Origin: Lytechinus pictus | Lineage: Eukaryota | Length of the DNA stretch: 64,000 bases | Direction of reading: 5' to 3' | Assembly (NCBI RefSeq): GCF_037042905.1 | Contig: NC_087250.1 | Location: 4,280,001-4,344,000 of the forward strand | In this document: positions 1-64,000 of the stretch, piece after piece | Numbering within the stretch: position 1 is the first letter of the stretch | Layout of the letters: the number at the start of each line of letters is the position of its first letter | Translations under genes and position numbers: made by a program | Notes under the pieces: model-generated | Seen by the model: only the letters and a program-made list of their open reading frames with translations | Databases searched by the model: none | What the model was told of the DNA's origin: nothing

Positions 1-641
1 TTCTTTTAAAAATTATCGTGGACCTAACCCTTTTGTAACTAAACTGAAATGAATCCAATCTATATTGATTAAAAAAAGTAATTTTCTTTGCCACTTTTAT
101 TCACGTTTTCATGTGAATTTCAAATTTTTGTTGTTTTCATCAGAATGACTAAAAATTTAGAGGTTTTGAGACAAAATACAATGAAAATTTATGAACAATG
201 GACCTACCACCTAACCCCTTTTGACAAATTAGCTCTTCAGAATAGTTTGTTTTCAAAAGGGGTTAGGTCCACTCCAAGAAAATCATTTTTTTAATTCTCC
301 AATATTGCATATTCTTATGCGAAACTAAATTTTCAAGATTCCCTACCATGACAACATAAAATTGAGTATAACAGAAATCTACCTTTATTCATATTTTAAA
401 AAATATTCTTTTCCCAAAAAAAAATCGGTGTGGACCAAACCCCTTTTGCAACTAAACTGAAATGGACCTGACCCCTTTTGAAAAAAAAAGTGATTTTCTT
501 TGCCATTTGTTATCACTTTAAATAGGAATTTCAACTTTTCTTTAGTATCATCTTATAGAGCTACTAAAAATATATACATTGAGACCAAAAAATCAAATTT
601 GATGAAAAATGGACCTAACCCCTTTTGCAAGTGAGCTCTTC
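1..641. mobile_element. Non-autonomous DNA transposon (GAAGAG...CTCTTC family, Sola1-like), left part outside window
   Basis: Ends ...GCAAGTGAGCTCTTC followed by AATT. Internal repeats of GGACCTAACCCCTTTT. Colinear with the full copy at 27025-27812. Confidence 0.75.
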
Positions 642-1092
642 AATTGTTAATAATTTTAGAGGAAATTATTGGGGTATACATTATTCGCGAATCAAAATGC
701 ACAGCGCTGGCTGGTAGGTTTTGACAATCAAACTTAAAAATGGAAATTATGAGAACTTTATGGAATACACGAAAAAATGGAAAGAGAAAATTCAGTTTTG
801 GGGCACATATTCAGGCCTGAAATTCACTTATTTATCCAAATGTTTTATACAAAATAAAAGACCAATATGAAAAAAAAAATCTAATTGTACAATATTTATT
901 TTAGCTTAAGGATAAAGAAGGTTAATTTCTAGAGAAAGAAAATCTCACGATTCACGAGATTTTGCAGGGAGGATTCAGCAACGAGAGGAAAGGTATGAAT
1001 GTGGCCTATTTGCTCATTAAAATAGGGACCTGCGGTCTGACTGATAAATATGTGGACTGCTATGACAGGCAAGATTGTTTCTGAAGGCTTAA

Positions 1093-1487
1093 AGAGAAAT
1101 TTCAGTAGTTGCAGTAAACACTGATTTCATGAGAAAGTCTGTAAAACCAGGCTTAATTGTCAGTATATCATCGAGGATCTAGATCTGGTACAGTTACATA
1201 AGCTGAACTTTGTGAAATCTTGAAATCTACGCTGAATAATGTTCAGACTGAACTTCCCCAACACAGATAAGCGCACGTGGGACAGTGTATAATTATTGCT
1301 TTGAGCGTCGGGCCCGACGCTCTACCCGAATCCTGTGCTTATTTGCTGATTTCTCAGCAATTACACAATTTCTTCCAGAATCATTTGGCACATGCGTTTT
1401 ATTTATACGAATAGACACTTTGGTGGTCATTTCATTGGATTTTGTATGAACTCATTTTGATATCGTTACCAAAACTAGCATTTACCT
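1093..1487. mobile_element. ~395-bp MITE with TTAA TSD (Kolobok-like AG...CT termini), copy 1
   Basis: TTAA at 1089-1092 and 1488-1491. Highly similar direct copy at 2080-2478. Confidence 0.8.
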
Positions 1488-2079
1488 TTAAGGGAACCGT
1501 AAACGCAACTTTGCTCGAGGGCAGGATTTTGCCGGTGCGGTACCCGCTAGCCAAAAGAAACAACCATGTCCATGTCTCAAATATCAAAGCAGTCCTTTTT
1601 ATGACCCGAATTAATAATAAGCCTAACTTCTCCAAACTAGTCTAAATCTAAGTCAAATCTAAGATTAAACGAAACAACAAACGTTAACTATAACGTTAGG
1701 TCTGGATCTAGATCTATATCATTATTCCCTAATGTAACTTAGATAATAGCCGAACTCATACTTTGCAAGCATATGGCTTGAACAACTTAAACAAGGTTTG
1801 ATGAATTAATTATTGGACTCAGCTTTATGCAAGGTTGGATATAACCAAAGATACTACAAGGGGAAGATCGGACAGTACATAGACCGCGTAATGGAACGCT
1901 TGCGAAGAGCGCCCTACAGCGTTGAGTAAGTAAGGACTCTTCTTGTTTACCTTTGTGTTTAGCGATCTGGGTCCCGTAACAAGCTTAGCTGCATGATCGT
2001 CGAACATTTTTCTACGATTGATTCCATTGGCTGTAGTGTACATTCAATCGTGAAAATCAAGCGTACGATCAATTCTTAA

Positions 2080-2478
2080 AGAGATATTCCATGCAGTAGT
2101 TGCAGTAAACACTGATTTCATGAGAAAGTCTGTAAAACAAGGCTTAATTGTCAGTATATCATCGAGGATCTAGATCTGGTACAGTTACATAAACTGAACT
2201 TCGTGAAATCTTGAAATCTACGCTGAAAAATATTCAGACTGAAGATCCCCAACACAGATAAGCGCGCGTGGGACAGTGTATAATTATTGCTTTGAATGTC
2301 GTGCCCGACGCTCTACCCGAATCCTGTGCTTATTTGATAATTTCTTAGCAATTACACAATTTCTTCCAGAATCCTTTGGCACATTTGCTTTATTTATACA
2401 AACAGACACTTTGGTGGTCATTTCATTTGATTCTGTACGAACTCATTTTGATATCGTTACCAAAACTAGCATTTACCT
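2080..2478. mobile_element. ~400-bp TTAA MITE, copy 2, nested in a ~130-bp GGGTCCCGTAAC-type MITE (1968-2500)
   Basis: TTAA TSD at 2076-2079 and 2479-2482. The host MITE resumes as ACTTTGTGTTACG after the TSD. Confidence 0.8.
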
Positions 2479-3069
2479 TTAAACTTTGTGTTACGTGGTC
2501 ACGGTACCCTGGTTGTGTACAACACATTTGAGAGAATGGTGAAAGTGTGAAGGAATAGACGATTTTTACATTTTAAGATTTTTTTCTCCAATTTTGTGAT
2601 GAATACATTCAGAGGTTTCTGAGAAATAAAATGTGGAATTATTCCATACGCCGCCCTTGTGCCCTCTCCCAAATCCCTTCTCTCATTTTATCCATTTGTT
2701 TTTTACACATCCGCGTGCCGATGTGCGAAGGTTTACTTACTCAACGTTAATGGGCGTCCTTCCCAATGAACATTTGTCGAGTGTTTCAAAAAATCACCGA
2801 CATGTCCGATTTCCCCCTTGTAATATCTTTGATATGAAATATAGGAAAGATTGTCACTCCTCCAAACTTTAAATATTTTCAATTTATCATTTCATATTAG
2901 GAGTGTAGGTCGCATCTTTACATTGGCAAAGAATGAAGAGGATCTAACCCTAGAAGTCCTTCGGGGATGGGGCGAAGTTAAAGGTCGGTCCATACGTAAA
3001 TCCTTTTTATCTGATTGATATGGTGTCGGGTGAGATTGTAGCCTGCGAAAACCTGATAAACCATACATA

Positions 3070-3182
3070 CACAAATGCAGACAAACGCCTTGCCAAAGGA
3101 AGCGAGTACTGCTGTAGGATTCGAACCCCGAACCTTGTGGTTCAAAGTTCAGAGAGACCTATCCACTGAATCACAACACCTC
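3070..3182 (-). mobile_element. tRNA-derived SINE head
   Basis: Minus strand shows A-box-like GTGATTCAGTGGATAGG and B-box GGTTCGAATCC. Homologous to the SINE at 44150-44380. Its 5' end is split by the hAT-like insertion. Confidence 0.65.
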
Positions 3183-4635
3183 CAGTGGCGTAACAGGCGG
3201 GGGGGGGGGGGGGGGGCAGGGGTGGGGAAAGTTGCCCCCCCGGCGGATTTCACCGGGAAAATAAAAGAAAAGCGGGAAAAAGAAGAAAAAAAGGAGGGAG
3301 AAAGAAAGGGAAAGGGAAAAGAAAACGAAGAAAAAACATTTTTTTTAATGGAAAAGGAAGGAAAGCTGGAAAATGTACGAAAGAACATTAAAGAACAAAT
3401 CATTCCGAAATAGGCCTATGTAATGCAATAGCACGATGGGAAATGAATTAAAAGATGACAAAATGGCAACCAATAGCGGGAAAACGAAGGTAGAGAGTAA
3501 TTTTCAAAAGCTAAATCGGAAAAGAAAAGAGACAAGGAAAAAAATAACACGACCGGGCTGCTGATGATTGAAATTAAAGAGCGGGAAAAAAGATGGACTG
3601 CATACATCATTGTGCTATAAGCTTGCTAAATTTCATGCAAATAAGCTACCGGGGCCCCAGACCCCACGCAGTAGGGGCTCTTCGTATTTATAACCTTCAA
3701 ATGCATGGCTCTATAACGCCCCCGTTCAATCACAATCAGTCACGGGCATACAGGCGGGGGGGGGGGGGGGGGAGGGGTCTTGGTTCCACACTCAAGAGAA
3801 AATAAAAGAAATTGTAGGAGACAACGTATAATGAAATAAATGGAAACATTGAAATGCGTTATTTGCTGAATATGATGGAAAAAGCTATCACATTATTAGA
3901 ATTTAATTTCAATTGCCAATATTTTTCCAGCTTGCTTTGCATGCTGGCGACTTTTTTTAAACAAATCTTCCCACATTGCTATGTTTTGCCCCTTCAAAAT
4001 ATTTTCTTCATTATGGAAGCCGGTTGAATAAATGTGTTGTGTAAAAGCTATATTCTGTAACCCTATAGCCCCAAAAAGTTCTACAAACAAGAATAAAAAG
4101 GGAGAAAAGAAAAGCAAAGGAAAAGTGCAGGATATGATTTTATTTACTGAGTATAATGTCAAGAAATAGCTCAAAGTTAGATTCTCATGAAATGGTGGTT
4201 TTTTCTCGCTCGCCTCGCTCGCTCGAGACTTATATAAAGCAGCATTTTAGTAAATGTGCTATAGTGCTCCCCTGTTTTTTTTCCTTTTTTACTCTTCACG
4301 CTACTGCCACCAAGAATCCTGTTCACAGTGGCGTACAGACCACAAAAAAGGAATCTAAAGAGAGAAGAGTGAAATATAATATTCTGTGGATATCAATCAT
4401 GTCAAAATCTATCACATATTTGGATTTTTGTAGTAAAAAGGTGAAAAATTTTGGTCGCTCGCTTCGCTCGCTCGCAACTGTTTTCAAAGATAAATTCTGC
4501 CCGATGCGCAATATCTGGCATTCTCAAAATAGTCACCTCATTACACCATTACGCGTGTTCATACCATGATATGACCGGGACATTTTGGGCTCTTGCCCCC
4601 CCCCCCCCTGGCCACTGACCCCTGTTACGCCGCTG
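3183..4635. mobile_element. 1.45-kb non-autonomous hAT-like element
   Basis: TIR CAGTGGCGTAACAGG / CCTGTTACGCCGCTG. Exact 8-bp TSD AACACCTC at 3175-3182 and 4636-4643. Confidence 0.85.
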
Positions 4636-4667
4636 AACACCTCTACAAAGACCTCTAGATAACTCAC

Positions 4668-4872
4668 CTCCAAACGCCATCATGGAAACCGGCATGCTAC
4701 AAGCTAGGCCCAGTGTCACTAGTGACGAGGCATCAGTTGTAAACACATCTAACATGGTCGGGATCAACACTCCGAACGACTTCATTGTGGCTACCTCAAC
4801 GAACTGGACGACGAATTTACTCAAGACGATCATATACTTCCATTTATCTTGTGACTCACAAATATGCCCCAT
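4668..4872 (-). CDS. First coding exon of an MFS transporter, SLC16/monocarboxylate-transporter-like (remaining exons not found; presumably left of the window)
   Basis: MGHICESQDKWKYMIVLSKFVVQFVEVATMKSFGVLIPTMLDVFTTDASSLVTLGLACSMPVSMMAFG resembles SLC16 TM1-TM2 (W..V...F......KSFGV). Ends at a phase-1 donor G|GTGAGT. Confidence 0.75.
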
Positions 4873-6986
4873 CTCGAACAACAATCACCTTTGCTAAGGA
4901 ACGCTAGCGCGTTTGCTCTTGACAGATATAAAATTATTCTTGAATTGCAGCGGAATTATGTATATGTATAAATATATATATGTCTACCCTTATTTGAGTA
5001 TTTGGTTCACAATCAATGTTTCCGCTTTGAAATATGGCCCTGAGCTTCAGAGTTAACCTTTGTTATCACGTATATTGACAAAAGGCTTTTATATATTATC
5101 AATCTTTTGATGAATTGAATATTTATATATATTTTTTTTAGAAAGCCTATTCATTGTCCCTTTTATGCTTTAATGATTCTTGCATCCAGAATATAGGCCA
5201 TTCATGCCACTGAGGGGCACAGCGGGGTGAACTTAACAGCCCTATTTTGCAAAAGGGGGGCAGGTTCATGATGACCCAAATTATTTTAGGGCTGGTATTC
5301 TGATAAATGAACCTTGATCAAATTCAAGTATGAACTAAAATCTTAGATCAGACTTTTGCAGAAACGTGGGAGTCATAATTCTTATGTATTCATTTCAAAG
5401 ATAATTTTTCAAGTAATTGATTTTAAATTCATAATATTTTCGAATTATTCCCATTTTACGGCAAATATATTTATATAACAACTTTCTGCCGCCGGATTTA
5501 ATGAGTTTTATTTGAATGGTCGGCAACTGATACTCGAGAGTGATTAATATACCATTATTACCTGCCTTTCTTCCTTTCACTTATCATTTGCTTTCATCAT
5601 ATGTACATTATCGTGTATCTTTACGTGCAAAAAACACATCTCCTAATTAAAAGGTTTATTATAAATAATATTGTAGTACACCCTTCAGCAAATTTCTCTA
5701 ATTGTACCCTCCTGCACAAGCAGTCACTTTACTTTCTGAATACGCAATCTTTACCAACATATTCACACTACCACCACCCCCTGCCTAACACATAACCTTG
5801 ATCGCTCCTTGGCACAATTTTAATATTAAAGTGAATAAAGTGAGTATTTCTTATATTAGTTTATTTTTTGCCTCCTGCAATAACTATGAACACTGAAGCA
5901 CATGGAGTGAGAGAAAAAAAGTCATGATTTCTCCGGATAAACACCTGGAATTCAATACATAAACAAAACTAATGTACATGTATAGTAGACAGAGTAGTTT
6001 ATTCAGTACATTGTTGCTGTTTTTTATGTAGATCGAACCTCATTTATATGATACAAAGATTAAACTTACTGTCTACAGTTATCACTATGGATGGTAAGTA
6101 ACTCTGTATAAAAACATACAAATAATGGATTGAAAAAAAAGCATAATACCACAGGCAATTATAAATATAATTATTTCTGAAAGAAATTAAAGAAGGATGA
6201 TTCAATCATAATAATAATAATATTAAACAAATGATAATACTGATAGTTTGCAACAATATAGTTCTCATCACAAAAATGTATCTAAGTGCCTATGAAAATA
6301 GCTGGAAAGTAAAATGATATTCACCAAAATGAAATTATATGATTTAAATTTGACACATTTGGGAGCTGCATATGAAGGCAAATTACCATTTAATGAACAA
6401 ATAGGTCTTAAAATTGAAATCATGATGATTTAAACATTGATTAAAATACACGACAATAGACTTGAATAATAATAATGACCTAAACCCATCTCTTGGTAAA
6501 ACTAATTAAGCATGATAAAATTCTTGCTTATTAGCCCATCCTGTGTGTCATTTATATCCTGGAATTCCACCCAGAAGTACCAAACCTTTTATCAAACAAG
6601 AAAAATATTGTGAATTTGGGTTTTAAAATTTTCTGAATACGCAGCTTACAGTGACTTGAGTACTGAAACAACAACTTTATATGCTAGTCTTGTGCGAAAA
6701 CCCATCAGGATCTGTGTCTGCAGACTATAAACCATAGACACCCGTCGATCCACCTAGGCTATTAGAGAGAGGCATACGTATAATTAATCTCATTTTATGT
6801 TTGTTCATTCTCTTTCGTGGTATGACATGTATGATGAGGAAGAGCTTTGAAACTATTATTTTATGAACTATGTTTTCGATGTTTAATTTGGCAAGTTTGT
6901 ATAAAAATACATAACATTATCATAATATGCAAAAGATAGAACGACTCGAGCTTGATATGATAAACCCATGAAAGCTAAAGGTCTAA

Positions 6987-7287
6987 AGGTGACATCGCTC
7001 CGTGCAAGCATTGCGGGTGAGTCGCGGGCAAATATTTTCAAGCACACAAGAAAGTTTTTGCGGGCAAACAATAATTTTCAAAAGTTCTGCGGGCGGGACG
7101 CGTGCAATTTACTCTCGACTTGCGTGCATTGCTTGTGCCCAGCGGGCGAGGCAGAGGATGGCGCGTGCATGCTTCTGTGTAAGTTGTGGGCGACATACGT
7201 GCCCTGAATGCTATCTACTACCAACCTACATCAAATATGCGTGTTACTTGCGTGCAAATCGCGTTTCGGTTGCCTGGTGATATCACC
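6987..7287. mobile_element. GC-rich MITE (Harbinger-like)
   Basis: Imperfect TIR GGTGACATCGC / GTGATATCACC. GC-rich interior resembles the element at 39395-40079. Confidence 0.45.
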
Positions 7288-7469
7288 ATGGTGATTAGCA
7301 GAGGTGCTCAACTATTATCTTGGCCGCAATCAACCCGCAACTAGCCAGTAGAAAGACAGTTTTGCAGCTACCACAGGAAAGGACATTTCACCAGCACGTT
7401 TCTCGGAAAGGTGCTGAATAAGCCAGATTGATGGTGATAAACGAGTATTACGGAGTTTATAATCTTATC

Positions 7470-9380
7470 ATTATAATCCGGACTTCGGTGATTGAGATAC
7501 TTGAAGACTAGCGGCACAATTTCGAAGGCTATACTCTGTCTCACAGGCAACCAATGGAGTTGCAGTCAGAGAGATTCTCTGCGAGTCCGAAAGAGAGCAG
7601 AAAAAGCAAGCCTAGCAAATGAGCAGCTGAAGTCGGTCTAACTCATTCTGGCCAAGAAACACTGAATATACCATAATTGCAGTAGTCCTGTCTGGATAGA
7701 ACAAGAGCCCTGACAACAGCATGGCATGTTTTCTTATTAACGAAACGTCTCACTCTCCAGAGGATATAATATTTGACGTTTCCGCAGACCAAGTTCGACG
7801 TGATGGCTGAGGTTCGCAGAACGGCTAAAATGTTTTTTCCGAGATTGTGAATATACTTCCATGGCTGGAATTGATGTTCTCATTTATTGTCAGTCTAACA
7901 TCCTCAATGGAATCATATGATAGATGATGCGGAGAAGCAAAGATAAAAAAATAGTATTTGCATCATTGAATTTGAGCTTGTTTGAATTCATTCACTCATG
8001 AATTTCAGTGATACAGCAGCCGACCTTGTGAACAGCATAACCAACATTTGGAGCAATCATTGTGTATATCTGAATGTTATCTGCATACATTTGGAAGGAA
8101 ACATCATGAGAACGAAAAATACATCCGATCGACAACAGCGGTCAGATGACGGAACCTTTAAGAACGCCATATTGCAATATATGTGGTCTGGAACCGACCA
8201 GACACAAGTACACTGTCCTCTAAAAAAGATTTAAGAATTTCTAGGGCAATCCTTCCAACCCGACAGTTGGAGACGATTCAGCAGATTTGAGTGGTCAACT
8301 GTGTCATAGGCAGCTGTTGAGTTAAGCAGGACCATCATTGTCTCATTCTGCTTGTCAATAGCCTGAAGTATGTCAGTCTGAATTTTAAATAGTGCTGTTT
8401 CCGTGCTGTGATGTTCCTCGTATGCTGTCTGTAGAGGCTCAGCAACAAGACCATTGTCCTGAATGTGCTCAGTTTATTGTCTACGCATAACCCGCTCAAT
8501 GATCCTCGACCTAAATTTTATGTTCGAAGCCGGGCGAGAACTCTGCAAGGCATTATTATCTAATGATGCCTTCTTGATGACTGTCAACATTATCGCTTCT
8601 TTCGTATCTGTAGGAAACACACCACTGGTCAATTCAAAGTTAATAAGGCGCACAAGTTCATGAAATACAACACTAAGATGTTTCCCTAGCCACGTTGGTA
8701 ATAAGAGAACAACTTTTTGAAGAGGAACTCTTATGATTATACCTCACTTTCTTCTCACTTACTTCAGCAAAATCAAGAAAGTGATAGAGCTACTATCTGA
8801 ATACCACAAGATGGTGTCATCAGGGGAGCGTTTCATCAACATTTATGTCCGACAAGTTGTCAGATCTGACAACTTTCCTTGATTCTGATTGGCTGGAAAG
8901 CACAGTTACTATGGTAACTGTCGGATAAAACAAAACTTGTCAGATAAAACGTCCGACAAGTCCTTTCATGAAACGCTTCCCAGGTCTGGATTTGTATCAG
9001 ATACGACCAATTTAGATCATCGTTGCATGCGAAATTAAGTAGACTGACAATGAACCAATCAGAATTGTTCTTTGAAATCAGCGATCAATTGCTAACCTTT
9101 GTGTTACGGGACCCAGGTCTGGATTTGTATCAGGATCATTACTATCAAGTTCACTCTGAATATTCAACACCTTGTCAGAGAAGAACTTTGGAAATCTATC
9201 TCCTAATTCTTCTGGAAGATCATGTACTGGTAGAATTGTTTCATTTATAGTGTTCAGCAACTTGCTGAGAACATGAAAGGCAGTTTTAGGTAGTACAATC
9301 AGCTAAAACATCGGTGAAATATTCATGTTTTGCCATTGTGATTGTGATACATATTTTGATCTCCAGTTGCACAGCATGAA
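7470..9380 (-). pseudogene. Decayed L2/CR1-group LINE ORF2 (reverse transcriptase) fragment
   Basis: Minus-strand translation gives QTAYEEHHSTETALFKIQTDILQAID...AAYDTVDHSNLLNRL, FQMYADNIQIY (degenerate YADD), NKLKFND, LSRQDYCN and LHWLPVRQSIAFEIVPLVFK. Frameshifts and stops present. Interrupted by MITEs at 8824-8980 and ~9003-9115. Confidence 0.9.
8824..8980. mobile_element. ~160-bp MITE with CAG flanks (Harbinger-like family; relatives at 41604-41775, 49479-49634, 51864-52030)
   Basis: TIR GGGAGCGTTTCAT / ATGAAACGCTTCC with CAG on both sides. Confidence 0.75.
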
Positions 9381-10088
9381 GAGCAGTCCAGGAGCCCGTA
9401 ACACAAAGCTAAGCAATGATCGTATAACAAATTTTCACGATTGATTGCATTGACTACAATGTACAATCAATCGTAAAAGTCAAACGTACGATCAATCGTT
9501 ATGCTTTGTGTTACTGAGCCCGGGTGTCCCATCAGTCTAAATTATTTTTCCTTCATTTTCTCTCACAGCGACGGCGTAAACGACACGAATCCTCAATGGT
9601 TGAGTTGTACCAATTGGGCCTACGTCGTGCCTTCACAATATTCCCCACTTTTCGCTGTGCAACGCGAACTGACTTTAGGACGGTATATTGATTTTGGAAG
9701 AGACTTTTGGGCCCGTCGTAAAACACTGTCATGCAATGCAAGTTGTGTGACATAAGAGTGTGTTTTTTACGTTATGCATCCGCAACGGAAACATTCAATG
9801 TGCGTTTCGTGTGCAAAATTCTGGCTGGCACTCTGGTAACAGCGATACATCCGATTTAGGACGAGTTTCCAGAGCCACATTTGGTTCCTCCCTTGAGCTC
9901 GAAGGGCCGCCCAGGGGCACTTCCATTGACCAGGCGCGACCACGCGTAAAAAGGGAAAGAGTAAGCACGTACGTTACGTATAGGCCTATGTAATGTTATA
10001 AGGGTGTCAAAAACGATGTTTTTGACAAAAAGGGATATTTTTCAAATACTTGTTAAGGGTAGGGTTTCACTCGCCAAATACTTGTTAA

Positions 10089-11022
10089 GGACGTTCCACA
10101 GTTAAAGTGAAATCCATGTCATTTTCACCAAACTTTGCACATAGATACTTTAGAACCTTAATGTTCGAAATATGCAAAAATTAACATAGGTCCATGTGCT
10201 TGATTTTTTGCTATAGAGCTTCAAAGTTCAACCAAATTAATGTTCTTAAGAATTGCGCATTCAAAAGAATTTGGCATTTTTAGACCGCCCAAGATTACTA
10301 CAATGAGTTTAAACCTCTATTACTCAGTCAAAATACATGAAAAAGTCATCAAATTTCGCAAGTGAGTTGATAATTGTATCGTCAGAATGGAGAATTAATT
10401 TATAGTGCTATTTGTTTGCAATTTTAAGTCTAACAGCAATGTGAATTCTTAAAAATGGCGTAAAAGATAACAAAATCCCAATCTAAAAAAATGTGAAATT
10501 TCAGTAACAAACTACAAAAGTACAATAAATGCTGCACTTTATTCAAAATCCATGTCATTTTTACCAAAATTTGCAGAGTTGTAGAAAAAGGTATACCTAA
10601 GAGGTACAAACATTAAAAAATAGGGGTTCATGTGCTTGTTTTTAAACTATCAGCAATTTTATTAGAGCAAATGTGCTTTTCAAACACCAAAAATGCGCCG
10701 AATGCTTTGTATCTATGTAAAGAAAAAATCAAAACCACTTTACCATTTATTCAAACTCGGGATAATATTCGTGATTCTTGGCAGTACTGCAGAGTAAAGT
10801 ATTTTGAAATTGTAAAGAATTTTTTTTAATGGTCCATGGAATAATTCCATGTTTTAGCTTCATGAAATAACGCATCGGATCTGCAGTTAAAGTGCAGAAG
10901 ATAAGAAAAATCAGCTCATACCCGCAGCTAGTTAATCACCTGTTCATCCATTGTGACGTCAGCACGCAGAGTGTAAACTATGTGCAGAACATAATGCGCA
11001 CAAACATAACTGTGGAACGTCC
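10089..11022. mobile_element. 934-bp non-autonomous element with TTAA TSD (Kolobok-like GG...CC)
   Basis: Perfect TIR GGACGTTCCACAGTTA / TAACTGTGGAACGTCC with TTAA on both sides. Empty site visible in the paralogous copy near 40480-40500. Confidence 0.9.
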
Positions 11023-12364
11023 TTAAGGGATGCATTTTCATAATCTGGAAAAGACTTGCTTCCCTTGTTTAGGGTGCATTTTGAAACCCCATGGTCGCGC
11101 CTGGTATCGGCTCGTCAATGGAAGTGGTCCCTCATGAATTTGAATCTAATCCCCCATTTCGGGGGAAAGTAAAATATAATGCCCATCACGTTGTGTGCGA
11201 AATGGCTTACCATTTGTGTAGGAGGAGCAAGCAAAAGAAAAAAAAACACGCAAATTCGGATGGTTTTCAGACGGTAGGCCTATTGCACATGCTGTGTACA
11301 CACCACCGCATGCGAAATGGTTTAGCTGGATTGGTAATCTTACCCATGGAATCAAATACCAGCGATCAACCAACAATCCACATGAGATGCAACATCGATT
11401 CGATGGACTGTAATAATTGTGTACGTTTTTCCTCACTCGATATGTACTCGATTTGTTTGAAAAACCACGTTCTTATCCATGTCATAATCTACGTTTCGCA
11501 CGTCTCCAGCCAGCTGCCAGAGTACATGGCATGCATAGTGTCGCATGAAATAACTTTGCACACAAAAAGCAGATCTATGGGGCCTGTAACACAAAGTTTA
11601 GCAATGATTTTTGAACAGTTTTCTACGTTTGATTCTATTGACTGTACTGTACAGTCAATCTTAAAAATCGACTGTATGATTTATCGTTAACCTTTGTGTT
11701 ACTGGACCCTAATGACGCGTCCCCGAGGTTTGCGAAAACTCGGTATTGAGTCTTCACAGAACGACGCAAACGGACCTCTGTAACGCCAGTTGATTTTGGA
11801 AGAGACGTTTGGTCCCGTCGTTAAAGTTGTCCTGCAACACAAATTGTGTGACATGGACTTTTCGCAACCCGAACGGGGACGTTAGATCTGCGGTTCGTGT
11901 GCAAACTTCTTGTTGCTACTATGATTTTTTGTGCAACTGTCGAGAGCCACATGGGCGTCGTCGCAGAACTCGAGAGCGTCTATATGTAATATGGAAGCAA
12001 CAGCCAATGAGGTCGCCTGTAGATTTTTGTTATTGCTTACACCCTGTTCAGGAAACCTATGCCCAAAAATGAATTCCTGATTTTCCCATTAAAACAAAAT
12101 TTTCATCAAAATATAGGTCTCTAATGGATTCAGGATTTGAGAATAAATATAACGTAGTAATCAACACATCTCGGTATAATTTTCTAACAGTGTAATAATG
12201 ATTTTAATTCTAATCCCCCATTTTGGGGGAAAGTAAAGCATAAAGCTCACGGGGCATATGTCATCATTGTGTACAAGATAGCTTTCCGTTTGTGTAGCCA
12301 GAACAAAATAGAGGGAAAAAAACTCGAGACGAATTTCAGCTGTGTAGATCAACACATGCGACAC

Positions 12365-13759
12365 TATGAGGCGCCGATTGTACCAATATTATATAGAACA
12401 ATTATTTGTTATATAATCATTATTTATTAAATAATAACTATTATTTATATAAAATTTACATTTTATTTGTAAATAATTAATATTATATAAAATAACATTT
12501 CTAATTATTTATATATAATTCCAAGTAATACTTCATTATTTGTAAATAATAATAGTTCGACATTCCATTATTTATAAGTAATGATTATTTGTTTTTCATT
12601 ATTAATAAAAAATGATTATTTGATTTTCATTATTTATGAATAATGATTATTTGTTTTTTATTATTTATAAATAATGATTATTTGTTTTTCATTATTGATA
12701 AAAAATGATTTTTGTTTTTCATTATTTATGAATAATGACACTACATACTTCATTATTTATGAATAATTGCAATTCGTTTTACCATTATTCATAAATAAGT
12801 TTGTCAAGTTTTCTATTATTTATAAATAATAATTATTTATTAACAATGCCGTAGTGCACATTTCCTTATTTATAAATAATTTGTTGAGTTTCCCATTATT
12901 TATAAATAATGATTATTTGTTAAATAATGAAAACGTCTACTTCATTATTTATAAACAATTTTTTCGAGTGCGCCATTATTCTCATTATTTATAAATAATC
13001 ATTATTTAATGTTCGATTTTTCCATTATTTATAGATAATGGTTATTTGTACATAAATGAATATTATTCATTCATTATTTAACAAATAATCATTATTCATA
13101 AATAATGGGAAACTCAACAAATTATTTATAGATAAAAAAATGTGCACTATGGCATTGTTAATAAATAATTATTATTTATAAATAATAGAAAACTTGACAA
13201 ACTTATTATAAATAATGGAAAAACTAATTGCAATTATTTATAAATAATGGAGTATGTAGTGTCATTATTTATAAATAATAAAAAACAAAAATCATTATTT
13301 GTAAATAATAAAAAAAAAATAATGATTATTTATAAATAATCAAAAATAATTAATTATTTTTAATAGATAATGAAAAACAAATAATCATTATTTATGAATA
13401 ATGAAAAACAAATAATCATTATTTATAAATAATGAAAAACAAAGAATCATTATTTATAAATAATGAAAAACAAAGAATCATTATTTATAAATAATGAAAA
13501 ACAAATAATCATTATTTATAAATAATGAAAAACAAATAATCATTATTTATAAATAATGGAATGTCGAACTGTTATTATTTACAAATAATGAAGTATTACT
13601 TGGCATTATAGATAAATAATTAGAAATGTTATTTTATATAATAGTAATTATTTACAAATAAAATTTAAATTATATATAAATAATAGTTATTATTTAATAA
13701 ATAATGATTATATAACAAATAGTTGTTCTATGTAATATTGGTACAATCGGCGCCTCATA
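12365..13759. mobile_element. 1.4-kb AT-rich foldback element, IS3EU-like termini
   Basis: TIR TATGAGGCGCCGATTGTACCAATATTA / TAATATTGGTACAATCGGCGCCTCATA. 6-bp TSD CGACAC (12359-12364, 13760-13765). Arms built of ~30-bp ATAATGAAAAACAAATAATCATTATTTATA repeats. Confidence 0.9.
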
Positions 13760-14085
13760 CGACACGGTTTATCTTGATAGGTGACTGTGACCCAAGAATT
13801 TAATTGCCAGCGATCCACCAATAATCCATGTTAGATGTAGTGTCGATTCGATAAACTTTAACGCTATAGAGAAGGCAGCGTGTATAATAAGTGGTAAAGA
13901 ATTTCATTTTAATTTCTTTCCTAACAATCATATTGTCTGATCCAGTAATATTTTGTGCAGTTGTTTCTGTTAATCATTATTCAATGTTCAAATTATTTGG
14001 AAAAATCTAATACGTATCATGCAAACCATACATATCACGTTAATTTAGTTTATTTTGACACTTTCTTTTCGTTCAATCCATGCTC

Positions 14086-15140
14086 TTTTTTTTAAAGGAT
14101 GTTTTATTGTATTCTCTCAAATCAAAATAAACATTTACATTCCATAAGCAAGTTGTACAAACTATTTGAAACATGATTATAAATTATACAATAAATCCAT
14201 AACAAATATAATTATACAAACTATACATCAAACTTCAAAGATACTAGAAATTAATACTAATGCGTTTCAGCAATTACAAAATGAAATATTAACAAGATGT
14301 ATGAATGATAAGAGAGAAAAAAAAGATAAAAAGTGTTGTTCTACCTCCCAACCCCCCCCCGTCCCCAGGTTAGGAGCACCCTCCCCTTTTTGTGCCTATA
14401 CTCTACATGGAAGGGAATACAATTCTCCGTATTTATGTATTTTTGTATTTTTTTTTGGTTTTGTCACTCGTTGTATATATACCTTTGCCTCAATCTCCCT
14501 ATATATTCTTTTAATTCAGATTTCCCATTTCCTTAAATGCAGAGACATCTTACCTCTACCTAGCGCCAGCCTTCTTTCTTCCCATTCTTCTTCTTTAAAT
14601 TTCCTTTTAATTTCATCCATGGTTATAAGTGCACCCTTTTCCCTCCCTTTGAAGATCAAAAATTTAACAAAGATTAGAAAATGATTGACTAAACGTTCCT
14701 TTCCTTCGTCCTTTAATTCTACACCTACAATAATTTCCTCCCAGCTTAAATTGCCCGTCGAAATAAAACCAAACATCTCCTTACAATTATCCCAAATCAG
14801 ACAAGCGTATTCACATTCCAAAAATAGATGGCGATATGTTTCCTCCTCTTTTTTACAATAACAATAAGATTATTCTGTGAGATTTTAAAACGGAACAAGT
14901 GATGATTTGTATAAGCAATGCCGTGTAACATTTTAAACTGAAACTCTCTTAATCTACTGTTCAGAGTACATTGTCTTGGTCTCATAAAAATGTGTTCAAT
15001 CTTTTCATAAGAAAAACTATATTTGTTTTTTAACCTTTCGAAAACATCAGGTATTGCGAAGTTACATTTCATAGAATTTGCATAAACGTTTTTAGATACT
15101 AACTCCTCTATTGACAAAATTCTTTTTCCAGATATAAATT
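14086..15140 (-). pseudogene. 5'-truncated L1/Tx1-type LINE 3' end
   Basis: ORF2 C-terminus LREFQFKMLHGIAYTNHHLFRFK...ECEYACLIW...HLRKWEI (zf-RVT region, frameshifted), followed by AATAAA and a poly(A) tail at ~14086-14110. Confidence 0.85.
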
Positions 15141-16373
15141 AAGCTCTTGCATCGATCGCAACAAACACTATTGAACAAGTCATCACGTGCAAGAGTGTTT
15201 TTTTTTTGTTTTTTTTATGGCTAGGTGGCCACTCACTGCTAGGCAACAGTGAGTGATGACCAATTTCAACTTCCTGATAGAAGCACATCATCCACCAACC
15301 AAGTAGCTGACAACTAAAAAATCTACCGCAACAATGCTCTCACATCACGTATATCAAGCTCAGCGGTGCAACCTACCAAGTCCAGTAGGACAGTCCAGAA
15401 GGGAAAGGAAAGGATAATCTACTGTTCGAATGCGTAAAGAAACGTTGACAGACGGAGACGCTGGTTGTAAGGGCATAATCTGCCTTTGACCATGAACACC
15501 CAACGAGCAGTGATGCTCGGGAGAATGAATGTACCAGGCCCTCCATTCCCATCTTAATTGGAGAGAGTTTACCAAAGAGGCGTTCACAATGGGGACACGG
15601 TTACAGGAGAGGGCGGATGCGGAGTCAATCCCTCTCGCGACGCCTCAATGAAAGACGCAATACCACGGCGGTCAACTTCCATGTCGATGCCATTTCCTCC
15701 CTTGGTGAGCTGCAGTCCGGGAACCAGCGGGGTTAGCCTAGGTGAAGTGGTTATCATTTTTTAATCTTTATAGCAATATAGTATGTATGCTCCTTAGTAA
15801 TGAAATGAGCGTCTGGCTGGTCGTTGGTGATATGTGTGACTTAGAGGGCCATGAAAAGGACCCCCCCCCAAAAAAAAAAAATTAGGCTAGCTTAGCTGAA
15901 AAAGTAACCTCATGGAATTTGTGGGCTATTGTACTACAAATAGCGTCAGGTTCATTGAACAAAAAAATAATGCCAGACATTTTTGGTGGTATAGGAGTCA
16001 TCATTCTGTTTTCCAGCTCTCAAAATGTTCTCACTCTTTTCGCTTGCGCGCATATTGATATTAACTGTAATTCGTTATTTTATATCCCAACAAATCCATT
16101 ACAGTAGTCATCGAACAATCTGTATAGCCTTTAAACTGAAAGATAGTAGTATTATGTACACATTAACATTATACATCTACGTATTAAATTGGGTGATTCC
16201 AAGTACGGTTTTGACACCAGCCACAACACCGTACTTGAAACCAGGCTGGTGAGAATATCACGTATTTCCGGCCGGTCGTGTTGAACGCTGGTGTTGAAGG
16301 TCGTCTACTGGCACAATATACTTTTATTTGTGTACTTGGAGTACTTTTTCCTTTCCCCAAGGTCGTGCGTGCG

Positions 16374-16695
16374 GTAAATTGCCAATTCGTCCACTCACCA
16401 CAAGGTCTACTTTCATTTAGTACAATGCCATTCCGTCTAATCACCATTTCGTCTCATAACTATTTGGTCTAATATCCATTTAATTTTCATTCATTTTGCA
16501 CAATTAATTTTTTTTAAATTAGACAAAATGGTATATGGACTAAATGGTTATTGGACCAACTGGTTATTATACGAAATGGTGAGTGGACAAATTGGCAATT
16601 AGACCATATGGGTAGTTGACGAACCGATGGTAGACCAAATGATAGTAATCGAGTTGGCAATTGGACAATGGGCATTAGACGAATTGGAAATAAAC
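16374..16695. repeat. Foldback MITE built of short CCATTTCGTCTAA / TAGACCAAATGG units (relatives at 23920-24325 and 24560-25220)
   Basis: Left half repeats CCA(T/A)TTCGTC, right half repeats the reverse complement. Similar to 23920-24325. Confidence 0.6.
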
Positions 16696-17970
16696 CATGC
16701 GTACGGCAGTGCACAACGAGCTCCTTCCAGCTTGTGTATATCAGAGATGATTTTCCCATTCACCACCAACAACCCCTAGGTATTAGGTAATTCTTGATTT
16801 TAAGTTTGATTAGTATTGGCGTCGATGATATGAAGCTCACCAAAAGGCGGCAAACATGATGAAACATCCCCGTAAAATTAGCTTTACAGTTACAGTCCGG
16901 GGTGCAGAACCTTGGACCAGGCATATGCACTGTTCTTCAAGACATTTATATACTCTCTACTTATATTAAAAAATGGTAGCAGAGACACTGGTTTTCAATG
17001 GGCCCCTGTATTAATACCAAATTATGTACACAGAAACATGAATAGAGCAAAACTAAAACTATAAGGCCTGTACATACTATAAAGGTATAAGTTATAAATG
17101 TAGTATAAATTTGAATATGAAAAAAAATCTAACGTAATCGAATTGAAATAGAAAAGGGTCGGTTAACTACGGAATAACAAATTTACAACGAACATTAAGC
17201 TCTTATTTTGATCATTTATAATAAGACTTTTACACATATGAATAGATAAAACGGCCATATACGTTAATGATAATAATAATAGGCATTTATATAGCGCCAT
17301 CTATCTAGAAATATTCTATTCCGAGGCGCGTTATTATTATTATTCCTTGTGGGTTAGGTCAATATAGAGTTTATGTTACAATCCATCTTTCTGGAACTAC
17401 CCTCCCTCATCAATTCTTGTTTCACCTCCTCTAAATGTATTTTAGAAAACATAACAATTCCAAAGAATGCATTTGGTCGAAATCCTTACTCTGTACTTAT
17501 GTATTTATAGTGAATTTTGTATTCAAATTCTTATCATATCCCCTCTAAAAAACAGTTTTAGCTCTTTAATTCTTTGACTTTACCTTATAGGAGTACTGTA
17601 TCGACAAAAACTGATTTTTTTTTATTAAAAGTATTCCTCAATTCCATCCTTGTTTTTTTTTCTTTAACTCATTTATATATTCTACGTATGTGTATCAACA
17701 CATTTCTGTACTTATCTTTTGATTGAAAATAAATGAATTGAATCGAATTGAATGTTCTGTTTTCTTTTACTTCAATGTCATGAAGTCGTGTGAGCAAGCA
17801 AAGTCTGATCGAGCATCGAACATCATGGACATAGGAACATTCATATCTTTCTTCGCGGAAGACAGCCTGCAAGGGTAATCGATTCTTTAGCAGTCACGCC
17901 GCTAAACTAGCCATAATTTATCCAATAGATGAAGGCTGTTTTCCATTTTCCATTAGTGCACATTATATAG

Positions 17971-18105
17971 ATATGCATGGACAGCTTCAGTTACATCATA
18001 TAAGAATGTTGCAGCTGAATTCTATCGTTTGGATCCAATGCACTGTCGCGTTTCTGTTCGTATATATTCGAGGACTACTGCATGAACCTCGCCGTCAGGT
18101 GATGG
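17971..18105 (-). repeat. Tandem duplicate of the 3' end of gene A's last coding exon, in the 3' UTR
   Basis: 17971-18105 aligns to 18127-18257 (period ~156 bp), including the SYMM-stop sequence. Confidence 0.9.
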
Positions 18106-18146
18106 TGATGATGGCATATTGTACAAATATGCATGGACAGCTTCAG

Positions 18147-18384
18147 TTACATCATATATGAATGTTGCAGCCGAATGCCATCGTTGGGATCCAATGCACT
18201 GTCGCGTTTCTGTTCATATATCCTTGAGGAGTACTGAACCTCTCCGCCAGATGATGGCGACGAGGTTGATTCCCTGACATCCTGAATATCATGATAAAAA
18301 CCTGTGTCTTTATCGGTCGAACTTGAGGAACGGACCACATCCAAAGGTTGTGTCTTCTGGTCGCTGTTTGACTCTTTCATCATC
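18147..18384 (-). CDS. Gene A exon 7: cytoplasmic tail to stop
   Basis: Acceptor CTATAG|G, phase 2. Encodes MMKESNSDQKTQPLDVVRSSSSTDKDTGFYHDIQDV...VQYSSRIYEQKRDSALDPNDGIRLQHSYMM*. Paralogous to 47767-47968. Confidence 0.9.
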
Positions 18385-19074
18385 CTATAGGAAACAAATG
18401 ATACGAAAGAACAATGAAAATGAAAATAATAAGCAAGTACACTGGGTCTTCTGACCCATGTTAGAAACTTTCATCATTATGTACAACAGAACCAACGTTT
18501 AGAGAGAAGAATTAAAATGCAATAGACATGTCAGGACGAATGAAAGAACTTAAAGGGCGATGTTCAATATATTCTGATTAAGTTGCTAAAAAGATGAGTT
18601 GGTTTATTGATTTCTACTGATGGTGTTATTTCCCAATATTACGTTGGAAGAACTGTGGATTCAAACTTGTGAAATATATACCCTGATGGATCATGGCAAA
18701 CTTGATGCTGACGATGAAGCTGTATGGAACGCGAACGTTAATTTCTATCGGAGTTACGTACTCGGCGCCATCTTCACTATGAAGATGAGAACTTAGAATC
18801 ACCAGAGCTTGGACATTCGGAACATGCAATCTGCGTAAGCATCGTATAACAAAATGGGGAGCTGGCGCCGTATATGTACGTATGTCCACGGAATACGTGG
18901 ATCGAGCACCTCTTACTGAGGGAATCAACGTGCCGATTGACATTTGTCAAATCCATCAAGTTGATTCAATGATATTTTTTCCATATTGAAACCGATTCTT
19001 TAAACTGGTATCAATTCGAGGGGTAAAAGAAACGACGTATAGAGCAACATTTATTTAAAAAAAGGTAGCGAACA

Positions 19075-19290
19075 TTTAGACACCAGCCCGGAATCTATAT
19101 ATTTCCACACCAGAAAAGTATTAAACAATACCAGTTTCGTTTTGGTCTAGACACCAGATAGGTGTTTATACAACACCAATTAGTATTAAAACAGCATCGG
19201 TTTGATTCCCAACTGGTGTTGTTTTAATACTTCTCTGGTGTGGACATATATAGATTCCGGGCTGGTGTTAAATCAACGTCGGATTTTTTG
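19075..19290. mobile_element. ~215-bp palindromic MITE (second copy at 29455-29672)
   Basis: ACACCAGCCCGGAATCTAT / ATAGATTCCGGGCTGGTGT inverted arms in both copies. Confidence 0.75.
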
Positions 19291-19362
19291 CATTGTATGT
19301 ATTATGATCACCGGCAATATTTTTTTTCAGACATTATATCAGTAATAATTATTGGTACTTAC

Positions 19363-19453
19363 TTTCGCATTCGGAGGTTGTTCAGTACCAATGCAATGAC
19401 AATTACTACTAGAATAATGATGACAACGCCTTCGCCTATACCAACGGCAATAC
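19363..19453 (-). CDS. Gene A exon 6: transmembrane helix
   Basis: 91 nt, CAG| ... |GTAAGT. Encodes CIAVGIGEGVVIIILVVIVIALVLNNLRMRK. Same size and phase as gene B exon 6. Confidence 0.9.
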
Positions 19454-19983
19454 CTGTGGCAATGAAAAAGGACCACACATGTACAAATAAGTGGTACAAA
19501 CTTGTTTAGAATTCATTTGAATTTGGTATATCATTGTTGCTATCTTGTTTATCTTTTTTTAGATATGAATTCATACCTTCACTTATAAATTCAACATAAA
19601 CCTTTGTATCAATAATGTGTAATGTGGGTAACATAAAAAAAGAGACGTGTGGTACTTTGAAGCTAACGTATATATAGCAGGAGGTTTATTCACGCAAGAC
19701 AAGCGGCCGTGGTAGCAAGTTGAAGTGTGTCGACATCGATACTTTTATCATAACACCTTTCTCAAATTTGTTCAATGTCATTCGTTACTTCCGAAACAAA
19801 GAAGCTTGTCGTATTTCTTAGAAGACTTTTTTCTTAAATAAATATCAATCATCATATAAAATATAAAGACCAAATCGACGTCCTTTTTCGTGTCTTGGGA
19901 AATTATTTATATTAAGAAAATTGTCTATAAACACATATTAGATATTGCAAACATAATAAATGGTACAAATCGTATATATTTAC

Positions 19984-20184
19984 AAGAATTGGAACCAGAT
20001 TGTGGGAGTATTGATGACAAGGTTGTAGTCGTTGGTGAAGACGTCAAATCATTGTTTGGATTAATGGACATCTCTGAGGTTGGTTGATCGGTAATCACGG
20101 TCATTTCGGTGCTCATTTCTAGCACTTTCTCAGTTGATTTGATGATCCCAATAGTATGTGTGGTTTCCCTAGTTTCGGTGTCAA
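19984..20184 (-). CDS. Gene A exon 5: Ser/Thr-rich stalk
   Basis: 201 nt, phase 1-1, TAG| ... |GTAAAT. Encodes IDTETRETTHT...SSPTTTTLSSILPQSGSNS. Confidence 0.85.
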
Positions 20185-20596
20185 CTATAAAGTAACAAAT
20201 ACAAAATTAATCCTAGAAAGACTTTACTATTTTTGACGCCATAGAAGACAGGGGCCGATTAAGCCCCTACCCCCTCCCCCTTATTCTCTTATAGCCGTCG
20301 ACCGCGCGATCGCGACGGAAATCGACACGTGCGTTACACATGGCATAATCTACAAAACTGTAAGATCTTTTTTTTTCTCGAAATATTACATTACTAATTA
20401 ACTAATTAAACTAATTTACTAATTAGCTAATAAACTAATTCAGGCGTAAAATCAGTGAATTTTTCTAATTGAATAAGGCCTCCAAACTGTTTTTACGACA
20501 ATTATATATCACTATTTTTTCATATGAATTTTAATGTTTTAAATATCCTTTATATTCAAGTACAGTACCTTAACATTCACGAGCACCTATACTCAC

Positions 20597-20899
20597 TTCT
20601 AAAGACAGCTATGTATCCTTGCCCACCACAACTCTCAGTTGGGTCTCCTTGGCATGGTGATTGACATTCCCTATCCGATGCTACCCCATGCCTAGTGTAG
20701 TTATCACTGGCTCCACCACAGAAACATTCATTCCCATTATTAAATCCCGCGTATGCATAGTCAGATGAGTTTATCACGGTTATGGCGTTACAATACTGGA
20801 TGCAGTAGGAGATGGTCATAAGTGGCTCAGCAAGTAAACTATCACCAGTAAAAACTCGGTCACCCGGTTTGTCGACATAGCATCCAAGATAATTAACAC
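20597..20899 (-). CDS. Gene A exon 4: WSC domain
   Basis: 303 nt, phase 1-1. YLGCYVD...MTISYCIQYC...YAYAGFNNGNECFCG...CQSPCQGDPTESCGGQGYIAVF is the 8-Cys WSC pattern. Confidence 0.95.
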
Positions 20900-21571
20900 C
20901 TGCATAATAAACAACACGAATACAAAAATAATGTACATTTATAACTAAATAATATTTTCTTGATATCAGAGGTATCTTGTATTTTCCTTCTTTCTACACT
21001 TTCTTCTGGATAAAGTAAAACAAATATTCAAACCTACTGACATCTTTTCTTGTGTTATAATATCAGTATGTGCCATTATTTGCATTGATCGAGAAGCACA
21101 AGATTTCATCATTTCACAGATATCGAACTATTGCATTACTCAAATAATTGATTCCGGGACAACGTGACAACGTCAGGCAAATTTATCAGGTCAACAGTCA
21201 ATTATCAAGATTGTTCTACATGTAGAATTGCTTTTCACCACAGCAAAGCTGCTATCAATGCCAATGGCGAGACCCATAGAACCAAGCCTCCGAGCCCAGA
21301 TTGTAAAAGCTACGGTATTCATGGTATTGAGAACAAAACAAGTCGGCGTTCACCTTGAGACGTGAACATAACAAACAGGACAAGTTTAAGTTTTACACCA
21401 ACGGTTTATAAATCAGAATCATGAAATAAGCACTAGTGTAGAATGGCGTGGGTGTGTGAAGACCAATTGCATATCTTTAATAAAGCTGTTATGTCAGTGC
21501 AGATGTTCGAAAATTATTCATTAGAATGTCTTAGAAAATATATTATATGTCTTCTTTTGACTGTAGCCTAC

Positions 21572-21646
21572 CATGACACGAAGCTGCTCCAGTGATTGAA
21601 CAACTTTGTTGCTGAAACAGTTGGCATCCAGCTAAGTCGTCTTCTC
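21572..21646 (-). CDS. Gene A exon 3: C-terminal part of SRCR domain
   Basis: 75 nt, CCAG| ... |GTAGG. Encodes REDDLAGCQLFQQQSCSITGAASCH. Matches gene B exon 3. Confidence 0.9.
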
Positions 21647-22634
21647 CTGGAAATATGGGAAAAAAGCTCTTGAAAATGTAAATTCGAAGTATAGTAGTCT
21701 TTATGGGTGTGTATGTGTTCGGGGTTGATAAACTATCTTAAATAGGATCAATTTGAGAAACGATGACAATGTCAATTAAAAGGACCCTACTTGTAACTAC
21801 ACAATTTAACAAAATAATTCCACATTGATGCAATATGTGTCAGTGGTTCGATATTCGGCTTCCCACTCATGCCAACGGCAAAGTTTTAATCATTCCGTGT
21901 ACTCTTTATCCACGCATTGAATTAATGAAAATGGTAAATAGGACTTATTTGTCTCTGTTTTTTATCAAGAACCGGGCAAGGAAGAAAGACATCTTTATCA
22001 AATTGTTCCATGTTGTTATCATAAAAAAAATCCCTGATATAACAGATTAAATTTCGTGAATTTTAATCTAAGAGTACTTGCAATTTTATGCAAATAGAAT
22101 AGATAGATGGGCGTCGTCGTATTTTATATCAGTATTGACCAATAAAATCAAACCTATTCGTTTCGAAGGATCACATCAGACATACGGAGAAAAAAAAGTA
22201 CCACCGTGCACATTTGAAGGTACAATGCAACACTTGAAGAAATGTTTTAAAAGTAAAAATGAAGAAAATGTTTGAAGACTACAAAGAAGCATTTGTGGCT
22301 AGAGTGGATGTAACATAACATAACTTCCCCAAATTGGATCATTATTCAACTGACAATAATAATGGTCTCGTCGTGGGCAATAAAGATATATATATGGATG
22401 ATATTATTAAATTCTGTTAAAAGGAAAGTGTGTATACACGTACCTTGAGAAATGAATTTATCGAAGCATTATACCGGTTAAACAACGTGACAATATTTGT
22501 TGATACTATTGAAAAACAAATCTCTCAGTGAGTAAATCTGTATCCGGTGCTTGAAAGAAAATAGAAATGAAGATGCTGATTGTTCTATTTAAAATAATGT
22601 TTGAAAGTTTATGAATTCATCTTCTTATGCTTAC

Positions 22635-22853
22635 TTCCATTGCAAAATAGCCCTATCGTTGGTGGTGTTGGATCCTGTCCATACGGCGTGCTAAATATTG
22701 CTCTATTTGCCCCTGTATACCCTAACTGCTTACAAATGACAATGACGTCATTGATGTCAAGATGTATTCCACATGTTGTCTCCCATGTGCCATTATCTTG
22801 CATTATCTGCACTGTTCCTTTAACAGGAGATGGACCGCCAACAAGACGCACAT
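22635..22853 (-). CDS. Gene A exon 2: N-terminal part of SRCR domain
   Basis: 219 nt, phase 1-1. Encodes VRLVGGPSPVKGTVQIMQDNGTWETTCG...DVIVICKQLGY...YGQ...LFCNG. Confidence 0.95.
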
Positions 22854-23642
22854 CTGCAATTAAAATGGGCAAAGATATTCATTGCTATTGTTGGCATTGA
22901 TTTAAATATTCCTATGTTGCATTTAATTCTAATGTTACACACTTAAACAAATAGAAATGCAGATTCTCGAAAAAAAAGAGGGGCGATTCCAAGCAAAAGC
23001 GGTTATTTTCCAAATTCCTTTATTGGCTCCATTGAAAATTTGAAAATTGAAAAAAAAAACCATTGAAAATCACAGTTTTAATAAAAGTTCATATGGAAGT
23101 TCATACATTCGAAAGGGATCATAACTAGCAAAACAAAATATGTCGTAACGTATATCCTTAAAGAAGAATCCAAACAATACAAAAGTTTATATATAGGACA
23201 ACATCTAGGAAGCTATTATTTTATACGTCAGTGCAGTTAGAATGAGTTAACGGAGTCTCCCTAGATAAGCATCCGCTTTCCAGAAGTTTTCTGCAACCTT
23301 AGGAATATATTCAAAATACCCATCAAATCACAATAGGCAGATTAGAGGTCAAAAAATGGTGGACCGGAACAGCAACTCGTCTTAAGATTCGGACCTAGTC
23401 TTTTGTAAACTACGGCACTGCTGTTTTGATTCACCCATTTCGACGAAGGCTGCTTTGTTGTGAAGCGCTTTTGACAAAAGATTTTCTGCGCTGTAGAAGC
23501 GTCTGGGAAGTAATTGCCAAAATATCTTATTATAGGCTCACATAAACGTTGTATTATCAGAAAAATAAGATTTTTAGGTTAACTCTATGAGCACCAGAGA
23601 CTTATACATACACGGTGTTAATATTACTAAAAGTGCATTTAC

Positions 23643-23727
23643 CTGTTACGATACCATTGACGAAATAGTCTCCACAGTGAACGAGAAGTATTGTTAAGAG
23701 TATCCAGTCCACTCTGACAGTAGCCAT
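23643..23727 (-). CDS. Gene A exon 1: signal peptide of an SRCR-WSC type I membrane receptor (403 aa in total)
   Basis: ATG at 23727, MATVRVDWILLTILLVHCGDYFVNGIVT, donor G|GTAAAT. The seven exons sum to 1212 nt in one open frame. Confidence 0.9.
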
Positions 23728-26700
23728 GCTCCTTTGTATCAGCTCAAGGTTATCCTCAAAGAATGTCAGTAAACTGGCGAGACTTGTAGACAATAAAGCC
23801 TGGAAAAAAATAGCCCTATCATGATTGTCATATAAATCAAGCATCGTTTACACCTTTATGGATGAAAGGCAGATCATCCCGGATTGTCAATCCTAAGTCA
23901 TCATTGCACAGTCCGGCATGGTAAATTGCAAATTCGACTATCGTCAATTCGTCCACTCATCTAATGGTCCTACCTTTATTATTTTAGTATCATGCATTTC
24001 CGTCCATCAACATTTCGTCTAACAACCATTTGATCCAATAACAATTTGATCCAACCATCCTTTCGTTTAATCACCATTTCATCTCATTACCGCTTAGTCT
24101 ATTATCCATTTTGTTTCCATCCATTTCGCCCCAAAATCTCTTAGTCAATTAGACCAGACGGTATATGGACTAAATGGGTATTGGACCAACTGGTTATTAA
24201 ACAGAATAGTGTTTGAACACAAAGGCAATTAGATACCGTGGTTAGTGGACGTACTGATGGTAGACCAAATGATAGTAAACGATCTAATTATTGGAAGATT
24301 AGGCATTAAACTATTTGAAAAGTCGCCCATCCCGTGCATACCTGATTCTCACCCGACGCCATTTTAGATGTACCGGCATATCCGGGAGAAAAAAATTGAA
24401 CACGTTAAAATTTTATCCCGTACAACAGGGAAAATTTCAGATACCGCCCGCCTAATGACTTTTGGGAATCCTGTTTTGTTTTTCTTCAAATTGTTTTAAC
24501 TCACTCATGCCTGAATGAGGAATCGTCTGAGTTATACCAGATGAAAGAGGAGATAAGCTCAATTGTAGCTCTTTCATTTATTTTGATCTCTGATCGTCTA
24601 ATAGCATACGAGCCAGACCCATTTGCTCTGGTAACCGTTTGGTCTTCCACGTGGTATATTTCTTGGTCTTCCACTTGGTGTATGACTTGGTCGAATATAA
24701 TTGTTCGGTATAATTGCCGAATCGTCGAATAGTCAATGGTCTAATCGCCATTTCATCTAAACCCAAAATAAATATTTCCAGTCTGTTACAGGAATTGACC
24801 AAGTGGTGTTAAGATTAATTAGATATTAGGCCAAATAAAAATTAGACCAAAATAGAAACAACACGGGATGGTAAATAGTCATAATGACAATGAGACCAAA
24901 GGGTAAACTGGTTATAGACGAAATGGAATTAGACAATGTATACTTGTATAGGATAAGGCTAAACGGCCATTAGTCAAATTGGGTTTAGACCAACTGGCGA
25001 AAGTTACCTTACGGGAGGCTACTATAGAGAATAGCAGCAGAGCCCATGGAAAATGTTTTTTTTTTATCCACATGGTCTAACAACAATTGGACTTATTCTC
25101 CGTTTGTCCAATAATACATGAGCCTAACACATTTGGTCTACTAAGAATCTGATCTAATTTGCATCTGGTCTAACAAATACTTGATCTCGTTCTCATTTGG
25201 TCTAATGGCCAAATGGTTTAATTGCAATTGCAACACTACATGACCTATTTTTATTTTTTTTTGTTAAGTGTTGAGTAAAATTGGGTGACAACAAGCCTAT
25301 GTGTGCCCCTCTTCCACAAATTGTCGCCAAAATGAAGAGACGATTTGTGCAGGGGTAACAATTTGTGGTGTCAAATTTTGCACAAATTGTAGCGGGACGA
25401 TAATTTGGAGTGCAACACATGTTGAGTGACGTTTATTCTCTAGGAGCCTCCCTGTTTAGGTCAACCCGGTTCGAGTAGGTAATATGTTTAAAATGTTGAA
25501 AGAAAGAAATAAGAATTAGTTACCTTCTTACAGTAGTTTAGTTACCTTATTACAGTGTTTCTTATAATTCCTCGTTCCAACATTCAATAGTTTGTTATGC
25601 ATGACCATATCAGCATTTCAATGTACGTTCTATTGTCGCTCAAACATCACTTTCAAATTTGATGGCTACTACCTATAAATGCAGCTTAATTAGGAGAAAC
25701 TATGTAAACCAACGAAGCCTCTTCCTAAACTTGATGAAGACTGCATAAGCAGTGCGTACTTAGGTTCTCATAACTTTCTATTTGATAGTTAAACGCGAAT
25801 TAGAAACTTGTATTAGTACGTAGACATACAGACCCGGCGTCAAGAATGAGTCTGCGAACAAGGAAAAAAAAAAAAATACCCAAAGTACATCACATAAATA
25901 TATCTATGCATATTATTGCGAAACAGTGCACTATTTATACTGTTCAGTAAAGCCTGATTTACCACGTACCGCTTACGATTTTAATGGAGGCCTGCCCATG
26001 GGGAACATGAGGAGAGAAACAAGTAAACAGACACGGATCTCGACCCGGCGCTGGCGTCACGCTATTCAAGTCAGGGGACGAAACCACCGACACCAGTATC
26101 TAACTGTAGGAAAGTAATGAAAGCCCAATTAACTGCTTGTGCGTACAAAGGATCATTTGTAAACAGGATTCCTTAAACTATTTGACTATGTTACGATACT
26201 GCAACAAATAACAATGAAAATTTAGTGTTAAATTTGATTTCCTTTTCTTTTTTTACAGGGAATATTTGGATCCCTAAACAAAACATAAATAAATATTGAT
26301 CTTACATCTTTTGAAATGTCAGTTCTGATTATAATCCAACGTTAAATCCAGATTAAATCCAAATTGGCTGGTGAAAATTTCTTAAATTAAAGTTCACAAT
26401 GATGGCGGTGGTGAAATTGCTGTTGAAGCACGATGAATAACAAGAGTCACTGTAACGAGCTGAAAATGTCTGTGAAGACGATGTTGATGATAATTAACAG
26501 TCAATTTCAGCAATCTATGGGTTGAAAAGCGTTCATTAAAACAGGTTGATGATCTCGATGAGTACTGAGGATTCCTCTCTCAGAGTAGCTGCAAACAGTT
26601 CATTGATGGCGTGCAAATAATTCCAAAGAAGATAAATGTTGTATTTCGATTAGAAATAAACTATGCTCTGACATAAAGTCTGGTTTGAAACTCGAGTTCT

Positions 26701-27024
26701 GATCTGATACGATGATGTCCTTGAAGAAACTGCCAGCTTATATCTACAAACTCCCACTATTCTGGAATATTCTAGTATTGTCTTTAAAAAGAACATTCTG
26801 CCAATTTCTAGAGCAGTCTAATTTTAGAAGACCCTTGATGACCTCAGTAAAATTAACAATGTAAACAACATAGCTAGTCCTATTGTCCTTTTCGATGCCA
26901 CTAGCAAGCAGTCTATTTTCTGTCTTAGTGCATTCCAGAAATGACAAAGATTATTCTATTTCATGAAATAGTATGCCTCACACAACTTAACTGAGACATT
27001 CTGGAATATTCTTATTCCTTATAT

Positions 27025-27812
27025 GAAGAGTTTAGTTGGAAAAGGGGATAGGTCCACTTTGGACCATTCCGATAAAAAAAAACACGTTTTTATTCTCACT
27101 TAATGCAATATTCTTATGAAATACTAAATTGTCATGATGTACTACCCTATCATGTGAACATAAAATTGGGTATAAAAGAAATCTACCTGCCTCCAATTTT
27201 TTTCTATATATTTTTGAAAAAGTTATCATTGTGGACCTAACCCCTTTTGCAAGTGAACTAAAATGAATCCAATCTCTTTTGATTAAAGAAGTGATTTTTC
27301 TTTGCTACTTTCATTTACGTTTTAATTTGAATTTCAAATTTTCTTTGTTTTCATCAGAGTAACTAAAAATTTTAAGGTTTTGAGACAGAAAACAATAGAA
27401 TTTATGAAAAATGAACCTAACCCCTTTTGACAAATGAGTTTTTCAGAAGATTTTAGTTGCAAAAGGGGTTAGGTCCACTCCAAGAAAATCATTTTTTAAT
27501 TTTCCCATATTGCAATATTCTTATGCGAAACTGAATTTTCATGATACCCTACCATGAGAACATAAAATTGGGTATAAAAGAAATTTACCTGTCTTCATAT
27601 TTTTAAGATATTCTTTTCCAAAAAAAAATATGTGTGAACCTAACCCCTTTTGAAAAAAAAAAAATTTCTTTGCCATTTTAGTTCACTTTTTAATAGGAAT
27701 TTCAACTTTTCTTTAGTATCATCTTATAGAGCTACTAAAAATCTATACATTGAGACATAAAAATCAAATTTGATGAAAATTGGACCTAACCTCTTTTGCA
27801 AGTGAGCTCTTC
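27025..27812. mobile_element. 788-bp non-autonomous element, GAAGAG...CTCTTC termini, ATAT TSD (Sola1-like)
   Basis: ATAT at 27021-27024 and 27813-27816. Imperfect ~30-bp TIR. Homologous to 1-641. Confidence 0.85.
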
Positions 27813-28190
27813 ATATGCTACGAATATCCTTCAAGAGGAAATAACTAAATAAATGAGTGTAATTGCTCTAACCATTTTTCTTATATATACAAACTAGGAC
27901 ATTTAAAAATGGTGATTTGTGCAAAATTGTGTGCTAATTACATGCAAAAACACACATTCAACTGTATCTCATGGTACAGCATTTAAAAGGGGCATTTTTT
28001 TTTGCATATTCGTCGCTTTAGAATGGAGTATTTATTTTGGAGAAAATAATGGTGATTAAGAATCTAGTTTAAACGCTAATTTACGCCAATCATATGAAAA
28101 AATACATGTACATTATACAAGAAACATACAAGATCAACCGTACATCATTTTACAGAATTCAAAAGCCTGTCTGTGTATACCAAGTTTTAA

Positions 28191-28905
28191 CCCTAATTGG
28201 ACTTGGGGGTTGATTCAGCCCCTACTCCCTCGACATTTTTTTTTTCGAGATAAATACTCCGCGCAAGTTTATTTGACCGCGTCAAGTCTCAGCGCAACTT
28301 TTTAGACCAAACTGTGAACCCCCGGGTACACGGTTAAAAAATTATGCAACATGTAAGCTTGCTGAGCCAAAATTGTTCACAAAACGTGAATTTGTGTAGA
28401 AATGCAATGCAAATAGTGTTTTAGCCAAAATTCATAAACGTATGATTATTTCTCCCTTTACTAATCATACTCAATTATTTTTATGTTGGTTATGGTCCCT
28501 GACGATTTCCATTGAAACAAAACTATTAAAAAAGCAAAATGTCGGAAAACAAAGAAATCCATAAAAAAAAAAAAAAACATGAAATGAATGAGAAAAAATA
28601 ATTATGACATTGATATAATTCATACACTGGATTAGGATCCTATAACAAGTCTGTGGACATAATATAACATTTAAGGGACCTTATTTAGTTCATTAAAGCA
28701 AACCTTTGATTTCACGCATAAATCAGCAAAATCTAAAATCTTACGAAGAATTCGATCATACTGCTTTATAGGTTACGCCATGGGCAATGCGCGTGCCGAT
28801 TATCGTCGCGATCGAACGATCGACGGCCGAGATCATAAAGCGGGTTTGAATCAGCCCCCCCCCCCCATTCTTCTTAGGTGTTGAAATAGCCCAATATGTT
28901 TGGTG
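28191..28905. mobile_element. piggyBac-like MITE (TTAA flanks, CCC 5' end); related fragment at ~20225-20520
   Basis: TTAA|CCCTAATTGG at the left end and GGTG|TTAA at the right end. Subterminal GA(A/T)TCAGCCCC motifs. Confidence 0.55.
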
Positions 28906-31900
28906 TTAAGACAAGGCATTAATATATAGGATGACAGGAAAGTGATGAATGGTGCCAGATTTTAAATGCTAATATATGCAAATTGTATGCAGGAAACGGG
29001 GAATTCACCATATCTCACCTAGGAAAAATTAGGAAAGACCAAGTTTCTGCATGTATGTCATTTCTAGACAAAGCATCAATTGGAAAAAAAAAAAAAAAAA
29101 AAAAAAGATCCATGATATGTGTGTCTATGGTTTTATTGAAAATGCATATTTTATGCAAAAATAACGTGTAAGTCATGTCAATCATATGTTTTTAAACACA
29201 TATTCATGATATGGAATTTGAAAAAAAGGGGAAATTTATATACCTATTATTGACTTAAAAATAGCATTGATTTCGGATACGATTTAGTGAAACTGTTGAC
29301 TGGGACTATTAAAAACCTTTGGATTTGTATGCAAATTGCATAAAAAATTAGGGCTTATATGCAAGTCGGCCTGCTGATTCCCCAAATAAATAAATGCAAA
29401 AGAGCTAATCTGGTCCCTAATCACACTCTTCTCGGAGTCAGACGAAATCACCAATTCCGGTGTTGATTTAACACCAGCCCGGAATCTATTATGTCCACAC
29501 CAGAGAAGTATTGAAACAATACCAGTTTGGAATCAAACCGATGCTGTTTTAATACGACTTGGTGTTGTATAAACACCTTTCTGGTGTTAGACCAAAACGA
29601 AACTGGTGTTGTTTAACTCTTCTCTGGTGCAGACATAATATAGATTCCGGGCTGGTGTTAAATCAACACCGGAGTGTTTGCATTGTACAGACCTTTTTTT
29701 TAAGGGAAAGGAAAGATGCAAAGTTCACCCCAGAAAGAGCCATACTTCACTCTTAAAGAAAGAAAAAACAATTCATTGCAGAGGGATTGGTCGCTACTAT
29801 CACTCCGAGGGGAGTGTGATAGGGTTAAGATGAATTAGCCCTTCTTCATTTTGAGAGTAAAGTGTGACTTACATTTTGTGCTTATAGTGCTGACGCGCAT
29901 ATGATTTTTCACTGTTCTTTGATATAATTTGAAGGCATTAATTTTAATGAGATATCCATTTTATGCATTCTTTTATCCCATTGGAGTACTGTTTATGCAT
30001 AAATTAAATAAGCAGACTCGCCGTATAGCTAGCAGCAGTTTCTTCCAAAGTTTCGGAGCTGACAAAAGCCACAAATATGTTGTTTGTTCGGAGTCTAGGG
30101 AAAAATTGTTGTTTTGATTCACAAACATTAGACATAGACTTCTTGTTTGTTTGTTGTCATGAAGTGCATTTAAAAATACTTTTTTAAATTCATTTTTTCA
30201 TGTTATTTTTCTTTTCTATCAGGCATGCGTCATTGAGAAAAAAAAATCTCTTAACGGTTTGCTTTGACTGGACCTCTTTTAAATGGACTAAAATTGGCGT
30301 TCAGAGATCACTGTCTACGTACTAAATCGATCAAATCACTGGGAAAACAATTTCGGCGCTAGAAAACAATGACTCAAATTCGTGTGAACCATTAATCAGG
30401 GACGCACCACTAAATACCCGGGCGCTGGAAGTTTGGGTTGATGCATTTTTTATTTTTTCTTTGAGCAAAGTTTTTTTGGGGCCTTACTCAATTGAGACAA
30501 TTTTTTTTAACCTTTAAGGTGTGGACCAAGTGAACAATTTTTTTGTTTTACTCTCACTGATGGAGAGTCAATATTTCTGTTTGATAAACTTCCATCCCGC
30601 CTTCCCCCCCCCCCGGATATATAATGGTCAGTACCTAATACTCGATATACATGTAACCAAATTTTCGCTCATAATTTCGATTGGTATTTCCAATATTGCG
30701 TACATGACGTGCTCTGATGTACTTCCGGAGGAAGATCGCTTCTTAGCAAGCTTCCGTTTACAAAGTCATTTGTTTTGTTCACACGTGCAAGAAAAACTGC
30801 GTTATTAAAAGCACTGGCGTACATTCAAGGGTGGGCACAAGGCCCCCAATGTCCGACTTAATATTAAAAAAAGAAAATGAATAAAAAAGAAGAGGATAAA
30901 GAATAAAATCTAGGATTAACGTTCTCTGAATATCATGGAAAATCTATTATAACATTAGATTTTCATTTTGAGGTTAGTATTTTATTTGCTCGTCACATAG
31001 GCCCTAGTTGATAAATTGTCAGTACATTATAATTTTAGCAAGAAATCTGAACTCTATGATGTTGCTTGTCAACAGCTCTCATGACACTTCTGCAACAAAG
31101 ATATTCTATTTACTAGAAAAATTTGAACAACTGACCTTAATTATGTTGCCATGCGATAAGTGTGGCAATATTGATAAGTTATAGATAAATAAGAATGCAC
31201 TTCAGGGTATGGCAATTTTCACTCTGCTTATTCCAATGACTCTACCGATCTTAGAACACAAACCATCGATATGGTTTGACCGCGTTAGTTTTTCGTCAAC
31301 AATTATACTTAAAACCTATATGGAAAATCAGCAAGCAGCACGATGAAATTTTTATCAAACTGTCATAACAAGTACAAAAATTATTGAATCTTTAAAGTTT
31401 AGAATTTTTGGTGTAAACAGTTATATGTACTCCGTCATGAATATTCATTACGTGGGCTCATGTCGCCATGCCCCCACTGTCACGTTTGCGTAAGTTATCA
31501 CATGGAATTGTAATTACTTCATGTTTTCATACGTGTGTGCACAAAATATCGCCCTTCTAACAAAATAAATTGCCGCAATATTTATTTCAGTAATAATTAT
31601 TATAGTAATAATTACTATAATTGCTTTTACAGCGCTTAACGCTTACTTTATCAGAAGTCTCTAAGCGCTCTACAGCAATCCATCAAAATTACCCTGGCTT
31701 TTGCAGAGCAGCAGTTATGCACACTTGATCTGACACACTACATGTAAATCGGTGGTCAGTGTAATGTTCTCCTTCTTGGAAGACAAAATTTGAGTAAACA
31801 TGATTCCATGTGATAAAATGCAAAAAGAATTAAGAGGGAATATCACATCACCAGCTTTCTCACTGCTTAGTCACGAGGATGTGCCTTGAACTGTTCCCCC

Positions 31901-33229
31901 CGAAATAATGCAAAACATTGAAATATTATAAATTAGCCTTTTCTTTTCCAACCTTAACACAACTTGGGTGTTTTTATAATATACATAATCGTATATATAC
32001 AAATATATAACCGATCATGATACGTTTATGTTTATAGTTTCTTGTATTATTATTTCCGTGTTGGCAGACTTACTCTGAATTACTTGGTTTCTGTTTTTAT
32101 GAACTCCTACCATATAGATGTAAATGTATATAATGTACCTTTATAATATTGTCAGATTTCTTTAGTAGCGTCCATCGACAAAGGTTATCTTTGAGCAACG
32201 GTACTACGGGCTTCGAAATATTGATAAAGCGTTATTAAATAATTGAATACTGGATATATCAATTTGTTACAAGTACTGCAATAGATTAAGTGGACCATTT
32301 AAAAAAAAAACTTTTTAAACATGTTATTTCCATTATTTCCAGCATCGAATCACTACATTGGTTATAGGCTTTAATAGTCTTTGCATTATTTTGCATGAGG
32401 AAGTACAATAAGAAACATAAATAGATTCAACACAAATGTATGATAAACAAAGTAAACGAATTAATATCAATATTACTTGACGACAGGCAAACGAAAGGTT
32501 GTATAGGCCCATGTGCATGTTAGTGTATACTGCATCATACAATTTATACAATGATTCTTTTCATTTTATTGGTTGAAAGCCATTTCATATTTGACCCATT
32601 TTGTGATGCATGTTAATTGTATTGTCCATTGCACGGTTGAGCTCCCCCCCCCCCCTCAGTGTGTACCACTGAGCATGTGTGTACGCACATTTTTCTTTCT
32701 AATATGGTCCGATATTTTGAACAATATTCCAGACAATATCAAATCATGCTCAACAATATATTCCTTTAAACCTAATCTCAAAAGATACATTTTTTTCCAT
32801 TATGCATCAAACTCTTCAAAATAAAACATCAACTACCATCTCCAGCACCTGCACCTGCATTGCGCCCACTTGATCAATGACATTAACTTTTCGGGGGCTG
32901 CAATAATATCAAGCCTAATCGCTAACGATGGCGGTCTGCTGCATTCCTCTTAATCATCATGATAATAATTTTGTTGAAAATATATATTTTTTGTGGTGGC
33001 TAACACTCTATGTTACGATTACAGCATTGTTGATTTGTTATATATTTAATACCTCTGTACATGTAATATTGGGATTCTCTAATGTGAATAAAAGAGCATG
33101 TGAAAATAAAAATACAATAAAATAAAAATAAATTAAAATTTTAATTCGAGGAAGAATTGTGATGGAACGCGTTATCATTAATCTAAAGAAGAAGTTAAGC
33201 CCCGATAATTATTTTGGTTTCAAGCCTAA

Positions 33230-33475
33230 ACTTTCATGTTATCAACTCCCGTAGGAACTCGGTGGGACAGCTTTTTTGCTGGTATTTTGGCAAGCAGGTA
33301 TAACCAATAGCATTGGAAAAATTGTTAAATCTAAGTTCATCAGGCATTTTGGCTGACCTTATAGACGAGACAAATTACTCACAGGCCTTTTTATTAAAGT
33401 GAAGACAATGGCAGAGCGGGGATTCGAACTCACAACCTTACGATCATGAGTCCCATGCTCTAACCACTACAGCCA
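33230..33475 (-). mobile_element. tRNA-derived SINE (second copy at 34980-35220)
   Basis: Minus strand shows GTAGTGGTTAGAGCA (A box) and GAGTTCGAATCC (B box). Body aligns with 34980-35220. Confidence 0.7.
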
Positions 33476-34620
33476 AAAACTCTTTTGTAAGGGGTAAGAC
33501 ATCATTCCAGGGCGTATGGAAAAAAAACACCAACAGCAAAGAAGACAGGGAAATAAATCAATACACTGTGAATACACCAAAAACAAGTATTAAAACCCGA
33601 ACTTCCTATTCAGAAAAAAACCGGCTACACACACCCGCACACCCTCTCTCTCTCACACACACACCCACATCATTTGACGTGTATATTTTCAGATGTACAT
33701 GATTATGACAGATAAAGGAATGCTTTTTTTTGCTGTAAAGTACATTATTTCAGAATGTGGGCAGTATTCACATTCCTTCTGTAGAAAAATAACGACTACA
33801 AATTATAAATGATACAGAACCAAACGCTGCAATAACGAAGTAGCTTCATTTCCAAAAATGAAACGATCCGTGTGAGAAAAAAATGAATATGTATGTGTGT
33901 GTGTGTGTGGCAAAGGTAATGAATAGTCATAGATGACGTAGAGTTACACGAGTTGTAAAGCTTTTTCGCACCTAGGCCTTCCTCAGTGTTTATGTTCTAA
34001 GTATAACAAATAAATCAAATTATACAATTAGCAACAGAACAGAAGGGAGATAATCGAGAATAGCCTAAAAATAAAGCGAAACCAAAACAAAGGTAATACA
34101 TATATGGTAATCATACGGAAGTGTGGGTTAACAAAACATCATATTCAACATAAATAATTATTAATAAAAACTAACTAAGGAAATAAATTACAAGGTTTGC
34201 TTCGACTTTTGTCACGTATACTCCTGTCTAAAATGCGTTATATACCCTGATACCGCGAAGTTTGATCATGGAGACCAAAATTGCGCCTGATATCATGGAC
34301 CCATTAGGCTGATATGCACCGCTTGAACGCCTAATACTCTAAGAAAACCGGGGTTCTTCGAGGACTATCTGCTTATCCTGTATTTGGATCCCTAAGCTTT
34401 TTCTTGCACACGTAAAGAAACATTTCTGGCACTCTTTGAAACTCTTCAGACCACGGGACAAATTGGTTCCCATTCGCACTATGTCTAAGAGTGAATAGAT
34501 TATCATAATGGTTTATATACCAATCACGTTGTATTCCTTCCAAGCTGTATGGTGTCCAAGTCTCTCTCATCAATTTACAGATATTCTTTGAGGACAACCT
34601 TGAGCAGATGAGAAAGAAGC

Positions 34621-34705
34621 ATGGCTACTGTCAAGTTGGACTGGATATTCTTAATCTTACTTCTGGTTCACTGTGGAGACAACTTCGTCAATGGTATCAT
34701 AACAT
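34621..34705 (+). CDS. Gene B exon 1: signal peptide of an SRCR-WSC type I membrane receptor (353 aa with exon 7a)
   Basis: 85 nt, MATVKLDWIFLILLLVHCGDNFVNGIIT, donor T|GTAAAT. About 45 nt of 5' UTR is also conserved with gene A. Confidence 0.9.
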
Positions 34706-36107
34706 GTAAATGCACTTTTATAACGGTCACATAAATACAAAAATTACATTCATTTGCGTTCGACATTACTCTTTGAATATTTTTTTTTAATATGTATTGG
34801 GAAGCATTTACTGTAGTAATTTCTTCCCATTTGTTTACCCCCCCCCCTAATTTTGAAGCAGTACGCTTTTCTTACGATCATGATTTAAAAATAGATGAGC
34901 ACAAAAATCAGACTTGAAATGTTGAATTTTGAACAGTTTAATCAAAGTTTTTTTCAAACCATGTTCCTGTTTCTGTTTATGGTAACTCACGTAGAAACTT
35001 GGCAGGACGGCGTTTTGCTGTTAAACACCAAGCTGGTATATAACCAATTACCAATGAAACATTTTGCGTCTAGGTTAATCGGTCATAGTGGCTGACCTAA
35101 TAGACGGTAAATATTAATCTCGTGCCTTTTTATCAAAGTGGAGATTTTGGCAGAGTGAGGATTCAAACTCATAACCTTGCGATTGCGAGTCCAATGCTGT
35201 AACCACTTGTCCACACGACCCATATGACGTGACACGGTATAAGTGATGTAGGCTAATTTCAACTGTTATCACGTGAAGAAAAATGGTTTCAATTTTTCAC
35301 CTTAAGATATGACCAATGTCCCTGTTAGGTACCTGAAGGGTGCAATTTCGCAATTTTCTGAAATGCGCAGGATTGTATTATCGAACTTTTAACGCGTCAG
35401 AACAACCGCCCCCCCCCCCATCTCCCCAGGACCATGAGAACGATTTTTTTACAGGGCGTGCTGGTTTAATTTGACAAGCAACTAAATGGTCTCGCTACAA
35501 AATGAAGATGGTTTTGTTCCAGGACAAGTCAAACACAAAATAATTAAAAAATAACAATTTTCATAAAAAGTTTCAGTCGTCATGGTCGTATTGAGTTAAT
35601 GTTGGCCATTTACCATATTATTGTTGGATTTCGTTGGGGTACATTCTATGGAAAATAAACGCAGCATTCCCAAGAAAAATAAAAGAGGTGCACCTTCTGC
35701 ACCCCCAGCATCCCCGCTTCCCCCCCCCAAAAAAAAAAAAATAATGATATAAAAATTTACAGTAATTAGAGATTCATTAATTCATTAATTGAATTAATTA
35801 AATAAATGCATAAAATATAAATTGACAAAAAATAAATAAATAAAACAAATACAACTAAATAATGCAATCATATTCAAACAGGAGAAGCGAATCATTTTAT
35901 ACTTGTTTGTACAAGAAGCAGACAAGCGATCAAATAACAATTTACAATTGATAACCAGACTTAACATTGATTGGGGACCAACTTTGACTCGCAATTGTTT
36001 GCAAGTTTATTATTTTGTTTTACATTACTGTGTAAAGTTAAAGGTATATACTACCCAGGAAAATCAAGGAAAAGCTTATAATAACTGTTTGGCTAATTTA
36101 TCACCAG

Positions 36108-36326
36108 ATGTACGTCTTGTTGGTGGTCCAACTCTGAATAAAGGAACAATACAGGTGATGCAAGACGGTGGCCCATGGGAAACAACATGTGGAATAAATA
36201 TTGATATCGATGACGTCATTGTCATTTGTAAGCAGTTGGGGTATACAGGCGCAAATAGAGCAATACAAAGCACGCCGTATGGACAGGATTCAACGTCACC
36301 TAAGATTGTGCTGAGTTGTAATGGTG
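36108..36326 (+). CDS. Gene B exon 2: N-terminal part of SRCR domain
   Basis: 219 nt, CAG| ... |GTAAGC. Encodes VRLVGGPTLNKGTIQVMQDGGPWETTCG...ICKQLGY...LSCNG. Confidence 0.95.
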
Positions 36327-36928
36327 GTAAGCAGAAGAGGATCAATTAATATTGTACTTAAACATTGCTTCAACGATGAAATGTTTTATCATTTACATGG
36401 TTATTGTTATGGGTCACAACGGAGCGTTGTGGCCCAGTGGATTAGTCTTAGACAAAGAGTACTTTTAAAATAACCTTTGTCATGACATTAGTGGGGTGCC
36501 GAGAATCGAACACTTGTCACATATTTCAGATTTACAGTAAGATGAGTAAGGTGTTGACAGCTAATACCTAAATAGTTTCAGCTGCCACTATTTGCTCCAC
36601 GATCCAAACGGCGTACTTAATCGTTGACAAATTGTAGCGATCCTACCACATCGTATCAGATCATATCAGATCCGTCATGACAATCGTATTGATGGTAGAA
36701 ATATTATACTGGTTAAACAAAAATAGCGATCAGTTACAAAAATGCCAAGGATCTTCCTACGGTGGGAACGATGCATAAGAACTTTTTAATTGTAACATAT
36801 CATCGTGTCTTTGCTAGATCCTAATAGTATCAACCCGAAACACATGCTTACCCATCCGATCTATGATTTTTCTAGTGTATATTTACAACAGTAAAAAGTT
36901 GGCTTCGGATTTTTGTAAATCTTTCTAG

Positions 36929-37003
36929 GAGAAGACAGCCTCGCTGAGTGTCAATTGTTCGAGCAACAAGGTTGTTCATCGGCTGGAGCAGCCTCATGTC
37001 ATG
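36929..37003 (+). CDS. Gene B exon 3: C-terminal part of SRCR domain
   Basis: 75 nt, TAG| ... |GTAGG. Encodes GEDSLAECQLFEQQGCSSAGAASCH. Confidence 0.9.
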
Positions 37004-37086
37004 GTAGGTGATATTCAATTTGAAGATATTTTTACATTGAGTTCACCGATAACAAAAGCAATCATCCTACTTATTCAAGGTCTTAA

Positions 37087-37469
37087 AGTGATTGGTTAAC
37101 ATTGGTTTGACTTTTAAAAAATCTGAGCTAGAAGGTCACACTTGTCACCTGTGTCTGTGATATGTTACAAAAATGAAGCCCAGAAAAAATTGCGTTCGAA
37201 AATAATTATTTTTAGTGCTTCAAAAATTGAAATATAAAGTGACCGAAAACACCATCTTAATTCCATCCCATACACTTATGTGTACTATTTAGGCGTCTAT
37301 AAGACGCCTATTTACAAAATCGGGGTTTGCCTTGTAGTTTTAGCTTTTCATTCCCAACAATGGTTCTTTTCAGGGTTTATTAGTTCTTCTAATACATGCA
37401 CTTGTACACATGTTTCATCTTGGTTTGATAATTTTTTAAATCGGCTGCTCACAAAGTTAAACAATACCT
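37087..37469. mobile_element. ~380-bp TTAA MITE (Kolobok-like)
   Basis: TTAA|AGTGATTGGTTAAC ... GTTAAACAATACCT|TTAA. Confidence 0.7.
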
Positions 37470-38173
37470 TTAAGTCATCACCATTCACCAGTTGGAATTG
37501 TTATCTAGTAATGTTATCTTATATTTCATGGTAAACACCGACTGGTTTTCCTGTTTACGTCATGCGTGATCCATACTTTTACAGTCTTGTCCACGTCTGG
37601 TCATCTCTGCTAAAGGATGTAGACATAATGATACCGAATTTTATCATCTCATCAACACTGCTAAAGAGGTCGACACGAAGATATGCAACCAGACCATATC
37701 AACTATGATATGTGACCAGTCACCCCAATATCAACAATACGACGCCCATAATGAATTGTGATATTTTGTTATCGAGTCTGAACAAGCACATCCTAAGCTT
37801 TAAGATGATTCGTGATTTGCTAATCTTGATCAAAAATAGCTCACTCAAATACTTGATTGAATGCACGGAAAACAAATCGAGAGCTTCAGAAAATAAGGAG
37901 AACTTCGTTTGAAGTTTGTATTCACTCATGCATGAGATGTGCGTAATGCGCAATTTCACTGCAGTCTGCTTGCCAAAAACATGTGTTAAAGAAAATCTTG
38001 CATCCTCCTATGCTGTTTTGTATTCAACTTTACATCTCGATTTTTTTACAGTATAAAGATGAAGAAATACTCCTTCAGAAAAAAGTAAGTTGTTAATATT
38101 GGCTTTTTGAAGACCAATTTACTATTTTGGCCATAAACAGAAAACCTTCCCTGGCGACTTATTGATGGTTTTG

Positions 38174-38407
38174 TAGTCTAGTTCTAGACGATTTCAATTG
38201 AATTCTATTCTCCGACGTATCGTACTATCCCGTGCGTGCGTACGTCTAAGCCGAGTGAGCGCTCAAATCCGAGAACCTATAGATACACCCGATAAATTCT
38301 ACAGGTTCTTGGATTTGCGTGCTCACTCGGCTTGGGCGTACGCACGTACGGGATAGTACGATACCACGGATAATGGAACTCAATTGAAATCGTTTAGAAC
38401 TAGACTA
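38174..38407. mobile_element. 234-bp foldback MITE with TAG...CTA termini and ~9-bp TSD
   Basis: Arms complementary over ~110 bp. Flanks ATGGTTTTG / GTGGTTTTG. Confidence 0.8.
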
Positions 38408-38519
38408 GTGGTTTTGGGGTGGTTGGTCACATACAAGATTTCGATATGGTGAAATCCGTGTTCTTGATACCAGATCATCTCAACTCGACCATGTCAACAT
38501 GATGAGATCCGGAAAAATC

Positions 38520-41500
38520 CCGACTTTTCGCTGGAGAACGCGAACGCATATTTACGACGGTAGTTGACTTTGGAAGAGAATTTTGGGCCCGTCGTAAAAG
38601 ACTGTCCTGCAATGCAAGTTGTGTGACATGATTTGTTTGCCTTTTGCATCCACAACGGAAACATTCAATCTGCGGTTCGTGTGCAAACTAGTATGGTAAC
38701 AGCGACATATCCGATTTAAAACGAGCTCCCAGAGCCACATTTGGTTCCTACCAGAGCTAATGAAAGCCACCCGGGGGTGCCACTTCCATTGAAAAGTTTC
38801 CAGGCGCGACCACGCGTAAACGGGGATTTTCCTTTCAAGAGTGGGCACGTTACGTATGTAACGAAATTGGGTGTTTTTCGAAAGGTAAGGTGGTATCCAC
38901 TCGTCAATGGAAGCAGCCCCCCGGGAATTGAAATCCAATCCCTATTTCGTGGGAAAGTAATACATAATAGCGAGTTTTCGCAAAACTCGGGGACGCATCA
39001 TTAGGGTCCGGTAACAAAAAAGTTCATGATTAATCATACATTTAATTTTTAAGATTGATTCTACATTAGAGTCAATAGAATCAAATATAGAAAACTGTTC
39101 TACAATTATTTCTAAGCTTTGTGTTACAGGCCCTATAGAACTGCTTATCGTGTGCAAAATTCTTTCATGCGACACCATGCACGCCTTTCCAAGATGCGAT
39201 ATTAAATCCTGCATGTAAGACTGGTCATCAGCGTATGCCCACCCGAGGCCTGCGGCGTGCCTCTACTCTGGCGGCTGGCTGGAGATATTCGAAATGCTAG
39301 GCCTACATGGTAGATTATGACATGGATAAGAAAGTGTTTTTCAAACAAATCGACTACATTTATTATTGAGTGAGGAAAAACTTACTGAATTAATGCTCGG
39401 TTGACTCTTGCACGCATTGTGATGCCCGCATTGCGCCGCATTGATGCGTACCAGTGCGGGACACTTTATGGCACGACTTGGCTACATTAGTTCACGCAAC
39501 ATCCCGACACGTTCATGAAATGTTTGCGCATAGTTCGCGCATAGTTCACGCAGTGTTCACGCACTGTCCCGACGTGCTTCCAGCAAATATTCTCGACACC
39601 CTATCCTTTGAAGTATCTAGCACAAATTTAAATATCCAACGTTCTGGTGTTGACACCCCTTCGTTTGTTGATTAGGACGACTCACACTGATCACGTGGTC
39701 TGCACTCACAATTTTGCGCATATCATTCGCGAACTATGCGTGAAGTATGCTTGACATATGCGCAAAATATCCGCGACCCTGTCGTGAACTAGTCGTCAAC
39801 TGCGTGCCTACTATTCTTTGCGCCACGAAATTTCTATTTCGATGCCACGCAGTGGTACGCAGTGGCACAACTAGGTTGCGCATAGTTCACGAATTTGAAA
39901 TGCGTGCCAAAATTTTCAACATGTTGAAAATTTTGGCACGCATTTCACGCAATGGCACGCACTGCCACGCACCTATCCGCAATTAAGCTGGCACGCATAG
40001 TTCGCACACTGGCCCGCATGAGTGCGTGGCCATGCGCAAACTATGCGGGAACCACAATGCGTGCAAGTGTCAACCGAGCTCTAGGCTTAGATGTAGATCA
40101 TTACAGTCCATCGAATCGATATTGCATCTAATGTGGATTATTGGTGGATCACTGGCAATTGATTCCATGGGTATCATCTCTCCAACCGAAACCATTTCGC
40201 ATGCGTTGATATGTTCACAGCACATGCAATAGGCCTATCCGTCTGAAAACCATCCGAATTTGCGTTTTTTATTTTATTTTGCTCTCCCCTCCTACACAAA
40301 CGATAAGCAATCTAGCACACAATGTGATGGGCATTCTTATTTTCTTTCCCCCGAAATTGGGGATTTGATTCAAATTCCCGGGGGGATCGACCACTTCCAT
40401 TGACAAGTTGATACCAGACGCGACCATGGGAATTCGAAAACGCCCCAATCAAGGGAAGCATGTATTTTCCAGATTATGAAAATGCATCCCTTAACAAGTA
40501 TTGGAAATTTGACCGAAAATACGTAGCTTTCCTAACAAAATATATCCTTTTTTCAGTTTTTTAAAATATGTTTTGTGACACCCTTATAACATTACATATT
40601 CGGAACGTGCCCAGTCTTGAAAAGGAAATCTTTTTTTACACGTGGTCGCGCCTGATTGATATCCACTCGTCAATGGAAGCGGCCTCCCGGGCGGCCCCTT
40701 GAGCTCTGGGAGGAACCGAATGTGGCTCTGGAGGCTCGTCCTAAATCGAATATATCGCAGTACTTAGCAACCAGAATTTTGCACAAAAAAGGCAGATTGA
40801 ATGTTTTTGTCGCGGATGCGAAACGTAAACAAGTTTTCATATCATACAACTTGCATTGCAGGACAGTGTTTTGCGACGGTCCCAAAAGTCTCTTCCAAAA
40901 TCGATATAACGTCGTAAAGTCCATCTGCGTTGCGCACAGCGAAAAGTGGGGATGCCCGCCATGCACACGGGCATAATGTCCATCACATTGTCTGCGAGAT
41001 GGCTTGCCGTTTGTGTAGGAGGAGCCAGCAAAATAAAAAAAACGACACATCCGCATCGTTTTTGGACAGATTTGCTGTGCATGCAGATAACGCATGCGAA
41101 ATGGTTTAGCTGGAGAGGTGAATGTGACCAACGGATTAGCCAGCGTTCCATCAATAATCAACGTTAGATATGCCATATCGATTCGATGGATTGTAATGAT
41201 ATATACCAAAGCCTTCATTCAGTTAGTTTTTCCTCACTTAATATGTACTCGATTAGTTTAAAATACCACTCTCTTATCCATGTCATAATACACCATGTAA
41301 GCCCATGGTTTCTAATGAAATCTCAAACATAGCGGCGCGGCCGGAGTCCTGGCCATGAGCAGTCGTGCGCACAAGAAAGCTCTCACAATTTGCGAATGGC
41401 ATGTTTGGTGTCGCATGAAATAATTTTGCACAGGAAACGCAGGTCTAGAGCCCGTAGCACAAAGCTTAACAATGATTGTAGAACAGTTTTCTACGATTGA

Positions 41501-41590
41501 TTCCATTGGATATAATGTACAATCAATCGTAGAAATCGGGCGATTTGTGTTACGAGATCATATGCCGCGTCCCCAAAGTGTGCGAAAAGT
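38520..41590. repeat. Rearranged copies of the composite module forming interlocking inverted repeats in gene B intron 3
   Basis: 38520-38880 is inverted relative to 40600-40950. 38960-40350 is inverted relative to 40970-41590. Homologous to 9640-11745. Confidence 0.8.
39395..40079. mobile_element. GC-rich non-autonomous element (Harbinger-like) inserted in the composite module
   Basis: TIR GCTCGGTTGACTCTTGCACGCATTGTG / CACAATGCGTGCAAGTGTCAACCGAGC. Absent from the homologous position of the 11.4-kb copy. Confidence 0.8.
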
Positions 41591-42074
41591 GGCATTGTCA
41601 CCATGGAGCCGTTTCATAAAGCTGTTCGTAAGTTAAGAGCGACTTTCAGAACGACTGGTGAACCTTTCTTATGCGCTAAACCATCGCCGATTCAATAAAC
41701 TATATACTACAAGAAAGGATCACCAGTCGTTATTAAAATTGCTCTTAACTTACGAACAGCTTTATGAAACACCCATCAGATCATCCCAACTATAAATGAT
41801 GTTGATATCGTGAGATCGGCATTGTAAACGGGATGCAGAGTCACAGCGGCCAAATTGGGCTTATACCAACCAAACTTTCAACGTTATTTCCAATTGCTCA
41901 ACATATCGGTCTGTTTGGAGTCGGTTTCGATGGTGTGTGAGGGTGTGTGTGTGGGTTTGCATGCTTGTTTTGGGTGTCTGTATGTGAGGGTGAAAGTATG
42001 TGTGTGTTTATTTGTGTATAGCGAAAGCCACAACATATAGAGTAGACCTACATAACCATGATCATGGTCCCATA

Positions 42075-42323
42075 CACGCTAAAAAATATAAGGTAAAAAT
42101 GAGGGTAAATATCTGTCCAACCAACACTGTGCGTTTCTTTTGGGCATTTTTTTTTATTTAGCCAGTGTGAAGAAAATTTTGCCCAATCTAAAAAAAAATG
42201 CTGCTCCATTTTTAATCTTACTGGACAATATGCTTTCCCGCACTGGGTAAAATACTGCCAAACTTGGTTGGGCACATATTTACCCTCGTGCTGGTTAAAA
42301 TTTTACTAAATATTTTTACAGTG
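42075..42323. mobile_element. CAC...GTG MITE (EnSpm/CMC-like) with TA TSD
   Basis: TA|CACGCTAAAAAATAT ... ATATTTTTACAGTG|TA. Splits a GGTCCC-TAACA-type MITE. Confidence 0.65.
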
Positions 42324-42630
42324 TAACAGAAAGGTTAGCGATTAGTTGCTAATTTTAGAGAACAATTCTGATTGGTTCCTAGTCAGTCTACTGAGCATAA
42401 AGCGCATACAACAATACGGGGCCCTGATATACCTGTAAATTCCGACAATTCAAATGACATTGTGGTGCCGAAATGTGAGCATTGCGGAGCCCAGTGTCTG
42501 CGTAGTAGAGAGTACTTGACAGGTATAATATTACGCGGAAAGATGCCACTAGGCTTACTATTATTTTGCCTTTTTTCAAAAAAAATTGTACAAAATGTAA
42601 CAAAATGCAACGAAATGCAATATAAATCTG

Positions 42631-42956
42631 CACTGTTAGAAAAAACATAAAATTTTACAGAAAAAAAAATTATATTAAAAAAACAGATTTTACAGAAAGA
42701 AGTAACCAAATCATTCTGGACATTGTTAAAACAGGAAAGATTTTATACAATTTTTGTAGAATTTTACAGAACAGGTCTGTTTTAAAAAGGGGGAAAACAG
42801 TTTTATTAAACTAAATTTGTAAGGTTACGTACACCAAATATCTATTTTCTGTAATTCTACACAAATGCATGTAATATTACACAGTGCAGTAAGATTACAG
42901 GTGTTCTCGAGACTGCTGCAGGAATTTTGTTTTTAAGTATACATTTTCTAACAGTG
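42631..42956. mobile_element. CAC...GTG MITE (EnSpm/CMC-like) with TG TSD
   Basis: TG|CACTGTTAGAAAA ... TTTTCTAACAGTG|TG. Confidence 0.75.
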
Positions 42957-42999
42957 TGATGTCATGTTTCTTTTTTGGTGTTTTATTCTTGTTATACAG

Positions 43000-43293
43000 G
43001 TGATAATTATCGTGGATGCCATGGCGACCTGCCAGCTGATCGAGTTCTTCGTGATGGTATTTTATTTACTGACCCGAATATGACTATCCCCCTCTGCATC
43101 CAGTATTGTAACGCTGTAACTTCATCTTACTATGTGTACGCGGGCGTTGAAAATGCGGATGAATGTTTCTGTGGGGAATTCAGTGATTGCTTCATTAGGC
43201 ATGGGATAGCATCAGACAGGGACTGCCAAATCCCATGCCGTGGAGACTCCACTGAGAGCTGTGGAGGATTAGGATACATATCTGTCTTTGCCA
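43000..43293 (+). CDS. Gene B exon 4: WSC domain
   Basis: 294 nt, phase 1-1, CAG| ... |GTGAGT. Encodes YRGCHGD...MTIPLCIQYC...YVYAGVENADECFCG...CQIPCRGDSTESCGGLGYISVF. Confidence 0.95.
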
Positions 43294-44149
43294 GTGAGTA
43301 TTAATATGTAATAGCGGGTTTCCGCACAGTGACGCACTACGGATTAAAAAAAAAACACATTAATATATTAAAAATCCCCGTGAAATGACAAAGACATAGC
43401 TGGGAGGACTTTGTCGAAAATTGTTGAATCAGAAATGCAATTTAGTCCTAGGTTTCGGAGCTGACAAAAAAAATGCAGATCTGTAGTTTGCTCCTGAACA
43501 AAATTAGAAATTAAATTCACCAGTTTTCGACAAAAACTTCTTGGATGTCTTTGTTATGAAGGGAATTTTACATTTTCTTTGTCATTGAACCCGTGTACAT
43601 CTCGGATTAAGAGTCCTTAATCATAATATGTATACGAATTATATTTGAACGTTGGACACTTGAAACTCTGCAACGCTGAAAAATCCTTTGAAAATGCAAG
43701 TCAAATCATAATGGAGAGCTACACCCGACAAAGGAAATTTAATTAGTGGTGTCGAAAATCTGTTTATCTGACGGTCAATCGGATCGGGGTCGCCCTGGCA
43801 ACTAACCCGTTTATGTGGTCTACTGATTAAGGCACCGACGCGGCGTTCAAAGCTGGGGGCCCGGGTCCGATTCCCGGCAGACATTTTTTTCGGCATTACC
43901 AATTTTCCAAAGGGCAGATAGCTCCGGTGAACCTTGATTTAAGCTACGCCTATCATTGTTCTCTTCATTCATTTCTTTCACAATATATTTGAATGCAAGA
44001 GTTGCCAAAGCTGTTGTACATGTATAATTTCTAACATTTATTTATATATCCATTTTTTTTTAAGTAAAGTCATTCATTACTTTAGAATAGTTTGTTTAAA
44101 ACACTATCCTGTACAGTATGTGTGGCATAATTTGTTTAATCATAATATG

Positions 44150-44380
44150 CATCATTTACATAGCACTTAATACAAATGTTTCTAAGCGCTACATACTATT
44201 ACCCCGGCTTTAGCACGGCTATCCTGATCGGGTGCATCAAGCATTCAAGGAATTCCTTCCTACCGGGTACCCATTTACTACACCTGGGTGGAGAATGGCA
44301 AATGTAGATAAACGCCTAGCAAAATGACGCTGGTACTGTGGTGGGATTTGAACCACGGATTTTGTGCCACAACACCTCTA
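44150..44380 (-). mobile_element. tRNA-derived SINE
   Basis: B-box GGTTCAAATCC on the minus strand. Body homologous to 3070-3182. Confidence 0.65.
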
Positions 44381-44432
44381 CAAGTGCATTATGTTTAAGG
44401 GCATTATATACTTCTTACTTGCAACCATGTAG

Positions 44433-44528
44433 TTAACACCGACAAGAGTAGGGGGCGGACCATACCTTCTACTGCACCAACGACGACAACCTTGTCATCA
44501 GCCGTACTGCAACCTCGTCACCATTTAT
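44433..44528 (+). CDS. Gene B exon 5: short Ser/Thr stalk
   Basis: 96 nt, phase 1-1, TAG| ... |GTAAAT. Encodes INTDKSRGRTIPSTAPTTTTLSSAVLQPRHHL and shares PTTTTLSS with gene A exon 5. Confidence 0.85.
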
Positions 44529-45042
44529 GTAAATATGATAGTGAATAATTGAAATTGTAATAATTACGTACGGGGGGCCTTATAAATTTGTTTTTTTAAT
44601 GTTTCCTCCACTTTTCCGTTTTAAGCACTTCGTTTATATTTCGTAATGATTTAGAATGTTTATTATTTACATTTCATATTCGTCATTTGTTATGTTCAAC
44701 ATAATTATTTTATTACATCAAAGGTTTGCAACGACACAAACTTGTGGAAATAAAACCTCCATGAAATGAAAAAAAAAAATGTCTATACTAGTAAGCGATT
44801 TGCATATTTAATGTGGGAAATAAAGAATTTTACTTGACTTGTTTAAAAAAAAGAAAATCTTCGAAGAAACACAAGATTAATTTTTCTGAATGATAGAGAG
44901 AAAAGGAAATGCCAAAGACAATGAAAAATTGCGAGAAAGGCGATGCTGACTTTTAAGGTGAAATTATCAATTCATTTTTTCAAACACCGATTAAACAAAC
45001 GAGTGAAATGATGATGCACGTGTTCTCTTTTAATCGGTGCAG

Positions 45043-45133
45043 GTGTTGGTGTTGGAGTTGGTGAAGGTGTTATCATAATGTTTCTTATAGTGATTATCAT
45101 TGTATTGGTACTATACAACCTCAGAATGCGAAA
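45043..45133 (+). CDS. Gene B exon 6: transmembrane helix
   Basis: 91 nt, CAG| ... |GTAAGT. Encodes CVGVGVGEGVIIMFLIVIIIVLVLYNLRMRK. Confidence 0.9.
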
Positions 45134-45922
45134 GTAAGTTTCATGAATTATTTTCGATATAATGTTTGACCAAAGATATTTTTAGGGGTGTTGCGTTTGC
45201 TATTCACCAAAGGATAGTATGCTAAAAAAATTTAATTTATCCAAAATCATCTTTTTTTTCTTGTATTGTAAAATATTGTCTTCTTCACACGCCACCGCTG
45301 CTTAATAATATGCACTTTCTGATTCCTTGAGATACGGAAGTAACTTAGATATGATCAAGGTTCCTCTAAGGAGATACGTATTCAACACTTAAATATATTA
45401 TTGTTTCAGTGAACTCAATGTCCAATATTGAATGGTATGTACATGTTCCTTTCATGTCTCCTAGCTTCTTATAACTAAATGCTTTTCCTGTACTTTAAAA
45501 GGTCAAGTCCACCCGACAAAAATATCGATTTGAATAAATAAAAAAAAAAATCCAACTAGCCTAACGTTGAAAATGTCATCAAAATCGGAAGTTATGACAT
45601 TTAAAGTTTCGCTTTGATATGCACAACACATCGATATGCAAATGAGATAGTCGATGATGTCCCTCACTATTTATTTTGTTTTATTGCTTGAATTAGACAA
45701 TATTTTATTTTTTACAGATTTTACAATAGGGACCAACTTGACTAAACCATATATCAAATAATGCTAATTCCACATGTTCATGGAGGAATTTTATCGTTGT
45801 TTCACTTGACGATGAGGAGAAAATTAGAATATTTCATATTTCATATAATAAAATACAAAAGAAACAGTGAGTGGATGACATCATCGGTCTCCTCATTAGC
45901 ATACAGACCAGGATGTGCATAT

Positions 45923-46717
45923 GAAGAGCTTGATTCCAAAAGGAGCTAAATCCACTTTTGATCAAAATGGACTTTTTTATACAAATATATGTATCTTAGA
46001 CGTGGGAATCAAATGCAACATATCGCATTTTAAAAAAAATTTGGAAAGGTTGGTAAAAATTAATTGCAAATTTGAGTTTTGTTCCAAAAGGAGCTAAATC
46101 AAAAACAGTTTTGTTCCAAAGGAGATAAATCCACTATGCGGTTATCTAAAATTTGTTATTTTTCCTATTTTAAAGAAAGTTATACATTCATTTTTTAGGT
46201 ACTTGTTGTGGATACAAGTTTACACCATCAGTGCAAATTTTGTTGTAAATGACATAATTTTACAATTTTTATGAATGATTTTGGATTAAGCTCTTTTTGG
46301 AAATATATATCGAAAAGTAACCGTCCTTAGAAAAGATGACAAAATATATTTTTTTTTTTCATTTTATAATTTTCAATGGATAAACATCATAAAAGATGTG
46401 AAATGAACTCTGCTAGCAATGTTTTTATGTTTCGTGTTCAATTTCCAATATCAATCATATTGGCAAAATTGACATTTTACTAGGGTTTTGTTCCAAAAGG
46501 AGCTAAATCCATGAAAAATAACATTTCAAAAATTCTTTGAAAATTTAGTATGAATGCTAGAATTTTGAAATCATGATTTCATTAATCTAAAATGTTAGTA
46601 CTATCATCTATATCAAAATAAAACAGCAGTGGCTAAAGGAAATTGGTGAATAAAAAAATCTTGATTTACAGAAAAATACCAAAAGTGGATTTAGCTCCTT
46701 TTGGAACAAAACTCTTC
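45923..46717. mobile_element. 795-bp GAAGAG...CTCTTC element with ATAT TSD (Sola1-like, second family), nested in an older MITE (~45497-46740)
   Basis: TIR GAAGAGCTTGATTCCAAAAGGAGCTAAATCCACTTTTG / CAAAAGTGGATTTAGCTCCTTTTGGAACAAAACTCTTC with ATAT on both sides. Confidence 0.85.
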
Positions 46718-47766
46718 ATATACTGTTTTTTTTTATGAAATGGCTAGAATTGAGAGCAATGTGAGGTTCTGTGAAAACGTTGGTGCAAAAGTTAGGGGGA
46801 AATGACGTGTTCAACAGAGATTGAAGCTAGTCAGTTAATATAAAAATGCTAGAAACTCACACAAATTTAACAGAGGGGATATGATTTTGCTGAAATTTTT
46901 AGGGGAAAACTCTGATCAAACAAAAAACCTAAACAACAAAGTAGTTTTCACGCATGTACATTAAAACACTAAAAGGTTGGTTTTGCACCCTTCGCCTACG
47001 ATGGGCCATAACTCTGTACCCCGTGACAATTGTGATGCAAGGAATGTGTCAAAGTAAACTTGATGAGTAATTCGATCATGTAGAATAAAAATCACAAGAA
47101 TAATTTGTGCATTTTTATATAGCTGACCTTTGAACTTCGGTTGCATTTTCTTTAGAAACATCCTGTATAGTATTCAGAACGTGTGAGGCGTGACTAAGGT
47201 CGGACGCTTTCATGTTCTATATAGCTTTTACAACCTGATCACGTTTGTAATTACATCTATCCAGGGTATATATTTAACATGCTGGAAATTATTATTTTTT
47301 TAATTTATTTAACATTATCAATCACGTCTATATTTATATTGTCTGCTTTAAAATTTATTAGTTGTTAAACTGTGTATTTATCTTCATTTTAATGTTCTAT
47401 CAATTATTAGTATTACAGACCAGTTCTGTGTACATGTAACTTGGTCTGGGAGGGAGACCATCGGGTCACATTCATCAAGTTAGCTTTTCCCATACCCCGG
47501 CAGCTAAGTTACATATACCCATCTACGGCTATGCTTTTATTCATATTTTGTTGAAATTTTATTGAATATTGTAACTGCCGAATTGATAATGAATAAATGA
47601 ATAAATAAATAAAAAAAAACATGCTGGAATGATGTTGGGAAATAACGCAATCAATGATAAATAATAAACCGTGCTCATTATCGTCACAACTGAATCAGAA
47701 TGCACAGCAACTTCTCTTTGAAGTGCTTCCCATTCTATTCTAACTTTCCATTATGACTCTCTCTAG

Positions 47767-47968
47767 GATGATGGAAGATCTTAACAAGGATCAGAAGACA
47801 CAAATTTTGTTTCAGTCTCCCAATTCGACAGACAAAGACACGGGGTTTTACCATGATGTTCAGGATGTCAGGAAATTAGCCTCATCGTCATCGCCCGATG
47901 AACAGAGACGTGACAGTGTCTTAGATCCCAACGTTCGCAGTCACCTGCCAAATTCATACATGACGTAA
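47767..47968 (+). CDS. Gene B exon 7a: cytoplasmic tail to stop
   Basis: Acceptor CTCTAG|G, phase 2. Encodes MMEDLNKDQKTQILFQSPNSTDKDTGFYHDVQDVRKLASSSSPDEQRRDSVLDPNVRSHLPNSYMT*. Confidence 0.9.
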
Positions 47969-47971
47969 CTG

Positions 47972-48075
47972 AAATAATGATAATGATAATAATAATGATG
48001 CTGATAAAAATAATGATAATAATAATAATGATAATGATAATAGTAATAATAATAATTATAATGATGATGACAATG
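47972..48075. repeat. (AAT/GAT)n microsatellite immediately after the exon 7a stop
   Basis: Run of AAT/GAT trinucleotides. Confidence 0.9.
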
Positions 48076-48782
48076 AATAACAGTTTTGGGGGCGTTTTCT
48101 AAAAGAGATAAAACATCTCTTTATGTGATATACAGACATGACAGAGTAAAACATTAATAATTCTAATATAATTCTGAAAAGGGCTTGGTCCAACTGCACT
48201 TACGGATGCATAAAGGATGTAAAACGGAAACGAATCTTGCCATCCGTTGGAAAACGTTATGTATCCGAGAGCAGATCATCCTGAGATTCGGAACGGACAA
48301 AAAATTGCAAATGTGTCGTTTGTCCAGAGTCCATGCATGATGACATTGATGTTTTGATTCACCGATTTTCGATAAAGGCTGTTTTGTCATTAAAGGGCTT
48401 TTCACAAAAGATTCTCTCCGTAAAGCCCGTCTCACACTATGCGATTCGTTGCGAATCGAATTTGGAATCAATTGTGATAACATTTGATATGGATATTCCA
48501 ACTAATAAAATATTACGGATCAGAGTTCAGAATAGTGGTAGGAGTACTGAAATCGAAATTCAGTCCAGTTGGAGCCTTCCTGAATGAATAAAAACAAATT
48601 CAATTCCAAATCGTACTGGCGTCATCACCGGCTGTGACTTGAAGCCAATTTGGACTTTACTCCGACTCCGACCATAGGGCTTGCCGCAAAGTAAAAATAT
48701 GATTTTAGTTTTCCAAATAACGTATTTTTAATAAAGTTGGTTGATCAGTTGTCTCGCAAAGCGGTTGAAACTGTAAAAGAGT

Positions 48783-48823
48783 TCACGACGTTTCGTTGGC
48801 TGCTGCTCAACTTTGTCAAGTGA
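48783..48823 (-). ncRNA. Minimal type I hammerhead ribozyme (antisense arm of the palindrome)
   Basis: Exact reverse complement of 48887-48927. Confidence 0.7.
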
Positions 48824-48886
48824 TGGAGACTTCGGTGCGAGGGCGAAGGTTATAGCGAGTATGCGGACGTCGCACCGAAGTCTCCA

Positions 48887-48927
48887 TCACTTGACAAAGT
48901 TGAGCAGCAGCCAACGAAACGTCGTGA
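48887..48927 (+). ncRNA. Minimal type I hammerhead ribozyme, Penelope-type, U3-A8 core variant
   Basis: UCAC-UUGACAA-A-GUUG(agcagcagc)CAAC-GAAAC-GUC-GUGA: stem I UCAC/GUGA, stem II GUUG/CAAC, palindromic stem III ACGU, GUC cleavage triplet ending at 48923. Confidence 0.75.
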
Positions 48928-49179
48928 ACTCTCCTACAGTTTCAACCGCTTTGCGAGACAACTGAACAACCAACTCTATTGAAATCTCCGCGATGACGAA
49001 CATCTTCAGAACATAATTTTACTTCCTGGAACTTTCATATTTAATGAAAAATGCGATTTCTTGAAAAATCGCGTCGCATCGGATCGCATAGTGTAAGACA
49101 GGCTTTAGATAATGCGTCTGTGAAGTGATTGCGACTACTTTCTAATTTTATTTTCTTTGCTAAACTTTCTTCTCTTCAG

Positions 49180-49345
49180 GTTGACGAAGGATTCTAACAA
49201 TGATGAGATGACACAATATATGGATTTGGTCCAGTCCTCTAGTTCGACCGACAAACATACATCGTTGTTCATTGATATCGTAAATGCAAGCGAACAAGCC
49301 TCACCGGACGACGAGGTTGTCTACTCCTCGAAGATATATAAATAA
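49180..49345 (+). CDS. Gene B candidate alternative terminal exon 7b (or an exon relic)
   Basis: Strong polypyrimidine tract and CAG|G in the same phase as 7a. Encodes LTKDSNNDEMTQYMDLVQSSSSTDKHTSLFIDIVNASEQASPDDEVVYSSKIYK*. Homology to the gene A tail continues after the stop (KPDSALGPYD). Confidence 0.6.
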
Positions 49346-50687
49346 AAACCTGACAGCGCATTGGGTCCCTACGATCATGACGATAGCAGTGAGGTGTCCT
49401 AAGCTTATTGTGAAAATGGGGAAGAGAATAATTCCATGTATAAGTGGTACCCTTTTCAGTAACTAGGTCCGGACCTGGGGCCCGTTTCATGAAGGACTTG
49501 CAAGTGTTGTAACTTTGCCATTATGGCAACTACCATGGTAATCTTTATTCTGATTGGCTGCTGAGCCATGCTACCATGGTAGTTGATATTATGGCAAAAT
49601 TACAACAGTTGCAAGTCCTTTATGAAACGGGCCCCAGGGCCGGCCTTACTTCGTAAAATGTTCAGTTCATTTTAGCCCGCGCCATTCATGAACTATTTTG
49701 ATGCTGCTTTTATCATTACCAGGACAGCGCCAGGGTCCGACCAAATAGTTTATGAATGATGGCAGCACAGGGCCCCGGCTGAAATTCCTCGCACGGGTTA
49801 ATTAAAGGTCACAGAATTTTTGAATGGGTCAATGTAAAAGCAGCTCGGCTCTGCTATATAGTTACTGAAAGCGTTTATTTTTTATATTTTTTAAATATTT
49901 TTTGGTGCGGACTATTTTAGTGCGGGCCTGCAGGGCAAAACATTATGAGTTGCTAAAAGGGGTACCATAGTGACTGCTTACATGGATAAGGAATGGTCCA
50001 CTCTTCTGCAAGCAAGAAAGGCTACGAGTGTGGTTGCCAAGGTTCTTCTTGCCAGTGTTATTACAATTTGATTATATTTTGATGGATCAGAAGGTCTTTA
50101 ATGTAACATAAACTTACCCATTATATTAACGCATCTAACGCATTGTTTGGACAACATTACATACAAGCTTATATTCTAATTTTAATTTCATATCAAATGT
50201 AATTGTTTATCATAATATTTTACGTCATCAAAGTGTTTTCATTAATATAATTTATGAATGTAATGATGATTACATTTTTTTTCTGACTAGGTTTTATCAT
50301 CCGATAATAGCATAACATTGTTTATTTAAATGCATAAACATTTTATAGTGACTGGATATATAAGTGCACATGGAAACAAACACTCTAATTATTAAGTTCT
50401 TTGTTTTTAATAAGTTATGCATTTGTAAACCCCGACTAGTGAGGAGAGCTTCATAACAGAAACTAAATTTTCTTTTAGTCATCCTCAGGCACTAGTCGGT
50501 GGTAATTTCTTCCTCTTGTACATATTCTTGTTGTCATTTAACTGGAAATGAAATAAATGAAAAAAATTAAATAAACACATGATTTAGATTGAAGGAGAGC
50601 TATAGAGGTCTCTATAAAAGTTAGTATGAGCAGTCAATTCCATAGAAGTTGCAATTTATTGTTTATTTCATGTCTTGATTTTGTTTA

Positions 50688-50866
50688 TTCAAGATTCAAG
50701 ATTCAAGAAGATTCAAGAAGTTTATTTCATTTCCATGACAAATATAAATTAAATACAGATACAAATCAAAGTACGAATACAAAATCAATTTTACCTTAGC
50801 ATAATTATACAACAAAAGCTTGTATAAACAGTAAAAAACGTGTATGGAACTGAGGGGATCCACTAA
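50688..50866 (-). mobile_element. LINE-like 3' tail with (TCTTGAA)n end; terminal stem-loop split by the Academ-like insertion and resuming at 55841-55870
   Basis: TTCAAGA repeats at 50688-50720. GGGGATCCAC...GTGGATCCCC hairpin is rebuilt when 50867-55837 and one TSD are removed. Confidence 0.6.
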
Positions 50867-51749
50867 TAGTCTAGGTGATTGGTGAAAAAAATGTTCAGAA
50901 AATGGTACAAGCATGAAAATCGGCACAAAGGTAGAGTAAGTTATTCTAAACATTTTTAGCAGGGGGTGCCAACGTGAGTTCACCGAACATAGCAACGGTT
51001 GCTAGGTAACATATTTACCTTAGTAACTGAGCTTAATTGGGCTAAAGTAACATTTTCATAAGCGATATGTCATACAAATTTTAATCTAAAGCATGTTCCT
51101 TTGTATCACAACAGTTTTGATCCATTTATTCGTAGCAACGGTTGCTAAGGGACCCTCTTCCGTAGCAACAAATTCTATATCTTAATTCAGATCATTATAA
51201 TCTACTCAGAATAGCTCAGAAATTATATCTGGCCCATAGATTCATCATGTGATGAATGTTTCCATAGGTAGACCTAATGAGTACCATAGCAACCTTTGCT
51301 AAGTAACATTTCCCACGGTAACAATTATTATAGGGTATCTATTAATGATTATAATTTTTTTTTTTTTCGCATCTTTTCTATTAAAGCATTAATACATTAA
51401 TCACAAAAACCAAAGAACAATGTATACAAGCCCATGCGAAGTACCAGTTGCTATTACGTTTTCTGTAGCAACCAATGGTTAAAGGCAGTATGGTAAGATT
51501 ATTGATGTGTAAATCATAGAGGTACTAATAGATGCTTAAAAAGTAAAACCTTGCACAAATTAAACTACCTCATGAAATGGTTCATAGTTCCAAAGACGAT
51601 GTCTATGGGTTCCATAGTATTGGTATAATAATACTTATTGCATATCAAAAGAACTTCACTTTTAACACCAATCTTTATCCATTTTGAAACCATATTATGG
51701 ATTAACCTAAACATATGTAAAATATCGACCCTCGGAATAATTCAACAAA

Positions 51750-52350
51750 AGGTGGTTTCAAACCGCCTCGATCACAAGAATCCCCGTTAAGTTACGAGAA
51801 CTTTTAAGGCTTTTAAAATACCCATATTCCTGCATTCACACCGCCCCGAAACATACCCTTCAGGGGGGGGGGGGGGGCGTTTCATGAAAGGGCTTGTCGG
51901 ACATTTTATCCGACAAGTACCAGTTTATCCAACAGTTACCATAGGAACAGTGCCTCTCAGCCAATCAGAATCAAGGAAAGATGTCAGATCTGACAACTTT
52001 TCGGATGAAAATATTGATGAAACGCTCCCCAGGATAAGTTCCTGCATGAAGTTACGAGCATGAGCAGTATGTTCTGATAAGCAGGCAAGGCGCGAGATTC
52101 AAAATCACTAGCCCAGCAGCCACCCACGGCGCCCGCGCCCAACGTCACGCTGGGCTAAAAGTTCCTGTAAATTGCTTTCACATTGCCAAAATACCTGCGA
52201 CCTTAGATAAATCCCCACGAAAGTTCTCGTTATTTGGCCAAGTACCTACTATTTAGAGGGTATTTTCTTTCGGGAAAATTTCGCGTAGTTTGCTTTCACA
52301 TTACCAAAATACCTGGAACTGACGAACTTTGAGGCGGTCTGAAACCACCT
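51750..52350. mobile_element. MITE nested in the Academ-like element, itself containing a smaller MITE (51864-52030)
   Basis: TIR AGGTGGTTTCAAACCGCCTC / GAGGCGGTCTGAAACCACCT. Confidence 0.75.
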
Positions 52351-52714
52351 AATATCAACATTTAGCAAGAGGTCACTCTTGTATAAGAACGGTTACAAGA
52401 ACTCCCCAGGAGGTCATGGGTACTTACAACCTAAATAGCTCTGATCTTGAAGAGATAACCACGAAGAGATGACCACCAAGAATTGATTGAGTCATATAAG
52501 TTTAGAATTATTTCAAACACATAAATCTTGTCAAAAATTAATTTTCAAATGAGTGATTGGATACCACTTATCCCTTGCTAACAGCAGTCGTTCGCTTGAA
52601 AGCCAACACACTTTGCCTTGGTTTACCCACTCCCTTCCGTAGCCTGCAATGAAGATCATATTAGTTCTCCATGTTGTTCCCTAACCAAACGCCATGGGTA
52701 GGAGTTGATTTTGC

Positions 52715-53755
52715 CCAGGCGTTTTGATCAATCCTGCGCAGCTGGGGGAAAGATCTGTTAGAATTGATTGCGACCCTTCAGTTCCGTTTTCTGGCCTGTT
52801 GGCCTGGATCCTGCAGCTACATGATCTATCATGACTTCTGCAGAAGTTGATTTGTACCTGTTACTTCCGATTCCAGGTGTTTTGACCTGGAACAATCCTG
52901 CAGCTCCACGATCTATCATGACGTGAAAGATCTTGCTAGTGGTAATTTAGACCCGTCAGATCCGTTTTTATATAGGCATGCTGGCCTGGATCCTGGAGCT
53001 AAATGACTTGATCCTGCCGAAGATGATTTGGACCTGTCCGTCCTTTTTCCGGGTGTTTTGACCTGGAACAATCATGCAGCTCCAGGACGTGTCATCACGT
53101 AAAAGATTTCGCAACAGTTGATTTGGACCAACCAGTTCTGTTTTCAGGCGTGGTGGTCTGGATCCTGCAGCTCAGGGCTCTATCATGAGTTGAAAGCTTG
53201 TGCAGAAGCTGATTTGGACCTTTTTGATATTTTTCTAGGTGTTTTTACCTGGATCAATCCTGCAGCTCCAGGACTTAGCATCACTTGAAAGATCTATTAG
53301 ATTCGATTTAGACCATCAGTTCCGTTTCCAGGGGTGTTGGTCTCGATCCTGCAACTACAAGATCCATTGTGACTTCTGTAAATGTCGATTTGGACCTGTC
53401 AGTTCCTATTCCACGTGTTTTGACCTGGATTAATAATGTAGCTCTGGGATCTATCATGACATGAAAGATCTTGCTAGAGATGATTTTGACATGTCAGTTC
53501 CGTTTCTAGGCATGTTGACCTGGATTCTGCAGCTATATGATTGATCTATCATGGCTCGATCCTGCAGAAGTTGATTGGACCTGTCCTTTCTGTATCCAGG
53601 TGTTTTGACCTGGATCAATCCTACAGCTCCATGATCCATGACTTGAAAGCATGCGCATAAGTTAGTTTGACCTGTTAGTTCCAATTGCAGGTATTTTGGC
53701 CGGGATCTTGCAGCTTCAAGACCGATCATGACTTGATAAATCTTGCAGGACTATG
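52715..53755. repeat. Degenerate tandem array, ~180-bp dimeric unit of ~90-bp subunits, ~6 units
   Basis: CCAGGTGTTTTGACCTGGA-like motif recurs near 52716, 52873, 53049, 53235, 53411 and 53596. Confidence 0.85.
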
Positions 53756-54699
53756 CTTTATCACCTACGTATATGAAGTACTTATGATATCAGGTTGGCT
53801 CGACGCGATCCATACTCGGCCACAGAACATTATCATGAAGTTCTGATATGCTTCTTCCTTCCGTATACCTCCGATACTTCTTGGCATGTCCAACTCAGAT
53901 GGAAATGATCCTGCTGATGGCACTACCACCTTGTCTCGCAATATAATTTCCTTATGAAGAGAAATGTTTCTTACACTTTGATTGATGAACAAGTAATTGT
54001 CCGACCGAAGAGGATGATGACTGTAACTTTCTTGATATATTCCTCTGTTGCATCTGCTATTCTTTGTCGAGCATACTGCATGTTTCACAGTGGCCTTGCT
54101 TTTCCGCACTTATGATTAACCCAGACAGTCTTAACTTAATTTTTTGACTAAATATATGCCCTACTCTGAGAAGGCATGTGCGACACATAAAATGTATGTT
54201 CGATTAATTCGCTAGAATTCTACCCAAAGTCCCAAGCTATTGGAAACTTACAGTGTAAAAATAATTTATTTATTTTCCTTCATCTAGAAACTGTTGCAAA
54301 ATATCATGTAAATTATGACTCAAGTGCCCAGAATTATGATAAAATGATGGAGATACATACAGTGGCAATTGCTTCTAATAAACTTGGGATTAGAATCATT
54401 GGTTTTTTTTTTTTTTTTTTTAAAGATGCTGAAATATAATGGGCAAGAATGATGAAAGAAGTCATTTGAAGCTGATTAGAAAGCTCTGTACCATCACCTT
54501 AAAATTGCTTTCCATTTTCCAGCCATACTTTTTGATGTCTTGGTACAACATACAATATCTTGCATATTACTGCTTCATCTTCATGATAGGATGCGACGTT
54601 AATGATTAGTGTCAATTACAGAGATAAACATTTCTATTAAAATGTGTTGTTGTATTTTAATGTACTGCTTCGTGACGTATTCACAAGTGGTACATGTAT

Positions 54700-55035
54700 A
54701 TGCAGTCGATGATTGAAGCTGTTTCAGGTCTACTGTCCATGCTATACAGTGAACATACATTCAATGCTGCTTGGGGCTGTTTCAGGTCTACTGTGCATGC
54801 TATGTACAGTGCACATACAGTCAATGATGCTTGATGCTGTTTCAGGTCTACTGTACATGCTATACAGTGAACATACAGTCAATGCTGCTTGAGGCAGTTT
54901 CAGGTCTACTGTGCATGCTATGCACAGTACACATACAGTCAATGATGTTTGAGGCTGTTTCATGTCTACTGTACATGCTATACAGTGAACATACAGTCAA
55001 TGCTTGAGGCCGTTTCAAGTCTACTGTACATGCTC
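54700..55035. repeat. Minisatellite, ~58-60-bp unit, ~5.5 copies
   Basis: GCTGTTTCAGGTCTACTGTACATGCTATACAGTGAACATACAGTCAATGCTGCTTGAG repeated in tandem. Confidence 0.9.
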
Positions 55036-56089
55036 TTCAAGTTAGTCAAAAATATCAAAACTTTACCGACAATTAAGTGTGTGGGCATTAATCGCCATTG
55101 CTTCCCAATTATGCATTGTCATTTGGGAGCGATTAGTTCATACCTATCAAATTTCTGCTTCCCTTTGTCCTAAAAGTTCATGCACTACAATACCCTTTCT
55201 CATTTTCATAACAGGCGAGATCCTATATAATCATTAAATAGTAAGCACATTCAATGACCCAGTGATGATTTTTGTCGGTGTGTTAGCTGTGTCATGTATG
55301 AATAAATAATATGAAGAAAAAAATCAAAAAAATCAAATCATGCATATCAAAATTATGTTTGTTTTACCTAAAAACTCTTATTATTATGCAGATATTATAT
55401 TATTTGGACTGCTATTTATTTTTCAGGTCAATGAGATATTGTTTACTCCAAGGTTTATTACTTTGACCAATTATTTTACCATTTCCATTAAAAAATTATG
55501 ACCAGATGTTGTATTTAGTAATATTTTCTATAGTTGCTATGGAAAATGTGTTGCTTAGCAACTGTTCCTGTATATGGTTGGAACGTTGCTTGATATGTGA
55601 TTGTAAAATTGGCAATTCGAAGTCAAAATATAGTTTTTTAAATGTAGATAACACCCCAAAATGGTGGTTGCTACGGTAAATATGTTACCTAGCAACTGTT
55701 GCTATACGAGGAGAGATCAGGTTGGCACCCTCTGCTAAAAATGTTCAGCACTATTTACTCTACCTGTCAGCCAAATTTCATGCTTGTACCATAATTTGAA
55801 CAATTCTTGCTAATTTTTGCACCGATCATCCAGACTATAAAAAAGCATTGCTTGTAGAGCGTGGATCCCCTATAGATTTATTTCCAATTCCACCAATGAC
55901 AATGCGTCGTTCGGTTTCGGTTCAAGATTTTTGTCCCGTTGCGGAAAACGTTTACGGGCATCTCATAAAATTTGAGCGCAAGTCCCGAATACGTGCGTGT
56001 GATTGGCTCAAAGCCAAGTCGCAATCGACTTCTAAGATTACGTTTGATTGCAGCGCTTTCTATAAACAGGTCCTGTGTATATGAAGAGC

Positions 56090-57000
56090 TCACGAAATTA
56101 CCAGTATATTTTTTGTTAATTTCTAGCCTCCTACGCAATTCTGATTTAAATACAAACGGTAAAGTTGATGGTCTATTATCTACTTTTTTGTTATTACGTA
56201 ACAAATGTATATACACAGTCCAAAAAGCAATATTAATGATATCATCTAGTTCTTTGTGCTCTTTATTATCAATCAAAAGATCGACATCATTAATAACATA
56301 TTTATTAATTATTTTTTTTACATAAACCGAACTATATGACCAAAAGTTTTAATTCAATTTACATGTAATCAAAGCATGTATTATGTCCTCTTTTACATAA
56401 AAAAAAATATTATCTTATGCATCTTCACTTATACACCGTATACATTAATTTCTTTTTACAGGCAATAAACTATACAGTATTTAGAAATTAAATGATCTAA
56501 GTTTGTTTTATTTGACTGTTAACAAGTTTCTCTCGTAACAAATATTCCAGATAATGCTCATTTTTGAAATATTTACCGAAAAGAAACATTAACGCGAAGT
56601 TGACCTTTCATGACGTATATTATAATTGTAAATGAATCTTAAAGGTATTTGATTAATACATTTTACTGAGTTACCTATTTTTTATTTGGGTATATTAAGC
56701 TCCGCAGATGTTTGTAGGTTCTCAATAATTTATAGGAAAATAAAATTATGAAATTATAGGTATAGCTTGCCTTTGTTTTTAATAATAAAAAATGACAGAG
56801 CTTTTACTTTGTCTAAATTTCAACATAAACGAAATTTCTGATTTTTTTCTAAAACCTCCATCAACATTCAAAATGTCTTCCAAGTAGATTATTTAACTAT
56901 TGTACCATTCTTTGAAAAATAGTTGTGATCTATTAAAAACAATGTAATGATTTAACCATAGAATATCATTTTTTACCTGGTATTCTTTTCTGAATGATAT
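56090..57000 (-). pseudogene. Decayed L1/Tx1-type LINE ORF2 C-terminal fragment
   Basis: EDIIHALITCK (remnant of the CCHC finger) followed by IINIAFWTVY...FKSELRRRLEIN. Many stops. Confidence 0.55.
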
Positions 57001-57459
57001 TTCTTTATCAATCGGCAGGGGGACGCGACCCCCTACCAAAAATAGTAGGGGGACACAATATCAAATGCCCCCTACTATTTTTGGTCTTTTATGATGCCGG
57101 ATAAACACATAATTTACAATTGAAATGATACATGTATTTTGGACTAAATTACCTTACATTTTAGGTGAAAACCTTTTTTTTTTTGCTCGTAATTTTTTTT
57201 GGTTCATATGCCCTTACATTTTTTGTGATATTTGTTTTGCCTGTCAAAGTTTCCAGCCCCTGGTCCCCCCTACCTTTTGGGACATATTTCCACCCATGTC
57301 AATCAGTGTCCAAGCTCGAATTATTTCAACATAAAATGGAGGCACTTTCTTATCAAACGATAGGGTAACATTGTGAACCCGAAAGTCACTATTGAGTTCA
57401 ATCAGGCTTTGTGCGGGGATTACGCAGCTCCCGTAGACAACGGGAGAGCCTATTGAATT

Positions 57460-58443
57460 TGAGCTACTGAATTTTGTAATTCCCTTAGTCTTTGTACAGG
57501 GATCTCCTGGTTCCAGTAGCCAATGAGTTTCCCGTTGCCTTCCAAATTCGTAGTTCCCGCGTATTCCTTGTAAAGAGATCACCTGGTTCCAGTAGCCAAA
57601 GGGTTGACCTGTTGATCACTGATTTTTGTAACTCCAACAGGCTATGTACAGGGATCACCTGGTTCCATTAGGCAATGGCTTAACCTGTTTACTACTGTAT
57701 TCTGTGATTCCTATAGGCTATGTACAGGGATCACTTGGTTCCAGTAGGCGATGGGTTAACCTGATGAATAATAAGATCTGTAATTCCAACAGGCTATGTA
57801 CAGGGATCACCTGGTTCCAGTAGGCGATGGGTTAACCTGTTGAATACAAAATTATGTAATTCCCATAAGCTTGTACAGCTTGATCCAATCAATCTCAACT
57901 GTATGGAAATCCATCCATACCATTTTTTTTATACAGGAAATTTCCACAATTTCCTTAATAAGCAAAACAATCACACTAAATCTTTAAGAGAATGATGAAT
58001 GCATGAATATTATTTGAACAAATTTGCATTGTACATGGGATTGTTGACGTTGCTGACCGTCCATAGTTCTGGTCGATAGAATCAATCGCAACTCTTTGAA
58101 AGACGGGGCCCAGGTTCCAGTAGCCAATGTATTAACCTGTTGACTATTGAATTCCGTAATTCCCGTAGTTTTTGCACAGGGATCACCCGGTTCTAGTAGT
58201 CAATGGGTTAATATCGTGTGTAATTAATTATGTGATTCCTAAACCATTTGTACAGCGATTACTCGGTTCTCATAGCCAATGGGTTAACCCGTTGACTTCA
58301 GGATTGTGTAATTCCCATAGACTTTAATTGTACAGGGACCAGCGAGTTCCAGTGGGCGATTGGTTAACCTGTTCATTGCAGAATTGTGTAATTCTCATTG
58401 GCTGTATACAGGGATCACCACGTTCCCGTGGACAAAGGGTTAA
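57460..58443. repeat. Minisatellite, ~80-bp unit, interrupted by a MITE fragment (~57880-58111)
   Basis: GTACAGGGATCACCTGGTTCCAGTAGCCAATGGGTTAACCTGTTGA repeated about 9-10 times. Confidence 0.85.
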
Positions 58444-59094
58444 GGAATAGGAAACCAAACATAAAGACAAGTTCGTAGTTACTTAATGGACAATATTGGT
58501 CAAATGACCTTTCATTTTTTTTCTTCATTATGATAGGCAGATTTCAAAGCAGGATATCACGTATGCATGCCTTACATAGCAGGATAAAGAAATTGAATAG
58601 ACTAGGTGACTAGAAAAGCAAATCAGTGAACACTCTATGAAGGTATTTGTTGAAATTCTACTTTGAATGCATATTATAGCATGTTGTGCAATGTACTTTG
58701 CAGACTGTGAAATACCAGTCGTTCGTGGACGCATTGTTGCTTTTGTGGATGTAAATGAAAAACACAATTCGAAAGAATATATGAATAATTAATACATCAT
58801 AGTTGGTGGTTATTTCATTAGATTGTCACTTTAGTACCAATGACCTTCCTCTGATCATGCGCAGAATCTTATGTTCATACGCAGAGTGAAACTACGAACT
58901 GGCTTATTGAACGCTTCGTGAAAGATACCCATCTGCATGATCTGGAGCCATAAACAACTCACTTGATCACCCAATCCGCCGTATCAATGAAGACTTAAAG
59001 TACTTTCTATATGCCTACTTTTGCCTCAGGCTAATTTTCCACTATGTAATTTCTCTATTTTCAATCTATCGCCATTCACATCCCTAGGAGAACG

Positions 59095-59666
59095 TAATCC
59101 AGAGAGCTCCGGCGCGCCAAGCTGGCCGAAGCCCAAATGATGACCATGCTGCCACAGGTAACAAAATAATAGTAACATGGGTAAACTCGAGATTGGGGTA
59201 CCAAGAACACCCCAAATTAACGAAGAAAAAAACCAAAATCACGCGGAGGAAGGTCTAACGGACAGAAAATCCTGACATCGAGGCAGTAGCCAGACCCTCA
59301 AATAAGAGTGGGGGGGGGGGGGGGGAACTGCGCTCGTTCACTCGCTTTCAAAATTGCAAATTCGCGCATGCGCCCTCGGTATATCCGTTTTTTGCAATTT
59401 TGAAAGGGAGTGAACGAACGCGGCGTTCCCCCCTTTTTTGAGGTTCTGGCTACTGCCTCGACGTCAGATTTTTGCTGTCCGTTAGACCTTAAATCCATGG
59501 AATTAAGGCGGGTGCATGATTTATTATTATTTTTTTTTATTTTTGGTATTTTTGTAACCCAACCTAAAAAGGTACCCATGTTACTTGTTAGTGTTTGTTA
59601 CCTGTGGCAGCCAATGGTTACCTTCTGGGCTCCAGCCCGTTTCGTGGGTCGGAGCTCTCTGGGTTA
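59095..59666. mobile_element. 572-bp foldback element with exact 9-bp TSD
   Basis: TIR TAATCCAGAGAGCTCC / GGAGCTCTCTGGGTTA with long imperfect arms. TSD AGGAGAACG at 59086-59094 and 59667-59675. Confidence 0.9.
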
Positions 59667-60044
59667 AGGAGAACGAAACTTTCGGGACAATTAGATCTCA
59701 AAACCGTCTTTGCCAAAGGTTAGTGAGCCGGAACAGCAGTCTCTTCCCTAAACTGTTAACAAATAATTTAAACAACGCGGTTTACTATCTGAATTGCCCA
59801 GTTGTTGTTTAAAAGTGTTAAACAAGTGTTTAAAATCTTAAACAACCATGATCAAATTATTCCCAAATTATTGACAATTAAACATTCAAATTTAAACTTT
59901 GTTGTTTAAGATTCTGAACACTTACTTAGAATGTTTAAACAATGTGGGATTCACATAGTAAACAGCGGTGTTGGACGTATCGGAGTGGACGAAAAATAAT
60001 TTTTAAAAATGTGTCGTTAATGCAGAGTCAAGGACAAAACTTAT

Positions 60045-60316
60045 GGGGCCCGTCTTACAAAGCGTTACGATTGATCTAATCAATCGTAACTCTATGGAAA
60101 TATATCAGTGTCATACATTTTTCTACAGGAAATTTGCACAATGTCCTTTGTAAACAAAGAGAAGCACAGTGAATTTTTAAGAAAACAATTAATGCATGAA
60201 TATACATCATAGCTAGAAAATATTTTAAACAAACTTGTGTAATACACATTGACATTGTTGGCCGTCCATAGTAGCGATTGATCGGATCAATCGCAACCCT
60301 TTGCAAGACGGGGCCC
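60045..60316. mobile_element. ~270-bp MITE (Harbinger-like)
   Basis: TIR GGGGCCCGTCTTACAAAG / CTTTGCAAGACGGGGCCC. Related to 57880-58111. Confidence 0.75.
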
Positions 60317-61339
60317 AGGTTTGATTCACCAACTTTTAACAAAGTCTTCTTGGTTGTTCTTTGTCATGTGACAATACATTTCCTCTGTTCTGGAACCCTT
60401 CGTACCTCGCCGAGCAAACATCCCTATATCACAGTGCTGTAAAGATTATTACACTGCGTCCCCTTTATCTTCATCCTCATCCTGCCCATTCGTTTTCTTC
60501 TAATAAAATTTCAATCCATTTTGCATTAAATATTTTTATTAAATTATCGTATATCCCCTGACTGCTATTCTATCAAGCATTTTGCCTACAATAGCTGGCT
60601 ACTGCATTTTGCACTTCTATCATTTATTTTTGTATCTTTTTAGGCCTATATGCATTATGATTACTGTGATTCATGTATTGAAATTACCAATAATTGCAAA
60701 AACACCTAAAAAAATATCTAACACAGAACTAGACAATTATATATAAAACACTTTAAAACACATCAATGCACAATTAATTTATTTTTTTAATCCTAGTATG
60801 CATCTACAGCGCATCATGTCTTTGTCAGTTTTTAGATAAGTATACAGCGACCTACTCCTGATTTAATAAAGGAACGGAAATCGCCAGAGGTTTTTTTTGA
60901 TAGGCGCAATATTTTGTTCTCATTTGAATAGTGATAAGCCCTAAAATCTCCTTTAATATTTTCCTTTTTTTTCTTTGCCCCCTCCTTAATTGTCCGCTCC
61001 TTGAAAAACGGCATGGGCGTCGGCTCCGCCCCTCGACCTCGTCACCCTGAATGTGGTTTCATGTGGAACAATTTACAAATCATAACCCTGACATAATTAT
61101 CTTGAAATCAGTTGTAAGCGCAGAAATATAATTTACAGACATATCTTTTTAGATAAGTGCACACCAATAATGCAATCCCCAATCAATAATGCATATGGCA
61201 TTTCCATTTATTTGACAGCAGGATAAAAGAGCATTGTACATTAAATGCCTTGCTCACGGGCATATGTGCCGCGACCGGGAATCGAACCCCGGACTTTTAG
61301 AACACTCGGCCACGGCACCTCCACTCATACCTCCAATCA

Positions 61340-62480
61340 TTTTTTTGTTTTAAATGATATTTTATTTCTTCCTCGTGATATGATTTTACAATTCCAAATA
61401 TCGCGAAACAAGTTATTCACAAACTAAGTATCTCATATAAAAAACAAACAAATAAGAACAATTCATATCAAAATTATCTCAAATCAATATAACTGTACAA
61501 TTTCTTTAAAACATTAAGTTTAACCCGAAAATATATGTTTTTTTTTATGTGAAAACTCTTATAACTTTTTCCCCCAAAAAAGTACATTATATAGAATAAA
61601 ATTACTTCAATATTTATATCATGTAAATATCAAAATTATGTCAAATCAAATAAACTACTTTTTTTCATGAAACTCTATGATCCTTAAGAGGAAGGTTACA
61701 TTTATATAATCTTTCACTCACCCACGCACCCCACACTCCCTACCACACAAGCATACCACCCCTAAAAACACACACGCACGCACACACACACACACGCTCA
61801 CAAAAACCCTCACGCACACACATCATACAACAGGTAGCACATCCGTTCCGGTCTGTCGATCTGTAACTTTGTATCATTGAAAAAAAAGAAAAAAAAAAGA
61901 ATACGATAAATGAAAAGTCAAAGAAATGCACCAATTTGTTCCCATTTTCTTAAGTGTACTCCCAAATTCCCTGTTTTCTTAGCTATATTATATTCTTCGT
62001 TTCTGTAACCTTTAATCATATCTGTTGTTCGTTGTACGGACGGTAGCTAGCCCTTTTCTCTAGAATAAAAATTATATGTTTTAGCAGAAAGATTATACAG
62101 TTTATTGCATGTATTCTCGCACATTTACCAGATAGACCGATGAAAATTGTTTTCCAATCATCAATCCTAACTTCCTTTAAATGAAGCTTTTTGATGACCT
62201 TCTTCCATAATTGTTTAACCTTTAAACAGTCTAAAAATAAATGTTGGTATGTTTCGACCTGTTGTTTACAAAAAGAACAAAACTGTCTGACTCAAAACCA
62301 AATTGGAAGAGCTTTTCTTTTGTATACACTGCCCCATGTAATAGTTTGTACTGAATCTCCCTTTGTTAACTACATATAAAAGCATTTTTCAATCTTGTAA
62401 AGGGTTTTTTCAACTCCCCTATTCCAAGATCATATTCACAATGTCCATCATAAACCTTTAATGTGTACTCTTTTTTTGAA
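61340..62480 (-). pseudogene. 5'-truncated L1/Tx1-type LINE 3' end
   Basis: Minus strand encodes FCSFCKQQVETYQHLFLDCLKVKQLWKK (CCHC finger), followed by a UTR with GT repeats and an A-rich tail. Confidence 0.8.
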
Positions 62481-62559
62481 ATTGGCAAAAAGAAGCTGCT
62501 GAAAACTGCTTATCTAATAAAAGAGAGCCAATGGAGTAAATTTGAAAGTCAAAAAGGGG

Positions 62560-62598
62560 GCCTAAGCTTTCGATCCTAGCAGAATCTTCGTCGGAGGC
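62560..62598 (-). ncRNA. Minimal hammerhead ribozyme in the pseudo-LTR of the Penelope-like element
   Basis: GCCU-CCGACGA-A-GAUU(cugcuag)GAUC-GAAAG-CUU-AGGC: stem I GCCU/AGGC, palindromic stem III AGCU. The core has a U4-to-C change. Confidence 0.7.
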
Positions 62599-63535
62599 AA
62601 AATGACAAACATATAAAGTGGAACAACCATAATATAGACCACAAACAAGCTACAGCAACACTAGAAACAAGGAGACAAAAGGGGCATTAGTGAGTAGAGA
62701 AGACCAATCAGGTTAGTGAAGGGGATGAAAGAAAAGGAGTAGGCAGACACAAAGGGAAGTTAGTGTAAGTAAGGCCAGTAAAAGACCTCAAGCCAAGAGG
62801 GATTAAAATAATGAGGCAGGCAACATCAAACAGGATCTGGAACAAAACAGTGATAATGGGATGAAAAACAAGAGAATTAGTGAGAGGTGGGTCAAACAGG
62901 TTACAAAGAAAGGCTTAATAAACTAGTTCATGGGAGTGGGGGAAAAAAAGGGAAGAAAAAGAATGGGGAACAACTGATAATGTGCAAAAGACATATAAGT
63001 ATATATGATAAAGCATTAAACAAACTAAGAGAAGAAGGTAAGTGTAAATATGTATCTATAAGTGATATGTATATAAATATATCCAAAAAAGAAATGTATA
63101 TGAAAAAATATATAAATACACATATGGTGTAACTGATATTGTAATCCGCTAGGTGTGACGGGGAAAAAACATAAGACAATATAGTAGGGGAAAAAAAAAA
63201 AAAAAAAACCTGTATATGTGAAAAAGAGGAAGCAAATTGCCTAAAAAGGTAAAAGCAAATATAGAAGAGAGGGGGTGTATTATGAAGAAACCATAGTATA
63301 CATGTAAATAAGCAAATGTGGTAAATCTAAAAGAGGTGAGTGGAGAAAAAACAAATATATATATATATATATATGATAATTATTATATCGCCTGAATAAG
63401 GAAGGAAAAATTGGAGCTGAGCTTGTATGAGATATGGGAGGAAAGTATAGTAAGAAACTATAATGTAACTATTCAAAAGAGCTGAGGGGAAAAATTATGT
63501 GTATATATAAATTGAAAGTGGATAGGAAAGAAAAA

Positions 63536-64000
63536 TCAGTCGTTCCCCTCTTGGATGTTCAGGCCATGAGGTTGGGTGGTGCGAAGTCGTCTCATCCAGA
63601 GCTTCTCCCTGCTAGTACGGACTGAGTCAGGACGGGTACCTAAAGATTCGATGCCCTGTAGCATCATGTCAGTGATGGAGTGGTTGGGGAGGTTAAAATG
63701 GCGGCCAACTGGAGTGTCCAGCTTTGCTGTGTTGACGGTGGATCTGTGCCCGTAGAATCGTTTCTTGAGTGTGGTCTTGGTTTCCCCTATGTATTGTACC
63801 CTACAAACTCTGCAAGTGATGAGATATACAACATTAGTGGTAGTGCATGTGATGTTGCCCTTGATTTGGTGAGACAGGCTGGTAGAGTTGCTGGTGAAAG
63901 TATCGCCCTCGTGAAGGTGTATTTCACATATGATGCACCTGTTGCTGGTGCATTTGAAGGTGCCATGCTGTATGGGAGAAGAATGGTTAGTTAGGGAGGG
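63536..64000 (-). CDS. C-terminal GIY-YIG endonuclease of a Penelope-like element polyprotein (5' partial)
   Basis: Open frame from the window edge to TGA at 63536-63538: FKCTSNRCIICEIH...NITCTTTNVVYLITCRVCRVQYIGETKTTLKKRFYGHRS...VGRHFNLPNH...REKLWMRRLRTTQPHGLN. Confidence 0.95.
   Translation of the reverse strand, partial: PSLTNHSSPIQHGTFKCTSNRCIICEIHLHEGDTFTSNSTSLSHQIKGNITCTTTNVVYLITCRVCRVQYIGETKTTLKKRFYGHRSTVNTAKLDTPVGRHFNLPNHSITDMMLQGIESLGTRPDSVRTSREKLWMRRLRTTQPHGLNIQEGND

Follow-up and report, generated by a model that had tools for sequence, protein, structure and literature searches.

The two oppositely oriented genes in the window (the whole 64,000-nucleotide stretch of Lytechinus pictus DNA analysed here) are real genes and two intact head-to-head paralogues, and on balance we favour reading them as functional, inverted members of a sea-urchin multigene family, namely type I membrane glycoproteins that would work as receptors for glycan ligands. 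Gene A is LOC129263551, on the minus strand (RefSeq protein P0003), and gene B is LOC129263041, on the plus strand (RefSeq protein P0018); RefSeq labels both "uncharacterized" and its records attach no function to either, in keeping with the original prediction, which had recognised no named orthologue. The prediction also holds for the layout: the start codons lie at 23727 (A) and 34621 (B), a separation of 10,894 nt where about 10.9 kb had been proposed, and the intron phases are indeed the same in both genes (1,1,1,1,1,2). Joined splice by splice, the seven exons of gene A equal residues 32-434 of P0003 and the eight of gene B are identical to P0018, with every exon junction in the two models flanked by AG/GT.

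The coding exons of gene A measure 85/219/75/303/201/91/238 nt. Its parts, in transcript order and in positions of the window, are:

24342..24362, minus strand: upstream exon, coding part in the RefSeq model, found by locating the P0003 sequence in the window (ATG at 24362; ATG...CAG/GTATGC)
23643..23727, minus strand: exon 1, signal peptide, 85 nt from ATG; the RefSeq model extends 5' to about 23799, and P0007 and B begin at the same Met
22635..22853, minus strand: exon 2, SRCR part 1, 219 nt, phase 1-1 (Pfam SRCR 6.6e-10; AG/GT flanks)
21572..21646, minus strand: exon 3, SRCR part 2, 75 nt, bearing the last three cysteines
20597..20899, minus strand: exon 4, WSC, 303 nt, 8 Cys (Pfam WSC 1.2e-16, profile positions 1-82 of 82)
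19984..20184, minus strand: exon 5, Ser/Thr/Pro-rich stalk, 201 nt, 67 aa (joined model, composition)
19363..19453, minus strand: exon 6, 91 nt, membrane-proximal Cys, TM helix with GIGEG motif, RMRK stop-transfer residues
18147..18384, minus strand: exon 7, cytoplasmic tail of type T1, 238 nt including TAA, with motifs GFYHDI, QYSSRIYEQK and C-terminal HSYMM
17994..18125, minus strand: incomplete tandem copy of the tail exon's 3' end, in the presumed 3'UTR (83% identity over residues 49-78; one TAG breaks the frame)

That gene A is transcribed is read from the RefSeq model. In that model the upstream exon is spliced to an acceptor at about 23800; this lengthens the N-terminus by 31 residues (MASGENQ and a further 24 in frame) and would bury the signal peptide, whereas in B and in the L. 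variegatus orthologue P0007 the protein begins at the internal Met. The upstream exon is probably 5'UTR or an alternative start, and the extension is of doubtful use.

For gene B, exons 1-6 have the sizes originally given (85/219/75/294/96/91 nt), and the remainder of the gene departs from the prediction:

34621..34705, plus strand: exon 1, signal peptide, 85 nt; transcribed 5'UTR to at least 34498 (X1 contig)
36108..36326, plus strand: exon 2, SRCR part 1, 219 nt (Pfam SRCR 9.2e-9)
36929..37003, plus strand: exon 3, SRCR part 2, 75 nt (joined model)
38500..41600, no strand: nested dispersed-repeat block in intron 3 (own-genome DNA search with 4096 first-look candidates and 188 matches; GC 0.43-0.44)
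43000..43293, plus strand: exon 4, WSC, 294 nt, 9 Cys with the extra Cys in SDCF (Pfam WSC 1.4e-14; X1 contig closes the exon at 43293)
44433..44528, plus strand: exon 5, short stalk, 96 nt, 32 aa (X1 contig joins 43293 to 44433 and 44528 to 45043)
45043..45133, plus strand: exon 6, Cys and TM segment (GVGEG), 91 nt (joined model and X1 contig)
47767..47964, plus strand: exon 7a, first tail module, 198 nt, GFYHDV and NSYM kept, YSSxIY block absent
49180..49345, plus strand: exon 7b, the second tail module, arisen by duplication, 166 nt counting the TAA; Phe replaces the Tyr of the FYHDI site, TQYMDL is new and VVYSSKIYK is kept

The nested repeats at 38500..41600 inflate intron 3 to about 6 kb. 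Thirteen of the 14 exon sizes originally proposed for the two genes are right; the other, a B exon 7 of 202 nt read to an in-frame TAA (47767-47968), we rejected, because 7a is spliced to 7b both in RefSeq P0018 and in a contig from a public run (X1) that joins 47834-47964 to 49180-49417. The exon 7a donor, GTAACT, overlaps that TAA (47966-47968), and the spliced form is 198 nt long. B therefore has eight coding exons and not the seven proposed for each gene, a count that stands for A, and 49345, the end stated originally, is the stop of the separate exon 7b. Similarity to the A tail runs on past this stop, and the X1 contig extends to 49417.

Gene B is transcribed and spliced. X1 contigs are joined exactly at exons 4/5, 5/6 and 7a/7b, and a 338-nt X1 contig covers 34498-34701 and 36105-36237, lengths which fit the joint between exons 1 and 2; the RNA thus bears out at least four of the seven B junctions among the matches listed (8 rows of 8 + 3037). 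No retrocopy was seen among 38 own-genome WSC matches.

Read from their sequences, A and B are each built of a signal peptide, a group-A-type SRCR domain, a WSC domain, a Ser/Thr-rich stalk, a TM segment and a Tyr-bearing tail, and the domain layout originally described is borne out by Pfam, hydrophobicity and composition alike. Four of the eight exon ORFs score above the curated Pfam cut-off (SRCR 6.6e-10 and 9.2e-9; WSC 1.2e-16 and 1.4e-14), and in the full-length spliced proteins SRCR and WSC each pass the gathering cut-offs in both A and B. Hydrophobic N-terminal and TM segments and tail tyrosines are present in both, and the Ser/Thr/Pro fraction of the stalks is 0.45 and 0.44 (two proteins). 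The SRCR, encoded by two exons, has six cysteines, all of them kept in B, as are all eight canonical cysteines of the WSC. Aligned to PIT54/CD163, the SRCR carries Lys and Tyr at the group B C1 and C4 positions, and it matches SR-A (6.8e-11), LOXL2 (1.5e-14), Mac-2BP (3.9e-8), SCARA5 and MARCO. The likeness to group A SRCR receptors (SR-AI, MARCO, SCARA5, Mac-2BP, LOXL2) lies in this six-Cys domain without C1 and C4; those receptors, however, are collagenous trimers of type II topology, enzymes or secreted proteins, while in A and B, both type I, the SRCR is accompanied by a WSC, a mucin-like stalk and a tail with Tyr motifs. The AlphaFold model (mean pLDDT 37.7) is too poor for a check of the fold.

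The two genes are head-to-head neighbours, as proposed, but they are not a lone pair: the genome holds at least 12 SRCR+WSC genes, ten of them in tandem on another chromosome (contig C17, 25.115-25.290 Mb), and more distant SRCR+WSC loci occur beyond this cluster. Its members share the exon plan of A and B, with the SRCR in two exons and the WSC in one, and the cluster and its relatives are 56-73% (WSC) and 61-83% (SRCR exon 2) identical to A. Unlike A and B, the C17 genes all lie on one strand and have two tail types: type T1, as in A and B, in four of the ten, and in five a tail similar to the long T2 form with LYA[KM]PDK repeats, a match that is strong in g1 (83% over 237 aa) and weaker in g4, g5, g6 and g8 (29-48%); no tail was found for g10. 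L. variegatus and S. purpuratus have further relatives (P0008, P0010-P0017, P0019), and the database models of the relatives include short forms ending after the WSC, others without a stalk or without a WSC, and doubled SRCR-WSC units. To judge by the sequences found so far, the family appears confined to sea urchins. The pairing of WSC with SRCR in these animals is already published: passages of a survey of S. purpuratus name WSC as one of the five domains most often found alongside SRCR in the same protein (36, 8.96%) and report 70% of SRCR genes in tandem clusters (PMC10855680, Int J Mol Sci 2024;25:1515), and these passages give domain counts only, with the subfamily of signal peptide, SRCR, WSC, stalk, TM and tail, its tails and the A/B locus left undescribed. 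In the literature searched, no paper dealt with genes A and B.

Only A and B are alike across all exons, the 5'UTR and the intron flanks. They differ, as originally put forward, in ligand domain, stalk length and tail layout: identity is 76% in the SRCR and 62% in the WSC, and the stalk has 67 residues in A against 32 in B. Between them dS is 0.39-0.45 and dN/dS is 0.36 in the SRCR, 0.60 in the WSC, 0.96 in the stalk, 0.27 in the TM, 0.26 in tail 7a and 0.32 in tail 7b (NG86), so that all parts save the stalk are under purifying selection. The WSC diversifies faster than the SRCR, with at least five residue states among 12 paralogues in 24 of 105 columns, against 7 of 72 in SRCR exon 2. The protein tree places B outside (A+LvP0007, g1+LvP0008), on the longest end branch of the ingroup (0.43) and with support of only 81/74, and sisterhood of A and B is therefore unproven; a tree that unites A, B and L. 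variegatus P0007 is not rejected under the AU test (p 0.234). P0007 itself (LOC121417479, 391 aa) groups with A (82/79), shares its architecture and is 82% identical overall, 79% in the WSC and 86% in the tail, but its stalk is shorter than that of A and some SRCR and signal-peptide residues match B and not A. In the protein collection no B orthologue was found (1 match, B itself).

Most likely, the pair stems from an old local inverted duplication (dS about 0.4), after which B would have had its stalk shortened, its WSC surface changed and its tail exon duplicated; each of the two copies of that exon, now spliced one after the other, may then have lost motifs that the other keeps. It is plausible that both proteins are receptors for glycans or microbes. 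We envisage that the SRCR+WSC head, raised on a presumably O-glycosylated stalk, binds a carbohydrate-rich ligand, be it a microbial surface, matrix or self glycan, and that binding is relayed by the tail tyrosines, perhaps through phosphotyrosine docking or through endocytic sorting of the YxxPhi type (YHDI/V), a weak and common motif. This would amount to a scavenger-type receptor for binding and uptake or signalling. The motifs KDTGFYHDI[QE]DV and YSSxIY recur across paralogues and species, and long T2 tails have LYHDM and TYYSS at places matching the T1 motifs.

Could these proteins instead serve in cell-matrix or cell-cell adhesion, or modulate developmental signalling in the manner of Kremen? 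Kremen-1/2, the vertebrate Dickkopf co-receptors, are likewise type I membrane proteins with one WSC, and the WSC of Kremen-1 is the best match among solved structures (3.4e-12); an overall dN/dS below 1 would suit such a role too, and the literature searched gave no report of immune expression for A or B. However, the Kremen layout is Kringle-WSC-CUB, and Pfam finds neither Kringle nor CUB in full-length A or B, which have an SRCR; the paralogue names 'kremen protein 1-like' and 'kremen protein 2-like' in RefSeq are automatic. Moreover, tandem expansion within one lineage, accompanied by rapid change of the WSC surface and by tails that vary, is a trait of recognition families and unusual for conserved developmental co-receptors, and in two congeneric species A and its orthologue share only 82% identity. 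We consider such a non-immune role unlikely.

The vertebrate paired immune receptors (KIR, LILR, PIR, SIRP and similar) form clusters of paralogues whose ectodomains are related and whose cytoplasmic parts differ, a description that also suits the A/B family, and the original prediction had put the locus forward as a candidate paired innate-immune unit; on that reading, related ectodomains would bind the same or related ligands and the tails would give opposite or complementary signals. The genes do adjoin head to head and differ in WSC, stalk length and tail layout, and only the spliced B tail has a loose ITAM-like motif, YMTL-x11-YMDL, which arose in 1886 of 200000 shuffles of B-composition tails; passages of one paper list Syk-family homologues for S. 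purpuratus and L. variegatus (PMC13344425). That motif, however, was found post hoc (8 motif types scanned on 7 tails), its spacing of 11 lies outside the classical 6-8, and its conservation has no B orthologue to be judged by. A and B share the same TM segment, with its conserved GxGEG motif, and the same T1 tail family; neither tail has a match to a strict ITIM or ITSM, and neither protein combines a basic TM residue with a short tail. The ectodomains, at 62-76% identity, are far from near-identical, and they are built of SRCR and WSC in place of Ig or C-type lectin domains. A and B have one TM and tail type and lack an ITIM, and outside the stalk dN/dS stays below 1; the paired-receptor reading is therefore unsupported, and because the family has at least 12 members, of which the locus is a satellite, "pair" describes position only. 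By their motifs, A and B do not make up a vertebrate-style pair of activating and inhibitory receptors, and we hold a paired unit of any kind to be quite improbable.

Less credible still is the idea that B is a decaying duplicate drifting under relaxed constraint toward a pseudogene: its long branch, extra Cys, short stalk, WSC dN/dS (the highest among the structured domains), degenerate tail modules (7a without YSSxIY; 7b without the FYHDI Tyr and with an earlier stop) and missing orthologue would fit, but the frame is intact over eight exons with canonical splice sites throughout, spliced transcripts exist, dN/dS is 0.26-0.36 in the SRCR, the TM and both tail modules, and the eight canonical WSC and six SRCR cysteines are all kept.

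Gene A (LOC129263551, minus strand, RefSeq protein P0003) and gene B (LOC129263041, plus strand, protein P0018) had been described as a head-to-head pair of receptor genes; they are members of a family, more than a pair, to which ten further tandem genes on C17 belong. The window itself is C6:4280001-4344000 of the chromosome-scale L. pictus assembly (811.7 Mb, 368 contigs). Searching this assembly with the WSC exon of gene A gave 38 matches, ten of which form a single minus-strand tandem array at C17:25.115-25.290 Mb (g1-g10), with 56-73% WSC identity to A for these ten genes and 64% for B. The same ten genes are matched by the SRCR exon of A at 61-83% (76% for B), in an assembly search in which 150 of 667 candidates were scored. 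Further, more distant loci with SRCR followed by WSC are found on C17 and C4.

When the part of the locus holding gene A was compared with that holding gene B by blastn, 16 HSPs were obtained. Seven of them are colinear blocks, one for each of seven exons, and the A tail exon aligned at two places in gene B. Splice sites were fixed by three-frame reading of each block, and the joins were then verified by script.

Exons of genes A and B, in positions of the window
23643-23727, minus strand, gene A exon 1, 85 nt
22635-22853, minus strand, gene A exon 2, 219 nt
21572-21646, minus strand, gene A exon 3, 75 nt
20597-20899, minus strand, gene A exon 4, 303 nt
19984-20184, minus strand, gene A exon 5, 201 nt
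19363-19453, minus strand, gene A exon 6, 91 nt
18147-18384, minus strand, gene A exon 7, 238 nt
34621-34705, plus strand, gene B exon 1, 85 nt
36108-36326, plus strand, gene B exon 2, 219 nt
36929-37003, plus strand, gene B exon 3, 75 nt
43000-43293, plus strand, gene B exon 4, 294 nt
44433-44528, plus strand, gene B exon 5, 96 nt
45043-45133, plus strand, gene B exon 6, 91 nt
47767-47964, plus strand, gene B exon 7a, 198 nt
49180-49345, plus strand, gene B exon 7b, 166 nt

All introns of both genes are GT-AG. The head-to-head arrangement with start codons about 10.9 kb apart was confirmed (10,894 nt), as were the identical intron phases (1,1,1,1,1,2 in both, by the scripted joins), with phase 2 occurring again after exon 7a of B. 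Seven exons had been predicted for each gene; this is right for A, and B has eight, since 7a is spliced to 7b. The 202-nt last exon once assigned to B is really exon 7a read through to an in-frame TAA (47966-47968), and 49345, given as the end of the locus, is the stop of the second duplicated tail exon, 7b. The donor of exon 7a, GTAACT, begins at the G preceding this TAA, and the RefSeq model splices it to 7b. The joined exons of B are identical to P0018 (407 aa), and those of A to residues 32-434 of P0003 (434 aa).

At least four of the seven B junctions, among the matches listed, were seen in spliced contigs of X1, a public sequencing run labelled only 'RNA?'. One contig joins 43173-43293, 44433-44528 and 45043-45131 (exons 4, 5 and 6), another of 370 nt joins 47834-47964 to 49180-49417 (the 7a|7b joint), and a third of 338 nt matches in two pieces, 34498-34701 and 36105-36237, whose summed lengths fit the junction 34705|36108. 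The joints fall exactly at exon boundaries, which shows these contigs to be cDNA, and the 38 WSC matches of the assembly search include no retrocopy. For transcription of A the evidence is the RefSeq model. In the raw total-RNA runs X4-X6, of each of which about 6% was sampled, the B exons are near zero depth, a result that speaks for those samples only.

The RefSeq model of A has an extra upstream exon, with an ATG at 24362 and spliced to an acceptor near 23800. The signal-peptide Met is the start in gene B and in the L. variegatus orthologue of A, which makes the 31-residue N-terminal extension of P0003 doubtful as a start, and it is probably not the functional start of the gene. A second database protein for LOC129263551, P0002 (nr, 485 aa), is an alternative model from a different sequence with several residue differences; it keeps intron sequence, ends in a transposon-like C-terminus (PF28514) and looks like a misprediction.

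The predicted domain content was borne out by Pfam, with SRCR (PF00530; 46.9 bits in P0003 and 49.3 bits in P0018, gathering cut-off 26.1) and WSC (PF01822; 58.5 and 52.0 bits, cut-off 27.8, profile positions 1-82 of 82 covered) both above the gathering score in the two full-length proteins; one or other domain had exceeded the curated cut-off in four of the eight exon ORFs tested first. In both genes the SRCR domain is split across two exons (219 + 75 nt), and being spread over more than one exon is a trait of group A SRCR domains. The domain has six cysteines (positions 56, 69, 99, 109, 117 and 125 in A) and, aligned to the solved group B domains of PIT54 and CD163, shows a Lys (vKg) at C1 and a Tyr (lgYtg) at C4. 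These replacements make the pattern that of group A, which is defined, in the excerpted text of PMC10855680, by six cysteines with the C1-C4 pair of group B missing.

In A the eight canonical cysteines of WSC domains are all present, and B has the same eight plus one extra; they are kept in 12 of 12 paralogues, barring local changes in g5. The closest solved WSC domain is that of Kremen-1 (3.4e-12); membership of the Kremen family (Kringle + WSC + CUB) was rejected, as Pfam gives SRCR and WSC only above cut-off in P0003 and P0018. A Ser/Thr/Pro-rich stalk follows, longer in A (67 aa) than in B (32 aa), then a Cys generated at the exon 5/6 junction, a transmembrane (TM) helix with a conserved GxGEG, and the tail, whose motifs in A are GFYHDI, QYSSRIYEQK and, at the C-terminus, HSYMM. 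Two further Pfam hits, ECSCR on the stalk and TM of A (21.7 bits, cut-off 27) and eIF3h_C on exon 7b of B (also below cut-off), were dismissed as effects of composition or TM sequence. An AlphaFold2 model of P0003 from a 14-row alignment was too poor for use (mean pLDDT 37.7, pTM 0.23).

The 190-kb C17 array (C17:25110001-25300000) was retrieved and the family proteins were mapped onto it. Four of its ten genes (g2, g3, g7 and g9) have the tail type of A, T1, and similarity to a long tail with LYA[KM]PDK repeats, T2, is found in g1, g4, g5, g6 and g8; g1 has a strong T2 match (83% over 237 aa) and the remaining four have weaker ones (29-48%), and no tail was found for g10 in this mapping. Along the array the order runs g1 T2, g2 and g3 T1, g4-g6 T2, g7 T1, g8 T2 and g9 T1, an interleaving that argues for repeated tail exchange inside the array, the assignments of g4, g5, g6 and g8 being those with the weaker matches. 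The two types are themselves related, T2 having LYHDM and TYYSS where T1 has FYHDI and YSSQIY, and also ending in Y-x-M. The Glu of GxGEG, which sits where the TM helix begins on its outer side, is shared by every T1-tail member seen (A, 19363-19453; B, 45043-45133), and T2-tail members have Gly in its place (GVAGG); this Glu may have a role in partner association.

Relatives in the databases, from L. pictus, L. variegatus and S. purpuratus, bear automatic names such as kremen-like, neurotrypsin-like, LOXL3-like and WSCD2-like. Their models include short forms ending after WSC, forms without a stalk or without WSC, and doubled SRCR-WSC units, a variety of layouts in keeping with the symmetric phase 1-1 exons. 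Queried with the T1 tail, an exhaustive phmmer search of 1.84 billion proteins returned only seven representatives, and two of the more distant ones retain GFYHDI and HYSSNIY. In the ESM Atlas no large cluster with SRCR and WSC was found, the best feature score (0.84) lying under the trust level.

How did A and B come to lie head to head? In a tree of SRCR exon 2 and WSC (23 rows, 168 columns, four outgroup loci), a clade with support 91/92 unites A, B and g1 with the L. variegatus proteins P0007 and P0008. Within it A pairs with P0007 (82/79), and B splits off first, with a long branch (0.43); the AU test does not reject the grouping of A and B with P0007 as a clade (p 0.234). The synonymous distance between A and B (0.39-0.41 for exon 2 and WSC) is slightly below those of A-g1 (0.45-0.64) and B-g1 (0.47-0.56). 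Exon 1, the 5'UTR, stalk, TM segment, tail and intron flanks are common to A and B only, and the likeness of A to g1 is restricted to exons 2-4. The best reading of these sequence comparisons is that A and B arose by an old local inverted duplication before the two Lytechinus species split, and that tail exchange took place elsewhere in the family. Both genes are under constraint, as judged from A-B dN/dS values of 0.36 for SRCR, 0.60 for WSC, 0.96 for the stalk, 0.27 for the TM segment and 0.26-0.32 for the tail modules. Across the 12 paralogues, columns with at least five residue states number 24 of 105 in WSC versus 7 of 72 in SRCR exon 2, and the variable columns cluster mainly in two loops.

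The tail of gene B has taken a course of its own. In exon 7a, GFYHDV and NSYM are retained and the YSSxIY block is missing. In exon 7b, the Tyr of FYHDI is replaced by Phe, VVYSSKIYK is retained and the stop comes early, with likeness to A extending past this stop. By their sequences, 7a and 7b are modules each of which has lost a motif that the other keeps, and they are spliced one after the other. Gene A has a partial tandem copy of the end of its tail exon, covering its final ~30 codons (17994-18125, minus strand, presumed 3'UTR; 83% protein identity, broken by TAG), which, besides the duplicate in B, indicates a region evidently prone to duplication. GTAACT overlaps the tail-exon stop (G|TAA) in both genes (B, 47960-47970; A, 18145-18155), serving as a 5' splice site in B; in A an intact downstream exon is missing.

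A regular-expression scan of seven tails for eight motif types found neither an ITIM ([SIVL]xYxx[IVL]) nor an ITSM (TxYxx[VI]) in either gene of the pair. YHDI was the only motif found in A, and of the two only the spliced B tail carries YMTL-x11-YMDL (Y351, Y366), a loose ITAM-like motif whose first YxxL spans the 7a|7b joint and whose spacer is inside the broad 6-12 ITAM spacing and outside the classical 6-8. The loose pattern arose in 1886 of 200000 composition-matched shuffles of the B tail (0.94%), and the classical spacing in 860 of 200000. Given its post hoc discovery, its non-classical spacing and the lack of a known B orthologue, we treat this motif as a lead.

The original prediction had gone further and proposed paired immune receptors, a reading that the sequences do not support. 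Three testable defining features are absent: neither gene encodes an ITIM; neither combines a short tail with a charged (basic) TM residue, the TM segments being alike, each with the Glu of GxGEG, and the tails having 78 and 120 residues; and the ectodomains are not near-identical, A-B identity being 76% in SRCR, 62% in WSC and 65% overall. Genomic adjacency alone holds. A weaker claim remains plausible, that A and B are lineage-specific surface receptors in which the SRCR+WSC head would read carbohydrate-rich ligands and the conserved Tyr motifs would drive uptake or signalling. Could the whole family be the invertebrate counterpart of vertebrate multigene immunoreceptors? We think this very unlikely as a joint reading, in which a glycan-reading head would be exon-shuffled with T1, T2 (YxxP repeats) or no tail, the new ITAM-like motif of B, born of tail-exon duplication and a donor overlapping the old stop, could recruit an urchin Syk-family kinase, and the signals that A and B give for related ligands would differ. 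The excerpted part of PMC13344425 lists Syk-family homologues for S. purpuratus and L. variegatus.

Sea urchins are a reference system for antibody-free innate immunity, and for most of their SRCR genes, several hundred in all, little more than counts is known. The A/B locus and the C17 cluster define a compact, tractable subfamily with one SRCR, one WSC, symmetric phase-1 exons and swappable tails, in a species amenable to gene knockouts; should the proteins bind microbial glycans, this would be a concrete case of urchin recognition and signalling diversified by exon shuffling. For the present, the value lies mainly in correcting and extending the annotation of two uncharacterised genes. According to the portion of PMC10855680 on partner domains, WSC is one of the five commonest SRCR partners in S. 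purpuratus (36 genes, 8.96%). Our literature search returned nothing specific on the SRCR-WSC architecture in sea urchins or echinoderms or on the gene LOC identifiers, and, judging by the titles listed, nothing on an SRCR-WSC family among work on the WSC domain in Strongylocentrotus; a paper on larval immunity in L. pictus treats srcr142, with no mention of WSC in its excerpted text (PMC11688612).

Neither the 10.9-kb spacer between A and B nor the remainder of the window holds another recognisable gene, and ARAGORN and Rfam returned nothing in 17000-51000. Among 103 further ORFs of at least 75 aa, Pfam found no further family member and three matches, all of transposon type (zf-RVT twice, GIY-YIG once).

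Transposon remnants in the window
14519-14869, minus strand
62019-62291, minus strand
63539-64000, minus strand

The two zf-RVT matches (21.7 and 27.2 bits) are under the 27.5-bit cut-off, and the GIY-YIG nuclease ORF, which may come from a Penelope-like element, runs past the end of the window. Within the 6-kb intron 3 of B, 38500-41600 holds nested dispersed repeats with internal inverted copies and thousands of first-look candidates genome-wide, which account for a rise in GC to 0.43-0.44. Intron 4 of B shows strand-biased pile-ups of total-RNA reads at 43341-44674 (mean bin depth up to ~360, mostly partial matches), with joints that go back 306 and a loose-end consensus that looks tRNA-like; the signal probably comes from expression of a SINE-like repeat at other copies. 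Lastly, 12001-14000 is very AT-rich, with a GC content of 0.215, compared with 0.32-0.44 elsewhere in the window.

Follow-up and report, generated by a model that had tools for sequence, protein, structure and literature searches.

An intronic palindrome with a hammerhead motif on each strand in Lytechinus pictus as the probable remnant of a Penelope-like element

The stretch of Lytechinus pictus DNA analysed here, called the window below, is 64,000 nucleotides long and contains a WSC-domain gene. Between two exons at the 3' end of this gene lies a nearly perfect palindrome with a hammerhead ribozyme motif in each arm. The locus raises the question of what such a palindrome does where it is found. 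It may act on the gene, by cleaving the pre-mRNA or by forming a double-stranded RNA, or it may have been left by a transposon and be carried along without effect. The evidence below strongly favours the last of these. The palindrome is very probably the remnant of a Penelope-like element (PLE) insertion, consisting of two short head-to-head copies with their own hammerheads, situated in an intron and most likely inert. The coordinates of the features are collected in Table 1.

Table 1. Features of the palindrome, its hammerhead motifs and the surrounding intron (positions in the window)
Feature	Position	Strand	Details
GT..AG intron of the WSC-domain gene	47965-49179	+	1215 nt; holds a microsatellite, a MITE-like repeat and the PLE palindrome
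MITE-like repeat, left part	48416-48721		terminal inverted repeat 48421-48472
Inverted-repeat arms	48726-48840 and 48870-48984		115 nt each, 96% complementary, 29-nt spacer; repeat search
Left PLE copy	48727-48872	- (sense)	146 nt, 5'-truncated; 93-95% identity to full-size copies
Hammerhead motif, mirror copy, identical	48823 to 48783	-	C17 = 48787
Right PLE copy	48870-49012	+ (sense)	143 nt, 5'-truncated; matches full-size copies over 48870-49011, reaches the usual 3' terminus
Minimal type I hammerhead, U3-A8 core	48887-48927	+	predicted cleavage after C17 = 48923
Helix I	48887-48890 / 48924-48927	+	4 bp
Core box UUGACAA	48891-48897	+
Extra unpaired A between positions 9 and 10.1	48898	+
Helix II	48899-48915	+	4 bp, one-base bulge, 2 bp, 4-nt loop
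GAA	48916-48918	+
ACGU	48919-48922	+
C17	48923	+
Tail	48985-49012	+	28 nt, right end only; includes the next unit's ATG 48993-48995
MITE-like repeat, right part	49010-49107		terminal inverted repeat 49056-49107

The palindrome and its two hammerhead motifs

The original prediction, made from the letters of the window, had described inverted arms of about 111 bp with about four mismatches around a 29-nt loop. This geometry holds. The arms found by the repeat search are slightly longer, and a letter-by-letter comparison places five mismatches in 115 positions (arm positions 64, 65, 97, 107 and 112), four of which fall in the shorter 111-nt arms. Folded as RNA, the palindrome gives a single extended hairpin at -209.3 kcal/mol; relative to 200 shuffles, z = -27. 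Both hammerheads of the window are intact and the mismatches lie elsewhere in the arms. Such a pattern in the letters could hint at constraint; the chance that five changes all spare the 41 of 115 motif positions is ~0.11, which is not significant. Constraint on the mismatch-free first 63 nt of the arms was also considered and rejected as weak (p ~0.02 for a post hoc split).

A second palindrome is present at 49454-49658, just beyond the contig end of the last exon, with 87-nt arms (85% complementary) and a 31-nt loop. RNA depth with fixed differences at these positions suggests a further dispersed repeat.

Each arm had also been predicted to hold a complete minimal hammerhead, and both the sequence and a descriptor scan agree. 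The core of minimal hammerheads (min-HHR) is given by YUGANRA, GAAA, a pairable 3-8 and H17; the window has UUGACAA, GAA followed by A, and C17, on both strands. The G10.1-C11.1 pair is formed by G 48899 with C 48915 and is G-C in all six distinct rows of the alignment described below. There is no loop III, and helix III is the short ACGU, palindromic at 15.2-16.2. The two motifs lie 100 bp apart on opposite strands. A descriptor built from published min-hammerhead features matches the 64-kb window only twice, once on each strand. The same descriptor has 0 matches on either strand of 200 first-order Markov random 64-kb sequences, a loose control, the descriptor having been written after the motif was seen.

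A search with hammerhead covariance models, proposed in the original prediction as a check, gave no match in the window and turned out to be uninformative, Rfam being blind to the min-hammerhead type. At the gathering score, Rfam has 0 matches in the whole window. With E values up to 10 in 48600-49100, no hammerhead appears; the matches there are to microRNA long-hairpin models only, all below their cut-offs, and are due to the hairpin shape. Rfam also finds no hammerhead at three sister loci whose copies have a canonical core, and its blank on the window therefore carries no weight. When the genome was searched with the Hammerhead_1 model RF00163 (gathering score 34 bits), 73 of 115913 candidates were scored, and these gave two weak matches elsewhere, both below the cut-off (best 25.7 bits).

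The source element and its sister families

The arm of the palindrome is a dispersed repeat. Counted genome-wide, as the original prediction had proposed, it is matched 77 times in the 812 Mb of the genome, at ~36-40 places. Several of these arm copies are 2.3-2.7 kb apart and enclose one long ORF. In the full-size copies (on C2, C15 and C7), the ORF encodes an RVT_1 domain (E 7e-9, with YVDD) and then a GIY-YIG domain, the latter slightly under the Pfam cut-off (E 2e-4; 21.9 bits against 22.6). The order of a reverse transcriptase (RT) followed by GIY-YIG is the defining trait of Penelope-like elements. The full-size copies are identified as PLEs by this domain order, and the earlier assignment of the hammerhead to a Penelope-like pseudo-LTR is thereby borne out.

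The copy on C2 is arranged as a partial tandem whose unit measures 2664 nt, and the ORF of this copy ends at a TGA inside the hammerhead core. In the window, this stop codon is TGA 48892-48894, which is U4-G5-A6 of the core. The ATG of the next unit follows ~100 nt after the TGA, and the hammerhead lies ~70 nt before that ATG. The family includes copies with uninterrupted frames. An Anolis element differs from the PLE family of the window in this respect, as its ORF begins inside the hammerhead (PMC11167929).

Several further observations concern the elements themselves. The unit on C2 (C2:50583000-50592999) is compact, with ~100 nt of non-coding sequence in its 2664 nt. Look-alikes of the protein are found in eukaryotic clusters with HTH_animal, DUF8422, RVT_1 and GIY-YIG, commonest in Arthropoda; they are a lead on kinship only. 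The genome is rich in PLEs: the C-terminal 240 aa give 866 candidates, and among the best 150, which were scored, head-to-head inverted ORF pairs are frequent.

The hammerhead is a real motif of the element. For 15 sister PLE copies, whose proteins have 49-60% aa identity to the family of the window, the sequence that follows the end of the ORF match was inspected. The motif is at the same place in the ORF 3' ends of all 15, found in seven by the strict descriptor and in a further eight by a pattern without a pairing demand. Family A, that of the window, combines the core UUGACAA with GUUG/CAAC as the outer pairs of helix II and ACGU in helix III. Family B has UUGAUAA, GAGU/ACUC and AGCU, so that the palindrome of helix III is kept, and family C has CUGACGA, GUCU/AGAC and ACGU. 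The outer pairs of helix II are GACU/AGUC in a further subfamily. The ORF stop of family B is likewise a TGA at U4-G5-A6, and that of family C is a TAG inside helix II.

These differences preserve pairing. In a seven-row alignment with six distinct rows from the three families, 93.6% of cells pair. Among the six distinct rows, both partners have changed in seven of the 13 pairs; these include 3-8 (UA in four rows, CG in two) and 15.2-16.2 (CG in three, GC in three). The covariation score is reached by none of 500 shuffles, and controls with slid partners have at most one such pair; the score refers to six distinct sequences from three families, of which family B was chosen with a descriptor that demands pairing and family C without. 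The replacement of the usual C3-G8 by U3-A8 had been read in the original prediction as a compensatory change. That reading is correct, since C3-G8 occupies this place in sister families of the genome. Exact patterns occur 408 times genome-wide for the U3-A8 type and 123 times for the C3-G8 type, and the reversed patterns 0 and 0 times.

Judged by such comparisons, the hammerhead is maintained as a structure wherever PLE lineages of the genome are active. The genome holds hundreds of min-hammerheads, and the covariation between sister families at 3-8, in helix II and at 15.2-16.2 adds an independent line of comparative evidence to the view, already published, that such motifs are maintained structures. 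The dispersed copies are free to decay: of 22 family copies aligned, 11 carry changes in the 41-nt motif, in part at core positions and often at the CpG sites of ACGUCG. In older copies, these CpG sites often read TG or CA, which fits CpG decay.

Two truncated copies inside a MITE-like repeat and an intron

Homology to the element spans about 48725-49012 only, and resolves into two copies joined head-to-head. The left copy lacks the tail; it consists of the final ~56 nt of the ORF followed by hammerhead and 5' leader. It begins 29 nt deeper in the ORF than the right copy and ends 28 nt short at the outer end. The apparent loop of the palindrome, 48841-48869, is the first 29-32 nt of the left copy, that is, C-terminal coding sequence of the ORF on the - strand. 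The right copy ends at the same point as the tandem copy on C2. Loop and tail are asymmetric, the loop belonging to the left copy and the tail to the right.

Similar arrangements exist elsewhere in the genome. The copies on C15 and C7 each have a long body and an inverted upstream piece of 143 nt, with the same long and short ends as in the window. Three short palindromes, on C18, C14 and C3, share their outer ends with that of the window, have unrelated flanks and differ in their central junctions. At each of these short loci, the arms share variants that are absent from the other loci. Shared arm variants would fit the making of both arms from one template per insertion, and gene conversion between the arms would likewise produce them.

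Close hammerhead pairs (<5 kb) were counted in the first 100 matches from each of two pattern lists (U3-A8 and C3-G8). Among these matches, 25 pairs are head-to-head (-,+), none is tail-to-tail (+,-) and three are tandem, so that the order is head-to-head in 25 of the 25 inverted close pairs listed. The spacing of the close pairs listed ranges from 61 bp to 4.5 kb. The palindrome of the window is therefore no special structure; it lies at one extreme of a graded series of truncation lengths. The strict (-,+) order among the matches listed and the continuum of spacing could help work on the integration mechanism of PLEs.

The same data bear on two other origins. The palindrome, ~288 bp in all, could be a non-autonomous mobile unit that is copied whole, as might be thought from the four loci (window, C18, C14 and C3) with common outer ends and unrelated flanks. 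The central junctions differ, however, and the arms share variants specific to their locus. The spacing of the listed pairs from 61 bp to 4.5 kb is also what is expected from variable 5' truncation. We consider a mobile unit distinctly unlikely. The palindrome could also be an artefact of assembly, a fold-back join, and inverted structures of PLEs are known to trouble assemblies, as stated by Craig et al. (2021; PMC8557442). A fold-back join is, however, hard to reconcile with arms that differ at five places, with the asymmetry of loop and tail, and with the presence of the same architecture at many loci. The probability of an artefact is close to negligible.

The preferred origin of the palindrome, a PLE insertion, can be described as follows. 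A single insertion, as we infer it, would have produced two severely 5'-truncated 3' ends joined head-to-head. The resulting form would be the short extreme of the standard architecture known as the inverted 5'-truncated copy, with a tail at one end. Each copy would have brought the element's own hammerhead, which overlaps the ORF stop, into the intron as inherited baggage. The original prediction had allowed that the palindrome may equally be a neutral young insertion. Neutrality is still the best reading, but the insertion is not a very recent one, with a difference of 4.3% between the arms and of ~5-6% between the copies in the window and full-size copies.

The surroundings of the palindrome show where the insertion took place. 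The MITE-like repeat that flanks it on both sides is ~400 nt long without the PLE piece and has 52-nt terminal inverted repeats, 79% complementary. Its left part was compared with the best 40 of 962 candidates (85-91% identity) and its right part with the best 39 of 493. Three uninterrupted copies have ~16-27 nt where the window has 48722-49009, and the PLE piece is an insertion because these copies lack it. RNA reads from uninterrupted copies skip 48714-49013, and MITE-like copies elsewhere are transcribed in total-RNA runs. The PLE piece is nested in the MITE-like repeat, which is itself inside the intron. An ATA/ATG-type microsatellite (48004-48078) is found at the start of the same intron, directly after the donor region.

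The intron is spliced. An RNA-derived contig (run X1) joins 47834-47964 to 49180-49417 with 0 differing letters, and the reading frame continues across the junction 47964/49180 to a stop at 49343-49345. A second RNA contig joins 43173-43293, 44433-44528 and 45043-45131, and the WSC domain is in an upstream exon, 42960-43304 (E 1.4e-14). The unspliced frame ends at TAA 47966-47968. The exons on either side of the intron had been taken in the original prediction for alternative ends of the gene, 7a and 7b. At least one transcript has them joined by splicing; what survives of the proposal is that a short-tail form may possibly arise by non-splicing.

In three raw total-RNA runs (~6% of each), the exons of the gene have depth 0 and the palindrome has depth 0.2-1.0. 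Reads over the flanks carry fixed differences and derive from paralogous repeat copies. Two other regions of the window attract RNA reads. At 43708-44388, total-RNA depth is 400-900 on one strand and up to 286 on the other. The many loose ends, the joints of the 'goes back' kind and the fixed differences at this place point to an abundant, expressed repeat in another part of the genome as the source of the reads. The text of the loose ends we take to be tRNA-like; an ARAGORN scan of 43500-44500 found no tRNA. At 45524-45977 lies another repeat, with a word depth of up to 32669 in the X1 contigs; its depth in the raw RNA runs is moderate.

Expected behaviour of the transcript and comparison with known systems

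What would a transcript of this intron do? A pre-mRNA that reads through the palindrome would contain the antisense arm first and then the single sense motif. It would be expected to fold into the 115-bp hairpin instead of the ribozyme, and the intron would then be spliced out. The predicted energies agree with folding into the hairpin. With the 41-nt motif held out, the fold has -128.4 kcal/mol as against -209.3 kcal/mol, and the motif's own fold has -8.2 kcal/mol. Release of the motif thus costs ~81 kcal/mol and returns ~8, and the hairpin is favoured by ~70 kcal/mol.

Biochemical data exist for a related motif. In the work of Cervera and De la Pena (2014; PMC4209133), a single Schistosoma motif did not cleave detectably in vitro, and the activity of dimeric and trimeric constructs was only low. 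The transcript of the window has one sense motif and a perfect antisense, a dimer would be needed, and the hairpin is favoured; self-cleavage at this locus is therefore unlikely. We infer that the intronic motif does not cleave itself and that the palindrome has no effect on the host gene.

The original prediction had gone further, and proposed that self-cleavage after 48923, or sequestration of the ribozyme by the hairpin, could set the choice between a short and a long tail. The motif is indeed complete and structurally supported, and it lies in the intron whose retention gives the short tail (stop 47966-47968; long tail from 49180). Each transcript, however, has only a single sense copy, of the type with a loop-less helix III that PMC4209133 describes as needing a dimer. 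The antisense arm is transcribed first, and head-to-head pairs are common, 25 being found among the matches listed. An Anolis PLE is reported to be without RNA-seq ends at the hammerhead site (PMC11167929). With the ~81 kcal/mol needed to free the motif and an intron that is spliced, the functional part of the prediction is not supported, and a role of the motif in tail choice is extremely unlikely.

The hairpin itself might matter. Its 115-bp duplex could act as a dsRNA that is edited or diced, with small RNAs that perhaps match active PLEs; splicing may or may not be affected. The duplex is both long and close to perfect, and it is located in a transcribed and spliced intron. It spans hammerhead, leader and ORF end of a family in which some copies still have uninterrupted frames. 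On the other side, no A-to-G excess is listed over the palindrome, at a depth of 0.2-1.0 and with the gene silent, and the insertion mechanism accounts fully for the structure. A dsRNA role is unlikely. A stronger form of it, in which the intron is a hairpin-RNA locus whose diced duplex yields small RNAs that silence the coding PLE family in trans, is very unlikely. If it were true, a by-product of insertion would have been retained as a defence against the PLE family. The insertion remnant without effect remains the preferred reading. It amounts to a clean negative: a 'ribozyme palindrome between exons' is explained by a PLE insertion, and a regulatory reading would have to start from RNA evidence.

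How does the locus compare with known hammerhead systems? A full-text literature search for hammerheads with U3-A8 returned PMC4209133 alone. That paper describes the U3-A8 covariation in the Cercyon elements of Schistosoma, and paired motifs separated by 100-700 bp, one on each strand. Every unusual feature of the motif in the window has its counterpart in the min-HHR of PLEs described there. Both are of type I and sit in a pseudo-LTR, with a 4-bp helix I and a longer helix II. Both have a base between 9 and 10.1, the G10.1-C11.1 pair, a palindromic 15.2-16.2 and no loop III. They also share U3-A8 in place of C3-G8, pairs on opposite strands and hundreds of dispersed copies. They differ in host and element family, in that the ORF stop of the window is U4-G5-A6, and in the one-base bulge after 4 bp in helix II of the window. 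Hammerhead_1 of Rfam (RF00163) has the same catalytic core boxes in outline; it expects closed helices, whereas min-HHR are without them.

The non-LTR retrozymes of animals (Cervera and De la Pena 2020, PMC7229834; 10.64898/2026.07.22.740005) are a second group to be considered. They are likewise hammerhead-bearing, PLE-related non-coding sequences. Retrozymes, however, are direct tandem repeats that give circular RNAs, and the window has a single inverted pair, from which no unit with a sense ribozyme at both ends can arise. A non-LTR retrozyme was rejected on this ground, the motifs of the window being on opposite strands.

The palindrome can also be compared with the inverted-copy architecture of PLEs. 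According to Craig et al. (2021; PMC8557442), a 5'-truncated copy lies inverted beside the 5' end and so forms inverted repeats, and a tail of 30-40 bp is often found at one end only; the partial tandem, or pseudo-LTR, is named there among the forms of PLE insertion. The tail is tied to two start sites of reverse transcription in a later study (Mob DNA 2024; PMC11167929). The palindrome of the window is like the architecture of these two sources in its head-to-head copies, its tail at one end and its strong 5' truncation. It differs in being extreme, as both copies are cut to 143-146 nt and only the hairpin is left. It adds one more example to a kind of transposon remnant that is already well described.
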